A stretch of 64,000 nt of DNA, from assembly GCA_016214555.1 (NCBI GenBank), contig JACROF010000003.1, forward strand, positions 64,930 to 128,929, given 5' to 3'. This document shows, one piece after another, positions 1 through 64,000 of the stretch; within the stretch, counting starts at the first letter, position 1; the number at the start of each line of letters is the position of its first letter. Source of the DNA: Candidatus Levyibacteriota bacterium (GTDB lineage Bacteria; Patescibacteriota; Microgenomatia; Levybacterales; UBA12049). The notes beneath the pieces were generated by a model. It saw only the letters and a list, made by a program, of their open reading frames with translations. It ran no database searches and was not told the DNA's origin. The translations under genes and the position numbers were made by a program.

Positions 1-1118
1 TTGGTAAGTTTGAAATCTTTTGCATTTTGACCTTCATTTTTGACTTTTAACTTTTGGCTTTTGATCTCTATCACTGTCGGTCCTCCAACTGAAGATAGAG
101 TAATTTTTTGATCCAATCCTTTAAGTAAATAAGTTGTGCCGTTAACGTCTGGTTGAAGACCTTGCGGACCAAACGAAATAAAAGTTCCTCCAACCTCCGG
201 AGGCAGCCTATCAATAACTAAGGTATATGATTTGGACGAACCAATATTTCCCGATAAATCTATCGCCCTTGCCTTGATTTGATAATTACCATCCTCAAAA
301 AGTGAGGGTGTAAATTCGAAATTCGAATTTCGAAATCCGAAACTTTTTGGATTTTTGTTATTTGAATTTGCTTCGAGTTTCGTGCTTTGTGCTTCGAATT
401 TATCAACCGGTATCCAATTTTTCCCACCATCAGTTGAGTACTCTACCTTCGCTATCCCGGGATTAACAAGTCCAGTATCTGATGCCTCACCCGTAATTCT
501 GGGTCCTTCCCTAAATGGTTTTGAAAAATCAAGATCAATCGTGACAAATGGTGCGGTTTTATCGGTAGGCTTTGGAGTCGGAGTAGGTGTAGCCGTGGAC
601 GAGGAGCTAGACGAAGATTTGGGGGTAGGAGTAGCTGTAGCACCTGGAGCTGATGTTGGCGTTGGAGTAGGAGTCGAAACAAGCACAACCGAAACTCCAC
701 TACTTGCGTAACATTGATCATAGCTACTACCGTCTGATGAAGCAAAACCATCTATCTGTAGCTCCTCTTCTGTTATAACTAGACCACTAATAGTAATTGT
801 GAATGTCACCGTTTGGGAACCAGGGATACTTCCTCCTGAGAAAGTTATTTCTCCTCCATTTGCACTTGTATTCCACCCCGTGGCACTTCCTCCAGTAAAC
901 TCCATATATCCCGTATCAGGATTGAGAAATCTTACAGAACTGGCACTATCCTCACCAACATTACTAATGCCAATCGTTACCGATCCTGTTTGATCAACGC
1001 CAACAGATGCACTTGAACCTACCACATCGCATGAAACAGCTAAGGCTGGTTTAGCTACCAATGACATAAAAACACCAAGGAGCAAAAAAAGGAGGATAAA
1101 AAGTCTTAGGGCAGGCAT
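1..1118 (-). CDS. Secreted Ig-like-domain surface protein with Pro/Thr-rich linker (5' part; runs off window start)
   Basis: Not in the ORF track because there is no stop in the window. ATG at 1118 gives a signal peptide MPALRLFILLFLL..., then STPTPTPTSAPGATATPTPKSSSSSS, VEYSTDGGKNW and DGNYQIKARAIDLSGN (bacterial Ig-like). TATACT lies just upstream. Confidence 0.8.
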   Translation of the reverse strand, partial: MPALRLFILLFLLLGVFMSLVAKPALAVSCDVVGSSASVGVDQTGSVTIGISNVGEDSASSVRFLNPDTGYMEFTGGSATGWNTSANGGEITFSGGSIPGSQTVTFTITISGLVITEEELQIDGFASSDGSSYDQCYASSGVSVVLVSTPTPTPTSAPGATATPTPKSSSSSSSTATPTPTPKPTDKTAPFVTIDLDFSKPFREGPRITGEASDTGLVNPGIAKVEYSTDGGKNWIPVDKFEAQSTKLEANSNNKNPKSFGFRNSNFEFTPSLFEDGNYQIKARAIDLSGNIGSSKSYTLVIDRLPPEVGGTFISFGPQGLQPDVNGTTYLLKGLDQKITLSSVGGPTVIEIKSQKLKVKNEGQNAKDFKLT

Positions 1119-1155
1119 ACAAATTCAGTATAGTATAATTAACAAAAAAACATAC

Positions 1156-3129
1156 ATGAATTTATTACATCAAATACAAACCCTCAATAGTCAAGCATTT
1201 ACTTTAAAGCAAAATGGCCAGATTGACAAAGCTGAGCAAACTCTAAAAATAGCTCTAAGACTTGCCCCAAACCACCCACTTACTAATTACAACCTAGGAA
1301 CATTATTAAAAAATCAAGGAAAACCCGACGAGGCGCTCGCTTTGCTAAAAAAAGCAGCAGATTTCACTCACGACTCGACTGCTCCACTGAACAATCTAGC
1401 ACTATGCCTTAACCAACTAGGACTAGTAGATGAGGCAATTCAAACCTATAAAAGAGCGCTCAAAATCGAACCTACCAACCCGCTTCTAAACTACAACATC
1501 GCCAACCTCTATCTTGAAAACAATATGCAGCAAAAGGCTATAGTTTTTTACAAAAAATCCATAGAATATGAACCCAAAAATCCTCTAGCTTATGCTAATT
1601 TAGGTATTTCCTACTTTCAATTATCTGATAAAAAGGCGATATTACCTTTTAAAAAAGCCATAGAACTTTCACCACAAACAACTCAATACTACTACACTCT
1701 AGCCTATATTTATGAAAAAGCTGGGGATACTAAAAATGCAATCAAATACTACGAAAAAACAATACAAATGGAGCCTAATTTTGAATATGCCTTGGCGCAT
1801 CTTTTTACCCAGAAAAGAAAAATCTGTGATTGGACTGGGCTTGAAAGTATTAGTCAACTCCTTGATCAAACCCACAAAGAATCTCCTTGGTCATCGATAA
1901 TGCGAACTGAAGACTTGAAATCTAATTTGATTGCAGCAAAAGGATACAGTCAGGAACTCGAGGGTAAAATTTCTAAAAATTTATTTTCATTTAAAAAAGG
2001 GGGTGGGAGACAAAAAATCCGCTTGGGCTATATCTCTGCCCACTTTGGCAACCACCCCATTACTTTTACTACCGCTTCAGTTATCAAAAATCATGATAGA
2101 TCAAAGTTTGAAGTTTTTGTTTACTCTTACGGCCCAAATGATAAAAGTACATATAGAAAAAACATAGAAAACGCCGCTTCTCAATTTATTGATGTAACAA
2201 AACTAACAGATAAAGAGGCTGCTAAGAAAATCTTTGATGACCAGATTGATATTTTGGTAGACCTTTCAGGCTATACGCAGGGTAATAGAGCTGAAATTTT
2301 AGCTATGAGACCCTCACCTCTGCAAATAACATGGGCGGGACTTTGCGCAACAACAGGCTCTGATTTTATTGATTATTTTATTGCTGATTCAGTCATAGTT
2401 CCAAAAAAAGATGCGCAATTTTATTCAGAAAAAATGATTTATCTTCCCCCCTGCTTTTGCCCTATTCAGGACATAATTCCCCTATCTAGAAAAAAACTTA
2501 CTAAAAAGCACTTTGGATTACCTGAAAATACATTCATTTTTGCCAGCTTTAATCAAATGTATAAGATCGATAAAACAATCTGGGAGACTTGGATGGAAGT
2601 TTTAAAAAAAGTACCACAAAGCGTTCTCTGGGTATTTATCCAAAATAATGAAGGCAAAAACAACCTTAAGCGCCACGCTCAAAATCAAGGGATCAACCCA
2701 AATCGTATTATCTTCACCAACCAGTTATCTCTTGAAGAATTTTACTCAAGTATCTCACTTGCCGATTTGGCGCTTGACACGCTCGTTTATGGTGGAGGCA
2801 CTACCTCCTATCATAGTCTCCTAAAAAAAGTCCCGCTTATCACCCTCAGAGGCAAGCATCCAGCATCGCTTTTCTCAACAAGCATTCTCAAAGAGTTAGG
2901 GCTTGAAGAATTGAGTACAAAAAATATTCAAGAATATAAAAATATTGCAATTAGTCTTGCTACAGATAATGACAAATTAATGATGATAAAACATCATCTC
3001 ACGCCTGAGAAATTCGACAAAACAATTCTCAATATTGGACAAAAAGTCTCCCACCTAGAAGATGCATATCAACAAATTTGGCACAATTATCTTCTAGGCA
3101 ATAAACCAAAACAAGTTGAGGTTAGTTAG
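1156..3129 (+). CDS. TPR-containing GT41 protein glycosyltransferase (O-GlcNAc transferase/SPINDLY-like)
   Basis: About 6 N-terminal TPRs. Catalytic-region motifs LGYISAHFGNHP, DILVDLSGYT, RPSPLQ, TTG..FIDY, FASFNQ.YKI and DLALDT..YGGGTT. Confidence 0.9.
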   Translation: MNLLHQIQTLNSQAFTLKQNGQIDKAEQTLKIALRLAPNHPLTNYNLGTLLKNQGKPDEALALLKKAADFTHDSTAPLNNLALCLNQLGLVDEAIQTYKRALKIEPTNPLLNYNIANLYLENNMQQKAIVFYKKSIEYEPKNPLAYANLGISYFQLSDKKAILPFKKAIELSPQTTQYYYTLAYIYEKAGDTKNAIKYYEKTIQMEPNFEYALAHLFTQKRKICDWTGLESISQLLDQTHKESPWSSIMRTEDLKSNLIAAKGYSQELEGKISKNLFSFKKGGGRQKIRLGYISAHFGNHPITFTTASVIKNHDRSKFEVFVYSYGPNDKSTYRKNIENAASQFIDVTKLTDKEAAKKIFDDQIDILVDLSGYTQGNRAEILAMRPSPLQITWAGLCATTGSDFIDYFIADSVIVPKKDAQFYSEKMIYLPPCFCPIQDIIPLSRKKLTKKHFGLPENTFIFASFNQMYKIDKTIWETWMEVLKKVPQSVLWVFIQNNEGKNNLKRHAQNQGINPNRIIFTNQLSLEEFYSSISLADLALDTLVYGGGTTSYHSLLKKVPLITLRGKHPASLFSTSILKELGLEELSTKNIQEYKNIAISLATDNDKLMMIKHHLTPEKFDKTILNIGQKVSHLEDAYQQIWHNYLLGNKPKQVEVS

Positions 3130-3131
3130 TA

Positions 3132-3641
3132 TCACTTGAGATAATCAGCTCTCAAAAACCCCATAATGAGTGAGTCAACGTACCGATTGCCTTTCTTCAC
3201 ATGATGTCGCCTGACACCTTCTTTTTTAAAACCAAGTTTTTTATAAAGCGATATAGCTGGCGTATTGAAATCCAAAACTTCAAGTGAGACTTTATTGAAT
3301 TTTTTCTCTCTTAATAAAAAGTCAATAAAGAGCTTGAGAGCCTCAAATGCAAATCCCTTTTTTCTATACTTAGGTTCAATATCCGCACCCACATACACAT
3401 TTTTATTTTGTAAGTCCCATGCAGATGTACGGATGTAGCCTACTTTGCTACCCTCAAACTCAATAACGAAATACTGAGGATTTGTCGTTTTAAACCATCT
3501 TTTGGCATCACTCAAGCTAAATTTTCGACTATCATGAAGATATGCTACGCATTTATTTCGAAGGCTTACAAAAAAATCAAGATCTGTGGATTTCATAGGT
3601 CGAATGATGATTCTTTCTGATCGTAAATTAATTTCAAACAT
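3132..3641 (-). CDS. GNAT acetyltransferase (RimJ/RimL/PseH-like)
   Basis: YRKKGFA acetyl-CoA motif and N.PAI.LYKKLGFKKEG; directly downstream of the DegT gene. Confidence 0.85.
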   Translation of the reverse strand: MFEINLRSERIIIRPMKSTDLDFFVSLRNKCVAYLHDSRKFSLSDAKRWFKTTNPQYFVIEFEGSKVGYIRTSAWDLQNKNVYVGADIEPKYRKKGFAFEALKLFIDFLLREKKFNKVSLEVLDFNTPAISLYKKLGFKKEGVRRHHVKKGNRYVDSLIMGFLRADYLK

Positions 3642-3647
3642 TGTTAT

Positions 3648-4769
3648 CTAGAACCCTTCAAGAATAGACGCAATCTCTTTTGCTTTTTTGATACTCACCC
3701 ACTGTCCAATTGGAATGGCAATATTCTCCTTGTCAAATGTATCAACTCCGGGAAGTTTTCCTGTTGTAAGCTTGCGAAATACAGGATAAATATCATTTCG
3801 CCTGTGCGCCTCTACCGCCTCAACGCCAATTTTTTTTAGGGCTTTAACAAGTTTTGATCTATTTTCAGAGCTTCCGCACAGAACGATATATAACCAATAG
3901 TTCGGCTTGGAGTCAGGAAGAATTGTTTGAGGTTTTAAAGACTTGCTTTTTGATAGTGCTTTGTCATAAATTGCTGCTATTTTTCTTCTATAAGCAATAC
4001 GGCTAAGTAGGTATGGGATTTGGCCTAATCCAATTGAAGCTGCAATATCAGTCATCTGCATTTTGTACCCTACTTCAGAAATAGGATACTCCCAAAAAGT
4101 CTCTCCCCAGACCCTTTGTTCCCTATCAATCCCATACCATCGTAATGTTTTTGCGCGTTTTACATCTTTCTTTCTTTTACAAACCAAAACTCCTCCGTCA
4201 CCTGTTGTTATTATCTTTGTAGCTTGAAAACTAAAAGCCACAAAATCTGAATGAGTACCAATTGGTTTACCTCCGTATTCAGATCCTAATGCCTGAGCTG
4301 CATCTTCAATAACTGGAATACCAAACTTCTTAGCAATCCTGTTTATTTTGTCAATTTCTGAAGAAACACCTCCAAAGTCTACCACCATTATTGCCTTAGT
4401 ATGTTTGGTAATTTTTCGCTCAATATCTTCAGGATCAATATTACCCGATTCAGGATCAACATCTGCCCAGATTGGAATCCCGCCCTCAAGAACAATCGCG
4501 GCATTGGTAGCAAAACAAGTCATCGGAGTAGTGATAACTTCCCCTTCTTTAACTCCAGCTAGTCGCAGAGCAAGCTGCAAAGCTGAAGTTCCGGAGTTTA
4601 GGGCAACAACATTTGGGTTTTCAATAACCTTTCCGATATCTTCTTCGAACTCCTTAACCCTTGGCCCATCTCCCCCAATCCACCCAGATCTTAAAGTCTT
4701 ATTTACTAATGCGATAGACTCTTTAGTCACACTTACTTTGTATGAAGATGTATTCTTAATCCTTTTCAT
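3648..4769 (-). CDS. DegT/DnrJ/EryC1/StrS PLP-dependent sugar aminotransferase
   Basis: NSGTSAL, IEDAAQALG and FSFQATKIITTGDGG motifs; ATG at 4769 preferred. Confidence 0.92.
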   Translation of the reverse strand: MKRIKNTSSYKVSVTKESIALVNKTLRSGWIGGDGPRVKEFEEDIGKVIENPNVVALNSGTSALQLALRLAGVKEGEVITTPMTCFATNAAIVLEGGIPIWADVDPESGNIDPEDIERKITKHTKAIMVVDFGGVSSEIDKINRIAKKFGIPVIEDAAQALGSEYGGKPIGTHSDFVAFSFQATKIITTGDGGVLVCKRKKDVKRAKTLRWYGIDREQRVWGETFWEYPISEVGYKMQMTDIAASIGLGQIPYLLSRIAYRRKIAAIYDKALSKSKSLKPQTILPDSKPNYWLYIVLCGSSENRSKLVKALKKIGVEAVEAHRRNDIYPVFRKLTTGKLPGVDTFDKENIAIPIGQWVSIKKAKEIASILEGF

Positions 4770-4847
4770 GGCCAAATAATACCATAATGAAACAAAAATA
4801 CAATTTGAAGATTGAAAACAAAGGCTAATACATAGTAAATTAGATAC

Positions 4848-7800
4848 ATGCCAGCAGTCCGCGACTATACTTTTGCTTATGAAGCCTCCACAGCAGATGC
4901 AGGAATTACAATTCCCATGTGCGGATATGCAACAAATGATCTTTTAATAGCATTTGCCATCTCAGACACAGGTACTCCAGCATGGGTTCCCTTGAGTGAT
5001 GTTTCAGGGGCAGCTTCTGAAGATGCTGGAACTCCCGTAAGCGATTTAACCGATGCTGTATCAGCTACTGCAAATGATATGGAACTAACCCCAGCAGTAG
5101 GAAATGCAGGAACCGGGGACGGGTATTATTTTGGTAGCACACAACCATTCAACATGGTTAGAGTTAACGTGGGCACTGCTGCATCTGCTTCTTGGACTAT
5201 TACTTGGAAATATTGGAATGGGTCATGGACCACAATTCCCGGCTACACTGATGGAACTACAAATTGGACAGCAGGGACCGGAAATCGTGACGTTACCTTT
5301 AATCCTCCCAACGACTGGGCTACCACGACGGTAGTGTCACAAAATATTTACTGGGTAAAAGCTGAGATAACTGCATTTACTTCCCTCACTACAAGACCTC
5401 TAGGCACTCAAGCCTGGGTACGAAACTGGACACAGCTTTTTGGGCGCAATAATACACTTGCTTCTATCTGTTATTTCAAAATCGCCTCATCATCAACCTC
5501 AGAAGAAGACCTCTTGATGTATACCGCAACAAATGAAACGTATAACGGAAGTATCACTTCAATCCGAGATATTAATACCAAAACCCCATTCGGGGTGGCA
5601 AGCATAGCAAGCTATTCAGAGACGAACGCTGATAGTTATGCAAGTCTTGGAAACGGAACAATAACTGGAGTTGCACAATCATTTACCAATACTGCAGTAG
5701 TCAATACTATTGCAAAAGTCAGATTTTATCTTAAAAAAAACGGGACACCAACTGGTAATGCTACGGCAAAACTCTATACCCATTCAGGAACATTAGGCAC
5801 ATCATCTGTTCCAACCGGCACTGCGCTTGCGGTTTCAGATGCCTTTGATGTGTCAACGTTGACTACCACTGCAACCTTATCTGATTTTGTATTCAGTAAT
5901 TATACAAACTGGTATTCTATGGTAGCATCAACTAATTACGTAGTTTCAATTGAATATTCAGGAGGTGACTCATCAAATTATGTCCAGGTTGGCTACGATA
6001 ACAGCTCTCCCTCCCATGGTGGAAACTATTCTGAAAACACGGGGTCATGGGCTGCAAATTCAGGCAGGGATGTAGCATTTTATCTCCAAACTTTCGCAGC
6101 AAATGACAGCACCCAAGCCGCATCTGCCAGGTTTGCAATGCCTCAGATTACAACTGACGCAAATAATGCACTTGTACTTTACTTTAACTCCACCTCAGGA
6201 ACTGCAGGAACCCCCTCTATTATTGAAGGGCCCGTATTTAGTCTTATCGCAGGAGACGGAACTGCGGAGTCTCATGCAGTGGGATGGGGATTTAAAGCCA
6301 CGGCGGGATCAACACCTAACAATGTTTATGCTACAGCTGCTGTTACAGGGGCAGGCGTCAAAGCTGTTATCCAAGTCTCCCCTCCCACAACAGGAGCTAC
6401 AATAATCCCTGCCTATACTCCACAGGATGACTGCACCTACATAGATCCTATTGCTGGTGTAAGTGCATATAATTCTAATACTGCCTTGGCTGCTACTGCA
6501 GATACTAACTTTGGTACGTCTCTTGGAGGCTTTACTGCTAATGATGCAACCGTAGCTGCTATGGCTGATACCGGAATTAACTCATTCCACTCACTTGGAG
6601 GAATGACAAATGCTGCGACAGCAAAAACAATTAGCGGGGCAGAATTGGTTCTCGCAGCTGCAAATAGATTTAATATGGGGACTAAAAATCTGCTTTGCCA
6701 TGTGTATGCCGCCACCCCTGCACATATGCAAAGATTCTCAGCCGTATCTTCAGAGCGTGGTTTTTGGATGGGAGTCCGATCAAATACGGGGTCTGGAGGA
6801 GCAACAACAGGATATAAAATCTGGCAGGTACATGGAGTTGATGCTCCATGGGATTTTGGGTTCCATGTACCAATCATTGTAAACTCAGGCGCAGGAAATA
6901 CTAAGGCAACATCGGGAACTCTAGATACAGCAGTTATTGCATCTGTTGGTTTTTGGAATAGCTCTATAGGAGCTCTTACTAATCAACAAGGAGTAGGATC
7001 ATTATGGCTTATGGACAAAACGGTTGTTTGTGGAGGAAATAGTGCAGAACCTCTCAATGTGCCAGGTATTGTCAAAACAATTGCTCGCGGCAAAGAACGT
7101 CAATCAGGAATTCTTCAAGGAGCAAAGCAGATGCTTTTGCTTCAAGATATTCAGCTTGGTGATGGCGGAACAGACCCAACATATCTTGATCTAGATTCGA
7201 CAGCGACTGAATTTCCAAGACAATATAATGCTGCGACAGCCCAGGTTAATTATAATTCAACGGATAACATCATAGGAATTACCTATTATCCCGGAGCTTC
7301 GGATACTATCAAGCATCGCAACTCAATCATATCAAGCAGTAGCAGATACAAATGGGGGTTACATGCTTCCGCATCCACTTCAGCATCGTATGATTTTTCA
7401 GGTCTTATCGTAATCGGCGCTGGAATAATCACCCTTAATAAAGCAATTACCATAACCGAACTCACCATTAACGACTACTCAACTCTTGATGTCTCAGGAC
7501 TTACCTTTAATTTAGGAACTATATTAAATATGCCTGCTACCAGCGACTCTATAACTACCTCAAGTAGTACGGTTATTTCAAATAGCTCAATAACCACAAC
7601 TACCGTTACGGCTGGTAATAGATGGGCCTCTGTTGCAACAGCTGATCTAGATATGTTCTCAGGCAATACCTTTACCGGTTCGACAACGAGCGGACATGCT
7701 ATCAGGCTCACATCAACGGGAACAGTTAGCTTTTCAGGGAATACATTTACTTCTTATGGCCCGGCAGCAAGAAGCTTTGATGCGTCAACGGACGTCAATA

Positions 7801-8603
7801 CAACAACAAATATCATTACTCTTGACGCAGCCCATGGGTACAACAACGGCGAACCAGCGTACTTTCAGGATCAAGGAGGAACCGCCCCAACAGGTCTTAC
7901 CGATGGCAATCTTTACTATGTAAGAAGTGAATCCTCAACCACCATCACTCTTTATGACACATCAGCACACGCCATAGCTGGAGGCGCCACAGGACAAGCA
8001 GACATCACTGCCACAGGCTCTGGAACACAATATATTTATAGTGCGGCAGCAGCCATCTACAATAATTCTGGTGGGGCTGTAACTATCAATGTCACCAACG
8101 GAGGAAGTACACCAAGTATTAGGAATTCAGACGGATCATCAACTACAGTCAATAATTCTGTCAATCTCACAATCACCGTCATTGATGCGAGTACAAATCC
8201 TGTGCCAACAGCCCAGACCGCCATCTATCGAACAAGTGACAACGTTGAGCTTATGAATGAAGATACAGAAACAGTAACTGCTGGCTCATTTGTTGTCGGG
8301 GTAAAATACACCATCGTCAGCGTTGGCTCAACAGACTTTACAGCAATTGGAGCCGCTTCAAATACAGTTGGCGTTGCTTTCACGGCAACTGGTGTAGGAT
8401 CGGGAACTGGCACTGCCTCAAATGGTATCGCAACAGCCACGTTTAGTTATATTACTGATACGGCAGTATATGTCAGAGTCAGAAAATCTTCCACAGGTAC
8501 TACAAAATATACACCAGTTTCAACAACAGGAACTATCACGAGCACAGGATATTCTCTAACAGTTACTCTAACAAGTGACACGATAGCCGATCCGACCTTG
8601 TGA
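4848..8603 (+). CDS. 1251-aa Ser/Thr/Gly-rich modular fibre-like protein (phage-virion-like modules, no signal peptide); paralog of 10547-13114
   Basis: Long ORF. Shares N-terminus (MPA.RD) and core (PSIIEGPV, PTYLDL..TA.EFP, ITYY.GASDTIKHR, HGY..G...Y.QDQGG) with the 855-aa protein, plus three extra inserted modules. Confidence 0.8.
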   Translation: MPAVRDYTFAYEASTADAGITIPMCGYATNDLLIAFAISDTGTPAWVPLSDVSGAASEDAGTPVSDLTDAVSATANDMELTPAVGNAGTGDGYYFGSTQPFNMVRVNVGTAASASWTITWKYWNGSWTTIPGYTDGTTNWTAGTGNRDVTFNPPNDWATTTVVSQNIYWVKAEITAFTSLTTRPLGTQAWVRNWTQLFGRNNTLASICYFKIASSSTSEEDLLMYTATNETYNGSITSIRDINTKTPFGVASIASYSETNADSYASLGNGTITGVAQSFTNTAVVNTIAKVRFYLKKNGTPTGNATAKLYTHSGTLGTSSVPTGTALAVSDAFDVSTLTTTATLSDFVFSNYTNWYSMVASTNYVVSIEYSGGDSSNYVQVGYDNSSPSHGGNYSENTGSWAANSGRDVAFYLQTFAANDSTQAASARFAMPQITTDANNALVLYFNSTSGTAGTPSIIEGPVFSLIAGDGTAESHAVGWGFKATAGSTPNNVYATAAVTGAGVKAVIQVSPPTTGATIIPAYTPQDDCTYIDPIAGVSAYNSNTALAATADTNFGTSLGGFTANDATVAAMADTGINSFHSLGGMTNAATAKTISGAELVLAAANRFNMGTKNLLCHVYAATPAHMQRFSAVSSERGFWMGVRSNTGSGGATTGYKIWQVHGVDAPWDFGFHVPIIVNSGAGNTKATSGTLDTAVIASVGFWNSSIGALTNQQGVGSLWLMDKTVVCGGNSAEPLNVPGIVKTIARGKERQSGILQGAKQMLLLQDIQLGDGGTDPTYLDLDSTATEFPRQYNAATAQVNYNSTDNIIGITYYPGASDTIKHRNSIISSSSRYKWGLHASASTSASYDFSGLIVIGAGIITLNKAITITELTINDYSTLDVSGLTFNLGTILNMPATSDSITTSSSTVISNSSITTTTVTAGNRWASVATADLDMFSGNTFTGSTTSGHAIRLTSTGTVSFSGNTFTSYGPAARSFDASTDVNTTTNIITLDAAHGYNNGEPAYFQDQGGTAPTGLTDGNLYYVRSESSTTITLYDTSAHAIAGGATGQADITATGSGTQYIYSAAAAIYNNSGGAVTINVTNGGSTPSIRNSDGSSTTVNNSVNLTITVIDASTNPVPTAQTAIYRTSDNVELMNEDTETVTAGSFVVGVKYTIVSVGSTDFTAIGAASNTVGVAFTATGVGSGTGTASNGIATATFSYITDTAVYVRVRKSSTGTTKYTPVSTTGTITSTGYSLTVTLTSDTIADPTL

Positions 8604-10135
8604 TTTTAAGTCTTAATCATGCAAAAATACTCCAAAAAGAAAGGTTGACGACAGCAGCAAGGATTGCTGCAACAGAACACATACAAATTATTGAAGGAGC
8701 AAGACAACTTCTTGTCTCGCTCTCAACATCCCCATTTATACTCTACCCTGACGAAAACTGCTCGCTATATTTACAACAAGTACTAAATAAATATCAACGC
8801 TACAATAATATTGCACTCGCAAATCTTCATGGTGATGCGATATGCAATGCTGCAGCACTTCCAGAACAAAAAATTGTCAATGTGTCCGATCGTTATTTTT
8901 TTAAAGAGGTGATAAAAACAAATGAATTTACCGTTGGAGAATATTCTTTAAGCAAGACAACCAAACAACCCGTAATATCACTTGGCTATCCGGTCCATGA
9001 CTACCAAGGACGTCTTATTGGTATTATCTATTCATCGCTTGATCTAGATTGGCTAAAAAATCTCGTATCAAGCCTGTCGCTTGGGGACAATTCCGTGCTA
9101 TTAATAACAGATAAAAATGGTAAAATTCTTGCCTCAAATCAAAACTCATTTCAAGCAGGCTCTCTCCTCTCTGACAAAGGAATAGTTCTTAACCTAAAGT
9201 CAGACTCAGGATTAATTGAACCACAAGATACTAAGAACTATTTCTTTGCTTACAATCAAATCGGTGGTTCGAGTTCAAACCCTTTTGCTTTCGTAGGGCT
9301 CCCAAAAGCTACAGTTTATCAAAAACCTAACGAGGACTTTGCTAAATCTCTCCTCTTCTCCGGATTGATAGCACTCCTCTCTTTGACAGGAGGATGGTAC
9401 ATAGGCAACTCGCTCATAACCAAACTTGTTATGGCTGTACAAAAAGTAGACCAACTTAGGCAGGATTTTGTCTCTTTAGTATCGCATCAACTTCGGACAC
9501 CACTAACCGCAATAAAGTATTTTTGTGAAATCCTCCTTTCAGAATCCTCAGGCAAACTTAATAAAAAACAGAAAGAATTTATCACTGACACACTTACTTC
9601 AGCTTCACGGTTGAGCCAGCTGGTAGGAACTCTTCTTGATATCGGAAGACTTGAAGAGGGAAAAATGCTTCTTAATTTTAAGGAAGTATCAGTTGAAAAA
9701 TTGCTAGAAAACAGCATGAAAGATATCGCTCCCTTTATCAAAAAAGAGGGCCTCAAGCTGTCGCGGGTTAAAAAAAGAGGCGTACCTAGCAACATTTTTG
9801 TCGATGAAAAACTAATGATACAGGCCGTGTCAAATCTCCTCTCAAATGCAGTAAAATACAGCGACCCAAAATCACTTATTGAAATTATTCTCTCAAAATC
9901 AAACAATGGCATACTTTTTGAGATCAAAAACAGAGGGATAGTCATACTTCCTGAAGATAAGTCCCATATCTTTTCAAAATTTTACCGATCAACTATGGCA
10001 AGAAAAAAAGCAGACGAAGGGTCTGGATTAGGACTTTATCTGACAAAACTTATTATAGAATCACATGGGGGCAAAATCTGGTTTGAAAGCGATAAAAATA
10101 GTACGTCATTTTTCTTTACTCTAGAGATTAAATAA
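8600..10135 (+). CDS. Sensor histidine kinase with Cache-like sensor domain (first TM helix apparently missing)
   Basis: VSDRYFF Cache signature, one TM, H-box SHQLRTP, N-box NLLSNAVKY, G-box GSGLGL. Confidence 0.9.
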   Translation: MILSLNHAKILQKERLTTAARIAATEHIQIIEGARQLLVSLSTSPFILYPDENCSLYLQQVLNKYQRYNNIALANLHGDAICNAAALPEQKIVNVSDRYFFKEVIKTNEFTVGEYSLSKTTKQPVISLGYPVHDYQGRLIGIIYSSLDLDWLKNLVSSLSLGDNSVLLITDKNGKILASNQNSFQAGSLLSDKGIVLNLKSDSGLIEPQDTKNYFFAYNQIGGSSSNPFAFVGLPKATVYQKPNEDFAKSLLFSGLIALLSLTGGWYIGNSLITKLVMAVQKVDQLRQDFVSLVSHQLRTPLTAIKYFCEILLSESSGKLNKKQKEFITDTLTSASRLSQLVGTLLDIGRLEEGKMLLNFKEVSVEKLLENSMKDIAPFIKKEGLKLSRVKKRGVPSNIFVDEKLMIQAVSNLLSNAVKYSDPKSLIEIILSKSNNGILFEIKNRGIVILPEDKSHIFSKFYRSTMARKKADEGSGLGLYLTKLIIESHGGKIWFESDKNSTSFFFTLEIK

Positions 10136-10155
10136 TGGTAGAATGAAATAAAATC

Positions 10156-10530
10156 ATGCCTAAATCATATAAAGTCCTTATCGTTGAAGACGATAAATTT
10201 ATACTAAAAGCAATTCGCTACAAATTTGAAGAAGCAAAATTTAACGTTAAAACTTCACAAACTGCCGAAGGAGGGTTAACATTGCTTGAAAAATGGACTC
10301 CTAATGCAATTATATTAGATATTTTGCTTCCGGGGATTGATGGATATGCTTTTTTACGAACAGTCAGAAACCACCCCAAATGGAGCACCATCCCTGTTAT
10401 CGTTGCCTCAAATATCAATGAGCCTCCAGATATAGAACCAGGAGAAAATACCGGATACAAAGAGTATATTGTAAAATCTGATCTTGATCTCAATAGTCTT
10501 GTTGAAAAAGTCAAAACACTCGCCAGATAA
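10156..10530 (+). CDS. Single-domain response regulator (CheY-like)
   Basis: LIVEDD, IILDILLPGIDG, ASN and YIVK receiver motifs. Confidence 0.9.
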   Translation: MPKSYKVLIVEDDKFILKAIRYKFEEAKFNVKTSQTAEGGLTLLEKWTPNAIILDILLPGIDGYAFLRTVRNHPKWSTIPVIVASNINEPPDIEPGENTGYKEYIVKSDLDLNSLVEKVKTLAR

Positions 10531-10546
10531 GATATTCAGATTTCAC

Positions 10547-13114
10547 ATGCCAGCAATACGAGATTTCGCAAGTAATTACACTACTGTTACAACAGGCACA
10601 ACTATCATCATTCCGGTTCCTGCTGTTGTTGAAAACGACCTCATGATCGCAATACTCGTAGCAGACACAGGAACAGGGACATGGTCCTGCACAGGGTGGA
10701 CAGAGCTTTTAAGGCAGACTAACACATCGCAACTTTGCGTTATGTACAGGATAGCAACGTCAAGTGAGCCTGATGACTACACCTTTACGAGAAGTACCTC
10801 AGAAACTTTTAACGGCCGCATAGTTAGTATCCGAGATATCGATACAACCAATCCCTTTGGCAGTACGCCAACATATACTGTTACGAATCAATCATCAGCT
10901 GCAAAATATACACTCCCCCAGGTCACTACCACAGTTGCCAACTCCCTCATATTATATGCAGTCTCAAATTCAGCAGCTGGTGTACCTTCAATAATTGAAG
11001 GGCCAGTAAGTCTTATCGTTGGAGAAGATGGAAGCGCTGAGTCTGGAGGTGTCGCATGGAGCTTTATGCCATCAACTGGTGCAAGTCCAAATAATATAAC
11101 GTGTTCAAACATTTCAAGCGGTGCTGGAGTAAAAGCAGCAATACAAATTGCTGCTCCGTCAGGCGGTGCGACCATCGTGCCAGCATACTGCTCATCTGAC
11201 GCTAGTATTTATATTAATCCCATTCATGGAACAACCGCATATAACTCAGACACAGGACTTGCCGCAACCTGGGACACATTAATTGGAACTTCCCTTAATG
11301 GAATCACACTCGCTGACGCGACTGTCGCTGCCGCAGCCGACGTAGGAATCAACCCCTACCATTCTGCAGGAAGACTAACATCGATATCGGGTAGTAGAAA
11401 TTGGTCTGGAGCAGCGCTTGATTTAGCATCTGGAAATAACGTAAATCTTTCTGGAAAAAATATTCTTGTACATACGGGCCCATCAACTCCTGGGCAAATT
11501 CAAAGATTTGGCGCAGCAGCTTCACAAAAAGGGACAGCAATCGCAATGCAGTCTTCGTCAGGGAATTGGAAGGCATGGCATGTGCATGGGAAAGGAACTC
11601 CTTATGGATACCAAAGAGATGTCCCTTTAATTGTCAATTCTAGTAATACAGGTGGTCTCCTAGAGTCAGCAGGCACATTTGATGCCTCTGCGGTTGATAT
11701 TTTTGGATTTGCTGTGGCAGGAGGAGGAGTATCAACTACAATTTGGGATTTTTATTCCCTTTGGGTACTTGATATCGTCACAATTTGCGGCGGAATAGCA
11801 AGTTCTCCCATAGACGTTCCTGGTATCGTTCTTGCCGCTGCCGACGGACATGAAAGAAAATCAATAGTGCAACAAGGAACAGGACAGGCAATTGTTTTTC
11901 AGCCAATTCAGATCGGAGATGGAGGAACTCACCCAACCTATCTTGACCTTAACGCTACAGCTATCGAATTCCCAAAACAGTATGATCTCACAAGCCTTCA
12001 GGTAAATTATTGCTCTGTTGATAATGTTGCAGGGATAACGTATTATGCAGGCGCTTCTGATACGATTAAGCACCGCAGTTCGGTTATTTCAAGTCCTAAT
12101 AAATATCATTGGGGATTTCATGCCTCAACCTCAACCTCTGCAACGTATGACTTTTCCGGTCTTCAAGTAATTGGTGCTGGAACTATTACTTTAGTAAATA
12201 ATTTATCATTGTCAGGCATAACTTGGTCTGATTGCGACAACTTTTCATCAGCTGGTACATATTTAGATAACTGCACGATTAAAACCACAGTTGCAACATC
12301 CGCTCTTACAGTCTCATCAACTACAAATATGGGCAGGATCACCAACTGCACTTTCAATACTAACAATGATGGCGATATCGGACATTCAATAGAGCTAACT
12401 GCAACAGGTACTCATGCTTTCGATAATATCGCTTTTGCTGGTGGCGGAGTGGCCAAGAGAAGTTTTAATACTACAACCGGGGTTGATGCGGGAACTGACA
12501 TCATTACAGTCGATGCAGCCCATGGGTATGTTGACGGAGATGCTATTTACTACCAAGACCAAGGAGGATCACAAAATATGGGGTTGACTGATGGAACGCT
12601 GTACTATGTAAATGCTCAATCTACGACCACCCTTTCATTCCATACAACAAAAGCAGATGCAATTGCGAACACAAATAAAGTTGCGCTCACTTCAGCTGGT
12701 GGAGAAACACATTCTATCTATTCTGCAAAAGCTGATGTCTACAACAACTCAGGAGGTGCTGTCACAATTAATGTATCAAATGGTGGAACTGTCCCAACTG
12801 TTCGAGAATCAAATGGGTCAAGTACGACGATAAATAATTCTGTAACTCTTGAAATAAACGGGGTCGCCCAAGGCACACGCTGCTATATCGAGGCGGCACT
12901 TGGAGGACCAGAGACATCAGGAACAATCCTCATGAATGAGGAAGCAGACGCACTGGGCATTGCTACCCAAACATATAACTACACATCAAGCCAACCAGTA
13001 AGAATTAGAGCAAGACTCGCAGGCTACATACCCTTTGAAACAACAGGAACTATTGCATCAACAGGCCTTACAATTACTGCTGTTTGGCTAGAAGACTCCA
13101 ACTACACACCGTAA
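10547..13114 (+). CDS. 855-aa Ser/Thr/Gly-rich fibre-like protein, no signal peptide
   Basis: Start reassigned to ATG 10547 (MPAIRDF, matching MPAVRDY of its paralog). Beta-helix-like segment (LDNCTI..., ITNCTF) and C-terminal VRIRAR...PFETTGTI...GL module. Confidence 0.8.
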   Translation: MPAIRDFASNYTTVTTGTTIIIPVPAVVENDLMIAILVADTGTGTWSCTGWTELLRQTNTSQLCVMYRIATSSEPDDYTFTRSTSETFNGRIVSIRDIDTTNPFGSTPTYTVTNQSSAAKYTLPQVTTTVANSLILYAVSNSAAGVPSIIEGPVSLIVGEDGSAESGGVAWSFMPSTGASPNNITCSNISSGAGVKAAIQIAAPSGGATIVPAYCSSDASIYINPIHGTTAYNSDTGLAATWDTLIGTSLNGITLADATVAAAADVGINPYHSAGRLTSISGSRNWSGAALDLASGNNVNLSGKNILVHTGPSTPGQIQRFGAAASQKGTAIAMQSSSGNWKAWHVHGKGTPYGYQRDVPLIVNSSNTGGLLESAGTFDASAVDIFGFAVAGGGVSTTIWDFYSLWVLDIVTICGGIASSPIDVPGIVLAAADGHERKSIVQQGTGQAIVFQPIQIGDGGTHPTYLDLNATAIEFPKQYDLTSLQVNYCSVDNVAGITYYAGASDTIKHRSSVISSPNKYHWGFHASTSTSATYDFSGLQVIGAGTITLVNNLSLSGITWSDCDNFSSAGTYLDNCTIKTTVATSALTVSSTTNMGRITNCTFNTNNDGDIGHSIELTATGTHAFDNIAFAGGGVAKRSFNTTTGVDAGTDIITVDAAHGYVDGDAIYYQDQGGSQNMGLTDGTLYYVNAQSTTTLSFHTTKADAIANTNKVALTSAGGETHSIYSAKADVYNNSGGAVTINVSNGGTVPTVRESNGSSTTINNSVTLEINGVAQGTRCYIEAALGGPETSGTILMNEEADALGIATQTYNYTSSQPVRIRARLAGYIPFETTGTIASTGLTITAVWLEDSNYTP

Positions 13115-13366
13115 CTATCTAACAATTGTTCGATTAACTTTTCTTACTAAGAATTGAATAAGACTGTTACCTATTGATACTTTTTACAAGCTTTTGATCT
13201 AGTTTCTATCACTCAATTTTACCTCTCGATTATTTTTATTTTTTTTATTTCAAATTATATAGACACGTGGAGAGTGACAAAGCTAATTTAAAATTGCCCA
13301 TTGACAAGCTATTACGCATTCATACTAATATAGATATGTTAGGTAATTTGGTAATTATTGTAATTT

Positions 13367-16246
13367 ATGGCTGATACGATTTTATCCGGTAGATGGGTTG
13401 TCTATTACGAAGCTGAGAATCGCCAAAAGAGAATTTGGCGTGATACTTCTGTTTCGCCGACGACGACTGACACCGTCAATGCTCTCTACTCTGCTCTGCA
13501 GGGTCATTTTGATGAGCTGGGACAGATGGACGATGGTGTCCCCATGTCTGCACAGACCCCGACTGAGTACACGATCGGCATCATCGACGCAGGAGACACA
13601 GATCCTTGGTTTATTGACAGAACATCAATTGAATACCTCACTGGCGGAGCTCTCAAAACAGCTTCGTGGGACAGAGTTACTTCCAGCAATACAGGCATTG
13701 TACGATTCACCTACACCACAGGCACTGACTTTGATACGACCGATATCGGTAGAGACATCACCAATGCGACAGGCCTAGACTCAGGAACGCTCCTAGACTT
13801 TAATTCAACGGGTGCAACAAAGTATGCGTGGGTACGACCTGACTCAAATGCCGCTGCAAATGACTGGGACTCCACCTCAGGAACGGTTGCTGTATCAAAT
13901 GACTCATTTGCTCAAGTGTGGCAGGTAGACAACACTACCTTTGTAGACCAATCATCTGGAGCAAATGATGCCACCAATGCCAACTGGACTGTTTTCCCTG
14001 CTTCTGAGGATACATCAGATTATGTTGCGATGGGATACAGGCAAAAGTTCAAAAAAGTGATCTTTGATTATGCTAACGGTACTGCAGGAGTTGGAGGAAC
14101 AGTCACATGGCAATACTGGAACGGATCTACCTGGGCTGCTCTGTCTGGTGTATCAGACGGCACAACAGGCTTTACCGCAACAGTAGGTGATGGCAAAGTG
14201 CTTACCTTTACTGTTCCATCAGACTGGGCAGCAACATCACTTAATGGCTCACAAAATCTCTACTATATCAGAGCACTTGTATCTGGTACCTACTCTACCA
14301 ATCCTATTTTGGACCAAGGATTTATCGGGGGAACAGGCTCGGTAACCCAAGCAACAGCCGGAGCATCTGCTGGAGAGTCACTCTGGGCTAACATCTACTC
14401 AATCGGTACTATTGAAGCAAATACACATCTTTATATTCAACAAAATGGCTCAAATCTCACTGCCTACAAAGCCTCAACTGACTGGTGGAGCGATGGGCAT
14501 ATTGACATTTTGGTCAATGTAAAAGAGCTTGGTACCGAGACAGATGAGGGATACATCAAGGTATTTGCCCGCCAGTACTCAAAGACTTATTCCTACTACA
14601 CAGTAGACTTAACTGCCGGAGGACGAAATCCTATCCCGCTTCAGACAGGAAATGATTTGGACAACCAGACCGGCTACAAAACAATAGCATTTGATAACGG
14701 TACTGGAACTCTTGCTGTGGGAGACGTCATCACTGTCAGCGCAACAGCACGAGCAATCGTCACAGCTGTGACTGGTGCAGCATCAGCAACAGGAACATTT
14801 GACTATTATCTTATCGGCGATCCTATTACCGATTTAACAAATAACGAAGCATTTACTTCAACCACAGGCAAAGCAGCAGACATTAACGGCTCATCATCAA
14901 ATGCCGGTCCCGCAGCCCTTGGCTCCCCACCTAGCATTACCTTTGGAGGATTAACAGCAGGTGGAACTGAAGACATTGATGAAAATGGAACTGCTGAAAA
15001 TTATTCAATTACTATTGACTGTAACCAAAACGCCCTAGCAGATGTTTATGAATATACCAAGTATATTACAAGGCGTGGAAACACAGGAGACATCGATGCT
15101 GGCTCACTCACCATCGAGGGACAATTCTATTTAGGAACTGAGTATAGGCTGAAATACACTGGCTCAGTAACTGGAACTATCGTTGACGGCAATACGGTAA
15201 CACAAGAAACATCAGGAGCTACAGGTATCGTTGTTAATCACAACACAACAGACAAAATCATCATGCTTCGCAACACGAGAGGAACCTTTGCTACTCACGC
15301 TAGCACCCATACACTTACTGACAACACAACCGGCGGAACAGTTGAGATTAATTCAGAGGCAACAGCCGTAACACCAGTTGGCGCAGCTCCCTTTGGAACA
15401 TTCGCTGGAGGAACATTCTTCGTCGCTACAGGTATCGTACTCACCGATTATTTGACAGCAGAAGCAAATAATTTCCAGCTCAAAACTGATGAAGGAACTG
15501 TTGTCGAAGCGCCAACCAAAGTCACTATCTCTGTTGGTAACACGAGATCCGGAGACAAAGTTGGAGTATTCCGTCTTTCTGGATCAGGCGGATCAATCAT
15601 CAAAGACAGATACAACGCCACTGTTCAATCAGCCCTCGCAACTACAGCTGTCATGGGCTCCTCAATTGCCGTTGACGAACCAGGAAGAACTGCCGGAGGT
15701 GTCATAAGACTAGTTGATACCTCAGCGAGTGCTGAATACAGAATTAGATTTAGTAGCTGGGCTTCAAGCACATTTACTCTTGCAAGTAGCGACATAGCCT
15801 CAGCTGATTCGGGAACAAATACCACAACTATCGTAGAATCTGGAGCATTCGCCTCTTCAAAAGTCGGAGATCTCGTAGTTAATGTAACGAGAGGAAATGC
15901 TGTTTCATACATTACTGTTATTACTGACAGCAATACCGTGACGATATCTCCTGCAATTACAGGCCAAACAACAGCTGACAACATCAAGCTTAACGTCTTA
16001 CCTGTTGCAACAACCACCTCCCCACAAGACACCTGGTATGTACCTATGATTGATACATACGAAACAACAGGTAGCGCTGGAACACCAGGCACAGAGACCG
16101 CACTTATCACTTATCTTGCTGATATATATGTAAGGGTAAGAGCAAGAAATGCAGGAAATATTATTCCTTATGAAGCTGACTCTACCGTAACAAGTACCGG
16201 TATGAGTAACAGTATCATTAGAACAACTGATACAATATTTACCTAA
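13367..16246 (+). CDS. 959-aa phage-virion-like structural/fibre protein, no signal peptide
   Basis: N-terminal TVNALYSALQ..FD...MDD..PMSAQTPTEYTI, WQYWNG..W module, TVTQETSGATG.VV motif and C-terminal VRVRAR.AG.I.PYE. Resembles uncharacterised tailed-phage structural proteins (recollection, not searched). Confidence 0.75.
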   Translation: MADTILSGRWVVYYEAENRQKRIWRDTSVSPTTTDTVNALYSALQGHFDELGQMDDGVPMSAQTPTEYTIGIIDAGDTDPWFIDRTSIEYLTGGALKTASWDRVTSSNTGIVRFTYTTGTDFDTTDIGRDITNATGLDSGTLLDFNSTGATKYAWVRPDSNAAANDWDSTSGTVAVSNDSFAQVWQVDNTTFVDQSSGANDATNANWTVFPASEDTSDYVAMGYRQKFKKVIFDYANGTAGVGGTVTWQYWNGSTWAALSGVSDGTTGFTATVGDGKVLTFTVPSDWAATSLNGSQNLYYIRALVSGTYSTNPILDQGFIGGTGSVTQATAGASAGESLWANIYSIGTIEANTHLYIQQNGSNLTAYKASTDWWSDGHIDILVNVKELGTETDEGYIKVFARQYSKTYSYYTVDLTAGGRNPIPLQTGNDLDNQTGYKTIAFDNGTGTLAVGDVITVSATARAIVTAVTGAASATGTFDYYLIGDPITDLTNNEAFTSTTGKAADINGSSSNAGPAALGSPPSITFGGLTAGGTEDIDENGTAENYSITIDCNQNALADVYEYTKYITRRGNTGDIDAGSLTIEGQFYLGTEYRLKYTGSVTGTIVDGNTVTQETSGATGIVVNHNTTDKIIMLRNTRGTFATHASTHTLTDNTTGGTVEINSEATAVTPVGAAPFGTFAGGTFFVATGIVLTDYLTAEANNFQLKTDEGTVVEAPTKVTISVGNTRSGDKVGVFRLSGSGGSIIKDRYNATVQSALATTAVMGSSIAVDEPGRTAGGVIRLVDTSASAEYRIRFSSWASSTFTLASSDIASADSGTNTTTIVESGAFASSKVGDLVVNVTRGNAVSYITVITDSNTVTISPAITGQTTADNIKLNVLPVATTTSPQDTWYVPMIDTYETTGSAGTPGTETALITYLADIYVRVRARNAGNIIPYEADSTVTSTGMSNSIIRTTDTIFT

Positions 16247-16252
16247 TAACGT

Positions 16253-16657
16253 ATGAGATTTGAAATTTCACGATCACTAAACGGTAACAAAGTTACATAC
16301 ATCGCCAGAGATACCAATGGCATTGTAAGACTACGCGCTGACAGTGTTGAGGCACTGCAAGAAGCCATCAAGCAATACAATGATGCGCTACTTGAGCAAT
16401 CTCATGCCAAAAAAACCAAAACGAAAATCGACCTATCAGACAATGAACAGCCACAGACCACAAACGAATCTGACGAAAGCATAGTGACTTCAGTTACCAC
16501 CGTGTCTGAATCGACTCAACCTGAGACTGAGGAAACATCAGACACCTCTGCTGCGCCTGAAGAAAAGAAAGAATTCCTAACAAATGATGCCAAAAAGCAA
16601 ACAGATGAGAGAAGACGAAAAACAAGCTCAAAAAGCTTTTGGGACAAACTAAAATAA
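16253..16657 (+). CDS. Hypothetical protein with small N-terminal domain and acidic disordered tail
   Basis: Starts 6 bp after the previous stop and is co-oriented. Confidence 0.7.
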   Translation: MRFEISRSLNGNKVTYIARDTNGIVRLRADSVEALQEAIKQYNDALLEQSHAKKTKTKIDLSDNEQPQTTNESDESIVTSVTTVSESTQPETEETSDTSAAPEEKKEFLTNDAKKQTDERRRKTSSKSFWDKLK

Positions 16658-16659
16658 TT

Positions 16660-16768
16660 AAAAAGGCAAAACTCAAAGGTCAAAAGTGAAAGTATAAATC
16701 CAAAAGTTATATACACTTTTTAATTTTGAATTATACTTTTGCCTTTTTAATTTTGACTTTTAACTTAC
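16660..16768. repeat. Inverted pair of degenerate 7-nt repeat arrays (hairpin-forming)
   Basis: Left arm aaaaggc-aaaactc-aaaggtc-aaaagtg; right arm ttttgcc-tttttaa-ttttgac-ttttaac. Confidence 0.75.
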
Positions 16769-16775
16769 TTAAGGT

Positions 16776-17093
16776 ATGGCAGGCATAACTACAACACCAA
16801 TCACCAGAGAAGAAGCACTTCAGTATGACGCAGAAGCACTTCGGGCTAATTGTGAAAAACGCAAAAATAATATCAAGATCTTTGAGGAGGCTATCGCAAA
16901 AGAACAAGAGTCAATCAAGCAAGACGAGTACATGATCTCTGCTATAGATCCCAATCACCCAGACGTCCAAACGCTTAAGGGTAATATAGAAAAAATAAAG
17001 CTCAACATCAAAACTTTTCAGGACGCCATTACTGAAGAAAACTCCCAGATTGATCGAAATAATCAAATGATCACGATGATCGAAGCCAATTAA
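16776..17093 (+). CDS. Small coiled-coil protein with internal duplication
   Basis: K.NIK.FEEAI..E...I repeats as K.NIK.FQDAI..E...I. Confidence 0.75.
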   Translation: MAGITTTPITREEALQYDAEALRANCEKRKNNIKIFEEAIAKEQESIKQDEYMISAIDPNHPDVQTLKGNIEKIKLNIKTFQDAITEENSQIDRNNQMITMIEAN

Positions 17094-17224
17094 AATTTTC
17101 TAATTTCTAAGTACTCTAATTAACCTAAATAAAGTCAAAAGCTGCAATTGACGAAATGAGAATTTAATAATTGGGATTTTTTTAGATCAATTAGAAATTA
17201 GAATAATTAGGTCAATTTTAAGCT

Positions 17225-18529
17225 ATGGCACTAACATTTAATAAAAATACCAAAATTATCACTGTTGGATCACCTCAGACAACCCTGACTATACAGGATC
17301 TTCATGATGATATTAGGCTGTTTGAGCATCTCCCTCAAAATTTGGAGGAGGCGCAAATTGCTAATGCCTCAGGCAAACAAAGCCTTGGTGGTGGTGTTAC
17401 GGTAGGCATCACCCTTGAGCTAATCAACAACTGGAGACTCGCTTTTGAGGCTCGACCAGGACCTGACACTATTCTTTGCAGCGTCACGGGAGGTAATCTA
17501 GTGGCGACAAATGACTATGACAACAACCCAATCTACCCTACTGCCTATACTCAGGTCACAATCGCCCAATCATCATCAGCAACGGTGATCGAAGCGCCAT
17601 CTGATGACCATATGCTTTACCTTTTGGCCTCTCTTCGTGGCAAACAACGAGGTGTTGGAAGTTATTATTACTGGAATCCAACCTCAGGCAGCGACAGCAA
17701 TGATGGCACAACCCCTGGCAAAGCTGTACTGACTTTTGCACAAGCACAATCTCTTGCCTCAGCTGGAACTGGAGACACAATTTTTTGCATAGCCTCCAAC
17801 TCATCTGGAACAACTACTGTTACAGAAACACTTAATATCACAAAAGCCAATCTCAAAATCATGGGCCCAGGCTACACATTCCAACTAGTACCAACCGCAA
17901 CGACATCTCCAACCATCACCATCGCAGCTGCCAACGTTGAAGTGTCAGGACTTTATGTATCAACTGCTGGCACAGGATCACAAGACGCTATTTCAGTTGG
18001 CGCCAACCGTGCTTTTATTGAAGATTGCTGGATAGCAAGCGTTCGTGGTAACGGCATCAATCTCGCAAGCACTGCAAGGACACAGATCAATAGTTGTGTT
18101 ATTGAACACTGCGGCCTATCAGGTACAGGAGATGGTATCAAACTAGGTAACACCACTACGGAAGCACTCATTTCTAAATCAATTGTCTTTGACAATGTTA
18201 ATGGTGTCTCACTTTCTGGTACTGGACTTGCTGACAATATCTTTGAAAACAATCTCATCTATCAAAACACTGGATATGGCATCACTGTTGGAGCAAATGT
18301 TCTTCGAACTCACGTACGCTCTGGGCACACCTTTAATAAAAACACAGCTGGTAGCACTCAAGATCTTGGAACTGATACCTTTATAGAGACACAGGCAGGC
18401 GGAGCATCTGCTTCAGAAATCGCGGATGCAGTCTGGGATGAGGTCATATCAGGTCATATCACCAGTGGCTCTGCAGGAAGAACACTCAAAGACGCAAAGA
18501 CAAGAGCAACGCTCGCCTCTCTGCAATAA
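17225..18529 (+). CDS. 434-aa protein: phage-like N-terminal domain, right-handed parallel beta-helix, C-terminal IADAVW motif
   Basis: GSDSNDGTTP..A..T...A motif, (G/D)GI repeats typical of NosD/pectin-lyase-like beta-helices, and EIADAVWDE...H...GSAG at the C-terminus. Confidence 0.8.
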   Translation: MALTFNKNTKIITVGSPQTTLTIQDLHDDIRLFEHLPQNLEEAQIANASGKQSLGGGVTVGITLELINNWRLAFEARPGPDTILCSVTGGNLVATNDYDNNPIYPTAYTQVTIAQSSSATVIEAPSDDHMLYLLASLRGKQRGVGSYYYWNPTSGSDSNDGTTPGKAVLTFAQAQSLASAGTGDTIFCIASNSSGTTTVTETLNITKANLKIMGPGYTFQLVPTATTSPTITIAAANVEVSGLYVSTAGTGSQDAISVGANRAFIEDCWIASVRGNGINLASTARTQINSCVIEHCGLSGTGDGIKLGNTTTEALISKSIVFDNVNGVSLSGTGLADNIFENNLIYQNTGYGITVGANVLRTHVRSGHTFNKNTAGSTQDLGTDTFIETQAGGASASEIADAVWDEVISGHITSGSAGRTLKDAKTRATLASLQ

Positions 18530-18530
18530 G

Positions 18531-18597
18531 ATTGAATTATGAAATAAGAAGCAAGAATCATGCGAGCATAATTCGTTATTCAAGATTCATAATTCAT
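18531..18597. repeat. Inverted 7-nt repeat arrays between convergent genes
   Basis: tgaatta-tgaaata-agaagca-agaatca followed by taattcg-ttattca-agattca-taattca. Confidence 0.65.
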
Positions 18598-19040
18598 TTT
18601 TTTAGAAGTTTCTCTACTCTCACATGCAACTCAATAGCCTCTTCAGTCTTACCGGTAAAAAATAAAACAGAACCTAAATTCCTCAGTGCATCTATGTACT
18701 CTGGCCTTAACTCAATTGCTTTTCTATAGTACTTGATGGCATTACTAAATTCACCCAATTCTGTATAAACATTACCCATATTATTATACGCGGCAGCAAA
18801 ATTAGGCTTTAGCGAAAGTGCGACAGAAAATGCATCCAAGGCCTCTTTGTATTGCTTAAGACACTTCATAGCCACTCCCATATTGATATACACTTTAGGG
18901 TCTTTTGTTCCAATTTTTATAACTTCTTTATAATTTGATATAGATGAAAGATATTCTTTTTTCCTTAAAAAATGGTTTGCAGCGGTGCGATACTGCCTTA
19001 AAAGCTCAGCTTGATTCATAAGGATTATTATAAATTCCAT
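18594..19040 (-). CDS. TPR protein
   Basis: YINMGVA, AYNNMGNVY and ALRNLGSVL repeats. Confidence 0.85.
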   Translation of the reverse strand: MEFIIILMNQAELLRQYRTAANHFLRKKEYLSSISNYKEVIKIGTKDPKVYINMGVAMKCLKQYKEALDAFSVALSLKPNFAAAYNNMGNVYTELGEFSNAIKYYRKAIELRPEYIDALRNLGSVLFFTGKTEEAIELHVRVEKLLKK

Positions 19041-19176
19041 TATAAAAAAATGACAAGTCTAAAAATATTACTGTGTCGAACTATTCTCTCCAAATACTAC
19101 TTGCTTTTTGCAAAAAAGATAGGATATGATGGGTTAAGACGTCTTTTGGACGAAGTAAAGGGGGTGAATAAGACAT

Positions 19177-19338
19177 ATGTTTAATAATATTGGTTGGCCA
19201 GAATTTGCAATTGTCGGTTTTATCCTTCTTCTTTTATTTGGAAGCAAAAAAATCGTTGAGCTTGCACGAGGACTCGGTGAATCTACGAAAGAATTAAAGC
19301 GTGCAAAAAATGAATTTTCTAAAGCGAAGGAAGAGTAA
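19177..19338 (+). CDS. tatA: Twin-arginine translocase TatA/E subunit (copy 1, 53 aa)
   Basis: Not in track. MFNNIGWPEFAIVGFILLLLFGSKKIVELARGLGESTKELKRAK..., with strong SD AAGGGGGTGA. Confidence 0.9.
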   Translation: MFNNIGWPEFAIVGFILLLLFGSKKIVELARGLGESTKELKRAKNEFSKAKEE

Positions 19339-19350
19339 TATTATTCTCGC

Positions 19351-19385
19351 CAGCCATAGAGACCACACTCTCCTCTATGGCTTCT
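19351..19385 (+). terminator. Stem-loop after tatA copy 1
   Basis: agccatagag...ctctatggct inverted repeat. Confidence 0.45.
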
Positions 19386-19431
19386 TCGTCTTTATATAAT
19401 TCTGCAAATCTAGTGATAAGGAGGTGGATCT

Positions 19432-19569
19432 ATGTTACAAAATATCGGAACAGTAGAAATTGTTATCGTTGCGTTACTGATAGTCTTGTTCTTTGGCGGC
19501 AGGAAAATTCCTGAGTTTATTCGTGGCATTGCTGAAGCAATTCGTGAATTCAAAAAAAGCAGTAAATAA
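19432..19569 (+). CDS. tatA: TatA/E subunit (copy 2, 45 aa)
   Basis: Not in track. MLQNIGTVEIVIVALLIVLFFGGRKIPEFIRGIAEAIREFKKSSK, with SD AAGGAGGT. Confidence 0.9.
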   Translation: MLQNIGTVEIVIVALLIVLFFGGRKIPEFIRGIAEAIREFKKSSK

Positions 19570-19581
19570 CGATAAAAATCC

Positions 19582-20364
19582 ATGGACGCATTAGAAGGTC
19601 TCAATTTGGAGTCTGCATCAGTCAGATATATGCCCTTTCTTATCGAGATTCGAAAGAGGTTACTTTTTTTGTCTGCAGTTTTTTTAGTTACTTGTGCTCT
19701 TGGATTTATTTATTACCAAAAAATTATTCTTTTTATCCTCAACCTATACGATCTTCAAAGCATCAACGTCACATTTACCTCGCCTTTTCAATTTGTTAAC
19801 CTCGCCATCAGCTCAGGAATGATAGTTGGATTTGCCCTCACACTTCCTTTGATCCTCCATCAAGTCCTCAGCTTTTTAAGGCCAGCCCTCCATAAAGGGG
19901 AGTACAACCTTTTGATCCGCTTTCTCCCTCTGAGCCTTATCCTTTTTGTGATAGGATTCTCATTTGGAAGCTGGATAACCAAACTTATTATTGAGGTGTA
20001 CTCCCGACAGACGACACAGCTTGAGATTCAAAATTTGTGGGATATTAATAGCTTTCTTTCACAAATTCTGTATACATCACTGCTTCTTGGCATTGTCTTT
20101 CAATTCCCTCTTGTCATCACGCTTCTTGTTCGATTTGGTGTCATTTCTCATAAAGTCATGTCAAAGCAGCGCAAGATCGCCTATGCTATTATTTTGATTG
20201 TAGTAATCCTTCTTCCCCCAACTGATTTACTGTCAATGGTGCTTATTTTTCTTCCGCTTGCAATCGTTTATGAACTTACTTTATCATTGAATAAAAGAGC
20301 CAAAGTACAGACTTGGCATAGTTTGAAAACACAAGTAAGTCATTCGAAAGGGGGTGAAAAGTAA
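19582..20364 (+). CDS. tatC: Twin-arginine translocase TatC
   Basis: LIEIRKRL, FLRPAL..GE, FQFP, PPTD..SM and P...YE motifs; about 6 TM helices. Confidence 0.92.
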   Translation: MDALEGLNLESASVRYMPFLIEIRKRLLFLSAVFLVTCALGFIYYQKIILFILNLYDLQSINVTFTSPFQFVNLAISSGMIVGFALTLPLILHQVLSFLRPALHKGEYNLLIRFLPLSLILFVIGFSFGSWITKLIIEVYSRQTTQLEIQNLWDINSFLSQILYTSLLLGIVFQFPLVITLLVRFGVISHKVMSKQRKIAYAIILIVVILLPPTDLLSMVLIFLPLAIVYELTLSLNKRAKVQTWHSLKTQVSHSKGGEK

Positions 20365-20522
20365 TGTTTGGTAATATAGGTACACCTGAAATTATTATTG
20401 TTGCAGTTGTTCTTCTCATTCTATTTGGAGGCAAAAAACTTCCTGAGCTAGCACGAGGACTCGGCGATGCGATCAGAGAATTTAGACGATCAGCTGGAGA
20501 TGACGACGGAAAAAAGAAGTAA
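20364..20522 (+). CDS. tatA: TatA/E subunit (copy 3, 52 aa)
   Basis: Not in track. Overlaps the tatC stop (TAATG). MFGNIGTPEIIIVAVVLLILFGGKKLPELARGLGDAIREFRRS... Confidence 0.92.
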   Translation: MFGNIGTPEIIIVAVVLLILFGGKKLPELARGLGDAIREFRRSAGDDDGKKK

Positions 20523-20604
20523 TTTTTTCTGTTGTGAATTTATTTTTTAGCAGGGGGATTAATAGATAACAATCCAAAACTATTATCCCCCTCTTATTCT
20601 CACT

Positions 20605-20997
20605 ATGTTACTCGAACCAATTATTTCTCTACCGCTTGCGCTTATTGCTCCGTTTGTTCTCTGGCCAATTGAGTTATTACTTCCTTATCCATTTATTCTT
20701 GAAGAGATAGCAAAAACCCTGATCATCATCCCTCTCCTCTCAAGTCACAAAAACAAAGTATTGCTCTATGGGGTTGGAATAGGGATTCTCTTTACACTCT
20801 CTGAAACGATTCTATATGCTCTCAATACAGTCTATGGATCTTCCCACTACCTAGCAACACGACTCCTTGCAACGGGTGCGCTTCACGTCACGACAACACT
20901 AATTATTCTTTCATCAGGATTTTATAAAAAAAGATACCTACTTGCAGGCCTAATGGGAGCAATCATTGTGCATTATCTCTACAATAGTTTTATATAA
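20605..20997 (+). CDS. Small PrsW-family intramembrane glutamic protease
   Basis: EEIAK, G..FTLSE, LH and HYLYN motifs in a 4-5 TM protein. Confidence 0.7.
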   Translation: MLLEPIISLPLALIAPFVLWPIELLLPYPFILEEIAKTLIIIPLLSSHKNKVLLYGVGIGILFTLSETILYALNTVYGSSHYLATRLLATGALHVTTTLIILSSGFYKKRYLLAGLMGAIIVHYLYNSFI

Positions 20998-21009
20998 AGA
21001 AGCTACCTG

Positions 21010-23955
21010 CTACTCAGTTGAGGAAGGGTCATTCTCTTTTACGTACTCTGCTGATACCCATCCAGTTCCATCTTTAAATTCTACCTCATACCATCCTTCT
21101 TTTTTCCCAACAACAGGAAGGATGTCGTGGGGCATAACTCTTGCGATCTCCGACCCTCCAGGGCCACTACGAACGCGTAAAAAGCCAACGGAGGTCTCCA
21201 ACACCTCTACAGATACCTGCTCTAGACTTTCGTCTTCTGGTGACTGAAGGACACCATCTGGAACCCAACCTATAACCTCTGCGGATGCCTCTTCAAGATC
21301 AATAAGCTTAACCTGAATCCAATCGCCTTTTTTTGCAACAATTGACCCTTTGACAGGCTCATAGATGGTATACACGGGAACACTTCCCTCGGATGGCTCC
21401 ATCATAAGTGCCACTGTGTCTGTCTCTGATCCAACAATTGTTATCGCATCATCGCCAGAGCCTACTTGCTCATCTTTTTCTGAAAGAACCTGAGCTATCT
21501 GAGGCGACTTATGGGTAGTTGCAGTACTATCTCCTTTGCGGGCGGTAATGCTAAATACGATGGCTGATGAAATGCCTGCCGTCAAAAGACTACTGACCAC
21601 AACAGCTACTCCCCACCTAACTTGTCTTCTTTTATGGAAAGGCAAAACGCTTTTGATGTCTTCTTTCAAATTTTGCTTTAAAACATCTTGCTGTTTTTTT
21701 CCAGATTGTTTTTGTTTGGCATCTTGCACGCGAAGAATCCGCATATAAAGAACCAAGAATACAAATCCTGTAACCATGATGATAATAAGTCCCCAAACAG
21801 CGATCGCCTGTGCGCCTCCCACAAATCCAACAAGAGACCCAGATGAACTTACCTGCGTCACAAGCTCTTTTAATTTCTCCATTTTTACCTTGACACCTTC
21901 AAGCTCAATTTTTGCCTCACGATATGCGCGTATTCTCCCCTCAGGAGTCACTGCAGCTTTTTGTTTTTGAATAATTTTATCAAGAGCGACATTAATATCG
22001 CTTGTCAGCGTGACGCCTTGTGCAAAAAATGAGGTGTTCTTTAATGGCTCTGAAAGCTCCTCAGCCTGAGTCTTTAGTGACTCAATTTCATCACTTGCAA
22101 TCGAAAATATACTCTCATCAACTGTTATAGATATTGTCTTAGTTTCCTCTGGATCAAGGCTAAATTCTGCGCTTACAAAGTATTGATCCTTCTCAGAGTC
22201 ATATTCAACAGACAACCCAGCATCAACCTCCAAAATACTCTCTTTCGTCACCTCAGGCGGAAGATAATACTTCAAAGGAACTGTTTGAGAGACAAGTGAG
22301 GATGGATTGGTCACAAGTGACTTAAATACAATACTTCCCTCCTCAAGCCACATATTCACCAAAGGCTTCTTTGTACCACTTGCTAACAATTTCTTATTAG
22401 ATGCTATAACACCTTTCATTCCAAGCACTTTGTTCTTTAGCTGCTTGTCAGTCTCAAGCCCTTTGGGGTCAATCGCAAGCGCGATCATCGCTTGAGGAAT
22501 AGTGTTTCTTTTACTAATGCTCTCATAGAGTCCAGAGGCACTTTGTCTAATGTATGGTTTTTTGTAGGCTTTCCAGTTTGCCAAGAGCCTATCAGCTTTA
22601 GTGTTATCTTTGTCAAAAGAGCTAGAAAGATTCGTAAGATACGCAATCGTCCCCATAAAAGTCTTTGCGGTTTGCTGATCTTCTGTGCTCCCAATATCAT
22701 CAGAGATGCCACTCAAAATTGTTTTTAATTTAACAACATCGACATAACCAGACTGAGATTTGCCATATGTACGTAGGTCGCTTCTCATACTCTCAAATCT
22801 CATTTTTAACGCCAATGATTGATCATATAACGCATCAACTTCCTGCATATCCCACAAATCATGAAGCTGTTTGAGACTGCCTATAAAGGATTTTTTAGAG
22901 GATGCTCCCTCATTGCCAATTGTTTTTGCTATATCATCAAATGCAGCAAGTACTTCTTTTGATGAAGCTTTTGTCCACTGCTTACTCAAGAGGGTAAGTT
23001 TTTTATCAAGCGATTGAGATGAGCTAAGAAGACTTGACGACAATATCTTGGTCTGCTGAAGCTTAACTCCCAAATCGACTGAGTCTTCCTCAAGATAATT
23101 TTGAATAATCGGTTTGTTAACAAGCTTTTCTAAAAGAAGCCTGCTGTCAAGAGTTCTCTTTTCAACGTTTTCTAACGTCTGAGTGTTAAGAGTTGTCGAG
23201 CTTGACACGGTCGCAACGATGGTACTTACCTCAGTTTTGACCTTTGAGACATCGCTCTTTACTGAGTCAACATCTTCTTTTGTCGCAATTGAACCTGATG
23301 TCAACCCTGAGCCTGTAAGTGTTCTCGTCGCATACCCCCAGACATCAGATGCAATTGAGCTAGCGCCTGTAATAGTACGAGTTGAATAATCCCATATATC
23401 TGCAACAAGCGTTCCAAAACTGGTTAACGTTCTCCCAGAATACCCCCAAACAGCTGAAGCAATATCACTTGTTGAAGGAACAATATTTTGTAAAGCCTGA
23501 CCAAATGTCCCAGATGTAGTATATGAGGATCGATTTGCGTTCCATACCGCACTCGCAACATCTGAGCCACTAAGCGAGGCAGATGAGGTCGCGACTACTT
23601 CAAAAGATTTATCAAGACACATATACTCTCCGCTTGCAGTACAACAAATACTTGATCGATAAAGCCCTGCAGCCCCAGTTGCAACAATGTCATAGGAGTA
23701 CCAACCGTCCGCTGAGGAAGCCATAGGCTGTGAGTTAACAAAAACTGTTCCGTTAGGATACTTACTCGTTATGCTACAGGAAGCATTTGATATCGGAAGA
23801 TAGGTATCATCATACAAAAATTCTCCTACTTCACAAGTCTGACCTATCTCACAACTTTGTGGCCCAGCAGGAATAGCATAGGCATGCCCGACCGTTAAAA
23901 AAAACAGAAGTAAAAAAACGGGTAATATTTTTTTATATGACTGCAGTCTTTTCAT
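21010..23955 (-). CDS. 981-aa secreted, membrane-anchored protein: (A/D)VW repeats, coiled coil, two TMs, C-terminal SH3b-like domains
   Basis: Signal peptide ending GHAYA. Repeats DVASAVW, DIASAVWGYSGRTLT and DVWGYATRTLT. TMs near aa 720 and 790. LRVRSGPG...GWYEV...GWVSAEYV at the C-terminus. Confidence 0.8.
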   Translation of the reverse strand: MKRLQSYKKILPVFLLLFFLTVGHAYAIPAGPQSCEIGQTCEVGEFLYDDTYLPISNASCSITSKYPNGTVFVNSQPMASSADGWYSYDIVATGAAGLYRSSICCTASGEYMCLDKSFEVVATSSASLSGSDVASAVWNANRSSYTTSGTFGQALQNIVPSTSDIASAVWGYSGRTLTSFGTLVADIWDYSTRTITGASSIASDVWGYATRTLTGSGLTSGSIATKEDVDSVKSDVSKVKTEVSTIVATVSSSTTLNTQTLENVEKRTLDSRLLLEKLVNKPIIQNYLEEDSVDLGVKLQQTKILSSSLLSSSQSLDKKLTLLSKQWTKASSKEVLAAFDDIAKTIGNEGASSKKSFIGSLKQLHDLWDMQEVDALYDQSLALKMRFESMRSDLRTYGKSQSGYVDVVKLKTILSGISDDIGSTEDQQTAKTFMGTIAYLTNLSSSFDKDNTKADRLLANWKAYKKPYIRQSASGLYESISKRNTIPQAMIALAIDPKGLETDKQLKNKVLGMKGVIASNKKLLASGTKKPLVNMWLEEGSIVFKSLVTNPSSLVSQTVPLKYYLPPEVTKESILEVDAGLSVEYDSEKDQYFVSAEFSLDPEETKTISITVDESIFSIASDEIESLKTQAEELSEPLKNTSFFAQGVTLTSDINVALDKIIQKQKAAVTPEGRIRAYREAKIELEGVKVKMEKLKELVTQVSSSGSLVGFVGGAQAIAVWGLIIIMVTGFVFLVLYMRILRVQDAKQKQSGKKQQDVLKQNLKEDIKSVLPFHKRRQVRWGVAVVVSSLLTAGISSAIVFSITARKGDSTATTHKSPQIAQVLSEKDEQVGSGDDAITIVGSETDTVALMMEPSEGSVPVYTIYEPVKGSIVAKKGDWIQVKLIDLEEASAEVIGWVPDGVLQSPEDESLEQVSVEVLETSVGFLRVRSGPGGSEIARVMPHDILPVVGKKEGWYEVEFKDGTGWVSAEYVKENDPSSTE

Positions 23956-24139
23956 AATTTACAACAACCCCTCAAAGGGCTTTCTCTACATCTATTAAAT
24001 AGCGGAAGATTGGGTGAGGTCAACTTTTCACATAAAATGTATACAATTACATACTTATATATAAAAATAAATATGCTATATTTTTCGTTCGTAATTTGCC
24101 TCGTGAAAAGTACTGAGTATTTCTGTCAATGAAAAAATG

Positions 24140-24168
24140 AAAAAAGACCCCAAAACGGAGTCTTTTTT
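24140..24168. terminator. Intrinsic terminator (bidirectional-looking)
   Basis: aaaaaagacccc-aaaa-cggagtcttttttt. Confidence 0.6.
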
Positions 24169-24550
24169 CTACCAGATCAGTCCAAGGGAAAGCTTTTTTG
24201 ACGATCCCTTTTTAATTTAACTGGGACATCTGCAGCAGTGCAAATACTGCGCGCAAATTCCTCAGTGTCTTTTCAACTCTTTTATGAACTGACTTTTTTA
24301 GATCATGACTAATAACTACTAACATAATGTAAAGATGAGAGGTATAGCTCCTCTCATAAAATAACCAGACCATGGGTGCCTGAAGTCCAACAGGCTGAAA
24401 ATGTCAGACTTCAGGTCCCCCACAAAAAGTAAGGTAATTATTGAGTAGACTACATAGCAAGAAGACAAACCACCAAGAGCAAGAAGAGTCTTGCTATGTT
24501 AATTAACTTTCAAACAATTACTACAAAACTTGTTTGACTTAGTTAATTGC
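24140..24550 (-). ncRNA. Putative structured non-coding RNA (unassigned)
   Basis: About 400 nt with no listed ORF, at least 4 consecutive hairpins, ending in a terminator. No recognisable family signature. Confidence 0.3.
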
Positions 24551-24678
24551 TCTACGTTAGCATAGTTAAAATTATTTCTTCACAAAGGTCAAATTTTTCA
24601 CAACAATGTATATCTATGCTGATAAATACATAATTTTGCATATTGATTTTTCCTATTTTTACTGCTTCTATAAATACA

Positions 24679-24963
24679 GTGGATAATTTATTTAATGTAA
24701 ATCAGGCGGCATTTATTCTTAAGGTACATCCCCTTACTATTAGGAGATATATAAAAGAAGGTAGACTAAAAGCTCTTAAAGTAGGAGGAGCAATCCGAAT
24801 TAAAGAGAAAGACCTTCATGAGTTTAACAAAGACTACACTCCCAACTCCCGCTCTGTCGATACAGGAGTTAAAACAAAAATTAATCCAGCAAAATCATTC
24901 ACCATGGAGGATCCTTTCTTAAGACTCAACGGAAGAGGCGCAAGTATCAAGCTCAGTAGCTAA
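24679..24963 (+). CDS. Excisionase-like (HTH_17) DNA-binding protein
   Basis: FNVNQAAFILKVHPLTIRRYIKEGRLKALKVGGAIRI; GTG 24679 preferred as start. Confidence 0.85.
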   Translation: MDNLFNVNQAAFILKVHPLTIRRYIKEGRLKALKVGGAIRIKEKDLHEFNKDYTPNSRSVDTGVKTKINPAKSFTMEDPFLRLNGRGASIKLSS

Positions 24964-24970
24964 AAAAACT

Positions 24971-25396
24971 ATGGCAATTCTAAGTAAAAAAGTATATCTT
25001 GACTCTTCTGTATTTGTCGCGTTTATCGATAGGGCTCATATTAAATATGATCAAGCAACAGCATACTTTCGATACTTTGCCCTTGAAGAGTATCAGCTTT
25101 TCTCTGATCCATACACTCTTATCGATGCCTATAATAGACTCTATAATGATATTAGTCCAAGTCTAGCGAAAGATTTTATGAGGGTCATGGCACTAAGCAA
25201 CATCACCATGGTGTATCCAGAAGAATCAGACGTTAAAAATGCTCTTAAGGCAATCGTCAATTTTAAAACAACTGATCTCACCTATCCCAAGGCGCTCTTG
25301 TCAGTTTTGGCAAATAGACGAGGAGTTCCACAAATTTGCTCTTTTGACTACATGCCAGCTCTCTTTGGTCTATCGATGTTCTATCTTCCAATCTGA
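24971..25396 (+). CDS. PIN-domain (VapC-like) protein
   Basis: VYLDSSVFVA...H, ending ICSFD. Confidence 0.75.
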   Translation: MAILSKKVYLDSSVFVAFIDRAHIKYDQATAYFRYFALEEYQLFSDPYTLIDAYNRLYNDISPSLAKDFMRVMALSNITMVYPEESDVKNALKAIVNFKTTDLTYPKALLSVLANRRGVPQICSFDYMPALFGLSMFYLPI

Positions 25397-25503
25397 ATAT
25401 GATTTAATATAAACTATAGCATCAAAAGATAAACTACCAAATCACATTTAACCTAGTTCGATCTACTTTACAGCCCTCCAAGATTGATATACAATCCGTC
25501 CAC

Positions 25504-26781
25504 ATGAACAAAATAATTGATAATAAGAGAGTAAAATTGAATAGAATCTGCATGATAAATCCACAAGGATTTGTTGAGTATCCTGCTCCCCTTGGTCGAT
25601 CAGACACGGGAGGGCAGATACTCTATGTCATTGAACTTGCCAAAGCAATTGCCACCAAGGGAATTAAGGTAGACATCATCACAAGACAATTTGATGATCA
25701 TCCAGAAGAAGAAAAAATCAATGATTTTGTAAAAATTGTGAGAATCCCTTGCGGCCCTAAAGGATTTGTAGCTAAAGAAAAACTCTATGAGAGTATGCCC
25801 GAGTTTGCTGAGAATTTTATGGCGTATATCGAAAAGACGAGAAAGACCTATGACCTTATTCACTCTCACTACTGGGATGGCGGCTATGCTGGCAATATCC
25901 TTAAAAAACTCCTTGATATTCCTCACATCCATACACCTCATACTCTTGGAAAGATGAAAAAGATAGAGATGGCAGCTGAGGAGACTCATCCAACAAAACT
26001 AAAACCGATCTATCGTTATCATCTACGCATAGCAATCGAGCAAAAAATTATGACACAAGCCGATGCTGTCTTGGTTCTCTGTGAGACAACTCGAATCCAG
26101 ATACTCCAACACTATATTGTAGACTTTGAAAAAATTCATGTCATTTTTCCTGGAGTTGATACCAGCATCTTCACAACGACTAAAAATGCTTTTGATAAAC
26201 AAATAAAGCTTGAAAAAAATGCTATCCTCACAGTTAGTAGGCTTGTACCCGCAAAAGGTTTAGATCGAGTCGTGGAATCACTTTCCCAGATCAAAAATAA
26301 AGTCCCCTTCCATCTTTATATCGCAGGTGGAGAGTCAAATACGATGTCTGATGAGGAAAAACAAACAGAAGAACAGCTCAACACTCTAATAAAAAAATTT
26401 AAGCTTGAAAAGAAAGTTACGAGACTTGGAAAAATTGACCACACAACTACTCTCCCGGCATACTACAGAGCGGCAAGTGCATTTATCCTTGGCGCTCGTT
26501 ATGAACCCTTTGGCTTGACCACTCTTGAGGCTATGGCCTGCGGAGCAGCTCCTATCATCTCAAGTGTCGCGGGAAGTCGAGAGGTAATTATAGACGGCCT
26601 CAATGGTTTTATCGTTAATATGCACGACAGAACAAGCCTCTCTGAGGCTATTGTCAAGCTCATCTCAGATGATAAATTGAGAAAAAAAGTAGCAGAGAAT
26701 GCAGCATTTACCACCAAAGAGCATTCTGATTGGGATAAGGTTGTTGAAAAAATGATCTCACTATACCTCAATCTGCTATGA
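25504..26781 (+). CDS. GT4 sucrose-phosphate/mannosylfructose-phosphate synthase-like glycosyltransferase
   Basis: LGRSDTGGQ..YV.ELA, VDIITRQF, IHSHYWDGG, HTPHTLG and EPFGLTTLEAMACG. Confidence 0.8.
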   Translation: MNKIIDNKRVKLNRICMINPQGFVEYPAPLGRSDTGGQILYVIELAKAIATKGIKVDIITRQFDDHPEEEKINDFVKIVRIPCGPKGFVAKEKLYESMPEFAENFMAYIEKTRKTYDLIHSHYWDGGYAGNILKKLLDIPHIHTPHTLGKMKKIEMAAEETHPTKLKPIYRYHLRIAIEQKIMTQADAVLVLCETTRIQILQHYIVDFEKIHVIFPGVDTSIFTTTKNAFDKQIKLEKNAILTVSRLVPAKGLDRVVESLSQIKNKVPFHLYIAGGESNTMSDEEKQTEEQLNTLIKKFKLEKKVTRLGKIDHTTTLPAYYRAASAFILGARYEPFGLTTLEAMACGAAPIISSVAGSREVIIDGLNGFIVNMHDRTSLSEAIVKLISDDKLRKKVAENAAFTTKEHSDWDKVVEKMISLYLNLL

Positions 26782-26790
26782 TAGAGTGGT

Positions 26791-27912
26791 ATGAAGATTG
26801 CCCTCATCGCTCCGGTTGAAGAAACAGTTCCCCCTCAGAAATATGGTGGTATCGAATGGATTGTTTATGAGTTGGCCTCAGGGTTGAGTAAAAAAGGCCA
26901 CGAAGTTGATCTCTACGCAAGCGCAGACTCCCACAGAAGCTCTGACTATCATGTAATTCCTATTACTCCCAAAAGCTTAAGGCAACATGACACCTTCTCC
27001 TCAGACTTAACACTTCGTGAAGGGGCAAAATGGCTGGCAATTGCTAAAGCCATCGAAGAAGTAGGTAAAAAAAACTATGACATTATCCATAACCATGTGG
27101 GCTGGAGACTCCTTACCTTTTCAAACACGCTAACACCTCCTCTTTTAACCACCCTTCATGGACCTCTCACTATCCCTAAAGAAAATTTTATTTTTTCCCA
27201 GAAAGCACACTTACCATATATATCTATATCAAACAATCAAAGAAGAGATCTTCCAGAACTATCCTATCTTAAAACTATTTATAACGCAGTAGATACCACT
27301 CTCTTCCCCTTCAAAGAATCACCTGATAAAACCTCTCTTCTCTTCTTTGCCCGAATGAGTCCTGAGAAAGGGGTTATAGAAGCAGTTAAGTCGGCAATTC
27401 ATGTTAAGAAAGAATTACTTGTTGCTTCAAAAGTTGACGAGGTTAATAAGGGGTACTATGAGGAGTTTAAAAAAATATCACAAGACAATCCACTTGTTAC
27501 TGACATTGGAGAAATAAAAGTTGCCGACAGACAGGCATATTTTCAAAACTCCAAAGCGCTTCTTGCTCCCATCGCTTGGGAAGAACCTTTTGGACTTATG
27601 TTTATTGAGGCTATGTCTTCAGGAACACCCGTTATCGCCTATGCACGAGGCGCAGCACCTGAGATCATCAAGGACGGTGAGACAGGATACTTGGTAAATT
27701 TCTCAGATCAGGACAAAAGAGGTGATTTTGTTATTAAAAAATCTGGCTTTGAGGGACTTTGCGAGGCTATCGAAAAACTCTATGGTCTTTCAGAAAGTGA
27801 ATATAAACAGATGAGAAAACAAGCAAGAAAGCATGTTGAGGAAAACTTCTCAGCAGGACTGATGGTTGATAACTATGAAAAAGCCTATCAGGAACTACTA
27901 AAAAAACACTAA
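26791..27912 (+). CDS. GT4 glycosyltransferase
   Basis: VPP..YGGIE, TTLHG, EKG and WEEPFGL..IEAM..GTPVI. Confidence 0.9.
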   Translation: MKIALIAPVEETVPPQKYGGIEWIVYELASGLSKKGHEVDLYASADSHRSSDYHVIPITPKSLRQHDTFSSDLTLREGAKWLAIAKAIEEVGKKNYDIIHNHVGWRLLTFSNTLTPPLLTTLHGPLTIPKENFIFSQKAHLPYISISNNQRRDLPELSYLKTIYNAVDTTLFPFKESPDKTSLLFFARMSPEKGVIEAVKSAIHVKKELLVASKVDEVNKGYYEEFKKISQDNPLVTDIGEIKVADRQAYFQNSKALLAPIAWEEPFGLMFIEAMSSGTPVIAYARGAAPEIIKDGETGYLVNFSDQDKRGDFVIKKSGFEGLCEAIEKLYGLSESEYKQMRKQARKHVEENFSAGLMVDNYEKAYQELLKKH

Positions 27913-27915
27913 GCT

Positions 27916-28938
27916 TCACTTACCAAATCGTCTTTGCGCTCTTCTTAAAATTTCAGCAGCATGTATAATACTTTCAGGTCCCACTCTTTCTGAAGCCTCT
28001 TGGTAGTAAAGCTTATCCCCAACCCTCCTGAAGCTCCCCTTACCGCTACCACTACCCGCCTCCTCTGAGATTGCTGCTACAGCTTCATCCCTTGCTCCGC
28101 CTACCAAAATAGAGACATCTCCACTACCTTCCAGCATTTCAGTATCATTTCCGCTGTCACCTGCAACAACTGCAATATCAATATCTAAAGATGATTTAAG
28201 ATAATTTACTGCATCAGATTTTGTAACAGGAAGAACGTCAACGCAATACTTTTTTGCTTCCCCAGGCTGAATTTTGCTGTTATGTCCAATCTCTTCACAA
28301 ATTACCACTTTTTGACCTGAGAATTGATCCCTTATCGATGAGACTAGCCCATCATAGGCATCCTGACTTGAAAGGAAATAAAAACTAGTTTTATAAGGCT
28401 GTACCTGTCTACCTTGACCTAACAAAAGAGCCTCCTCCTGTTCAGGCTGTTGAAAAACAAAACCAGAAGCAGGACTCGTTACGCTCATTTCTTCTATTAA
28501 TGCTGCTCCTAAGGCTGCAATGGCTTTTCTATCATATCCATGTGAGGCTACTTCTTGAGCAAAAGCATTGTCTTGCAGATACCGTCTATCTGTACCATCG
28601 CCGTTAAGAACCCATATCTCAGTTCCTACACAAGACGCTATAGCGCTAAAATAAGGCAACTCTCCCGATGCAATTCGAGCCTGAACATCCGCAAGACCAT
28701 TACCTGTAACAGCAACAACCGGAAAATTACCCTCTAGGGCAGAATTCCACAATTTGCTTGATGCATCATTTTTACCGTCTGCTACAAAAGTATTATCGAT
28801 ATCTGTAAAAAGGGCTGTAAAAGCTCTTCCCTCCTCTAGTTGCTTCTTCTTCATCCCTTCAATAACTGAGCCTTTATATACGGGATTTTCAACCTCTTTG
28901 TGAGCAGCAAGACCAATCTCAGAATTACTTTCTGTCAT
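27916..28938 (-). CDS. HAD phosphatase, sucrose-phosphatase (S6PP)-like
   Basis: TDIDNTF, VTG, VGTEI, K.SFY, DVLP..K..AV.YL and GDSGND. Confidence 0.8.
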   Translation of the reverse strand: MTESNSEIGLAAHKEVENPVYKGSVIEGMKKKQLEEGRAFTALFTDIDNTFVADGKNDASSKLWNSALEGNFPVVAVTGNGLADVQARIASGELPYFSAIASCVGTEIWVLNGDGTDRRYLQDNAFAQEVASHGYDRKAIAALGAALIEEMSVTSPASGFVFQQPEQEEALLLGQGRQVQPYKTSFYFLSSQDAYDGLVSSIRDQFSGQKVVICEEIGHNSKIQPGEAKKYCVDVLPVTKSDAVNYLKSSLDIDIAVVAGDSGNDTEMLEGSGDVSILVGGARDEAVAAISEEAGSGSGKGSFRRVGDKLYYQEASERVGPESIIHAAEILRRAQRRFGK

Positions 28939-29725
28939 ACATGAAATATTCTTTGATGAATAATCCGATAAATGTTATAAGTGCGAGTTGCCTTCTCCAT
29001 CTCCAGGGCTGACGGATAAGACGAAAAAGCCATTCAAGACCTACTGAGCGGATAAAAAACGGCGCTCTGATAATATCTCCACTGATATAGTCAAACGCGC
29101 CCCCAACTCCCATTGCCAATCGAACAGGTAGCTTTTCAAGGTTTTTCATAATCCATTCCTCTTGCTTCGGAACACCAAAAGCTACAAAAAGCATATCTAT
29201 GTTAGAATTTCGTATTATGTGTTTAGTATTATGAATCCTTTCTTCTTTATACTTTATACTAGATACTTGATACTTAACCGCGCGAGCAAACCCCTCCTCG
29301 CTCCACTCCTGTGCAACGAAAACTATATTCAGTCCCGGATACTTTTCACGTAAGCACTTAGCTGCTCTTTCTGCTACTCCATCTCTTCCTCCTAGTAATC
29401 CTATGGACAAGCCATTTTTAATAGACTTTTCACACAAACTTTTCATAAAATCTACACCACTTATCCTCTCTTTGACCCCCACCCCCAGCAATCTACCTGC
29501 AATGAAGAGTCCGACACCATCACACAAGGCTATTTCTGCCCTATTAAGGGTTGTTTGGTATTGTCTGTTAGACGAAGCATACACTACCATTTCGGGGTTG
29601 GGGGTCACTATAAAGAGCTTTTCTTTGGAGTTTTTGAGTATGCTATCAATATACTCTAAGATTTCATTTGAAGATGAGGTTGTTATGTCGATACCAAGAA
29701 TATTCTTTTTCACAAGCTTTTTCAT
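28925..29725 (-). CDS. WecB/TagA/CpsF (GT26) glycosyltransferase
   Basis: TPNPE, DGVG, R.SG.D, G.PKQE, GVGGAFD and GLEWL.RL...P.R. Confidence 0.92.
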   Translation of the reverse strand: MKKLVKKNILGIDITTSSSNEILEYIDSILKNSKEKLFIVTPNPEMVVYASSNRQYQTTLNRAEIALCDGVGLFIAGRLLGVGVKERISGVDFMKSLCEKSIKNGLSIGLLGGRDGVAERAAKCLREKYPGLNIVFVAQEWSEEGFARAVKYQVSSIKYKEERIHNTKHIIRNSNIDMLFVAFGVPKQEEWIMKNLEKLPVRLAMGVGGAFDYISGDIIRAPFFIRSVGLEWLFRLIRQPWRWRRQLALITFIGLFIKEYFMYDRK

Positions 29726-29952
29726 AAGTCTTATTTAGAAAAAATAGAAATAGATAGACGTATCTTTATAATAATAAGTTGTTTAACTTTAGTACTCAAA
29801 ATATAAGTATAAATAAAAATACTTAATCGTGATATTTTATTTAATAAAAAGTATTATAGTATAAATATTTGCTACTATCGAATTTAGAGCACTTTTACTA
29901 CCGCCTATACTCTTCTTGTGAAAACTGCTCTAATAAGTATTTACTTATAAGA

Positions 29953-30987
29953 CTATCTCTTGGCAATACTTCTTTTGTATAGTTCTATATTCTCCATAGC
30001 AACCCCAGTCCCCTTAACAACACAAAGGAGCGCATCTTCTGCAACGTGACAAGGAACTCCAGTCATCTGTGTCATGAGCGAATTAAAGTTAGTCAAAAGT
30101 GACGTCCCGCCAGACATGACAATACCTTTATCAATAATATCGCTTGCTAACTCCGGAGGACATTGTTCCAAAACTTCCTTTGCACCTCCAATGATGTCCA
30201 GGAGAACGGGTTTAATTGCTTCATTGATCTGTATCTCATCCAACTCGACTGATCGTGGAAGTCCAGTAATATTATCCCGTCCTCTGATCTCCATCTTCTT
30301 TGTATCTGAGCCTTTTTTCTTTTCAGTGTCTACCATAGCATTACCAAGCTCAATTTTTATATGCTCTGCCGTTGTCTCCCCAACTAAAAGATTAAATTTC
30401 TTTCTAATATAAGCTGCTATTGCCTCGTCGATCTTATTGCCAGCAACGCGAATTGAGCTATGAACAACCACGCCACCAAGAGAAATAACTGCTGACTCGG
30501 TAGAACCGCCACCAATATTGACAATCATATGCCCCGCAGGCTGAGCAATAGGAATTTTTGCACCTATTGCTGCTGCCAATGGCTCATCAATAAGATAAGC
30601 TATTTTTGCTCCAGCAGACATCGCAGCATCCAGCACTGCTCTTCTCTCAACTTGAGTAACACCCGATGGTATACAGACCATCACCTCAGGTTTAAAAAAA
30701 CGAGACTGCCCACATGCTTTATCGATAAAATAAGAAAGCATCGCTTCTGTAATCGTATAGTCAGCAATTACACCGTCACGAAGAGGTCGAAGTGCCATGA
30801 CATTTCCAGGAGTTCGTCCAAGCATATCTTTTGCCTCTTTACCAACAGCAACAACACGATTTTCCTCAACAGTCACAGCAACAACGGTTGGTTCGTTAAG
30901 AACAATTCCCTCGCCGACTAGATAAACAAGCGTATTAGCCGTACCCAAGTCTATGCCGATTCTTTTTGATGTGGGAATAGTAAACAT
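29953..30987 (-). CDS. mreB: Rod shape-determining protein MreB/Mbl
   Basis: IGIDLGTANTLVY, RPLRDGVIAD, TQVERRAV and EPLAAAIGA; ATG at 30987. Confidence 0.95.
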   Translation of the reverse strand: MFTIPTSKRIGIDLGTANTLVYLVGEGIVLNEPTVVAVTVEENRVVAVGKEAKDMLGRTPGNVMALRPLRDGVIADYTITEAMLSYFIDKACGQSRFFKPEVMVCIPSGVTQVERRAVLDAAMSAGAKIAYLIDEPLAAAIGAKIPIAQPAGHMIVNIGGGSTESAVISLGGVVVHSSIRVAGNKIDEAIAAYIRKKFNLLVGETTAEHIKIELGNAMVDTEKKKGSDTKKMEIRGRDNITGLPRSVELDEIQINEAIKPVLLDIIGGAKEVLEQCPPELASDIIDKGIVMSGGTSLLTNFNSLMTQMTGVPCHVAEDALLCVVKGTGVAMENIELYKRSIAKR

Positions 30988-30988
30988 A

Positions 30989-31065
30989 ATACTAGTATTT
31001 AGTAGATGGTATCTCGTATTTAGCAAGCTTTTCTTAATACCATATACAAAATACTAAATACTAGA
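30989..31065. repeat. Inverted 7-nt repeat arrays upstream of mreB
   Basis: tagtatt-tagtaga-tggtatc-tcgtatt followed by aatacca-tatacaa-aatacta-aatacta. Confidence 0.7.
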
Positions 31066-31176
31066 CTTTAAAGCAAGAGGAACTCTATCATAATCTATAC
31101 TTACTAGATCATTATTCTCTTTAACAAGGGTTGCTTGCCTTGCAAGTCCTATTTTGACTGGAGTATAATAAAATCT

Positions 31177-32403
31177 ATGAGAAATCCTCGCGGAAATATT
31201 TTTATATCCCTTATTATTCTTATATTTTTACTCCTAGGCACAACTCTGGTGATCCTCTATGCAAGAGGTTATCGTTTTAATCTTTTACAGGGTAAGCCTA
31301 ACATATCCAAAACAGGCCTTCTGGTAACCACAAGCATCCCTGACGGCGCACAGGTAATCATCAATGGTAATCTCACTACAGCTACAGACAACACGCTTGA
31401 CCTTCTCCCTGGAGAATATGACGTAAAAATAGTTAAAGATGGCTATTTCCCTTGGGAAAAAAAGCTCAAAGTCCAAAAAGAGCTTGTTACCAAAGCAGAC
31501 GCACTTTTGTACCCAATTGCTCCCAAGCTTGAAAGCATCACTACAGCAGGCGTTAAAGAACCAGTCATTGACCCATCTCAAACAAAAATTGCCTTCAAGG
31601 TTGCTTCTCAGTCAGCCTTAAAAAACGGCATTTATGTTTATGACATGAATGCACGAGTCGTGCTCTCTCTCCAAACGGCAGCAAAGCAGATAGCCAATGA
31701 CACGGCTGCTCTTTTTTCGACTGCAAGCCTCGCATGGACTCCAGATGGCGAACAAATCATCGCTACAATAAAAAACGCTACAAACACTACTACCTACCTT
31801 CTCTCTGCAAATCAACTCAATACCCAACCTCGAAATATTACAGCAACACTCCCGGCATTCCAGGCACAATGGACTCAAGACAAAGAAGAAAAAGCAGCTG
31901 CTCAAGTTGTGGGTCTTAAATCATCCTTGAGGAAATTAATCAGAGAAAACTTCTCTATCGTCTCATGGTCTCCTGATGACACCAAAATACTTTATATAGC
32001 TTCACAATCTGCCTCACTCCCTCTTACTATCAAACCTCGCCTCTTGGGTATTGATACGGCAAGAGAGGTAAGAGATATCCAAAAAGGAGGCCTCTATGTA
32101 TACGATATCAAAGAAGATCGTAATACCAAAATAATGGATCAAATACCATCAGAATGTAGTGATAATTTTACCCTATGCAAGCTTCCTATCTCATGGTTTA
32201 CCGATAGCGAGCATCTTCTATCAGTAAAAAATAGACAGATTCATATGCTTGAATATGACGGAACAAATGACACTGTTATTTACGCCGGACCGTTTATTGA
32301 TAGTTATGTTTTTCCATGGCCAAATGGACAAAAAATCGTCATGCTCACAGACCTCAACAATACAACAATCCTCCCCAACCTCTACACAATCAGCCTCAAA
32401 TAA
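31177..32403 (+). CDS. PEGA-domain membrane protein with beta-propeller-like C-terminus
   Basis: TM, YARGYR, TG.L...S.PDGA.V.ING, LLPGEY.V.I.KDGY..W; WTPDG/WSPDD repeats. ATG 31177 follows TATAAT. Confidence 0.85.
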   Translation: MRNPRGNIFISLIILIFLLLGTTLVILYARGYRFNLLQGKPNISKTGLLVTTSIPDGAQVIINGNLTTATDNTLDLLPGEYDVKIVKDGYFPWEKKLKVQKELVTKADALLYPIAPKLESITTAGVKEPVIDPSQTKIAFKVASQSALKNGIYVYDMNARVVLSLQTAAKQIANDTAALFSTASLAWTPDGEQIIATIKNATNTTTYLLSANQLNTQPRNITATLPAFQAQWTQDKEEKAAAQVVGLKSSLRKLIRENFSIVSWSPDDTKILYIASQSASLPLTIKPRLLGIDTAREVRDIQKGGLYVYDIKEDRNTKIMDQIPSECSDNFTLCKLPISWFTDSEHLLSVKNRQIHMLEYDGTNDTVIYAGPFIDSYVFPWPNGQKIVMLTDLNNTTILPNLYTISLK

Positions 32404-32410
32404 TATTCTA

Positions 32411-32489
32411 TGCTATAATTACCCGGTAGCGTCAGCCTCAAAAGGCAACGCAATCGGCTCTTTCACATCCAAAAAGAAAGGAAACCCAA
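32411..32489 (+). promoter_or_regulatory. Orphan-cassette leader: extended -10, hairpin, boxA-like element, SD
   Basis: TGCTATAAT at 32411; gcgt..gcct/aggc..acgc hairpin; GGCTCTTTCACA at 32456-32467; AAAGGA. Confidence 0.6.
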
Positions 32490-32732
32490 ATGAACGACAT
32501 TGGTTCAGCAGTTGTAGTCATCCTTGGCACTCTGGCAGGAGCGGGAATGGCACTGTCTGGATTTATTCCTGCCCTCTCATATTTATTGGCCAGATCCACA
32601 CCTCATTTCGATATAACACAAAAAAGAAATAGGCTCACCCTACAACTCAGACCTTATGCGTTTCGCATTTTCTTGGCATCAGTGGCCATCGGGATCGTCG
32701 GAGCTATAGTTGAGTTTTTGACAGGAGGCTGA
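32490..32732 (+). CDS. Small 2-TM hypothetical protein
   Basis: SD plus two hydrophobic segments. Confidence 0.65.
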   Translation: MNDIGSAVVVILGTLAGAGMALSGFIPALSYLLARSTPHFDITQKRNRLTLQLRPYAFRIFLASVAIGIVGAIVEFLTGG

Positions 32733-32733
32733 A

Positions 32734-32934
32734 ATGGACAGCAAATACGATCTCGATATTCTCTTGTCGCCGCAGTATTTCGACGATGAGGATGCCTATC
32801 TAGGAGATCCTCTCGCGTACATAATCCTGTACAGGATACTTCAGCTCACTAGGCTTGTCTGGTTCTGTCTTCTTTTGCCTATCAAACTTGTCAATGGTAT
32901 TTCTAACACCTATGACAAGATGGTCAAAAGATGA
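32734..32934 (+). CDS. Small hypothetical protein
   Basis: SD AGGAGG; abuts both neighbours. Confidence 0.6.
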   Translation: MDSKYDLDILLSPQYFDDEDAYLGDPLAYIILYRILQLTRLVWFCLLLPIKLVNGISNTYDKMVKR

Positions 32935-33203
32935 ACCACCCTGTTGAGCTCAATTTTGAGAGAGTTCTCCCGCTCTTTATCGTCCTTTTTGTACTTGAGA
33001 TCGAAAGCTTCACATGGGCATGTATGTCCATAAGCTCTTTGAGGAAATCTCGAGTGAGTTCTCATCCTAAAAAAAGTGAGAAACTCAGACTCGAGTCAGA
33101 GAAGTATGAATTTTTCAGCGCATGCTGTATCTTTGGTCAGTTCCTTTTTGTAGGATGGTATCGCACCTTTTGGAATTTTCTTACTGGCTTGCTTGTCACT
33201 TGA
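32931..33203 (+). CDS. Small membrane hypothetical protein
   Basis: ATGA overlap with the upstream ORF. Confidence 0.55.
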   Translation: MNHPVELNFERVLPLFIVLFVLEIESFTWACMSISSLRKSRVSSHPKKSEKLRLESEKYEFFSACCIFGQFLFVGWYRTFWNFLTGLLVT

Positions 33204-33307
33204 TGAGCAAGCCTTTTTTATTCACCCAAATACAAATCTATATAATCTCTGTATAATTTTTGCATCAATAGACACACTTTGATACAATACACACCAAGAC
33301 GTCTTGC

Positions 33308-33850
33308 ATGGGCAATTCGTCGCTCGTTGATAAAGAAGTGAAGGAGAAAGTGATGGAATCTCTTGAAAAATTCTATCATACTCACGAAGTAACTCGTCAT
33401 GCTCAAATAGACAAATTATTTTGCTGGGTATTAAGCTTCGCGCTTGTACACTTTGGACTCTTTATGGCACTAGGTGCTCCTGAATACCTCGCAGTCTTTT
33501 CAGCTGGACTTATACCTTTCGCATGGACTATCTACTGGTTTGAGAAAAATAGACTAACTCCAGTAAACAAATCTATTCTCAAAGAATTTGAGAGCGTTGA
33601 AGAAATGAAACAAGACCCCTTATTCCGAACAATACCAACATTCAGCTGGCAAAGCATCGTCTTAGTATCGATTGCAGAAATCGTGTGCGGAGGGCTGATT
33701 GTCAGCCGCTTTCTGCCAAACGAAATTGTGTCACAAAGTGCTGGAGGAATCTTGCTTGGGGCAATTGTTGCAGCCATCCTCTGGCTTGGATCAAGCGTTC
33801 CTACCAAATCTCGAGATAGCTACGGCAGGGTAGTCTCTATCGCAGGCTAG
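33308..33850 (+). CDS. 4-TM hypothetical protein
   Basis: Four hydrophobic segments; followed by a terminator. Confidence 0.7.
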   Translation: MGNSSLVDKEVKEKVMESLEKFYHTHEVTRHAQIDKLFCWVLSFALVHFGLFMALGAPEYLAVFSAGLIPFAWTIYWFEKNRLTPVNKSILKEFESVEEMKQDPLFRTIPTFSWQSIVLVSIAEIVCGGLIVSRFLPNEIVSQSAGGILLGAIVAAILWLGSSVPTKSRDSYGRVVSIAG

Positions 33851-33877
33851 TTCTTCAATTTCTTTATCTGTTTTCAT

Positions 33878-33916
33878 ACCGCCTTAAAGGTTATTACCTA
33901 TAAGGCGGCTTTTTTT
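33878..33916 (+). terminator. Intrinsic terminator
   Basis: ccgcctta...taaggcgg plus T7. Confidence 0.75.
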
Positions 33917-34002
33917 GATCTTATTACTTCAATTTTGATACAATACACCCATCATCCTGCAAAAGCAGGATAGCACCTTGTCAGCAGTAGAGGGAGAAAG
34001 CA

Positions 34003-34362
34003 ATGATTCGATATGTTGCGAAAGTTGATCCTGAAGCCTACATACTCATGCTGTTTGCATCTTTCTATGGATGGAGCAAAATAGCACCAGAGCTCGCCTT
34101 CGATGCGCTTAACATATTTTGTCTGATGTTCATCGTGTTGATTGCCATCGGGCTTGGACTGAGTGTACTTCGCATGATTCTTTTCATGCCCATTGAAGAA
34201 CCAGATGTCATCGTGATCGACGACCTTGCCATTATGGTTGGGATTCGAAACGCTCTTCTGACTTTTGTTCTCATGGTAGCAACGGCAATTGTTGCTACTC
34301 ACGAAAGCGAAACGATTCGTCTTCTCGATCGGATTTTTTGGACTCTGCTTAGGCAGAAATAA
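34003..34362 (+). CDS. Membrane hypothetical protein
   Basis: Preceded by TGATACAAT, a hairpin, AGCACCTTGTCA and SD AGGGAG. Confidence 0.65.
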   Translation: MIRYVAKVDPEAYILMLFASFYGWSKIAPELAFDALNIFCLMFIVLIAIGLGLSVLRMILFMPIEEPDVIVIDDLAIMVGIRNALLTFVLMVATAIVATHESETIRLLDRIFWTLLRQK

Positions 34363-34378
34363 CAGGAAGGAAAGAGAC

Positions 34379-34522
34379 ATGTTCTCTCGAAAAGTCGTAG
34401 CCCTGGGAGTCGGAGCAATGGTGCTCCTGAGGGTCTTCCCATCGCTTCCTGAGGCAATCAGTAAACGTTTGCGTCGGATTGAACGACAAATCTCCTGGGC
34501 ATTTGACTCCGACCTCTACTAA
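34379..34522 (+). CDS. 47-aa small protein
   Basis: SD AAGGA, then MFSRKVVALGVGAMVLL...; followed by a terminator. Confidence 0.5.
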   Translation: MFSRKVVALGVGAMVLLRVFPSLPEAISKRLRRIERQISWAFDSDLY

Positions 34523-34534
34523 TACATCGACACG

Positions 34535-34563
34535 CCCCTCCCCCTACGGGGAGGGGATTTTTT
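34535..34563 (+). terminator. Intrinsic terminator
   Basis: cccctcccc-ctac-ggggagggg plus T-tract. Confidence 0.8.
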
Positions 34564-34652
34564 AACCTCAAATTAACCTCTATGCTATAATCCAAAGCAT
34601 CGAAGGATCATGCGATTCTTCTCTTGAACATTAACTACAAAAAGGAGACTGT

Positions 34653-34979
34653 ATGCCAGAAGGTCTAACGAGACTCAAAGCTCCTCGCGATCGAAATCTA
34701 GTAGTGCACAAGAATCTTCCTGAAGGGTTCATAGAACCATCTGGAACAGATGCACAAACCTATCGCGCGCTCGATGGCTATCGCTCAGCATTCAACGATG
34801 CTGAGGGGAAGCAAATGTATTTCTGCGATGACAAATGCAATGGATGGATTGAGGGATCGCCCAGTCGCATCCCTGAAAGCACCATGAGCCCACTTCATCC
34901 TTTGTCTGGCAGACAGGGAGAGTCTATCTGTTGCCGTCGATGCGGAGAGGAAATCGCCTTTGATGGATGGATTTCGTAG
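34653..34979 (+). CDS. Zn-ribbon-like orphan protein
   Basis: CDDKC.GW.E and CRRCG.EI; SD AAAGGAG. Confidence 0.7.
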   Translation: MPEGLTRLKAPRDRNLVVHKNLPEGFIEPSGTDAQTYRALDGYRSAFNDAEGKQMYFCDDKCNGWIEGSPSRIPESTMSPLHPLSGRQGESICCRRCGEEIAFDGWIS

Positions 34980-34999
34980 TCAATAGAGGAGGATTCCCC

Positions 35000-35266
35000 A
35001 TGGCTAAAAGAAAACATCAATTGCCTCCAGGCTATCGTCAAGTCGGGAATAACTCGGTCCTACCAGATCGAGGATCAGTCGAAACAGCTATCAAAACGGC
35101 CTACCTCTGTCCTGAGTGTGGATGGGTCGAAAAGCCACCAAAAGCTGCTCCTTTCAGATCTGGAAATCAAAGGTCTCAAGCGTTTGGGACTAGCTATGGC
35201 TGCGGAAATTGCGGCAAGGAAATTGGAACGCGTATTACTGGTGGGTCTTACTCACCAAAACAATAA
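35000..35266 (+). CDS. Zn-ribbon-like orphan protein (paralog of 34653-34979)
   Basis: CPECGWVE and CGNCGKEI; SD GAGGAGG before ATG 35000. Confidence 0.7.
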   Translation: MAKRKHQLPPGYRQVGNNSVLPDRGSVETAIKTAYLCPECGWVEKPPKAAPFRSGNQRSQAFGTSYGCGNCGKEIGTRITGGSYSPKQ

Positions 35267-35272
35267 CACCTC

Positions 35273-35306
35273 AACCGTGGCCTCATACAGAGGTCACGGT
35301 TTTTTA
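35273..35306 (+). terminator. Intrinsic terminator
   Basis: aaccgtggcctc...gaggtcacggtt plus T-tract. Confidence 0.75.
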
Positions 35307-36218
35307 TTGGGTCTCAGGCGTTGCAATAACAAATAACCTTTTCCATGTTGTGCCGGGCGGCCAGCAGGTCTGGAGGATAAGCTGCTCTTTCCCAGGAATC
35401 TGGCTATTTACTAACAAATCAACATCTTGGGGATCTTTGACAACGCTGTGGTCAACAACAAAATTGTATCTGGTATCTTCAAAATAAATGGAAATCTTGT
35501 CTCCTTTCTGAAGCTCTTTTAAGAGATAAAAGATTGCATTATACCTCCCCACATTCCAAAAATTATCTGTAGAGTGGGCAAAAAGATAGATATTCCCCTG
35601 CATCCCTGGGAACACACTCCCCTTGGCATGCGCAACACCATCTTGTAATTTTGGTAGAAAATCTTTTTCGCTTAAAGGATCGACGTTTGGCCATATCTTA
35701 GCAGCTGCGCCGATTTTAGGAATAATGATACTAAACCTGGGATCAGGCGGAACAAGCACCTGTTCTTTGGCGCCAGCAATGATATCACCAAACCCTGGCT
35801 GGATATTTTCTGCAGCAACTACTCCATTGCCAAAATTATCTTTTGAGATATTAAATTGCACGCCTCTTAGTTGCGCTATACGAAATTGCGCTTCGTACAA
35901 AATAGCAGGGCTAAAAGTTGCGATGACTCCATAAAGACTGATAAGCAGAAGAAAATTCCCAAGGCTTCGAATAGCCATATATCGCAATTTCTCATTACGT
36001 GTCATGACGTGCTTGTAAACAACTGACTTTGGTGGCTCTACAAAGACATGAGGAGGTTCTATCTGTGGAACAATAGTGTGGTGGTGAGGAGCCTCAACTT
36101 CTGGTAGATAAATACCCTCCCCACTCTTTTTTGAAGGGGCGACAAAAATATCACCATATTTGGCAAGGGATCTCTCTTTAGATTTTTTGGCAAACTCACT
36201 TCCTGAAGTATGCGACAT
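35304..36218 (-). CDS. Sortase-family protein
   Basis: I.IPKI, GVAH..G...PG..GN...FAHS and LQTCWPPGTT..R (His/Cys/Arg). Confidence 0.9.
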   Translation of the reverse strand: MSHTSGSEFAKKSKERSLAKYGDIFVAPSKKSGEGIYLPEVEAPHHHTIVPQIEPPHVFVEPPKSVVYKHVMTRNEKLRYMAIRSLGNFLLLISLYGVIATFSPAILYEAQFRIAQLRGVQFNISKDNFGNGVVAAENIQPGFGDIIAGAKEQVLVPPDPRFSIIIPKIGAAAKIWPNVDPLSEKDFLPKLQDGVAHAKGSVFPGMQGNIYLFAHSTDNFWNVGRYNAIFYLLKELQKGDKISIYFEDTRYNFVVDHSVVKDPQDVDLLVNSQIPGKEQLILQTCWPPGTTWKRLFVIATPETQ

Positions 36219-36326
36219 ACCAATATTGTAGAGGATTCTAGTAAAAATGTACTCAATAAAAAAGCGCCTTACCTTTCGGCTCGGCGCTGATTAGTGTATC
36301 GAAAAACTAACCTCTCGGCTTAACTT

Positions 36327-36728
36327 TTAAACTCGAGAACCGAGTTCGTCAGCAAGCCAATTGATAAGGTCGTAATTACTGAAAAAGATTAATGCGTTTG
36401 GGTAGCGTTTGAGCAAGCTCTCCAGCTCAGCCTTAATACTTTCCCAGCCTTTATTCCCTGCCTTAAAAGGCTCTAGATAAATGGCTGTTGAAGTCATATC
36501 CTGAGCGAAAGCACCAAAGGCACGAGCTATAAAGGACATTGCATCTGCAGTGGTCTCCCACTCGACGTTTGTCTCGATCATATAGACTTCAATGCCTTGA
36601 GCGTGATAATTCTGAAAAAGTCTTAAAAGGTCTACGCGTTTCATCAGGAGTTCATGGCGAATCTTGCTGCACAAGAACTTGCTTCCGAAAATACTAACGG
36701 AACGTTGGTTTCTTCGCGTAATCGACAT
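36327..36728 (-). CDS. Orphan hypothetical protein
   Basis: SD AAGGGAG before ATG 36728; own promoter TGCTACAAT and terminator at 36258-36288. Confidence 0.65.
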   Translation of the reverse strand: MSITRRNQRSVSIFGSKFLCSKIRHELLMKRVDLLRLFQNYHAQGIEVYMIETNVEWETTADAMSFIARAFGAFAQDMTSTAIYLEPFKAGNKGWESIKAELESLLKRYPNALIFFSNYDLINWLADELGSRV

Positions 36729-36875
36729 GTCAACTCCCTTGATGTGCTTGGCCAAATTGCCAGACTAGAAAAAATATTTCCACTCTGGCAAGGCCAAACA
36801 ATTCCAAACATTAATGTGCAATATGGCTAATTGTAGCAAAAAAACGGGGGAAAATCAAACTATAGGATCTACTTG

Positions 36876-36947
36876 TAGCCCCGAGGGGAATTGAACCTCT
36901 ATCTTGCCCTTAGGACGGGCCTGCTCTATCCGTTGAGCTACGGGGCC
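36876..36947 (-). tRNA. tRNA-Arg (CCT)
   Basis: GGCCCCGTAGCTCAACGGATAGAGCAGGCCCGTCCTAAGGGCAAGATAGAGGTTCAATTCCCCTCGGGGCTA; D-arm, anticodon CCT and T-loop GGTTCAATTCC; CCA not encoded. Confidence 0.93.
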
Positions 36948-37029
36948 ATATCAATATATATCAATACATAAAGAATGATAACAATGACTCTTAATCTATT
37001 TTAGCATAGCGTCGATACATCATGCTACG

Positions 37030-37063
37030 AAAAAGGCGGGTCCGAAGTTACATCGGACCCGCC
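37030..37063 (-). terminator. Intrinsic terminator
   Basis: ggcgggtccga...tcggacccgcc with T-tract on the minus strand. Confidence 0.8.
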
Positions 37064-37074
37064 AAAAAGAATCG

Positions 37075-37524
37075 TTAGGCTCCTTTGGTGGCTGGCGTAA
37101 AGACGACCGTATCGTCAGGACGCCAATCACCAAGTTGACCTGAAAACTGCTTTCTCAGAGACTCCATAAGAAGCCGGAGATTGCTGGCGTAAAGATCAAG
37201 GAAGTACTCCTCTTCATCGGTGTCATAGATCAAGACCACGACCGCATGATTGGATCTCCATTCAGGCCCTAACAGACAATCCTCTGACTCGAGGAGGTCC
37301 AGGTATGTTTTGTTTTCTGTGAAGCCAGCAAGGAGTTTGCCCAAAAATGACTTTGGCGCGGACAACCCCTCCTCAAACTTCATGAGAGCCGACATCATGT
37401 CACTGCTGATACTAACAGCCAAAGACTTGAGTGCGTCAAACTGCTCCTCTGTGAGACCAAGTCTGTCAGCTGGGCCGACATACTGGACAAAGCCGGAAAA
37501 AAGCTCCTCATCTCGAGTGTCCAT
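37075..37524 (-). CDS. Orphan hypothetical protein
   Basis: Preceded by TGTTATACT, TGCACCTTGTAA and SD AAAGGA. Confidence 0.7.
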   Translation of the reverse strand: MDTRDEELFSGFVQYVGPADRLGLTEEQFDALKSLAVSISSDMMSALMKFEEGLSAPKSFLGKLLAGFTENKTYLDLLESEDCLLGPEWRSNHAVVVLIYDTDEEEYFLDLYASNLRLLMESLRKQFSGQLGDWRPDDTVVFTPATKGA

Positions 37525-37617
37525 GAGGCTTTCCTTTCACTTTTTACAAGGTGCAAAACGATCGGAAACAAGTATAACACGAGAAATGAAGAATCGCAAA
37601 CTATAAGATGCTTATAG

Positions 37618-39060
37618 TTAGAAAGTAACCGATGCTGTATAAGTCATGATCTGCCAATAGTCTCCAGGAGGTGTCGCGCTGCCAGCTCGCGCTCCATAAA
37701 CAACATAAACCACGTCTCCTCCTGATGGTGATGGGGCTGAGGGATAATTGACAAGAGTGTAATAGAATTTTGCCGATGGATTAGCAAAGCTTGGAGTTGC
37801 CTGACCCCAAATAGTTGTATTAACTCTACTATTGGCATCACACGCAGTAATACCATACCCCCCTGTTGTACCACTAATAGTCGTAGGTGCTGGAGTATTA
37901 TTGGCAGTAACGTTACCCTGAGCATTCACGACGTACTGTCCTGAAGCAGGATTAAGCAAAAAACCCGATGAGGTTGCGGTAATCACATACCCAGAACCTG
38001 TATTGGACTGAAGCGTCATTCTTTGTGCTGCATAGGTATTTCCTGAGCTATTAATAGTCCCCAGATTAACATCTGTTGATGTAGAAGGAAAATTTACGTT
38101 TGCATTCAATGCCGACCCACCATTGTAGCTTCCACCACAGACGCTGACCATATTTGTACTCGCCATTCCATCAATATTAAAGCTAAATGTAGGATCAATA
38201 TGGGCAACGACAAAAACTGATTCTATTGTACCCATCTTAAGAGATGCTGTGTCCAAAACGCTTCCCCCCGAACTACTGTAGGTAGTAACCCCAATATTTT
38301 TAACATCAGCTGTGCCTCGTGCCCCACTGGAATTATGTGTTGGGTTAATAATCGTTGGGAGTTGTGTGGTGCATGTTGTTGCAGATGTGGCTGAACACCC
38401 AAGCCATATCCAGACAGTTGTACCTCCAGGAATACTGCCTCCTGATGTCGTGCAGGTAGCCTTTGGTGTCTGACCATTTGAGCCATTGGTCACACCTGTC
38501 AGAGCCCATGAACAAGTAGCAGCTCCTTGGCCTATTTTTTCTTTGATGTTTCCACTTGCAAGACCATTAAACATCCAGGTATTTGCTGAAGGAGAGGCCT
38601 GGACAGTATCCTGACCCGTGACAGATGATGAAGTTGGATATGAAATTTCAATTACTCCCCCTGATGGAATCGCTGATTGAGTCGTAAAAACGATCTGATG
38701 CATTGCTGTGATAGGCACTGCCAAAATTCCTGTTTTGTCATGCGCAGCAGTCGTACTTCCTGTAAAGTAGACTGTCAGCCTATCAGCAGAAGTCGTTGCG
38801 ACCTGGACATACTCCTGAGCTCCATTTCGAAAAAAGACAGCAGAGTCGGATGAAAGATAGGTCGATGAATTATCAATAACGGTTACATTTGCAGCGCTTG
38901 CTGAGTAGTCTGCTGAGAGAGGAGCAGAGGCTGAGGGTCTTGAGGTTGTAGCGCTTGCTGAGGCATTAGAGAGTGAGGCTGCAAGGGTCTTTTTTGGCAA
39001 AAATACTCCTAGGCAAATCAAGGCAAGTAAAAAAATACACGACCGAAATCTAACGGGCAT
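37618..39060 (-). CDS. Secreted WxL-like/fimbrial-like surface protein (paralog of 54547-55992)
   Basis: Signal peptide, Ser/Thr-rich, C-terminal TPPGDYWQIMTYTASVTF. Confidence 0.75.
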   Translation of the reverse strand: MPVRFRSCIFLLALICLGVFLPKKTLAASLSNASASATTSRPSASAPLSADYSASAANVTVIDNSSTYLSSDSAVFFRNGAQEYVQVATTSADRLTVYFTGSTTAAHDKTGILAVPITAMHQIVFTTQSAIPSGGVIEISYPTSSSVTGQDTVQASPSANTWMFNGLASGNIKEKIGQGAATCSWALTGVTNGSNGQTPKATCTTSGGSIPGGTTVWIWLGCSATSATTCTTQLPTIINPTHNSSGARGTADVKNIGVTTYSSSGGSVLDTASLKMGTIESVFVVAHIDPTFSFNIDGMASTNMVSVCGGSYNGGSALNANVNFPSTSTDVNLGTINSSGNTYAAQRMTLQSNTGSGYVITATSSGFLLNPASGQYVVNAQGNVTANNTPAPTTISGTTGGYGITACDANSRVNTTIWGQATPSFANPSAKFYYTLVNYPSAPSPSGGDVVYVVYGARAGSATPPGDYWQIMTYTASVTF

Positions 39061-39111
39061 AGTATTATACTATCCAAGAAGAGATGAGAAATTCAAGAGG
39101 CAACAAGGAGG

Positions 39112-39621
39112 TTATTTACTCTTACCCTGAGTAAAGTATTCATGAACTGTCGGATACTCGTGTAGTTCCTGCTCTGAGAACCAATGTGCTATCTCTTTTT
39201 CAGCATCCTGCGCGTCTCCTGATGCATGAACCAGATTTCCAACGCCAACTGTCTTTTCGTCTGCATGGGCAAAACTGATATGGGCGTAGTCTCCTCTAAT
39301 TGTTCCTGGAGCTGCAGCTTTTGGCTCAGTTGTACCAACCATTTTTCGAACAAGCGCTATAGCCTCTACTCCTTCAAGTACCATAGCAAGAACAGGTCCC
39401 TTTTGCATAAGATCCAAAACCATTTCAAATGCTTTTTGTCCTCGACGAGAAATCATCTGACCGATGCCTTCATAATGCTTGTGGTAATGTTCGTAGTCAG
39501 GCTGTACCAATTTTGCACCAACGATTTTAAGACCTGCTCTTTCAAAACGCGTAATAACTTCGCCAATTATTCCTCTTTGAATAGCGTCTGGTTTGAGAAT
39601 TACTAATGTTCGCTCGATCAT
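39112..39621 (-). CDS. ndk: Nucleoside diphosphate kinase
   Basis: ERTLVILKPDA.QRG, APGTIRGDY, NLVHASG; ATG 39621. Confidence 0.95.
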   Translation of the reverse strand: MIERTLVILKPDAIQRGIIGEVITRFERAGLKIVGAKLVQPDYEHYHKHYEGIGQMISRRGQKAFEMVLDLMQKGPVLAMVLEGVEAIALVRKMVGTTEPKAAAPGTIRGDYAHISFAHADEKTVGVGNLVHASGDAQDAEKEIAHWFSEQELHEYPTVHEYFTQGKSK

Positions 39622-39628
39622 ATAATTA

Positions 39629-40927
39629 TTATAACACAACCAACTCTTCAAGTGCTTTTTTGTCTTCGAAGTTTCCAATAAGCGCCAAATTGAGTCCAGA
39701 ATTTACAAAATACTTTTTCCCGACCTCATCTACTTGCTCTTTGGTAACGCCATCAATTTTTTTAAGAATTTGATCTGGGTTAAGAATTTCTTTTTCCAAA
39801 AGTTCCTGATGAGCATAAAACGTTGAGACGGAACGACTATCCTCAAGCTCCAAGACAAGGTGTCCCTTCATATACTCTTTGGCCTTTTTAAACTCTGTGT
39901 CGCTAATATTGAGCTTACCTGCTGAAACCAGACCATACTGCTCAACCATCACTGCAATCGCATCTTTGACTCTTTTTGGATCGATGCCTGCTGTAGAAAC
40001 AAGTGAACCGCAATCGATATATTCATCAGAGCTTGATCTAACATAATACGCAAGCCCTCTCTTCTCTCTGACTTCGTTGAAAAGCCTTGAGCTCATACCT
40101 CCACCTAAAATTGATGACAAAACAGAGAGAGGATATTTATCGGGGTGGTTAAGATCTATTGTTCTGACACCTAGGGCAATATGAATCTGTTCTGTTTTTT
40201 TGTTGCGGATCAAAACTTGAGGCTTTTTTTGAGATTCTTTGAGAGGCTTTGCTGTAATTGTCTCAAATGACCCCATGTCACCAAAATATTTCCCGACTAA
40301 TTCCCGCATCTTATCTGAAACTTGTGGTGAGCCTGCCGAACCATCAATACCACCTGCTATGACAACGGTCATATTGTGTGGACTGTAAAGGCTTTGCATG
40401 TAGGAGACGAAGTCCTCACGAGTAATCGAACGAATAATATCTTTCTCGCCAGCTATATCCCACCCCATGGGGGTGTCGCCATACAAAAGATTTTCATAGA
40501 TATCGCCGATCTTTCGCATCGGCATATCCTCATAAAGATTGATCTCCTCAATAATGACTCCTTTTTCTTTTTCAATCTCCACAGGATCAAGCTTTGAGTG
40601 CTTGAGCATATCTGAGAGGACGTCTAAGATAGTCTCAACATTCCCTTTTCCTGCTTTGACATAGTAGCCTGTATACTCTTTACCAGTAAATGCGTTGAAT
40701 TCTCCACCAATCCCATCGATGAGTGAGGCAATATCCAAAGCGCTTGGACGTTTTTGTGTCCCTTTAAAAGCCATGTGTTCTAAGAAATGAGAAATGCCGC
40801 TATTTTTTTTGTTCTCATAGCGGCTTCCAGCCCCGACCATGACAAGAGCGGTAGCGGACTCAAAAGAAGGCATAGGGATTGTGATGACTCGAAGGCCGTT
40901 GGGGAGTGATGTTTTTGAAAACTGCAT
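39629..40927 (-). CDS. M16 family zinc peptidase
   Basis: GISHFLEHMAFKGT (HxxEH), NAFT and GGMSSRLF.EVREKRGLAY. Confidence 0.95.
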   Translation of the reverse strand: MQFSKTSLPNGLRVITIPMPSFESATALVMVGAGSRYENKKNSGISHFLEHMAFKGTQKRPSALDIASLIDGIGGEFNAFTGKEYTGYYVKAGKGNVETILDVLSDMLKHSKLDPVEIEKEKGVIIEEINLYEDMPMRKIGDIYENLLYGDTPMGWDIAGEKDIIRSITREDFVSYMQSLYSPHNMTVVIAGGIDGSAGSPQVSDKMRELVGKYFGDMGSFETITAKPLKESQKKPQVLIRNKKTEQIHIALGVRTIDLNHPDKYPLSVLSSILGGGMSSRLFNEVREKRGLAYYVRSSSDEYIDCGSLVSTAGIDPKRVKDAIAVMVEQYGLVSAGKLNISDTEFKKAKEYMKGHLVLELEDSRSVSTFYAHQELLEKEILNPDQILKKIDGVTKEQVDEVGKKYFVNSGLNLALIGNFEDKKALEELVVL

Positions 40928-40991
40928 AGAAGAAGCCTATTCTAGCAGGTTCATTAAAAAAATCCAAGTGATTTATTGCATGTATCACAAT

Positions 40992-41026
40992 AAAAAAACT
41001 CCTGTCTCGAAATCCGAAACAGGAGT
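40992..41026 (-). terminator. Intrinsic terminator
   Basis: actcctgt...acaggagt plus T-tract on the minus strand. Confidence 0.75.
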
Positions 41027-41054
41027 ATGTGTCTAGTAACTAAAAGGTGTCAGT

Positions 41055-41645
41055 CTAGTTCCCCAACCACTCATTTGTGGCTGTATCCACGGCTTTGGCA
41101 ATTGCTGTCTCCAGCTCCTGAAGATCAGACAGTAAGCAGAATGCGTTAAATGGTCCGTCTTCCAAAAGCGGAAGCTGTTCAGGAAATTGAACGATGACAT
41201 ACAATTTCCCATCAAACATGAACTCATTTTCAACAGGAATTCCCTTAGTAATTCCAGCGATGCAAAAAGCAGCAGCCTCCCTGAATTCCAGAGGATAATT
41301 CGATACCCATCGTGGACGTGTCCATACGGGGCGAAGCTCGTAGCAGGACTTGCTACCAACCTGCAGATGGAACAACTGCCACTCAAACCTAAAGAACTCA
41401 TTCTCCTTAAAGCACTCGGGATAAAAAACCTCCCGAGGAAGATCGCCGATGGTGATCGTAACTTTCCTAAAACCCAAGCTGCTCAGCGAACGACCATCGG
41501 TGACAGTCGCTCCAGCATCCTTAAGGGCAGAAAGAAATTCTTGACCACCATTGAGAATAATTGGGTTTGAAATTTCATGAAGGTCTTCAAGAACTCCTAC
41601 AACATCGCCAAGCGTATTGACTGGATACCACTTGCTTGTGTCCAT
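41055..41645 (-). CDS. Orphan hypothetical protein
   Basis: SD AAGGAG before ATG 41645 (MDTSKW); TATAAT upstream. Confidence 0.7.
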   Translation of the reverse strand: MDTSKWYPVNTLGDVVGVLEDLHEISNPIILNGGQEFLSALKDAGATVTDGRSLSSLGFRKVTITIGDLPREVFYPECFKENEFFRFEWQLFHLQVGSKSCYELRPVWTRPRWVSNYPLEFREAAAFCIAGITKGIPVENEFMFDGKLYVIVQFPEQLPLLEDGPFNAFCLLSDLQELETAIAKAVDTATNEWLGN

Positions 41646-41830
41646 GACTGGTCTCCTTTTTAAGGTTCTTCTTAACTCACATGAGTAAGATCGTGGCTGA
41701 ATTATAATTGAAGCTAATTGCATATGCAAATGAGTTTATAAGAGGTTTAGAGGAAATATGAGGCGGGGAAGGTTGCAGTTTTTACTGCAGTTCTGACAAA
41801 GATGTCAGTCCCCGCCACCTTGTGAATATG

Positions 41831-42142
41831 CTACTCGGTTACAAACTGGAGCTCACCATTTCGGTAAGTAGTCGCAAAACTACCCTTGACCTTCACAGTG
41901 ACTTCTGAAAAGAAACATGCAGAAGCATATCCCCAAAACTTCCAGTGCTCGTCAGAGCGACCTTCTCGCTCAGCCCCCATGATCCTAACATTGACCAGGC
42001 GACTGTTGTCTAAAGTAAAACAGACTGTTCGCTGTGGACACTCTGGATATTCAGCAATCCCATCAAAGAGAGATAGCATGAACTCCCATTTTGAAGGACC
42101 ATTCTTAATACCAAAGATCCTTCTATCTGTGCCTGAAGGCAT
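41831..42142 (-). CDS. Orphan hypothetical protein
   Basis: SD AAGGAGGAGG; upstream TTGACT...TATAAT promoter. Confidence 0.7.
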   Translation of the reverse strand: MPSGTDRRIFGIKNGPSKWEFMLSLFDGIAEYPECPQRTVCFTLDNSRLVNVRIMGAEREGRSDEHWKFWGYASACFFSEVTVKVKGSFATTYRNGELQFVTE

Positions 42143-42309
42143 ACGCCTCCTCCTTTTTGTTAATTCCTGCTCAAAACCGCAGGAGGGTTGTTGTTCCGAT
42201 CCACCAACTGGGGGTACGAAACCACCTGAACATCCATTCAGGAATTAAGGAAATTATAAAGAAAACAAACGTTAAAGTCAAACTATAGGGTGATTCTTGG
42301 AATTAAAAA

Positions 42310-42660
42310 CTATTGGGAAGCTCTTCGGGCTTTTTGGACAAAGTGATGCTGAATCCTATCAAACAAAACACGAGATGCGGAGGGCATTTGTGAACGCTCG
42401 ATTCTGGCCTGTCTTTGCTCCCGCTCTCTTCTCAGCTGAGCAAGAGATGGAGACATATTGCCGCACTCATCTACAAAAGGCAGTTCATCATATCCAAGCT
42501 GCTCCTCGATCTCATGAAGTGGCATACGACTCACAGCATCCATGCCTCCAATTGCCTCAAATGCAGCCTCTCTTTGCCTTCGCTCTCTCTCGAGAGACTC
42601 ACGCGTTTGGAAAATATCTTTTATCGTTTCGAGGACACCTGGTCTTCTTCTCTCTCCCAT
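42310..42660 (-). CDS. Hypothetical charged protein
   Basis: ATG 1 nt after the argS stop. Confidence 0.5.
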   Translation of the reverse strand: MGERRRPGVLETIKDIFQTRESLERERRQREAAFEAIGGMDAVSRMPLHEIEEQLGYDELPFVDECGNMSPSLAQLRREREQRQARIERSQMPSASRVLFDRIQHHFVQKARRASQ

Positions 42661-42661
42661 A

Positions 42662-44151
42662 TTACATCCTCTCAGGTGCTTGGATGCCTAAAACATGCAA
42701 GCCTTCTTTGAAGATTATACCAACAGATCTAGTCAACGCAAGACGGAAATTCTTGAGATCTTCATCAGCTTTTAAAATAGGATACTTTTGATAAAAAAGA
42801 TTGAATAATTGGGCTAGTTCAAAAAGATACGTTGTGACAATATTGGGTGAAAATGACTCTGCAGCCTCAGAAATGATCTCGTTATATCTACTTAGATATA
42901 CTAATATTTGCCTCTCCTCAAACTCTAATGCTGTACCTCTTGCTTCTGATAAAGATACATCAATTTTTGATTTTTGGTTTTTGGTTTTTGATTTTTCTAA
43001 GATGCTTTTTGTTCTCACATAGGTATACTGCAAATAAGGTCCTGAGTTGCCCTCAAAACTTACTGACTCCTCAAATGAGAACTCGATGTCTTTGCCTATT
43101 CCTGATCGCAAGAGTGCCCATTTGACCGCCCCTACACCTACTACCTCAGCAACGTCCTCGTTTTTAGAGGTGATACCTCTACTATTCAGTCATACGTTGG
43201 CAGCCCGAGTGAATTGATGAAAACTCTTGTATGGAGGCCATAATCTTCGCCTGGAAAAACGACAGCTCCTTGACTCTCTTTAAATACATCTTTATTTTTT
43301 TTGACGAGCTCAAGGCCAATTACCCCGGCATAGCTCTCAAAATAAAGATGAAGAAACTCAGTACCAAGCCTCTCGTAGATGGACTCAAAATAATCCAGAC
43401 TCCATTGCCTACCTTTGAGATAAAGCTCACTAACCATTTTATTATCTTCTGAAACTTGTGCTGAGCTTATTGAAGCATAAACTTTTTTATTGATCTCAAT
43501 AATTTCCTCTTTTGCATGCGGATCTTCTTCATAAGCTGCTGCACCTAACGCATAAGCCTCTCCTAGAGCTTTTGCTTTTCCCTTCAAGCTCTTTTGATCA
43601 AATTCTGCTATTTTCCATATGCCATTAGCTATTTGCTGGCTTAGTCCCCAAATCGCTTTTGCTACATGGAGCCCAACATCGCCTTGATAACAAACCCTTC
43701 TGACCTCTCCACCTGCTCTTTCTATCAAACGCGAAATCGACTCACCAACGATGTTGCTGTAAAGGTGTCCGATGTGAAACTCCTTAAAAGGATTGGGGTC
43801 TGTAAACTCAATCATGATCTTTTTACCCTTAAAATGTTCAGAGGCTACCTCTTGAGTGTCTCTATCTAAGCTTTTAAGGAGTGCTTTTTGACTCAGAAAA
43901 AAATTAATAAAACCAGGCTTTGCGATCTCAATTTTTTTAAAACTCTCTCCTGTCTTTAATTTTAAAGCTGAACAGATCTTATCTGCCGCCTCCATGGGGC
44001 TTATCTTAAGTATTTTTGCAGCCTGAAAAGCAATATTTGTCGCATAATCACCATGTGTCGGATCAGCAGTAGCAGTAACAACCACATGAAATCCATCCAA
44101 GCCAAGCTCTGGCAAAACTTCTGTAAGTAATTGCTCAAGTTCATGTCTCAT
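42662..44151 (-). pseudogene. argS: Arginyl-tRNA synthetase, interrupted (internal deletion plus frameshift near 43188; possibly an assembly artefact)
   Basis: 5' part has HGDYATN, PGFINF, EFTDPNPFKEFHIGH and GLPTY, then a stop. Another frame continues ...VAEVVGVGAVKWALLRSG...GNSGPYLQY...APERM. The KMSK-type segment is absent. Confidence 0.85.
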
Positions 44152-44576
44152 GCCTCAATTATACACTAATGACAATTAACGATGATCCTACCTTTACCTT
44201 GTCACTTTGCACATTCGATATAAAGCTTTGTGAGATGAACGTTAAAAAAGACGAAAGGCGAAGTCCGTGTCTTTTAGCGAATAAACAAAGCTTGTATTTA
44301 TGAATTTTATGTGCAACCGTGGCGAGAGCTTTTGGATACTTTTCTCGACAGAAAAGTATTACTCCAAAGGCAATGTAAGAAAAATGTAAGAGAGAATTTT
44401 CACAAAAATCATCACAAAATCACTCACGATTCTATATGCAAATTTATGCATTGTTATTCAATTGCATACACTTTTTAAAATTCACCATCTAGCAAAAGAA
44501 GGAGATTAACTGCTAAGAATTTTTTTCACAAAAGAAAAAGGCGCCATTTACCAACTGGTAAAAAGCGCCTGAAGAC

Positions 44577-45095
44577 TTACAAAAGAGGTTCTCTGATTTG
44601 CAGAGTTGCTACAAAGTGATCATCTTCGTCACGCCTTGAAATCAAACGAATACAATCCTCCCTACTAATACCCACTTCTTGATCTGCAAAACGAAGCATC
44701 GAATGATCAGCATCAAGGAGATATGAACCGATAAATAATTTCCAATCCATGGTCGTCCCAGGACGATAGTCTGTAGAGGGCCCAACTCTACAAAGTTCAA
44801 CATCAACAGATGAATGGATAACGAGAAAAACAGACTGCTCTGGATCATCTTTAACATGTGTCTCTCGCGATGAGATATAGCAGTCAAAAAGCTGCTTAAC
44901 CATCGCCCCAGACTCACCAACTAGATCCCAGCCGGAAAGAGCATAAAGATCTCTGACCGCGTCAATGACGGTAGGCGCCTCAAGCACCAACTGCTTTACT
45001 GCATATTGTGTTCGATCAGACTTAGCAAGCCCACTCAGATGCTCGAAGAAAAGCTCTTTCGTCCACTCGTCACGAGCCTTTGGCGTGAGTACCAT
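44577..45095 (-). CDS. Orphan hypothetical protein
   Basis: TGCTATACT, hairpin, TGCACATTATCA and SD GAGGAG; terminator at 44535-44570. Confidence 0.7.
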   Translation of the reverse strand: MVLTPKARDEWTKELFFEHLSGLAKSDRTQYAVKQLVLEAPTVIDAVRDLYALSGWDLVGESGAMVKQLFDCYISSRETHVKDDPEQSVFLVIHSSVDVELCRVGPSTDYRPGTTMDWKLFIGSYLLDADHSMLRFADQEVGISREDCIRLISRRDEDDHFVATLQIREPLL

Positions 45096-45251
45096 ATGAT
45101 TTCTCCTCTTTGATAATGTGCAAGTTTACTCCCCAATTGGAGTGAGGAAGTATAGCACGGAAATAAATATTTGATCAAGTTTGATCTACTTAGATGATGT
45201 TATTTAGGATGAAAAAGGCGTCTTCCCAAAAAATGGTAGACGCCTTGTGTT

Positions 45252-45716
45252 TTACTTCTCTTTAAATCTTGCTGGTGGATTTTCCTGAATCTGCATCCAG
45301 TGCCACCACATAATATGTGCGCCAATAGATCTTCCCTTAGGTAATATCAGCCATCTATGGTCTTGGCGGATGATGCCTCCGCGTGAAAGCGTCAACTGGT
45401 GCATTCCTGGCTTCAAATACCCATTGACGAGCTCTATCTCATGAAAGACTTCAACCTCAAATAGCTTCCCCCAAGGCAATTTTGCATAATAATTCCTGCC
45501 TACTTGAGTTAGATAATACTGAAAAAGATACTGTCCGTCTTTAAATGATGAAGTCAATCTTTTTATCTCAAGCTCATCCACATCTGTTGCCATAAAACCA
45601 AGCATTCGAAGCCCCTGAAGAGGGACATTCGAGCCAAAAGGCCTTACAAATCTTTTCTCAAAAAGGGAAATGGCCTCAGAAAGAGCATCTACTTTTACCA
45701 AACCAAGAGGTTTCAT
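45252..45716 (-). CDS. Orphan hypothetical protein
   Basis: TGCTATACT, hairpin, TGCACCTTATAT and SD GGAG before ATG 45716; terminator at 45212-45246. Confidence 0.7.
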   Translation of the reverse strand: MKPLGLVKVDALSEAISLFEKRFVRPFGSNVPLQGLRMLGFMATDVDELEIKRLTSSFKDGQYLFQYYLTQVGRNYYAKLPWGKLFEVEVFHEIELVNGYLKPGMHQLTLSRGGIIRQDHRWLILPKGRSIGAHIMWWHWMQIQENPPARFKEK

Positions 45717-45878
45717 CTCTACTCCATCAATATAAGGTGCAAAAGACAACAAATTACTGTCTTGAAGAAAGTATAGCAGCCCAATCGATGCCGATCAACT
45801 TTGATCATGTTTGATCCTAATCTGTATATATTGAATCTAATTGATCCTATTTAATACTCAAATTAACTATAGGTAAAA

Positions 45879-46766
45879 TTATTGGAGATTATAGGTCTTA
45901 CCATCAGTGACTAACCTCAAATTCCCTTCTGTGTCAGTCCTATGAACTTCTACACCATGCTCTCTCAAGGTCTTTACAATCTCAGAAGCTGGATGGCCAT
46001 AACTATTACCCTTACCTGATGAAATTGTTGCTATTGTTGGGTGCAACCAAGCCACTAAAGCCTTAGTAAGCCCTGTTCTAGAGCCATGATGTGGCACCTG
46101 CAATACTTCAATACTTCTCCTGCCACTGTGGCCATCAAAGAGATGTTGATATGCCGATATTGCCTCTTTAAGCTCTTGGTGCTGGCTATCTCCTGTAAGA
46201 AGAAGATCAAAATCGCCGTATGAAACAAGAACTTCAAGTGTTGGAACCTCACCTGAGGAGAGCACAAGTCCACCAGCAACGGTTTTTTTGACAAACTCCT
46301 CAGACGGCCCAATGATCGTAAAAGTGACTTCATCATCAGTCTTCACTATGTCTCCAATCTCAAGAAGTTCCCACGAAATGCCCTCTTTTTCGACCTCATT
46401 TTGCAACGCCTTATAGCCATATGAGGTATTTCCTACAGCCTCAGTTGCAAATTTTTTAACAGCATAATGAGCAAAGACATCCACAAGGCCATTAAGGTGA
46501 TCAGCATGAGGATGAGAAAGAAGCACAATGTCTATACTCTTTTGCCAAAAAGGGAGAGAGCTATCAAGACATCTGAGGATACTTTGATCTGGGCCGCCAT
46601 CAAATACAATCACATGACCTCGTGGAGTTCTAATGACAATTCCATCTCCTTGCCCGACATCACAGATTGTTACATGAAGCTTGCTATCATAGAAAGAAAA
46701 ATAGGTGTAGATTCCAAAAAATAAAAAGAATGCCGGAATTACAATCGTAAATAAGGTAAGCCTCAT
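45879..46766 (-). CDS. ComEC-type metallo-beta-lactamase-fold nuclease domain (stand-alone)
   Basis: DVGQGD, DGG, LSHPHADHLNG, LLTGD, VPHHGS, YGHP and RTD..G. Confidence 0.92.
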   Translation of the reverse strand: MRLTLFTIVIPAFFLFFGIYTYFSFYDSKLHVTICDVGQGDGIVIRTPRGHVIVFDGGPDQSILRCLDSSLPFWQKSIDIVLLSHPHADHLNGLVDVFAHYAVKKFATEAVGNTSYGYKALQNEVEKEGISWELLEIGDIVKTDDEVTFTIIGPSEEFVKKTVAGGLVLSSGEVPTLEVLVSYGDFDLLLTGDSQHQELKEAISAYQHLFDGHSGRRSIEVLQVPHHGSRTGLTKALVAWLHPTIATISSGKGNSYGHPASEIVKTLREHGVEVHRTDTEGNLRLVTDGKTYNLQ

Positions 46767-48034
46767 GCGCTCTCAGAAGATACTCCCATTGCTACACTAT
46801 TTTTCTTAGGATAAGCTTTTAAACGTAGCATCAGAAGCGTCAGGAAAAAAATTAAAAAATAATAACCAATTACAAGCGATAGAGGCAACGTGGAAATTGT
46901 CACAACAGGAGATAAAGAGCCAAAAAACCTGATTATAGTAAAAAAGTATAACAAGAATGGCATAGCCAAAACCGCAATGAGGATCCCAAGCCAAGACGAC
47001 ACAAGCCCAATAATAGCTGCCATCGAGCCTATTATCATGACTGGTGGGACGATCCATAAGACTAAAACATTAACAAGAAGAGATAACACTCCTAGTGTAT
47101 GAAAATAGTACAAGAGAATAGGCATGGTTGTAATCTGTGCAGAAAAAGTGGTTGTAAAATCATCAAAAAGGATGCCTTTTAGTCTCTTAGGTTCTGGGAA
47201 AAGAGGCTTGAGAAGAAGTATCCCCAGAGTTGCTGCAAATGACAATTGAAATCCTATATCAAAAATTACTGAAGGAGTTATAAGAATCATTATACATCCT
47301 GTAAGATACATTGCGACAAACGCTGTTTTTTGCCTTCCAAGCATCATCCCCACAAAGCCAACAGAGGACATAATCGCTGCCCTTACGATAGAGGCTGAGA
47401 GTCCGGACAGGACTGCATAACCCCCTATCGCAAGTATGGTAAAGGCTAGGGCGAATTGTCTTCGCATGACTCTACCAAAAAGAGGCATAAGAAATCCCGC
47501 AAGAAGTGTCACATTCATACCGCTTGCGGCGATGACGTGCATAACGCCTGTTTTGACAAACGCATCTTGGTCTGACTTATCAAATCCTGGATTTATACCA
47601 AAGACAATTCCCATAAGTAACTTTGCTTGATCGTGAGGCAAAGCATGCGAAAAAACCACATCTACCCTAGACCTAATCCAGCCAGCAACCCAAAAAATCA
47701 CTCCTGTGTCATTGGAAATTTTCTTAATTATAGGAAAATACATTGAAGACACAACCCTTTTATCATCTAGCACCGATGTGTTAACTTTGCCAGATACCGA
47801 TATTAAATCTCCGTAACCATACCCACTAAAGCGTGGTAACGTAAGTGAAAGCTTTCTCCCCTCAGCCATAACACTAAAGCGTTCTGTCTTCCCTGAAATA
47901 ACAGCGCTTGAGAGAATACGAGTTGTAAATGAAAGCTCTTTTCCATCAGAAAAAGGCTGCACAAAAGCAGACTGAGCAATTCTTGCTACTACAACAATAG
48001 CTGTCAAAAAGTAACAAATGAGAACAATTTTCAT
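46763..48034 (-). CDS. comEC: ComEC/Rec2 competence membrane domain
   Basis: TG..HV.A.SG.N, S..RAAIM and GFQLSF.AT. Confidence 0.9.
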   Translation of the reverse strand: MKIVLICYFLTAIVVVARIAQSAFVQPFSDGKELSFTTRILSSAVISGKTERFSVMAEGRKLSLTLPRFSGYGYGDLISVSGKVNTSVLDDKRVVSSMYFPIIKKISNDTGVIFWVAGWIRSRVDVVFSHALPHDQAKLLMGIVFGINPGFDKSDQDAFVKTGVMHVIAASGMNVTLLAGFLMPLFGRVMRRQFALAFTILAIGGYAVLSGLSASIVRAAIMSSVGFVGMMLGRQKTAFVAMYLTGCIMILITPSVIFDIGFQLSFAATLGILLLKPLFPEPKRLKGILFDDFTTTFSAQITTMPILLYYFHTLGVLSLLVNVLVLWIVPPVMIIGSMAAIIGLVSSWLGILIAVLAMPFLLYFFTIIRFFGSLSPVVTISTLPLSLVIGYYFLIFFLTLLMLRLKAYPKKNSVAMGVSSESA

Positions 48035-48036
48035 AG

Positions 48037-48642
48037 CTAAAGAGAGATCTGATTTTTAATTTTATCTAGCGTCTTTGAGGAAATAGACTTCTTGCTTACA
48101 AGTTCATCAATACTTGCGTAAGGACGATTGGAAATGATCTTTTGAGCCGTTACTCCCCCTATACCAGGAAGGCTCTCAAGTTGAGATTGCGATGCTGTAT
48201 TGACACTAATCATACCTGTCTGACTTCCCATAACGCTCTGATTACTTCCTGATGCAGATTCACCATGAAAAGGGATATAAATCTTCATCCCATCACTAAC
48301 TCTTGAGGCTAGATTGAGGCTTTTTGCTAACTCACTTTTGTCTACCTTGGCAGAGAGACCCCCTGCGGCAACAATAGCATCTTGCACACGAGCATCGCTT
48401 GAGAGATCATACACTCCAGGCTTGAGGACTGCGCCTTCGATATCAACCTTAATACCACTATCTGCATACGTTGGCGCTGGAGCACTATCACCTGAGGCTT
48501 TCTGAACAAGTATTTCTTCATGCTTGGGCTGTGATATCTGATACAAACCATATCCTAAGAATATCAAACCACCCACTCCAGCAACGATAAGTAAGAGATT
48601 ACTTCGAATAAATTGAGGCAATACATCCTCTTGTTGGTCCAC
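48037..48642 (-). CDS. comEA: ComEA DNA-uptake receptor (TM, SLBB, HhH)
   Basis: VDIEGAV.KPGVY.L...ARV.DAI..AGG, NLA....DG.KIYIP and VNTAS...LESLPGIG...A.KII; GTG 48642 preferred. Confidence 0.9.
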   Translation of the reverse strand: MDQQEDVLPQFIRSNLLLIVAGVGGLIFLGYGLYQISQPKHEEILVQKASGDSAPAPTYADSGIKVDIEGAVLKPGVYDLSSDARVQDAIVAAGGLSAKVDKSELAKSLNLASRVSDGMKIYIPFHGESASGSNQSVMGSQTGMISVNTASQSQLESLPGIGGVTAQKIISNRPYASIDELVSKKSISSKTLDKIKNQISL

Positions 48643-48684
48643 AAGATTACTGTACTGCCAGAGGATGTACTTTGTAAAGCAAAG

Positions 48685-48712
48685 AAAAAGCCAGGCTCGC
48701 TTGAGCCTGGCT
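48685..48712 (-). terminator. Intrinsic terminator
   Basis: agccaggctc...gagcctggct plus T-tract. Confidence 0.75.
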
Positions 48713-48718
48713 ATAGAG

Positions 48719-48985
48719 TCATCCTTTCTCATCAATACAAAAAACAAGAGTGCCGAAAAAGACAAATCCTAGCGCTATAACACACCAGGTCATAACAAGG
48801 TCTGCAATCGACTCTCCACGAAGGTACAAAGTCGAGATCATACCGTATTGAACAAGTGCCGGCAGAAAACCGACAAAAAGGCCAAGCTTGCCCAATATGC
48901 TATAGGCACCAACTAAAGTTGCTACAAAAGCGACAAAGCCTGCAGCAAATTCACCAGTCAGAAAATAGTCCAAGGATGCATCCAC
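48719..48985 (-). CDS. Small 3-TM orphan protein
   Basis: SD AAAGGAGG before GTG 48985. Confidence 0.6.
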   Translation of the reverse strand: MDASLDYFLTGEFAAGFVAFVATLVGAYSILGKLGLFVGFLPALVQYGMISTLYLRGESIADLVMTWCVIALGFVFFGTLVFCIDEKG

Positions 48986-49007
48986 GTGACGTCCTCCTTT
49001 TTTAGGT

Positions 49008-49307
49008 CTAGACTCGATCCTCTTCCCCATCCATCATAATGATGAAAAAGAGCATCCCAACCTGAATACAAAAGAAAAATAGTCCTAGAACAGCGATGAG
49101 AACTATATCGCGTAATCCAAAATAAACCCAATGTGAAACGACATTGCCAAAGACCATTCCAAAGACAGCTCCCAGCACTACCCCATCTCTTTTTAAGATC
49201 AAGATGCTCATGCCAAGATAGCATAAAAAGGCAATGATGCCATTGCCTGTAGCTCCTTCAGGGAAAATGCCAAGCGTCCAATTGACGATCTGATTGATCG
49301 TATCCAC
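49008..49307 (-). CDS. Small 3-TM orphan protein
   Basis: SD GGAGG; upstream TGCTATAAT and AGCACCTAAACA. Confidence 0.65.
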   Translation of the reverse strand: MDTINQIVNWTLGIFPEGATGNGIIAFLCYLGMSILILKRDGVVLGAVFGMVFGNVVSHWVYFGLRDIVLIAVLGLFFFCIQVGMLFFIIMMDGEEDRV

Positions 49308-49434
49308 TTTGCCTCCATTGGGTTTTCAAATCTTCAAAGTGAAGACTTAAAATACATTGTTTAGGTGCTCGCTTGAGTAAGATCGCCTGATCCTACTCTG
49401 AGATGAGGAATTATAGCATAAGTGAAGCTAGGAG

Positions 49435-52008
49435 CTATACGGCAACGACGAAATTTAAAATTTTACCTGGGACATAGATTGCTTTCTTAATAGTTTTTCC
49501 TTCAAGATGCTTTTGAACCGAAAAATCTTCATGCGCGATACGCTCTACCTCTTCCTGACTTGCTTGAGGGTCGTTAAGAACAAAAGTGCCTCTTAATTTC
49601 CCATTGATCTGTACAGCAATCACCGTATCTCCACTTTCAATGAATTTCTGATCAAAAGCTGGCCAGACAGAAGTATGGATTGAGCCTTGTTCGCCTAGTC
49701 TGTGCCATAACTCCTCTGTTATATGTGGTGCAAAAGGAGCAAGAAGCTGCAATAGCACTTTAGCCTCAGTCAATGAAATCTCTTTTTGCTCTGAGAGGAA
49801 ATTGTAGTAGGTCATAATCTTAGCAATGGCTGTATTGTAGTGAAAACCTTCGATATCCTCTGTCACACCTTTAATAGCCTTGTGCATCTCGGATTTAGCA
49901 CTACTGTCAACCTCTTTGCTAATAATTGTTTGGCTTGATAACAAGACCCAAATTCTCTTCATGAAGCGAAACATACCTTCAATGCCACTATCCCGGAAAT
50001 CACCACCCATATTAAATGGTCCTAAAAACATCAAATATGTTCGAAGTGTGTCAGCTCCAAATTTCTTGATATATTCATCAGGCACGACTACATTGCCTTT
50101 TGACTTGCTCATCTTCGCACCATCTTTGATAATAAGTCCATGAGCAAAAAACCTTGGAAAAGGCTCGTCGAAGTCTACAAGCCCTAGGTCGTGAGAAACT
50201 TTAGTCAAAAATCGTGCATATAACAAATGCAAAACAGAGTGCTCTGCCCCACCCGTATAAATAGTTGGCGGAAGCCATAACTTACCAACTCCCTCATCCC
50301 ATGCATGATCATTATCACTCGTTGAAGTATAGCGATAAAAATACCAAGCGCTATCTAAGAAAGTATCAGATACATCTGTTTCTCTTTTTGCTTCTTTCCC
50401 ACACGATGGACAGTTAACTGTGTAAAACTCTGGATGCCTTCCAAGAGGCGATGTTGCCTCAGAATTCTCAGATGAAGCACCAATTGGCTTGTAATCCTCA
50501 ATATATGGCAACTCAATTGGCAAATTTTCATCAGGATACCAACCAGGCATTTGAGTAGATAGGGTCTGGTGTTGAACAGCTTGCAAGCTCTCCCTATTTA
50601 CTAAATACTTACTACTAACCCCTTCTTTTGAGGTAAACCATGATCTTCCCTCTTTGGCACAATGCTCACAATAAATCATCGGTATCGGCGGCCCCCAGTA
50701 TCTCTGCCGAGATATGAGCCAATCTCTCAAATGATAATTCGTTGACTCCGTTGCCAATCCTCTCTCTTGAAGATATGCGATGATCTTGTCTTTATCTTTA
50801 GGGGCAAGAAGACCATTCCACTCACCTGAATTAATAAGCTTTCCCTCGCCCGTATAGGCCTCCTTAGTAATATTTGCTGATTCGTGCTGGATGACCTGGA
50901 TAATAGGTAACTCATATTTACGGGCAAATTCGTAATCTCTCTGATCATGCCCGGGAACTGCCATAATTGCCCCTGTTCCATAAGACATCAGGACATAATC
51001 AGCAATCCAAACAGGCATCTGCTGATTATTGATTGGGTTGATGACATAGGCCCCACTAAAAACACCGCTCTTTTCTCTATCACTTAAATCTTTTTCTAGT
51101 GCGCGGATCTTTGCTTTTGCAACATAGTCTGATACTCCAGGATTGCTCATCCATTCCTTAACCAATGGATGCTCAGGCGAAACAACCATAAAAGTTGCGC
51201 CAAAAAGCGTATCTGGTCGAGTAGTGAAGACTGAAAGATCGTTATCGGTATCGGCTACTCGAAAAGTGATTTTTGCCCCCTGACTCTTTCCTATCCAGTT
51301 TCGCTGTGCCGTCTTTACCTTCTCAGTCCAGTCAATCTTGTCTAATCCCTCAAGAAGTTGCTCTGCATATTCTGTGATCCGAAACATCCATTGCTTGAGC
51401 TCCTTCTTTTCAACCTCAGCTCCACATCGCTCACACTGACCATCAATGACCTGCTCATCAGCCAGAACAGTCATGCACGAGGGACAAAAATTGACACCAA
51501 CGCTCTCCCTGTAAGCAAGACCAGACTTAAATAACTCAATAAAGATCCACTGTGTCCATCTATAATAATCTGTATCATATGTTTCTAAAATATGTGACCA
51601 GTCATAGCCACTCCCTAGTGATTTGACCTGATCATAAAATCTCTTCTCACTTTTTTTAGCCTGCTCCATAGGATGACTCCCAATTTTGAGAGCATAGTTC
51701 TCAGAATGAATTCCAAACCCATCAAGGCCAAATGGCTGGAAGACATCAAAGCCTTGCATTCTCTTAAAACGACCGTGGATATCGGCTCCGGTAAAAGCAT
51801 AAACATTTCCTACATGAAGACCTTCCGCTGAAGGATAAGGAAACATATGGAGGTTATAATATGGCCTTTTAGCAGAATGTAAATCTGGCTGATAAATCTT
51901 TTCCTTCAACCAAATCTCTTGCCACTTCTGCTCTATCCTTTGAGGAAAATACTTTGTATCCTCGCCTTGGACCTGATCCTTAGCGCTTAGCGCACTAGCT
52001 TTCTTCAT
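49435..52008 (-). CDS. leuS: Leucyl-tRNA synthetase
   Basis: MFPYPSAEGLHVG, FTTRPDTLFG, YGTGAIMAVP.HDQRD, DWLISRQRYWG.PIP and KMSKSKGN. Confidence 0.97.
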   Translation of the reverse strand: MKKASALSAKDQVQGEDTKYFPQRIEQKWQEIWLKEKIYQPDLHSAKRPYYNLHMFPYPSAEGLHVGNVYAFTGADIHGRFKRMQGFDVFQPFGLDGFGIHSENYALKIGSHPMEQAKKSEKRFYDQVKSLGSGYDWSHILETYDTDYYRWTQWIFIELFKSGLAYRESVGVNFCPSCMTVLADEQVIDGQCERCGAEVEKKELKQWMFRITEYAEQLLEGLDKIDWTEKVKTAQRNWIGKSQGAKITFRVADTDNDLSVFTTRPDTLFGATFMVVSPEHPLVKEWMSNPGVSDYVAKAKIRALEKDLSDREKSGVFSGAYVINPINNQQMPVWIADYVLMSYGTGAIMAVPGHDQRDYEFARKYELPIIQVIQHESANITKEAYTGEGKLINSGEWNGLLAPKDKDKIIAYLQERGLATESTNYHLRDWLISRQRYWGPPIPMIYCEHCAKEGRSWFTSKEGVSSKYLVNRESLQAVQHQTLSTQMPGWYPDENLPIELPYIEDYKPIGASSENSEATSPLGRHPEFYTVNCPSCGKEAKRETDVSDTFLDSAWYFYRYTSTSDNDHAWDEGVGKLWLPPTIYTGGAEHSVLHLLYARFLTKVSHDLGLVDFDEPFPRFFAHGLIIKDGAKMSKSKGNVVVPDEYIKKFGADTLRTYLMFLGPFNMGGDFRDSGIEGMFRFMKRIWVLLSSQTIISKEVDSSAKSEMHKAIKGVTEDIEGFHYNTAIAKIMTYYNFLSEQKEISLTEAKVLLQLLAPFAPHITEELWHRLGEQGSIHTSVWPAFDQKFIESGDTVIAVQINGKLRGTFVLNDPQASQEEVERIAHEDFSVQKHLEGKTIKKAIYVPGKILNFVVAV

Positions 52009-52148
52009 AGCTTAAAGTATAGCATAGCACTCCGATACTTAGCATGAAGTCATAGCCCCCCCGCCTCCATCCCCTAACTACTAGCTACTAGCTACTAAAT
52101 CTAACTCCTAGATACCAACTCCTGAATTATTTGCTATAGTTAATCTAT

Positions 52149-52643
52149 ATGTCACTTACAAGACAAGCTGTCCTTATTGTAGGAATAGGCATTCTCATCT
52201 GGATCTGGCAATTACTGTCCCTAGAGAGCCTCACTGTCCCCATTATTGGACTTATGGTGCTGGCATACCTTGTAGCTTCAAAGCTTACGCAAAAAAATCG
52301 CTCTGGAGAAAAAAGGGCAATCGATCACTATCTTGTCCTTCTGCTCTCGAGTATTGTTGTTCTCCTTGTCTTCTCAACGGGAGGCCTGGACTCTTCAATT
52401 TTTTTTCTTTTGTATTTTGCTTTTTTTGCTATTGGATTTGCTCTCATGCCAGATAGTGTTTTTATTTTTATGGCCGTTGTCGTTTTGCTACTCCTGCCCC
52501 AAGGACTCAAAGAAAATATGTCTGAAAATCTGATAAAAATTGGCTCACTCATTTTGATTGCCCCTCTTGCCTATTTTTTTTCTGAAAAAACAAAAGCTGA
52601 GCTCGCAGATATCATTACTAAATCCGAGGAGTTTAAGGAATAA
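52149..52643 (+). CDS. Multi-TM hypothetical protein
   Basis: TGG..S..FFL.YF motif; about 5-6 hydrophobic segments. Confidence 0.75.
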   Translation: MSLTRQAVLIVGIGILIWIWQLLSLESLTVPIIGLMVLAYLVASKLTQKNRSGEKRAIDHYLVLLLSSIVVLLVFSTGGLDSSIFFLLYFAFFAIGFALMPDSVFIFMAVVVLLLLPQGLKENMSENLIKIGSLILIAPLAYFFSEKTKAELADIITKSEEFKE

Positions 52644-52649
52644 TCTCGT

Positions 52650-53402
52650 ATGAAACTTGCCTATCTTAGCCTATCAATCCTCTTGGCCTTCTTTTTTTTA
52701 ACTGCTCAAAAAGCTATCAATCTAGAACAAATTAGTGCATTTACCATGAGTAATGCGAATTGGATTATCGATTTTGCCAATCTCAATATGACATCCGGAA
52801 AACCAACAGGGCCAAATTACAAAGTCAGTAACACCGTTGGCCAGATTGCACCAGGTCTGTACTCAGGAACCAATTTTAAGGTTCGAGCAGGCTTCCAATA
52901 TGTTTATTCCATCATCCCCTTTAGCTTTACCATAAGCACGCTTGAAATTAACTTTGGCACACTTATTCCAACCAATCCCGTGACAAGAACAAACGTCCTA
53001 ACCCTTAGCAATGGCTCGGCAAATGGCTACTCAGTCCTTGCCTATGAAAATCACGCACTACTGATCCCGGGAAGCGGCAGAATGATCCCAGACACAAGCT
53101 GTGATGCCGGAACATGCACGCAAATAACAGCAGCTGCATGGACGAGTTCGCTTGCGTATGGATTTGGATATCGATGCGACAACCTCAGCGGTACAGACTG
53201 TTCAACAGACTTCTCAACAGGTACTTTTTATAAGCAATTTGCCAATGACTCTGATGGCGAAACTGCCCAAGCTGTTATGAGAGGGGTGAATGTCGGAAGG
53301 TCAAAACAAGTGCAAATTACCTACAAAGCAAATATTTCAGCAACCCAACCTCCTGGAGAATATACCAATCAAATAATTTACTTGGCAATACCAACTTTTT
53401 AA
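52650..53402 (+). CDS. Secreted small WxL-like protein
   Basis: Signal peptide, INFGTL, NGYSV and C-terminal TQPPGEYTNQIIYLAIPTF. Confidence 0.65.
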   Translation: MKLAYLSLSILLAFFFLTAQKAINLEQISAFTMSNANWIIDFANLNMTSGKPTGPNYKVSNTVGQIAPGLYSGTNFKVRAGFQYVYSIIPFSFTISTLEINFGTLIPTNPVTRTNVLTLSNGSANGYSVLAYENHALLIPGSGRMIPDTSCDAGTCTQITAAAWTSSLAYGFGYRCDNLSGTDCSTDFSTGTFYKQFANDSDGETAQAVMRGVNVGRSKQVQITYKANISATQPPGEYTNQIIYLAIPTF

Positions 53403-53404
53403 TT

Positions 53405-54469
53405 ATGAATAAACATATAGAGTATAAAGTAGCAAGAATTAAGCAAAAGGCAGTAATAATTAGCTTGCTATCTACTTTATTCTGCATACTATCTACTAAT
53501 CAAATAGATGCTGCAAGCTTTGAGCTTTCCGTCTCGCCGCCGATCTTTGAGATAGAATTAACTCCTCCAGCCGTTGCCGATGTGAATGAACAAATTATTC
53601 TTGAAAACACCGGTGATGATGGTATGAATTTAGAAATTGATTTCAGACTATTCAGACCTCAAGACAAGAACGGCGATATTGTCTATCTTAAAAAGGGAGA
53701 CCTCTATGGGGATGATCCTTTAATCCTTAAAAGAATTCGCATTATGGATGACGATAAAGAGATTCATGAACTTTATCTCTCTCCCCATACCAAGAAAAAA
53801 CTTAACCTCATCATAACTATTCCCAAAGATGAGCCACCCTCTGATTATTACTTCAGTATTCTTTTCTCATCAAAGGAGGATGAAAAACAAAATAACGGCT
53901 CGTATACAGAGTCAATTGGCGGTGTTGCGGTCAATACTCTCCTTTCTATCGGCCCTAAAGACTCAACGAAAGGCTCTATCGAAGAATTTTCGACGGATTT
54001 TTTTAGGACTGAAGGCCCGGTGCCTTTTGTCGTGACGATCCACAACAAGAGCAAACATTTTATCTCCCCTCAAGCAAGTATAGCTATCAGAAACATGTTT
54101 GGACAAACGATAGGAAAGATTGAGCTTTTACCCGTAAATATCCTTTCAGAATCAAGTAGATCTCTTCCCAGTAAAGAACAATTTGTTATCAACGCTCAAG
54201 AAACTGACGAGGATAAAAAAACAAAAAAACAAAATGCGACCATACTTAAGCTCATCTCACACTCTCTTACTCCAGTTGCAGTCTGGCCTGAGTCTTTTCT
54301 CCTTGGCCCCTACTCTGCCACCCTCACAGTTGCTCTTTCAGAAAATGGCCCTTTATATGTGAAGACTATTCATTTTTTCGCATTTCCACTTCATATTCTT
54401 ATTGGATTTATCATCGCTATTCTTCTTCTCTTAACAATTAAGCATCGACTCGCGTACAAAAAAGTTTGA
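53405..54469 (+). CDS. DUF916/DUF3324-like (WxL-interacting) surface protein with C-terminal TM
   Basis: LSVSPPIFE, I.IP...P..DYY..I.F, N...H...P...I...NMFG and LLGPY.A.L; TM plus basic tail. Confidence 0.65.
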   Translation: MNKHIEYKVARIKQKAVIISLLSTLFCILSTNQIDAASFELSVSPPIFEIELTPPAVADVNEQIILENTGDDGMNLEIDFRLFRPQDKNGDIVYLKKGDLYGDDPLILKRIRIMDDDKEIHELYLSPHTKKKLNLIITIPKDEPPSDYYFSILFSSKEDEKQNNGSYTESIGGVAVNTLLSIGPKDSTKGSIEEFSTDFFRTEGPVPFVVTIHNKSKHFISPQASIAIRNMFGQTIGKIELLPVNILSESSRSLPSKEQFVINAQETDEDKKTKKQNATILKLISHSLTPVAVWPESFLLGPYSATLTVALSENGPLYVKTIHFFAFPLHILIGFIIAILLLLTIKHRLAYKKV

Positions 54470-54546
54470 AGCCATAAACAATCAGAACTGTCACAATTTG
54501 ACCTATTCTAGCCCTTGACAACCTGACATTTTTCACACAATACTGG

Positions 54547-55992
54547 ATGTACATGAGAAAATACTTTCTGCTCTTATTCTCGTTGTTTTCGTTGGCTCTT
54601 TTTTTTGTGGTCGCAACACAAAAAACCGAAGCTGCTTCCTTACTCAATGCTTCAGCAAGTGCTACAACCTCACGACCCTCCCCATCATCCCCCCTCTTTA
54701 TCCCAGATCCCATGAGCATAGGAACCTCATCAGCAAGAGTCTATGACAATCTCTCAACTTTTCTCTCATCTGATTCTGCAAAATTCTTTAACAACGGCGT
54801 TTTTAGCGAGATATTAACTGTCGCTACAACCTCAGCTGATAGACAAACGCTTTTTTTCACAGGCGCAGCCACTGCTGCCCACAATAGAACTTCAGTTATT
54901 ACTGCTCCCATCACTGCGATGCATCAATTTGTGTTTACTACCCAAACCGCTATCCCTGTTAACGGAACTATCGAGATCACGTATCCAAACTCAGGATCCC
55001 TGGATACTGTCCAGGCATCGCCTTCGGCAAATACCTGGATGTTTAATGGGCTATCAACAAGCAATATTAAGCAAAAAATTAGCCAAGGCACTGCTGGATG
55101 CAACTGGACCAAGTCTGGAGATACCAATGGCTCAGGCGGGCAGACTCCAAAGTTAGTCTGTACAGTAACTGGAGCAATTATCCCAGCAGGAGCAACAGTG
55201 TGGGTTTGGGTTGGCTGCTCTACTTATACCAATGGCACCTCATGCGCAACACAAAATCCCAACCTTATTAACCCAACAGCTTTAACAGGACGAGGTATCG
55301 CTGATGTAAAAAATATCAATGTGATTACGTATGATGTATCTGGAGGCAACATTCTTGACTCATCGTCGCTGAAAATGGGGACCATTGATTCGGTCTTTGT
55401 CGTTGCTCACGTTGATCCTACATTCACCTTCCGTATTGATGGCGTGGCATCAGGAGTAGATATCAACACGTTATGCTCAGGCTATACGAGCGCAACATAT
55501 TTCACCCAAAACCAAAGTGGTGTTAACTTCCCCACAACAGGAACTGATGTCAACTTAGGCACAGTCAGTAGCGGAGGACCAAATTATGCAGCGCAAAAAA
55601 TGAGCATTGTCTCCAACACCAGCGTTGGGTATGTAATCACTGCTACGTCTTCAGGATTCCTAGTAAACCCCTCGAGTGGAAAATACATCGTAAATACCCA
55701 AGGCAACGTCACAGCGAACAATACACCTGCACCTGTTGTGATGCCTGGCACGGGAGGGTTTGGTATCAATGCATGCGATAGTAGCAGCAGAGTTAACACG
55801 ACCACCTGGGGTACTACAGCACCGAAATTTGCCAATCCGTCACAAAACTTCTACTACACACTAGTAAACTATGCTGGAGCTCTCAGCGGCACGGACAATA
55901 TCTATGTAGTATACGGCGCTCAAGCGCAGGCAACGACACCTCCTGGAGACTACTGGGAAATTATGACATATACTGCCTCTGTAGCGTTTTAA
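54547..55992 (+). CDS. Secreted WxL-like/fimbrial-like surface protein (paralog of 37618-39060)
   Basis: Signal peptide (TEA-AS); C-terminal TPPGDYWEIMTYTASVAF. Confidence 0.75.
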   Translation: MYMRKYFLLLFSLFSLALFFVVATQKTEAASLLNASASATTSRPSPSSPLFIPDPMSIGTSSARVYDNLSTFLSSDSAKFFNNGVFSEILTVATTSADRQTLFFTGAATAAHNRTSVITAPITAMHQFVFTTQTAIPVNGTIEITYPNSGSLDTVQASPSANTWMFNGLSTSNIKQKISQGTAGCNWTKSGDTNGSGGQTPKLVCTVTGAIIPAGATVWVWVGCSTYTNGTSCATQNPNLINPTALTGRGIADVKNINVITYDVSGGNILDSSSLKMGTIDSVFVVAHVDPTFTFRIDGVASGVDINTLCSGYTSATYFTQNQSGVNFPTTGTDVNLGTVSSGGPNYAAQKMSIVSNTSVGYVITATSSGFLVNPSSGKYIVNTQGNVTANNTPAPVVMPGTGGFGINACDSSSRVNTTTWGTTAPKFANPSQNFYYTLVNYAGALSGTDNIYVVYGAQAQATTPPGDYWEIMTYTASVAF

Positions 55993-56041
55993 AAAGACAC
56001 TTTACAGCACAATGGTAGTATGGTAGCGTTGAAGTATAGCT

Positions 56042-57019
56042 ATGATAATTAAAACTGCCCAAAAAGGATCATTGGTTGCAAAAATACAAACAGGAGCGAT
56101 TGTTACCTCTCTTGCTCTTTCCGTTTTGGGAACAGCAACCTACACAGGCCTTGTTGATCAAATATCAGCACAGGCTAGCACAGCTAGATCCATAACTATT
56201 ACTCCTCCATCTCTCCCCTTTACTGTTAATCCTGGAGAAAAAAAGGAAGGTGTTTTGGGACTAATTAATGAGTCAAATGACGACATTGTCTTTAGCGTTG
56301 TCATCTACGATATGATCGTTGAGGACAATCAAGGAACACCAGAATTTCTTCCCGCTGGAACAATCTCAAGTAACAAATACGCTGCGAGTTCATGGATAGG
56401 CGTTGACTCACCTAGTCTTCTCGTAAAGGCGCACTCACGAGGCACTCTTCACTACTATGTACAAGTCCCAGCTGATGCAGGTCCTGGCGGTCATTATGCA
56501 GGCATCGTGTATCACCCTGAGAGAGTTGAGATCGCAAAAGGCTCAGGAGCAGCAATCAATCAACAATTAGCAACGCTTGTTTACTTTGACGTAGCAGGAC
56601 CTGTTAAGGAAAGTGCTCAGGTAAAACAGTTTAGCGCTCCAGGATTCTCAGAGTATGGACCCGTAAAGCTTACTACAGAAATCAGCAACTTCGGAGACAC
56701 TCACATCAAACCAACTGGAACTCTGACCGTAACTGACATGCTTGGAAAAGTTGTAGCTTCAAAGAAGATTCAGGAGCAAAATATTTTTCCAGGAGGAATC
56801 TCTCGCCTATTTGAAGAATCAGTTGGTAAGAAATGGATGCTTGGAAAATATGAGGCAAAGCTAATGGCTACTTATGGTCGAAACAACAACCTTCCTCTTG
56901 TTGCCTCAGTTGCTTTCTGGGTATTCCCATGGAAGATAGCACTTCTCATCATCACACTTATCGTTGCAGCAATCCTTGGCTATCTGTACGTAAAGAAAAA
57001 CAAGCACACCCCGCAGTAG
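56042..57019 (+). CDS. DUF916/DUF3324-like surface protein with C-terminal TM
   Basis: ITITPP, V.PG, VPADA.PGGHYAGI, N.G.THIKP.G and GKY.A.L...YG; TM. Confidence 0.7.
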   Translation: MIIKTAQKGSLVAKIQTGAIVTSLALSVLGTATYTGLVDQISAQASTARSITITPPSLPFTVNPGEKKEGVLGLINESNDDIVFSVVIYDMIVEDNQGTPEFLPAGTISSNKYAASSWIGVDSPSLLVKAHSRGTLHYYVQVPADAGPGGHYAGIVYHPERVEIAKGSGAAINQQLATLVYFDVAGPVKESAQVKQFSAPGFSEYGPVKLTTEISNFGDTHIKPTGTLTVTDMLGKVVASKKIQEQNIFPGGISRLFEESVGKKWMLGKYEAKLMATYGRNNNLPLVASVAFWVFPWKIALLIITLIVAAILGYLYVKKNKHTPQ

Positions 57020-57024
57020 ATCCA

Positions 57025-57140
57025 GGGAGTAGATAGTAGGCTCTAGAAGATACTAACGAGATAGCGATTTTCTCATATCTCTTTTACTGTAATATAGCTA
57101 CTACCTCTACTTACTACCCCCTACATCCTATCTCCTACCT
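57025..57140. repeat. Inverted 7-nt repeat arrays between convergent genes
   Basis: ggagtag-atagtag followed by ctactac-ctctac-ttactac-cccctac-atcctat-ctcctac. Confidence 0.6.
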
Positions 57141-57141
57141 C

Positions 57142-58068
57142 CTAATACCCCACAAACCACGAATGGTGCAGCTTTTTTCTCTCAGGATGAAAGAATAGAT
57201 ACATTTTGTTGTTGTAAACAAAAGTAAACTTCTCCGGCCAAAGCTTGAGGAGTAAATAAACAATAAGAGGTATGAGAGGCAATATGATCCATAATGGGCC
57301 AAGCCCAAAGCCTGTGAGTACGTTCCATAGCCATCTGAAGAAATCTTTGAGCCATTGAAGCAATTGACCAAGCCATGATAACGCAACAAGCTTTACGGTA
57401 TTGGAAGGATTTTCAGACGATTTCCCATCGTACACAGCGGTCGCGTAGAGCTCGTAGACGCCTGCTTTTAAATTCTTGAGGGTTAACTCATAATATCCAT
57501 CTTTATCAGCCACAACCGTGTACGTGGTCCCATCCTGCAGATGAATAGTGACTGTAGCACCCGGCATCGTGTACCCAAAAACAACAGCATTCCCTCCTGC
57601 TGTAATCTGCGATCTCTGAAGCCCAATTGTTGGTGGAAGGAAAATATTCTTCTTATCAATATTGTTATTGGCTGCAGGAATACTCAGGCATGTAGTTGAC
57701 TCTCCTATGTTCTTGTAATCGATATGCTGTAAACAAAAACTAGAAAAATTACGATTAATAAGAATATCTTTAAAAGCCCAAAAGCCATTTTGATCTGCGA
57801 CGGTGCTTCGGTAAAAAACACCATTGGAGGTAAGAATAATTGAGGCAAATGGCGAAGCGAATCCAGAGAGGTTAAGGTAAAACTCACCAATACGGGCAGA
57901 GACTTTAACAGGGTCCTCAGTCTCAGATATCGTTGTGGTCGCCAACACAGGACAATTTTGGAATAGCAAAAACAACATTGCTATGACAAAAAACAATTTG
58001 ACTATACTAAAACTCTTAATGCTCATACACCACAAACGAGAGAGCCTTTTAAAAACAGGCTCTCTCAC
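57142..58068 (-). CDS. Secreted protein with two Ig/carboxypeptidase-regulatory-like domains and C-terminal TM
   Basis: SG.ASP.A...T.ADQNG.W repeats as GYT.PGA.V...ADKDG.Y; hydrophobic C-terminal segment. Start may be 58026. Confidence 0.75.
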   Translation of the reverse strand: MREPVFKRLSRLWCMSIKSFSIVKLFFVIAMLFLLFQNCPVLATTTISETEDPVKVSARIGEFYLNLSGFASPFASIILTSNGVFYRSTVADQNGFWAFKDILINRNFSSFCLQHIDYKNIGESTTCLSIPAANNNIDKKNIFLPPTIGLQRSQITAGGNAVVFGYTMPGATVTIHLQDGTTYTVVADKDGYYELTLKNLKAGVYELYATAVYDGKSSENPSNTVKLVALSWLGQLLQWLKDFFRWLWNVLTGFGLGPLWIILPLIPLIVYLLLKLWPEKFTFVYNNKMYLFFHPERKKLHHSWFVGY

Positions 58069-58891
58069 TAGTATAGTAGTATTAATTTTAAAAATGAGAG
58101 ACTATCAATCTATATATAAATATATTAATAGATATCAATAAATTATCTTACAAAGCTTCGCAAGAAAATCGATAACTAGTGGCACAAAGCAAAGTAAATC
58201 TCATATACAAGAGCAACATGGTAAGGAAAAGGACTAATTACGGTAGTGGAAAATGATAAGGCTATATTATTTGTGCCTAAAAAATAAAAATAGATTGAAT
58301 TATCAATCTAAATATAACTATTATTTTTCTATCAGTCTAATGACATGATTGACAAAACAACCCGAAAGCGAAATAGACATGAGGCTAATTATTGAAAAGT
58401 CATAACTTATAAAAAAGGTAAGGACCAATTTTTTACCCCTTTCACACAAGTAATGGGGAAGAAAAAATTAACAGTAGCTAAAAATCTTCTTGGAAATATA
58501 TCTAACTATATCACCTATCAAAAATACCGACGTAGGAATATTATGATATCTTTAGATATATTCACTGTTTTTTACCGAGAACGACATAGTCGAAAAAAGA
58601 AAGAAATATCGTTGTGAAATAATAAAAACTTATCAATTTTCTTATTATTTTTGTATCTTTATTAAGATATCTAAAAATATCTAAATATATCAATACTATT
58701 TTACTCTAGGGTATTGACAGCCTCAATCACACTTGCGAACATATTAATAGATGTATTTATTAATATATGTAAGATTTTCATAAAAGAGATAGGTGATAAT
58801 CGGTATAATCTATATAATCTCAAGGCTAGAAACCAAATCACAATCTTTAAAAAATCTTACAAAAATAGAATTCATCAAGAAGGAACAAGCT

Positions 58892-59083
58892 ATGAAAAAT
58901 CATAAAGTTGGGCACGATCTTATTTTCACAAGTAGAAAGTCGAATTCATCCATGAAAACGGCTGTGAAATATTCCTATGAGACTCACTCCTCTACTGGGG
59001 AGATGGATAGAATCATGATAATCCTTTCAGCAGTTGCACTGAGCTTCTTTGTTAGTCAATTCTTTTTGATTATTGCAAGATAG
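58892..59083 (+). CDS. 63-aa protein with C-terminal TM
   Basis: SD AAGGA before ATG 58892; ends 19 bp before the giant ORF. Confidence 0.5.
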   Translation: MKNHKVGHDLIFTSRKSNSSMKTAVKYSYETHSSTGEMDRIMIILSAVALSFFVSQFFLIIAR

Positions 59084-59102
59084 CGAATGTATCTAAACCA
59101 AT

Positions 59103-62100
59103 ATGGACTTATCTGCCCAGTTCAAATCGTTTCTTAGTAAACAGAAGAAGCCTGCTTCAAAGATAACGATTAAAAATTATATAGCTGACCTCAATCAGTT
59201 TGTTCGTTGGTACAAATCTCACTACAACAAGGATTTCCATCCATCGCAATTCACTTCTGAAGTCGTTGAGATCTACAAGACAACTCAAAGCGGTCTTTCT
59301 CCTGAATACAAAAATGCCACCTCCATCTCAGCTCGATCGCTCAAACGACATCTATCAACTCTTCGTAAATTTGCCAGCTTCCTAGTAGTAAAGGGCTATA
59401 TCTCAAGCTCGCCATTAGCTATTAACCATTCGCCATTAGCAAAATCTGACCCGTTCCATCTCAAAGCCTTCAAAGAGCATCTCTATCTCTCCAAATCATC
59501 GGATCTTACTATAAAAAACTATATCAATGACATCAAGCAGCTTTGTCACTGGGCTGGAGAAATAGATGATATCTCTTCATTGATTAATAGCGCCTCACTA
59601 AAAAACTACCGAGAAAATCTTATTGCTAACTCTGGCCTCTCTGAGGCCTCAATACATCGCAAGCTTTCCTCTCTTCGCCGCTATGCGAGATTTATGCAAG
59701 AGAAGAACTTTATCAATGCAAAAGACTTATCTGAATACTTAGACCAGACTCTTACTAGCAAATTGTTAGCAGGAGCAAGATCACTGGAAGAGGCAAAAGA
59801 AAGATTGTCGCCAGGGCAAGATCTAAACAGAACTCAGCAATCAACCATACCTGCTGCTAATCATGACTTGGACACTTCCGCTCTGACCTCAAGTGCTCAG
59901 CTCCCTGAGAAGCCAGTATCTAGTATTTCGTATCAAGTATCTAGCAAAGATACTAATAAATCTCAGCTAAATACTAAATACCAAATACCAAATACTAGAT
60001 ATTCCCGTTTTGCTCCTTTCAGGCTAAGCCAAAAAATTCTCGCCCCTCTTGTTCTCGGATTTGATAATTCAGTCGTATCACTATCGGCAAAGGCACTTGA
60101 AAAAGCTCAATACCTTTCCTGGATAGCCAGAGGAAAGCAGATATTCTCATCTAGTGCTAAAAATGGTTTAGCTGATGCTATTAAAATAAAATCTATCGTT
60201 CCAGGCAATGTCCTTCCCAGCTTACTTCAAAATAACAGTGGATCTTTGCTAAATACTAAATACCAAACTTCAAATGCTAAATACCAAATACTAAATACTA
60301 AATACTCCCCCCTCCATCCTTCCCACCCATCATTTTCTAGTCTTCCGTTCCACCTCCGAGCTCTCGGTCATGCCCGACATACTAGACCAAACTGGTATAA
60401 AAAATATCATTCCTATTCAGTGGTGCATTATTTCCACTTTGCTGCACTTATCATCATGATGTCGGCTCTTGGATTTGGCTTGTACCGCTCGTTTATTGAA
60501 AATCCACAAAAAGAGCAGGCTCTTGCTGCTCCGCCAACAGCACCGCCAAGGCTCCTCTCGTTTCAAGGTCGGCTGACAGACTCAAACGACAACCCTATCA
60601 CAACCGCAAAAGACTTGCGGTTTACGGTTTATAATGACGCCTCTGCTACAGGCGCGGCCCTCCTCTGGCAAGAGACTCAACAGCTCACCCCAGACCAGGA
60701 TGGCATATTTTCTATACTCTTGGGGTCAAGTACTGCCATTCCTTCAACAGTATTTACCGACAACTCAACTCTCTATCTTGGCATCACTGTCCAATCTGAT
60801 AGCGAGCTTACTCCTCGTCAGCAAATTGCGACAGTTGCCTTTGCAGCAAATGCCGAAACCATCCAAGGCCTTCTTCCAAGCACAGGGGCAGGCGCTGGTC
60901 AAACAAATGTAGTCCTTGCTCTTGACTCAAGCGGCAATTTAACAATTGGCGGGACTGCTAACCCTACTTTTTCAGCAACGGGTGGATCATTTACGCTCTC
61001 TGGAAAAACATTAGCGCTCAACACAACAGCTGGCTCAAATGGCAATGTCACTCTTACCCCCGACGGAGTCGGCATCATCCAGCTCAATGCGCCAGTCCAA
61101 AACACAAACACAAATTATCGAAACAACATACCAACTGCTAAAGGTGCTGTTGAGATCGATGATATGTTTGCTGTCTTAGCTACATCCTCAGGTCAATCAG
61201 CATTCACTCTCAACCAAGACAGCACTGGTCCGCTGATTAGCGCTTCAACAAGTGGAGTTGCTAAATTTACCATTGCCAATGATGGCTCTGGCTACTTTGC
61301 AGGATCTGTCGGCATCGGTGATGTTACACCCGATGCTCCTCTTGATGTCGTTGGTGATGTCTATATCAGCGATGGGCTTAGTCTCTATGAAACAGCAGTC
61401 TCAGATGGCACAGTTGAAGCGACCAAATTCTGCACAGGAGATGGTGAGACTAATTGTGTTACAGACTTCTCTGCTCTCGTGTCTGGAAGTAGTTATTGGC
61501 TCAGAAATCTTGGAGCACTCTCTCCTGCAAATGTGACTGATGATTTGCTTCTAGGGGCAAATGCAACCACAAGTGCAATTGTAAAACTTCCAGGCCTTAC
61601 CAACAATAATGCATTCTTTAATCTAGGAACTGGCAATGTTGGAATAGGTACCACAGCACCTGTTGCCAAATTAGACATACGAGGCTCTGGCATCTCCTCC
61701 CCTGTTGCTTCTATCTCAGGACAGACAAATGCTGTAGCTGCATTAGTCGTTGACAACAAAGTTGGAGATCTTTTTGCAGCTTCAAGTTCCGGATTAACAA
61801 GGTTTGTGATCACCCAGGCCGGAAATGTCGGCATCGGCCTTGGGACTATCATGCCCGTACAAGCACTAGACGTTTCAGGCAATGGCATGTTCCGCAATTC
61901 AGGAGATCTTGCCTCTACCTTCAGAGGTATTCATGTTCTTCCTACAACGACAACATCTGGTGGAAGCAACCAAGTAGTGAGAGGGTACTCAACCTCAAAT
62001 GGCTTTGCGCTTGAAGGGGGGAATACAGCCTTTGGCGCAACGCCTGCAACCATTGTCCTAAACGGACCGGGTGGCTACATATCATTTCAAACAAACACAA

Positions 62101-64000
62101 CAAATAGAAATGCTATTGGTGCATCTGAAAAAATGCGTATCACTAGCGATGGCAATATAGGTATTGGCACTACCGCTCCCCTTGCAACACTTCATGTTGC
62201 TAGTATTTCGGCAAAAGCGCTTGTGATCCTAGATCAAAACAACTCAACCCAGGATATTTTCACAGCTTCAGCTGCAGGAGTTACTAAATTTGTGATTAAT
62301 AATGGAGGCAATGTTGGAATTCTTGATAACAGTCCTGATGCGCCACTTGATGTCGTCGGAGATGTATACATAAGTGATGGTTTGAGTCTTTTTGAGACAG
62401 CAGTTAGTGATGGCACAGTAGAAGCGACTCAGTTCTGCACTGGTGATGGAGAAACTAACTGTGTAACAGATTTCTCAGCTCTCGTATCTGGAAGTAGCTA
62501 TTGGCAATTAAACAATAAAGTCCTCTCCCCAGGCAACTCTACCCATGATCTAGCTATTGGCGGCACAGCTACAAGCAGTGCCCTCTTCCAAGTATTTGCA
62601 GTAGGTACGAATGCAGGAACTGCATCTAGTTCAGGTCAACTGACCTTCAGGGGTACTACAGATCCTAAGATTAATATTCTTAATGGAGAGGCATTTGGGA
62701 TTAGCACCTCTGCGGGTGGAGATGCTGGGCTTACTGAGAGATTGACGATCACTAATGATGGTAACGTAGGGATTGGAAGTACCTTGCCTACACAAAAACT
62801 TTTTGTTGATGGAAACATTGGTATCACAGCAGGAGCAGCAAACAGCTTTATTGGAAGTAGTACATTTAATGGTTACAACCCAGCTGACAATGGAGGTAGG
62901 GCTGGAATAAATGCAGCAGCTAGTTTTTATCTCAATCTAGACTCAAATAATGATGGGACGACAGCTTTTTTCCAAATTGCAAAAGACTCTAACTCGCTCT
63001 CAGGCGGAACGCAGCTTTTCACAGTTAATGAGTCTGGAAATGTCGGGATCGGCACAACAACTAATCATGGATTTGTTCACATAAATGGAGGCACACAGGG
63101 AGGAAATGCAGCACTTGTTATCAATCAAACAGGTGCTCAGACAAATGACATCTTCACCGCATCATCATCTGGCGCCACCCGATTTAGTCTTGCAGGCGAT
63201 GGATCAGCCACCCACTCTGCTGTGACAAGCGGTGGATATGCCTATAGACTTACTGCCAACAATCTCACAACCGGAACAGGTATGTATCTTTCCTCAACTA
63301 GCACTGGACTTAGCACAGGTGGACTTCTGGCTCTAGACTGGTCACCAGGGTCTTCAACTGTCGCCACCGGCGATCTTTTGAGTCTCAATGTTGGAGCCAA
63401 TGGAACGTTGGGAAATATCTTTAATGTTAAAGATAATGGATCTAGTGTCTTCTCTGTCTCACAGAGTCAAATCACAGCTGCCCTCCCTACTTCATTTACT
63501 GCAGCTGGAGATACCTCATTTGCCTATGACATCAATTTTACCAATCCAACTGCTTCATACATCAAGAGTGCGGCTCCACTCTATCTCCAGGCTGGAGAAA
63601 CGTTTAACTCATCAGATCTGACATTACAAACATATAATGCAGGCAATGTCATCATTGACTCACAAGCATTTGTTACCAATTACGCAGCCACTGTCTCTGG
63701 CCAGCTGGTTGTCGGCACATCAACAGCTCCTGCCAATATCGGCAATTTCTACCTGACCAACTCAGCTGAATTTGGTAAGTCTCTGGCTATTCTCAATCAG
63801 ACTGAGTCAAACGATATCTTAACAGGTAGCAGTAGCGGTGTATTTAAATTCGTTTTTAACCAAAATGGCAACCTAGGCATCGGCACTTCTCTTCCTGCTG
63901 CTCCTCTGGATGTAGTTGGAGATATATATGGTTCATCTGGTATCTCACTGTATAACACAGCTGTTAGTGATGACACAGTTGAGGCAGTAAGATTTTGCAC
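59103..64000 (+). CDS. Giant (>1630 aa, runs off window) membrane protein: two integrase core-binding (SAM-like) domains, TM, tail-fibre-like repeat region
   Basis: Not in track (no stop). I translated 59103-60580 without stops and the frame is the same at 64000. TIKNY..DL..F..W...S..S.KR.LSTLRKF occurs twice; TM at about 60423-60490; then LSFQGRLTD, G.FS..LG, LYLG.TV..D.E.TPRQ.IA.V.FA.NA and many GNVGIGTT.P repeats. Confidence 0.85.
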   Translation, partial: MDLSAQFKSFLSKQKKPASKITIKNYIADLNQFVRWYKSHYNKDFHPSQFTSEVVEIYKTTQSGLSPEYKNATSISARSLKRHLSTLRKFASFLVVKGYISSSPLAINHSPLAKSDPFHLKAFKEHLYLSKSSDLTIKNYINDIKQLCHWAGEIDDISSLINSASLKNYRENLIANSGLSEASIHRKLSSLRRYARFMQEKNFINAKDLSEYLDQTLTSKLLAGARSLEEAKERLSPGQDLNRTQQSTIPAANHDLDTSALTSSAQLPEKPVSSISYQVSSKDTNKSQLNTKYQIPNTRYSRFAPFRLSQKILAPLVLGFDNSVVSLSAKALEKAQYLSWIARGKQIFSSSAKNGLADAIKIKSIVPGNVLPSLLQNNSGSLLNTKYQTSNAKYQILNTKYSPLHPSHPSFSSLPFHLRALGHARHTRPNWYKKYHSYSVVHYFHFAALIIMMSALGFGLYRSFIENPQKEQALAAPPTAPPRLLSFQGRLTDSNDNPITTAKDLRFTVYNDASATGAALLWQETQQLTPDQDGIFSILLGSSTAIPSTVFTDNSTLYLGITVQSDSELTPRQQIATVAFAANAETIQGLLPSTGAGAGQTNVVLALDSSGNLTIGGTANPTFSATGGSFTLSGKTLALNTTAGSNGNVTLTPDGVGIIQLNAPVQNTNTNYRNNIPTAKGAVEIDDMFAVLATSSGQSAFTLNQDSTGPLISASTSGVAKFTIANDGSGYFAGSVGIGDVTPDAPLDVVGDVYISDGLSLYETAVSDGTVEATKFCTGDGETNCVTDFSALVSGSSYWLRNLGALSPANVTDDLLLGANATTSAIVKLPGLTNNNAFFNLGTGNVGIGTTAPVAKLDIRGSGISSPVASISGQTNAVAALVVDNKVGDLFAASSSGLTRFVITQAGNVGIGLGTIMPVQALDVSGNGMFRNSGDLASTFRGIHVLPTTTTSGGSNQVVRGYSTSNGFALEGGNTAFGATPATIVLNGPGGYISFQTNTTNRNAIGASEKMRITSDGNIGIGTTAPLATLHVASISAKALVILDQNNSTQDIFTASAAGVTKFVINNGGNVGILDNSPDAPLDVVGDVYISDGLSLFETAVSDGTVEATQFCTGDGETNCVTDFSALVSGSSYWQLNNKVLSPGNSTHDLAIGGTATSSALFQVFAVGTNAGTASSSGQLTFRGTTDPKINILNGEAFGISTSAGGDAGLTERLTITNDGNVGIGSTLPTQKLFVDGNIGITAGAANSFIGSSTFNGYNPADNGGRAGINAAASFYLNLDSNNDGTTAFFQIAKDSNSLSGGTQLFTVNESGNVGIGTTTNHGFVHINGGTQGGNAALVINQTGAQTNDIFTASSSGATRFSLAGDGSATHSAVTSGGYAYRLTANNLTTGTGMYLSSTSTGLSTGGLLALDWSPGSSTVATGDLLSLNVGANGTLGNIFNVKDNGSSVFSVSQSQITAALPTSFTAAGDTSFAYDINFTNPTASYIKSAAPLYLQAGETFNSSDLTLQTYNAGNVIIDSQAFVTNYAATVSGQLVVGTSTAPANIGNFYLTNSAEFGKSLAILNQTESNDILTGSSSGVFKFVFNQNGNLGIGTSLPAAPLDVVGDIYGSSGISLYNTAVSDDTVEAVRFC
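61330..64000 (+). repeat. Long internal coding repeat, 3 copies (about 61330-61500, 62335-62505, 63898 to the end)
   Basis: PDAPLDVVGDVYISDGLSL(Y/F)ETAVSDGTVEAT(K/Q)FCTGDGETNCVTDFSALVSGSSYW occurs twice; the third copy is diverged. Confidence 0.85.

Follow-up and report, generated by a model that had tools for sequence, protein, structure and literature searches.

The locus described here raises the question of how four large fibre proteins without an export signal of their own could leave a CPR cell, and why their genes lie beside those of a Tat translocase. The window, meaning the whole stretch of 64,000 nucleotides that was analysed (G000:C4:64930-128929), comes from a 1.05-Mb genome that is 96% complete and is assigned to Microgenomates (CPR). 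The best homolog among CPR-named records is from Ca. Levyibacteriota (86%), and the many hits titled 'uncultured Gammaproteobacteria', which show identical gene order, are taken here as mislabelled CPR. A sequence-only reading had interpreted the locus as a surface-fibre system whose proteins are glycosylated and folded in the cytoplasm and then exported, possibly by Tat. Comparative genomics supports the core of this interpretation; its glycosylation part fared less well, as GT41 turned out to be optional and DegT and GNAT are not conserved.

Gene content of the locus and viral relatives of its fibres

All ORFs that had been named are intact, lie at the coordinates assigned to them and belong to the families proposed; the gene list had omitted a dCache histidine kinase, a receiver and two ORFs of 134 and 105 aa, which are included below (window positions).

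1156..3129, plus strand: TPR-GT41 glycosyltransferase, optional accessory (PF13844, E 1.9e-89)
3132..3641, minus strand: GNAT acetyltransferase, not a conserved part
3648..4775, minus strand: DegT aminotransferase, not a conserved part
4848..8603, plus strand: fibre F1251, 1251 aa, signal-less
8600..10135, plus strand: dCache histidine kinase between F1251 and F855, recurrent in several loci
10156..10530, plus strand: receiver-only response regulator, also between F1251 and F855
10547..13114, plus strand: fibre F855, 855 aa counted from ATG, signal-less
13367..16246, plus strand: fibre F959, 959 aa, core conserved member common to viruses
16253..16657, plus strand: 134-aa ORF, mostly CPR-specific (15 genome loci, 1 viral)
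16776..17093, plus strand: 105-aa charged ORF, likely coiled-coil (19 genome loci, 31 viral)
17225..18529, plus strand: fibre F434, 434 aa, signal-less
18594..19040, minus strand: TPR protein, variable accessory
19177..19338, plus strand: tatA (PF02416)
19432..19569, plus strand: tatA (PF02416)
19582..20364, plus strand: tatC (PF00902)
20364..20522, plus strand: tatA (PF02416)
20605..20997, plus strand: minimal PrsW-like intramembrane metalloprotease (PF13367, 26 bits against a cut-off of 23.5)
21010..23955, minus strand: M981, membrane/SH3b protein of 981 aa, candidate surface anchor

The TatA and TatC proteins match their Pfam families over the cut-off, and the glycosyltransferase combines a TPR array with a bipartite GT41 domain. 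The PrsW-like protein has the EExxK, FxxxE and His motifs of the PrsW family, and EExxK is kept in all 28 of the homologs listed.

Serine, threonine, glycine and asparagine together make up 39-43% of the four fibre proteins. That these are signal-less was confirmed in two ways: none of the four appears in a genome-wide scan for RR plus a hydrophobic stretch (39 rows, 1121 genes), and hydropathy gave no signal-like N-terminus on any of them. A hydrophobic segment of F855 at residues 20-38 includes acidic residues. F1251 and F855 are paralogs (43% over 830 aa), F1251 and F959 have a CBM-like insert of about 105 aa in common, and one C-terminal domain ends F1251, F855 and F959. No Pfam or NCBIfam model matches these three; the same search gave a beta-helix match for F434, which consists of an N-domain shared with viruses, a tailspike-like beta-helix, an AVW repeat and a conserved basic C-terminal helix.

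Of 8000 candidates scored, 590 are relatives of F959. The family occurs in 80 distinct viral loci (IMG/VR), where it usually stands beside F855-like and F434-like genes and often also the 105-aa gene, and where tat, PrsW and M981 are found in none of the 80. When 44 neighbour proteins from 12 loci (8 viral contigs and 4 non-CPR genome loci) were tested, 9 of the 12 loci gave a match to a terminase, portal, protease or head protein. The fibres are thus, as judged from their sequences, a module of viral morphogenesis. The 105-aa ORF, placed 3' of F959 in viruses and CPR, may be an assembly chaperone.

The claim of phage-type fibres is borne out both by this position in a viral module and by the beta-helix and CBM folds of the predicted structures, and the proposed fold comparison, run on monomer models, returned phage tail-type matches for F959 and F434. 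The F959 model (pLDDT 86) is a chain of beta-sandwich and barrel domains including a CBM-like domain. Its residues 128-322 match a portal-tail chain of phage LME-1 (Z 18.4, rmsd 1.8, 137 aligned), and also CIS baseplate chains (Z about 10) and CBM32 modules (Z 7-8), while residues 718-955 form a transthyretin-like domain whose inserted domain resembles phage tail tips (Z 6-9). In the F434 model (pLDDT 86), the beta-helix is tied between lyases and tailspikes (Z 25-26). These searches apply chiefly to the parts beyond the N-terminal domains of F959 and F434, which they hardly covered; homology between the two N-domains was not established by profile comparison (HH probability 6). Whole F959 gave weak multi-domain matches in Foldseek, and its ESM Atlas leads are all viral and all below 0.8. 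No cultured phage anchors the fibre annotation, because a tblastn search with F959 and F434 against 50,697 GenBank phages gave no match.

In a tree of the F959 cluster (FastTree, 100 rows; midpoint-rooted for drawing only), cellular copies fall in several clades among viral ones, so that exchange of fibres with viruses has been repeated. The tree has 12 virus/cell label changes, at least 8 of which are forced by well-supported branches, and it does not give the direction of exchange. Such repeated exchange, the patchy distribution of the system and the homology of its parts to a virion module would also be expected if the fibres were cytoplasmic or released decoys or interference factors against phages, with Tat and its partner forming a membrane-tethered defence instead of an adhesion device. 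Against this stand the variable domains, which are CBM-like and beta-helix receptor-binding folds, and the Sec-exported anchor with SH3b domains, and we regard the decoy explanation as quite improbable; display of the fibres on the cell surface is likely.

By the tests applied, the locus itself qualifies neither as a prophage nor as a tailocin or CIS. PHROG searches of 52 further proteins (window plus 20 kb to its left) found no head, portal, terminase or sheath protein, the structural or mobile matches being one 'tail protein' (45879-46766) and one excisionase-like HTH at 24643; sheath, tube and baseplate genes were likewise absent among 62 local proteins, and PF04860 and PF03237, that is, portal and terminase, across the whole genome. 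A decayed prophage would have undone the earlier interpretation, and no prophage head genes were found near the fibres. T6SS, eCIS/PVC, tailocins and GTAs are likewise cases in which cells reuse virion structural parts, and a domain of F959 is similar to eCIS baseplate domains (Z about 10). Unlike all of these, the present locus retains the fibre module alone, in combination with Tat and a membrane anchor; genes for sheath, tube, baseplate core, capsid or lysis were not found.

Linkage of the fibres to the Tat translocase

PMC9166423 notes the presence of Tat in CPR, and no explanation for its retention by a minority was found there. In our samples, TatC exceeds the cut-off in 23 of 251 genomes of the class and in 21 of 351 genomes of the phylum, and the F959 family occurs in 9 of the 251. 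All eight genomes with a strong F959 match, from six families, have tatC on the same contig within about 10 kb (Fisher 1e-8, a value that, like the other co-occurrence statistics here, ignores kinship and comes from genomes the majority of which are incomplete); the ninth has a weak match near a contig start and is 87% complete. Out of 41 genome loci with F959, 29 have tatC, 8 are cut off at most 4.1 kb from the fibre, and the remaining 4 are non-CPR, three of these with phage head genes. The neighbourhood link that had been predicted thus holds well: in many families of Microgenomates, the fibres are tightly linked to the anchor, to the PrsW-like protease and to TatAC, which is rare in the class.

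The surroundings of 23 other tatC copies were sorted into three types. Type A resembles the window, with F959, F434, PrsW-like protein and M981 in 7 other genomes and a partial set in G195, G201 and G263; G195 and G201 have Tat and the anchor and no F959 match. Type B (5 loci) has a separate TatC clade, an RR/RK microprotein of 57-72 aa and a different signal-less fibre, in view at 4 of the 5, and type C (7 loci) is marked by giant S/T-rich proteins that have a C-terminal domain in common. The tatC locus of G036 ends at a contig edge. Each locus has 2-7 TatA copies. Outside the class, 18 tatC loci include 9 with the RR microprotein, 7 with the type-B fibre and 1 that is type-A-like, and in at least 4 neither a fibre nor an RR microprotein is seen over about 7 kb.

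Loss of RR recognition by type-A TatC was considered and rejected, since the signal-binding residues are conserved. TatC residues H12, E15, F94, Y100 and E103 are described as binding the signal, with E15, F94 and E103 engaging its two arginines (PMC13323110). The TatC of this locus keeps the equivalents of E15, F94 and E103 and has F for H12 and H for Y100; across type-A TatC, E103 and F94 are present in 37 of 37 rows, and position 15 is E or D in all.

The glycosyltransferase is linked to the fibres as well, and less strictly. GT41 occurs in 5 of the 251 genomes, four of which are fibre-Tat genomes with GT41 beside the fibres, and one locus can hold up to five copies. The claim that GT41 belongs to the system therefore stands as to linkage and fails as to necessity: present in 4 of the 8 fibre-Tat genomes, GT41 is a linked option. 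DegT and GNAT, proposed as further parts, are beside the fibres in 1 of 41 genome loci and are probably passengers. N-x-S/T sequons are modestly enriched in two of the four fibres (F855 and F959). HMW1/HMW1C and other GT41-glycosylated adhesins likewise have a cytoplasmic GT41 beside large S/T/N-rich adhesin-like genes; unlike HMW1/HMW1C, the fibres here have no signal peptide or two-partner transporter, and the GT41 is of the TPR (OGT/SPINDLY-like) type and is found in half of the systems.

A putative membrane adaptor with an internal RR motif and a candidate Sec-type anchor

An RR microprotein was sought beside tat in window-type loci, and none was found. A search of the window genome with the type-B microprotein profile gave a weak match outside the window, and the sequence-only reading had missed this gene.

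G000:C4:50779-51492 (L218:4780-5493), about 14 kb left of the window: 237-aa RR adaptor, membrane protein

The adaptor gene lies 33 kb from tatC in this genome and, in 8 of 9 type-A genomes, is on the tatC contig at a distance of 5-33 kb. The protein has, in order, two N-terminal helices, the motif D-R-R-x-F-L-K, a hydrophobic helix and an AxA-type site; a simple window method places hydropathy peaks at 4-22, 26-44 and 118-136 and the RR at 116-117. It thus has an even number of TM helices before the RR and a single helix directly after it. This topology is like that of dual Sec/Tat proteins (actinobacterial Rieske, Sco3746, polyferredoxin and YkuE-like proteins), in which an even number of TM helices is followed by a cytoplasmic loop, RR, a hydrophobic helix and then basic residues (PMC5449189). 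The main text of that paper does not mention Microgenomates, and its supplementary TATFind list could hold the adaptor. Unlike the dual Sec/Tat proteins, the adaptor has a domain of a viral structural module, no cofactor motif and a conserved AxA-type site after the helix.

The C-terminal domain of the adaptor (about 95 aa) is homologous to a protein that 18 viral loci encode in the neighbourhood of the fibre module, and its three best Atlas structure neighbours belong to clusters labelled as half or wholly viral (TM 0.66-0.84). No NCBIfam model and a single weak, sub-threshold Pfam model match the adaptor, so that the searches over cut-off gave no cofactor-binding C-terminal domain. The family has 734 relatives among 1269 candidates. 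Among 120 homologs, 109 have RR, 10 have KR and one has an RR variant outside the pattern, and the RR motif is found in none of the 17 viral homologs listed.

The distribution of the adaptor follows that of tatC. It occurs in 25 of the 251 genomes, namely 18 of the 23 with tatC and 7 of the 228 without (Fisher 1e-17), and all eight strong F959 genomes carry it. The RR form is confined to tatC genomes (12 of 12), and the KR form is found in 6 tatC genomes and in 7 without detected tatC or tatA. The five tatC genomes without an adaptor match are four type-B-only genomes and G201; those four have an RR/RK microprotein (NF038009-like) instead, and in three of them a different signal-less fibre is in view beside tatC. 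In metagenomes, a fibre or tat gene was seen in 17 of the 29 adaptor loci of at least 11 kb, which were drawn from 80 kept out of 313 confirmed.

The sequence-only reading had proposed a genome-wide check for ordinary RR substrates, and two other RR proteins do exist in this genome (C9:23993-24913 and C1:188593-189273). Together with TIGR01409 matches in 14 of the 23 tatC genomes, they fit a Tat with a general housekeeping role, which exports ordinary RR proteins encoded here and there in the genome and has nothing to do with the fibres. TIGR01409 also matches in 86 of the 228 tatC-less genomes, however, and its association with tatC (Fisher 0.04) is far weaker than that of the adaptor; because RR-like N-termini are so common without tatC, the objection from ordinary RR substrates is weak, and a purely housekeeping Tat is scarcely credible. 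If the arrangement were a co-mobile island or a decayed provirus, fibres and tat would be adjacent through common descent and nothing more; this would account for the patchiness of the arrangement within the genus (2 of 8 relatives), for the HTH, PIN, Fic-like and Y1-transposase-like genes nearby and for remnants such as G258, which has tatA and a short anchor without tatC. Such an island is nevertheless very improbable, considering that all ORFs are intact and no portal, terminase or capsid was found, that distinct fibre clades and three different fibre families each stand beside Tat, and that the RR is present on the viral-type domain in cellular copies only.

Two further observations suggest how the parts may dock. 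First, all 30 Tat-linked F434 proteins end in the same basic helix after an AVW-type repeat, and in viruses the adaptor domain and a short tail on the F434 homolog tend to occur together (10 of 15 against 2 of 44), in a test that overstates the link because several of those viruses are related. From these sequence patterns we infer that F434 is the partner of the RR adaptor. Second, M981 consists of a Sec-type N-terminus, an N-terminal domain, AVW repeats, two further TM helices and an SH3b match, and its residues 127-158 are homologous to the F434 tail (HH probability 97.6). Searched at whole length, M981 has matches in 186 of the 251 genomes, mostly via the SH3b part; its N-terminal part is found in 12 of the 251, of which 10 have tatC, and the other two copies adjoin tatA or PrsW-like sequence. 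Type-B loci show a parallel logic, with a Tyr/Gly motif at the end of the RR microprotein and a similar one at the start of Sec-signal proteins encoded nearby.

A proposed route to the cell surface

We propose that the adaptor ferries pre-folded fibres through Tat and that M981 anchors them, and we consider this reasonably probable. Built on gene content, linkage, viral homology, predicted folds and motif conservation, the route would run as follows. Folding and assembly of F1251, F855, F959 and F434 would likely take place in the cytoplasm, with possible glycosylation by GT41. The fibres would then bind the virus-derived C-terminal domain of the adaptor, most plausibly via the C-terminal helix of F434; Sec would insert the first two adaptor helices, and TatC would receive the complex by way of the internal RR signal. 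Once across, the complex would be freed by cleavage at the AxA site and likely retained at the surface by the AVW repeats of the Sec-exported M981, which resemble the one on F434. The fibres would likely serve to bind glycans and so to attach the cell to a host or a surface. ATP synthase alpha and beta genes are present in the genome, which makes an energised membrane plausible.

Piggy-back export of the fibres is likely, considering that Tat adjoins them and that the viral-type partner has a Tat signal only in these bacteria. Precedents exist for the single steps: signal-less protomers are carried by Tat in MdoD dimers (PMC13323110), the PaoABC heterotrimer is exported as a Tat hitchhiker (PMC4273604), and proteins with an internal RR that follows an even number of Sec helices have been described (PMC5449189). 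As in PaoABC and MdoD, where one RR-bearing subunit carries signal-less partners through TatA/TatC, an RR-bearing protein is here encoded with signal-less partners. Those cargoes are enzymes, whereas the cargo proposed here is a set of virus-type fibres; also unlike known Tat hitchhiking, a dedicated small adaptor would be the carrier and tat is encoded in the cargo cassette.

The size of the cargo counts against this route, being 959-1251 aa here and 2000-3000 aa in relatives. Tat is not known to carry cargoes of such size. Tat might instead export the adaptor alone, perhaps with other RR proteins, while the fibres leave by lysis of sister cells or in vesicles and are captured outside by adaptor and M981. 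Besides the very large cargo, this alternative draws on a related fibre type in genomes without detected Tat: three of the seven tat-less genomes with the KR-form adaptor keep type-C proteins, two of them with a close pair and no tat between, so that the type-C fibre does not always travel with Tat. That branch reflects either recent loss of Tat or independence from it. Export of the adaptor alone would, on the other hand, leave no evident need for Tat, as a cofactor-free domain of about 95 aa would hardly call for it unless a folded partner were carried; nor does it agree with the expansion of TatA to 2-7 copies, and no alternative exporter was recognised among the gene clusters common to at least four loci. 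On balance, we think it unlikely and retain Tat-borne export of the fibres on the adaptor.

The fibre-Tat feature is real and conserved, and it is undescribed within the literature searched: a search of the main texts of openly accessible papers gave none linking CPR Tat to fibres, and the main text of a 2026 Tat review (PMC13673990) has no match for Patescibacteria or CPR. What is already known is that NCBIfam names the type-B microprotein as Tat-associated; type-B RR/RK microproteins match NF038009 (TatB_1, 'twin-arginine translocation system-associated protein') below its cut-off, the adaptor of this locus does not match it, and the family name makes no link to fibres.

More broadly, it is quite possible, and we put it forward tentatively, that Patescibacteria have turned Tat into a dedicated fibre-secretion system at least twice independently, by grafting an RR signal onto the docking partner of a viral fibre module, by exporting the assembled fibres piggy-back and by docking them on a Sec-exported anchor that bears the viral docking repeat as well, and that the fibres are repeatedly exchanged with viruses. 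The finding provides a concrete and testable gene set, comprising translocase, RR adaptor, fibres, anchor, protease and an optional glycosyltransferase. It predicts a substrate for CPR Tat and would extend Tat hitchhiking from enzymes to large structural fibres. It bears on how CPR bacteria attach to and choose their hosts and on why a minority of them retain Tat, and it suggests viruses as a source from which adhesin tips can be renewed. If the proposal is true, the system would represent a new type of attachment appendage in bacteria, with virus-swapped fibres serving like interchangeable receptor-binding tips.

The adaptor and its surroundings

The 237-aa protein proposed as the Tat carrier of the signal-less fibres is a core part of the fibre-Tat system described here, although it is encoded beyond the window. 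The following features of the genome under study (G000) concern it:

G000:C4:50779-51492 (L218:4780-5493), about 14 kb to the left of window base 1 and outside the window: RR-form adaptor, 237 aa
G000:C4:49610-52008 (L218:3611-6009): block encoding small membrane proteins of 266 aa (TM and SH3b), 119 aa and 157 aa, with the adaptor among them

The adaptor begins with two N-terminal TM helices, which are followed by an internal D-R-R-x-F-L-K signal, a hydrophobic helix, an AxA-type site and a C-terminal domain; by sequence comparison, this last domain is shared with viruses. The block of membrane proteins flanking it is conserved and is seen again in several type-A genomes, that is, those with loci like the window; these small proteins are probably further parts of the system.

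Textbook N-terminal RR motifs occur in two other G000 proteins (C9:23993-24913 and C1:188593-189273). Such motifs are frequent in Microgenomatia without TatC (86 of 228 genomes in the class sample).

Variation among cassettes and the rest of the window

Some type-A loci hold four to seven tatA copies (L177, L178, L179 and L182). At L183 (G171:C27, in another genome), five GT41-TPR genes in tandem and a sixth TPR gene form an array immediately upstream of the fibre. Within the cassette (window 8600-10530) and beside it (G000:C4:55408-59890) lie histidine kinases and receiver-only regulators, and comparable pairs are found near the fibres in several relatives. A Fic-like/HTH gene (L057:18475-19419 and homologs) recurs close to the anchor gene at 13 loci; an excisionase-like HTH and PIN pair follows the anchor gene at window 24643-25396, as in a few relatives.

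The titles 'uncultured Gammaproteobacteria' on L027-L032, L041, L042 and other records look wrong from their sequences; the gene order is of the Microgenomates type, and F959 fibre segments are 72-94% identical.

Two further features were located in the window:

Window 59103-64000 (G000:C4:124032-131189): first part of an S/T/G/N-rich ORF (2385 aa) that extends beyond the window end
Window 36875-36947, minus strand: tRNA-Arg(CCT)

The N-terminus of the ORF has no hydrophobic segment, and GC falls to 28% just ahead of it (window 58001-59000).

Type-C and type-B Tat loci

Two other sets of tatC loci carry different fibre-like proteins:

L168-L175, L181 and L335-L338: type C, giant S/P/T-rich proteins with tatA-tatA-tatC
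L160-L164 and L198-L214, in Microgenomatia and other Patescibacteria: type B

The type-C giants, encoded directly upstream of tatA-tatA-tatC, have a common phage-like C-terminal domain and are accompanied by an adaptor mostly of the KR form; they are also present in three genomes where no Tat was detected.

Type-B loci combine tatA-tatC with an RR/RK microprotein of 56-75 aa ending in a Tyr/Gly motif, and a similar motif begins the Sec-signal proteins of these loci. Their fibres are signal-less and have a common N-terminal head, and the signal-binding TatC residue E103 is absent from all five type-B TatCs in the class. The type-B loci are an independent system running parallel to that of the window.

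Follow-up and report, generated by a model that had tools for sequence, protein, structure and literature searches.

Why should the gene of a giant surface fibre begin with the DNA-binding domains of a recombinase? The question was raised by an open reading frame at the end of a 64,000-nucleotide stretch from a Candidatus Levyibacteriota genome, called the window here. The frame started at position 59103 on the plus strand and stayed open past position 64000, giving 1632 codons within the window. A sequence-only reading had described two integrase-like domains, a linker, one transmembrane helix and a fibre, and had proposed that a cytoplasmic DNA-binding head is coupled to the fibre as a chromosome tether, a contact sensor or a part of DNA transfer. 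Our own answer is tentative and falls a little short of an even chance. It is that the protein is a trimeric surface adhesin resembling the mosaic adhesive trimers (MATs), and that its inner core-binding (CB) head binds the tandem repeat of its own promoter and thereby limits its synthesis. The parts of the frame were as follows.

59109..59420, plus strand: core-binding (CB, SAM-like) domain 1, aa 3-106 (Pfam PF02899, AlphaFold, fold match)
59457..59726, plus strand: core-binding domain 2, aa 119-208 (Pfam PF02899 at aa 120-198, fold match)
59766..60413, plus strand: cytoplasmic linker (AlphaFold pLDDT, column conservation)
60420..60485, plus strand: single predicted transmembrane helix, aa 440-461, N-terminus inside (hydropathy, model, charge bias)
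60519..60530, plus strand: A473-L474-A475 / A476, possible signal-peptidase I site (sequence)
60537..60902, plus strand: MAT N-terminal-like beta-sandwich (LSFQGRLTD domain), aa 479-600 (NF053851, model)
60903..64000, plus strand: conserved neck (to ~aa 730) and variable shaft (phmmer, motif counts)

The frame continued beyond the window. In the full assembly (G000; 1.05 Mb, 17 contigs) it encoded 2385 aa, with a stop 186 bp short of the end of contig C4. This stop, at C4:131187, was contradicted by three sequencing runs of one study, possibly the source sample, because all covering run contigs carried a sense codon there (depth 77.5/77.5 in run X1 and 5.03/5.03 in run X2). Read depth tripled in the last bin of C4, as expected for a collapsed repeat. 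Contig C6 contained a 5'-open frame of 1912 aa with the repeat units of the C4 frame, 84% identical in nucleotides to the end of C4. Since C6 was the sole other contig in the genome with this repeat family, we infer that C4 and C6 belong to one gene of up to ~4,400 aa. The C6 frame had an S74 domain (PF13884, E 2e-15) with an intact SDxRLK and the C-terminus of the family. The earlier reading had suggested looking for an S74 chaperone at the C-terminus; C6, given this join, likely supplies the self-cleavage chaperone of the gene. We also looked for a stop or frameshift separating the head from the fibre and found none; one 25-kb run contig spanned the junction with 0 differences. The chance that an assembly artefact had fused two genes was practically nil. 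The contig does end in a repeat that had been collapsed and carries a false stop, but the junction was intact in the run contig, the 174 homologues recovered among 7998 scored candidates had the identical domain order, and the CB domains and the fibre were in one frame in 17 of the 18 matching genomes of the same order.

The two tandem recombinase core-binding domains claimed for the N-terminus were confirmed. Two Phage_int_SAM_1 matches were obtained with Pfam (E 1.3e-17 on aa 1-216; 64.3 bits against a cut-off of 22.3). CB1 was modelled with a pLDDT of 85-97, and its best fold match was XerD (1a0p) with Z 12.3 and an rmsd of 1.8 Å over 88 residues. CB2 matched 3nrw (Z 12.2) and 4a8e (Z 11.7). 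The core-binding fold was predicted with confidence. The first 25 matches of the fold search were mostly recombinases, together with the non-catalytic proteins Ndc10, SroF and MrpR (8a0a, Z 7.6). The catalytic domain was missing, as had been read. No Pfam match to a catalytic domain with R-K-H-R-H/W-Y was obtained in the protein, and a profile of the catalytic halves of the two complete Xer-type recombinases that the genome keeps elsewhere gave a best E of 1.3 in 122 sequences, among them the protein and 120 homologues. With the XerC family model, the head scored 65 bits against a cut-off of 335. By these profile criteria, the protein is not a recombinase. The suspected mislabelling was real as well: the homologues, which came from Levybacteria, Gottesmanbacteria, Roizmanbacteria or Microgenomates where named, are often entered in public annotations as 'site-specific integrase' or 'XerD'. 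In these genomes, the label 'site-specific integrase' is thus wrong in many cases. The DNA-facing helix residues were retained in both halves of the head across families, with S 79%, T/S 100%, K/R 91%, N 89% and Y 93% in 168 N-halves, and R 98% and R/K 72% in 157 C-halves. The dif and loxP sites have inner arms that resemble TATA/ATAA. In XerH, most of the base-specific contacts come from the N-terminal helix bundle, and this bundle recognises the inner bases in each of the arms, according to a part of the published text (PMC5241119).

The linker claimed between the head and the helix was present, but it was not featureless. Residues 222-293 and 363-391 were disordered and variable (pLDDT <50, column conservation 0.01-0.2), and residues 301-350 and 404-437 formed conserved helices (0.5-0.67), the second ending RPNWYKKYH. 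No PHROG family matched the linker. The single helix with its N-terminus inside was supported by hydropathy and by the charge bias, the net charge being +3.05 before the helix and +0.81 after it; it was higher before the helix in 80 of 95 loci. The helix spanned residues 439-466 in the structure model. The physical coupling of head and fibre in the earlier proposal is uncertain as a permanent state, because a possible signal-peptidase site stands behind the helix and the counterpart of this helix in relatives without CB domains is a plain signal peptide. Our helix probably descends from the signal peptide of a MAT. A strict [AVST]-x-A site followed the helix in 61/95 CB-bearing loci, against 34 +/- 4.5 in shuffles, though these loci are related. 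One column at the site held A, G or S in 79/95 loci, and [AVTSI][LF][AGS] occupied the cleavage position in 81/87 close homologues.

Later release of the fibre from the head by signal peptidase stood at about even odds. With a cut after A475, the CB-linker-helix piece would be a separate membrane protein, coupled to the fibre solely during export, and the surface fibre would be held by the MAT N-terminal domain. We rated this full version, which is compatible with the other readings, just under even. The conserved small residues at the site argued for it, and so did the relatives. Among the top-scoring loci outside the class, a CB domain occurred in 1/22 and plain signal peptides preceded the domain in the other 21, two of them with a similar W-Y-x-x-W-H. 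All 21 Bdellovibrio MATs, which are trimeric surface fibres, have their beta-rich N-terminal domain (~130 aa) directly after the signal peptide, as given in the part of the MAT paper used here (PMC10769870). Against a cut, the spacer from the helix to the MAT domain was 28 aa (24-36), 11 residues longer than the 17 of CB-less proteins. The -3 residue was often P, K, N, Q or E, and a few families had no cleavage-like site.

The LSFQGRLTD domain was found after the helix where it had been read, with the motif at aa 485-493. Residues 479-600 were modelled as an Ig-like sandwich (pLDDT 87-96). They matched NF053851 (Bdello_MAT_N) with E 5.9e-10 at model positions 12-78 of 162, and the 39.2 bits were below the cut-off of 60. 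Judged from this profile, the domain is homologous to the MAT N-terminus but is not a curated member of the family. In ESM Atlas, aa 476-600 matched only unnamed clusters; Foldseek with both structure models gave nothing at E<=0.001, and no PHROG match was obtained for the domain. Of the claimed stretch of more than 1100 aa of GNVGIGTT.P repeats, the fibre shaft stood and the length and purity did not. The shaft occupied ~1030 aa in the window (aa 600-1632), and its 7 G[NST][VIL]G[IVL]G motifs lay amid unrelated segments. The complete C4 frame had 14 of these motifs and 12 capping loops of the form [VIL]G[IV][GN][TSD]xxPxxxL. The shaft matched the Bdellovibrio MAT structures 8ond (Bd2133; E 1.6e-11), 8oml (E 1.8e-4) and 8on4 (E 8.2e-4) in phmmer. 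Its length across homologues was ~1,100 to >6,000 aa. The C-terminal motif of the family was found in 98 of the 120 homologues listed, which were taken as full-length. A chaperone motif was present in 81 of these 98 (G2-like DxAE in 72, S74 in 9), and 17 had neither by the patterns used. The S74 region matched phage tail families in PHROG. About 550 conserved residues followed the chaperone, a region that weakly resembled tailspike tip sandwiches. These results extended MAT-like fibres to CPR bacteria.

The distribution of the gene was examined with the helix-plus-MAT module. It matched 133/301 genomes of the class (Microgenomates type), mostly in single copy, and 168/301 gave no match. In other families, 111 of the 114 matching genomes were examined together with 4 second copies. 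The gene was split inside CB2 at 46 of these loci, split otherwise at 10, fused with two CB domains at 19, fused with one at 26 and CB-less at 14. Four of the CB-less loci were the second copies, and at least one locus among those split otherwise (G028) looked like a frameshift. CB sequence lay within or directly ahead of the fibre gene at 101/111 loci in these families. The surroundings were conserved too. A cluster of secreted-protein genes lay upstream in 14/18 named loci, and the flank was shorter than 1.4 kb in the remaining 4. In 12/18, a gene resembling a tRNA synthetase (identified by eye as leuS) ran divergently, and a Wzy_C/TPR membrane protein was encoded downstream in 8/8 loci reaching the 3' end. 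The genes comEA and comEC were each found beyond the divergent neighbour gene in 5/18 loci. No phage genes were seen in the flanks of the 18 loci, and the conserved chromosomal neighbours spanned two named orders. The fibre gene thus belongs to the chromosomal core and not to a prophage.

In the split form, a small upstream protein ended a few residues past helix B of CB2, and the fibre gene started at helix C. The split point was the CB2 loop near aa 151-160, about 59553-59582 in the fused window copy. The fibre gene had its own start (ATG/GTG/TTG), mostly 25-38 codons before helix D, in 46/56 split loci, and 9 of the 10 misses in this count had no regex anchor. This start often overlapped the upstream stop, and the gaps ranged from overlap to >700 nt. 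A programmed frameshift or bypass at the split was rejected on account of these gaps and the fixed place of the starts. No Rfam match near threshold was found for a hairpin in the split gap (18 loci). The gene arrangement fits two translated chains rather than recoding. On a tree of 110 sequences, 13 changes between fused and split form were counted against a shuffled mean of 37; the tree was built with FastTree from a 220-aa segment and was weakly resolved. Several clades with support >=0.95 contained both forms. The locus provides a naturally split DNA-binding domain, as predicted here, that has been kept in many families.

The ATATC repeats pointed out upstream of the gene were real. ATATC/GATAT occurred in 12 copies within 700 bp, the densest such interval of the genome. 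The upstream region was divided into four features.

58490..58713, plus strand: multi-motif block, likely regulatory (TGATAT at 58544, GTGAAA at 58614, TATC repeats at 58498-58691)
58714..58719, plus strand: TTGACA, predicted -35 box (TTGAC position across motif loci)
58792..58829, plus strand: tandem 9-bp GTATAAT repeat with a YTYRARGCTA tail, candidate operator (matrix scan)
58886..59083, plus strand: small open reading frame of 63-65 aa with a hydrophobic end, between the element and the giant gene

The small frame had no counterpart by tblastn in the loci fetched or in the rest of the genome. As far as this search goes, it is not conserved, and it is probably not part of the fibre system. 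A block of ordered motifs of ~300 bp was found upstream in 17 family groups. In 71 motif-bearing loci, the motifs stood at similar distances from TTGAC: GTGAAA in 46 against 4.5 expected, TGATATA in 37 against 4.9, TGCG[GT][GT]A in 30 against 2.0 and CCGCA in 34 against 5.6. The window copy of the block was without the CCGCA/TGCGG motifs. TTGAC preceded the tandem repeat by 39-100 bp in 71/71 of these loci, and a sigma-70-like -10 box was located 16-19 bp from TTGAC in 55/71. A simple promoter scan called no full promoter at the window copy.

We scored the tandem repeat with a leave-one-family-out matrix. Scores of >=12 were obtained in 64/118 upstream regions against 1/118 shuffles; the other 54 regions scored <12 and included all of the CB-bearing families f13, f24, f29 and f43. 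The only strong match of the element in this genome was at the locus (36.4, with the next at 10.1). Across the 301 genomes, 40/42 matches with 0-1 mismatch lay within ~2 kb upstream of the fibre module; because the pattern itself was taken from these loci, part of this co-occurrence is circular, and the kin are not independent. A reversed control pattern gave ~28 matches. A single genome in which no fibre had been matched before gave a 1-mismatch element match, and following it up revealed another split locus. No CB gene stood behind 19 of the 20 element matches in genomes without a fibre match, all 19 having two mismatches, and such matches were discarded as predictors of the fibre (0/19). 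The element was not found in four families in which no sampled genome had a CB-bearing fibre (f14 0/16, f19 0/18, f28 0/17, f30 0/16). The element was conserved as DNA, with T at third positions in 69/71 and 71/71 loci, one-base indels and a varying distance to the start; this ruled out a leader peptide (YNLYN). A regulon site was rejected because there was one match per genome. By its place behind TTGAC and the -10 box, the element is in the position of an operator. TATAAT is also the -10 consensus, which counts against reading it as an operator. The larger upstream block is possibly read by other regulators, and a membrane-fixed repressor requires the promoter to come to the membrane; both points count against the operator as well.

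The split form and the conserved promoter element shifted our reading from coupling to autoregulation. The domain order, the folds, the missing catalytic domain, the class-wide synteny, the split form and the locus-specific element on which it builds were established directly. In the proposed mechanism, the fibre would be exported through the helix and the CB head would stay inside. A C-terminal S74 or G2-type chaperone would drive folding of the trimer and then cut itself. With its three heads, a trimer could bring several CB domains to the direct repeats, of which there are two or three, and binding just downstream of the -10 box would repress transcription. The copy number of a protein of some 2,400-4,400 aa would thereby feed back on its own synthesis, in a genome of 1 Mb. 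The repressive sign is a guess from the position of the element. In split lineages, the small soluble protein, with CB1 and half of CB2, may complete CB2 only when docked on the inner tail of the fibre, and full DNA binding would then need the fibre chain in the membrane. Whether or not signal peptidase releases the fibre, the head binding, repression and split-docking steps would be unchanged.

We favoured this adhesive trimer binding its own operator, at somewhat under an even chance, over a tether, a sensor, a scaffold, and DNA transfer or a phage relic. A variant that we considered rather unlikely is that the trimer stays uncut and anchors its own locus to the host-attachment site through the domesticated recombinase domains, with the split families using a two-part latch. 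If true, such a latch would let fibre assembly or host contact gate DNA binding. The more general tether, in which the head holds the chromosome, at the upstream block or non-specifically, to the host-gripping membrane for positioning or segregation rather than regulation, was unlikely. It agreed with the single copy, the core synteny, the one unique 300-bp multi-motif site per genome and the inferred avidity of a trimer. However, the locus was 7.0-30.9% of the genome away from dnaA in 13 one-contig genomes, at neither origin nor terminus; more than half of the class gave no module match; the site occupied a promoter position; and the cleavage site may break the link between head and fibre. 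The same positions led us to reject a link to dif and the terminus or to the origin. The dif sites proposed earlier as targets were thus without positional support, and the genome has two intact Xer-type recombinases.

The remaining readings were weaker. A one-component contact sensor, in which host binding at the tip alters DNA binding by the head across the membrane, was improbable. Its architecture is like that of transmembrane transcription regulators such as ToxR and CadC, and conserved helices adjoin the membrane, but part of the linker between head and helix is disordered and variable in length, the shafts differ several-fold in length, and there is no regulon, the element occurring once. 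It was quite improbable that the CB domains serve as a protein-docking scaffold that has lost DNA binding, with the element serving another regulator. Repeated splits within CB2 show protein-protein use, CB copies are degenerate in families f11, f13, f37 and f40, and some CB-bearing families are without the element. In contrast, basic and polar residues that are exposed on the DNA-facing helices were conserved in both halves, and no sampled family lacking the CB fibre showed the element. Least credible of these, and highly improbable, was a part in DNA uptake or transfer, or a prophage relic with an integrase fragment fused to a tail fibre. The S74 match to phage tails and the nearby comEA and comEC pointed that way, and nothing beyond these two com genes spoke for the transfer that had been proposed. 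The flanks without phage genes, the shared chromosomal neighbours, the MAT-like domain without a PHROG match and the lack of a channel-like part, with one membrane helix, stood against it.

How Patescibacteria attach to hosts and how this is controlled is an open question, as stated in a part of the text of PMC11665869. The locus offers a candidate adhesin that occurs across the class, mostly in single copy, and that carries its own candidate regulator with a defined target of 30 bp. If the head regulates its own promoter, the host-gripping fibre is linked directly to DNA. We found no paper describing a fusion of a recombinase CB domain and a fibre in a search whose coverage excluded subscription journals and bioRxiv supplements. 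In the two files searched of the MAT paper's supplement (PMC10769870), no Patescibacteria term occurred, and the terms 'integrase' and 'S74' were absent from a giant-gene preprint (10.1101/2023.11.21.568195).

Among known systems, the protein as proposed would act like a transmembrane regulator and like a MAT fibre, and it is a curated member of neither. With XerC, XerD and XerA (PF02899; 1a0p, 4a8e, 5hxy), the head shares the four-helix fold and the DNA-facing helix motifs. It differs in the missing catalytic domain, the tandem CB domains, the membrane anchor and the division between two genes seen in many families. MrpR, the master repressor of SPbeta, is a recombinase fold turned repressor that acts at a repeated DNA element, in the portion of the text available (PMC10516654). 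Like MrpR and, by fold, Ndc10 (3sqi) and SroF (9rd5), the head is a recombinase fold without recombination. However, MrpR is soluble and retains a dead catalytic domain, by the same partial account, whereas here the CB domains stand alone on a membrane fibre. The core-binding fold thereby gains a use in which nothing of the catalytic domain is left. The outer part shares with MATs a homologous N-terminal beta domain, motifs like the VGIGxxxPxxxL capping loop, the variable shaft and, if C6 belongs to the gene, S74 with SDxxxK. In contrast to MATs, it has a 440-aa cytoplasmic CB head ahead of the helix, an NF053851 score below the family cut-off, the conserved region after the chaperone, mostly G2-like chaperones in close homologues, and one fibre copy per genome where Bdellovibrio has 21. 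MYRF (7dc3; a weak match, E 0.054) also combines a DNA-binding domain, a membrane helix and S74-type trimerising self-cleavage in one chain. In MYRF, the S74 cut releases the DNA-binding trimer. Here, S74 lies beyond the helix, since the homologues run from CB through helix and shaft to the chaperone, and its cut cannot free the head. ToxR and CadC have a cytoplasmic DNA-binding part, one helix and an external domain, and the DNA-binding domain of ToxR-like regulators is an OmpR-type winged helix. From hydropathy and charge bias, the same order is predicted for our protein. However, a CB fold takes the place of the winged helix, the external part is a fibre of multiple thousand residues, and the apparent candidate target is its own promoter only.

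Conserved genes lay on both sides of the giant gene. The features of this part were as follows:

Window 52650-57019: conserved secreted-protein cluster, adjoining the giant gene on its upstream side
Window 59969-59996 and 60251-60306: heptamer arrays AAATACY, in frame, within the variable linker of the giant gene
L002:14664-16760, plus 7 other loci: Wzy_C-like membrane protein with TPR repeats, downstream of the giant gene
L019:4199-5737 (contig C6 of the source genome, G000): about 550 conserved residues C-terminal to the self-cleaving chaperone
L019 end: long GGGTATT array, terminating contig C6
G000 C5:41707-47055: protein of 1782 aa that has a membrane helix and in which lectin-like units, LamG-like by eye, recur many times

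The secreted-protein cluster was found upstream in 14 of the 18 named loci, and the remaining four had less than 1.4 kb of flank. Its members formed two pairs of paralogues, of which one matched WxLIP_PGBD weakly (E 0.071). The cluster may be a surface-anchoring partner of the giant protein. The Wzy_C-like/TPR gene was 3' of the giant gene in all eight loci that reached its end, and a role in glycosylation or assembly is possible.

Shaft content differed between the homologues P0113, P0116/P0117, P0065 and L016, comprising an intein (in P0113), collagen repeats, LVIVD propellers, laminin G and H-type lectin domains. The 1782-aa product of G000 appears from its sequence to be a further large surface protein.

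In the f37 loci L061-L065, a second gene encoded two core-binding (CB) domains and a membrane helix, then V-L-[SA]. It had no MAT domain, and its remainder was glycine-rich, collagen-like in L063. By sequence, the CB-helix head seems to be reused on a different stalk.

In split loci, a GC-rich hairpin came immediately after the small CB gene's stop codon (L032, L044, L045, L069, L070, L073, L078, L080, L084, L125), with a variant in L031 and L099. This hairpin occupied the gap in seven families. The stem showed compensating changes between loci around a central GGGGGA(A)CCAAA stretch, and single-sequence folding z was as low as -6.7. No Rfam match near threshold was obtained for 18 loci. L049 and L084 showed, by eye, a TTGACA/TATAAT-like promoter on the opposite strand, ahead of the fibre start.

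The post-chaperone region terminated in a confidently predicted beta sandwich (structure model, pLDDT 89-97). It would possibly be a second adhesive piece, released or retained. Such a long conserved stretch past the chaperone is unusual among S74 proteins.
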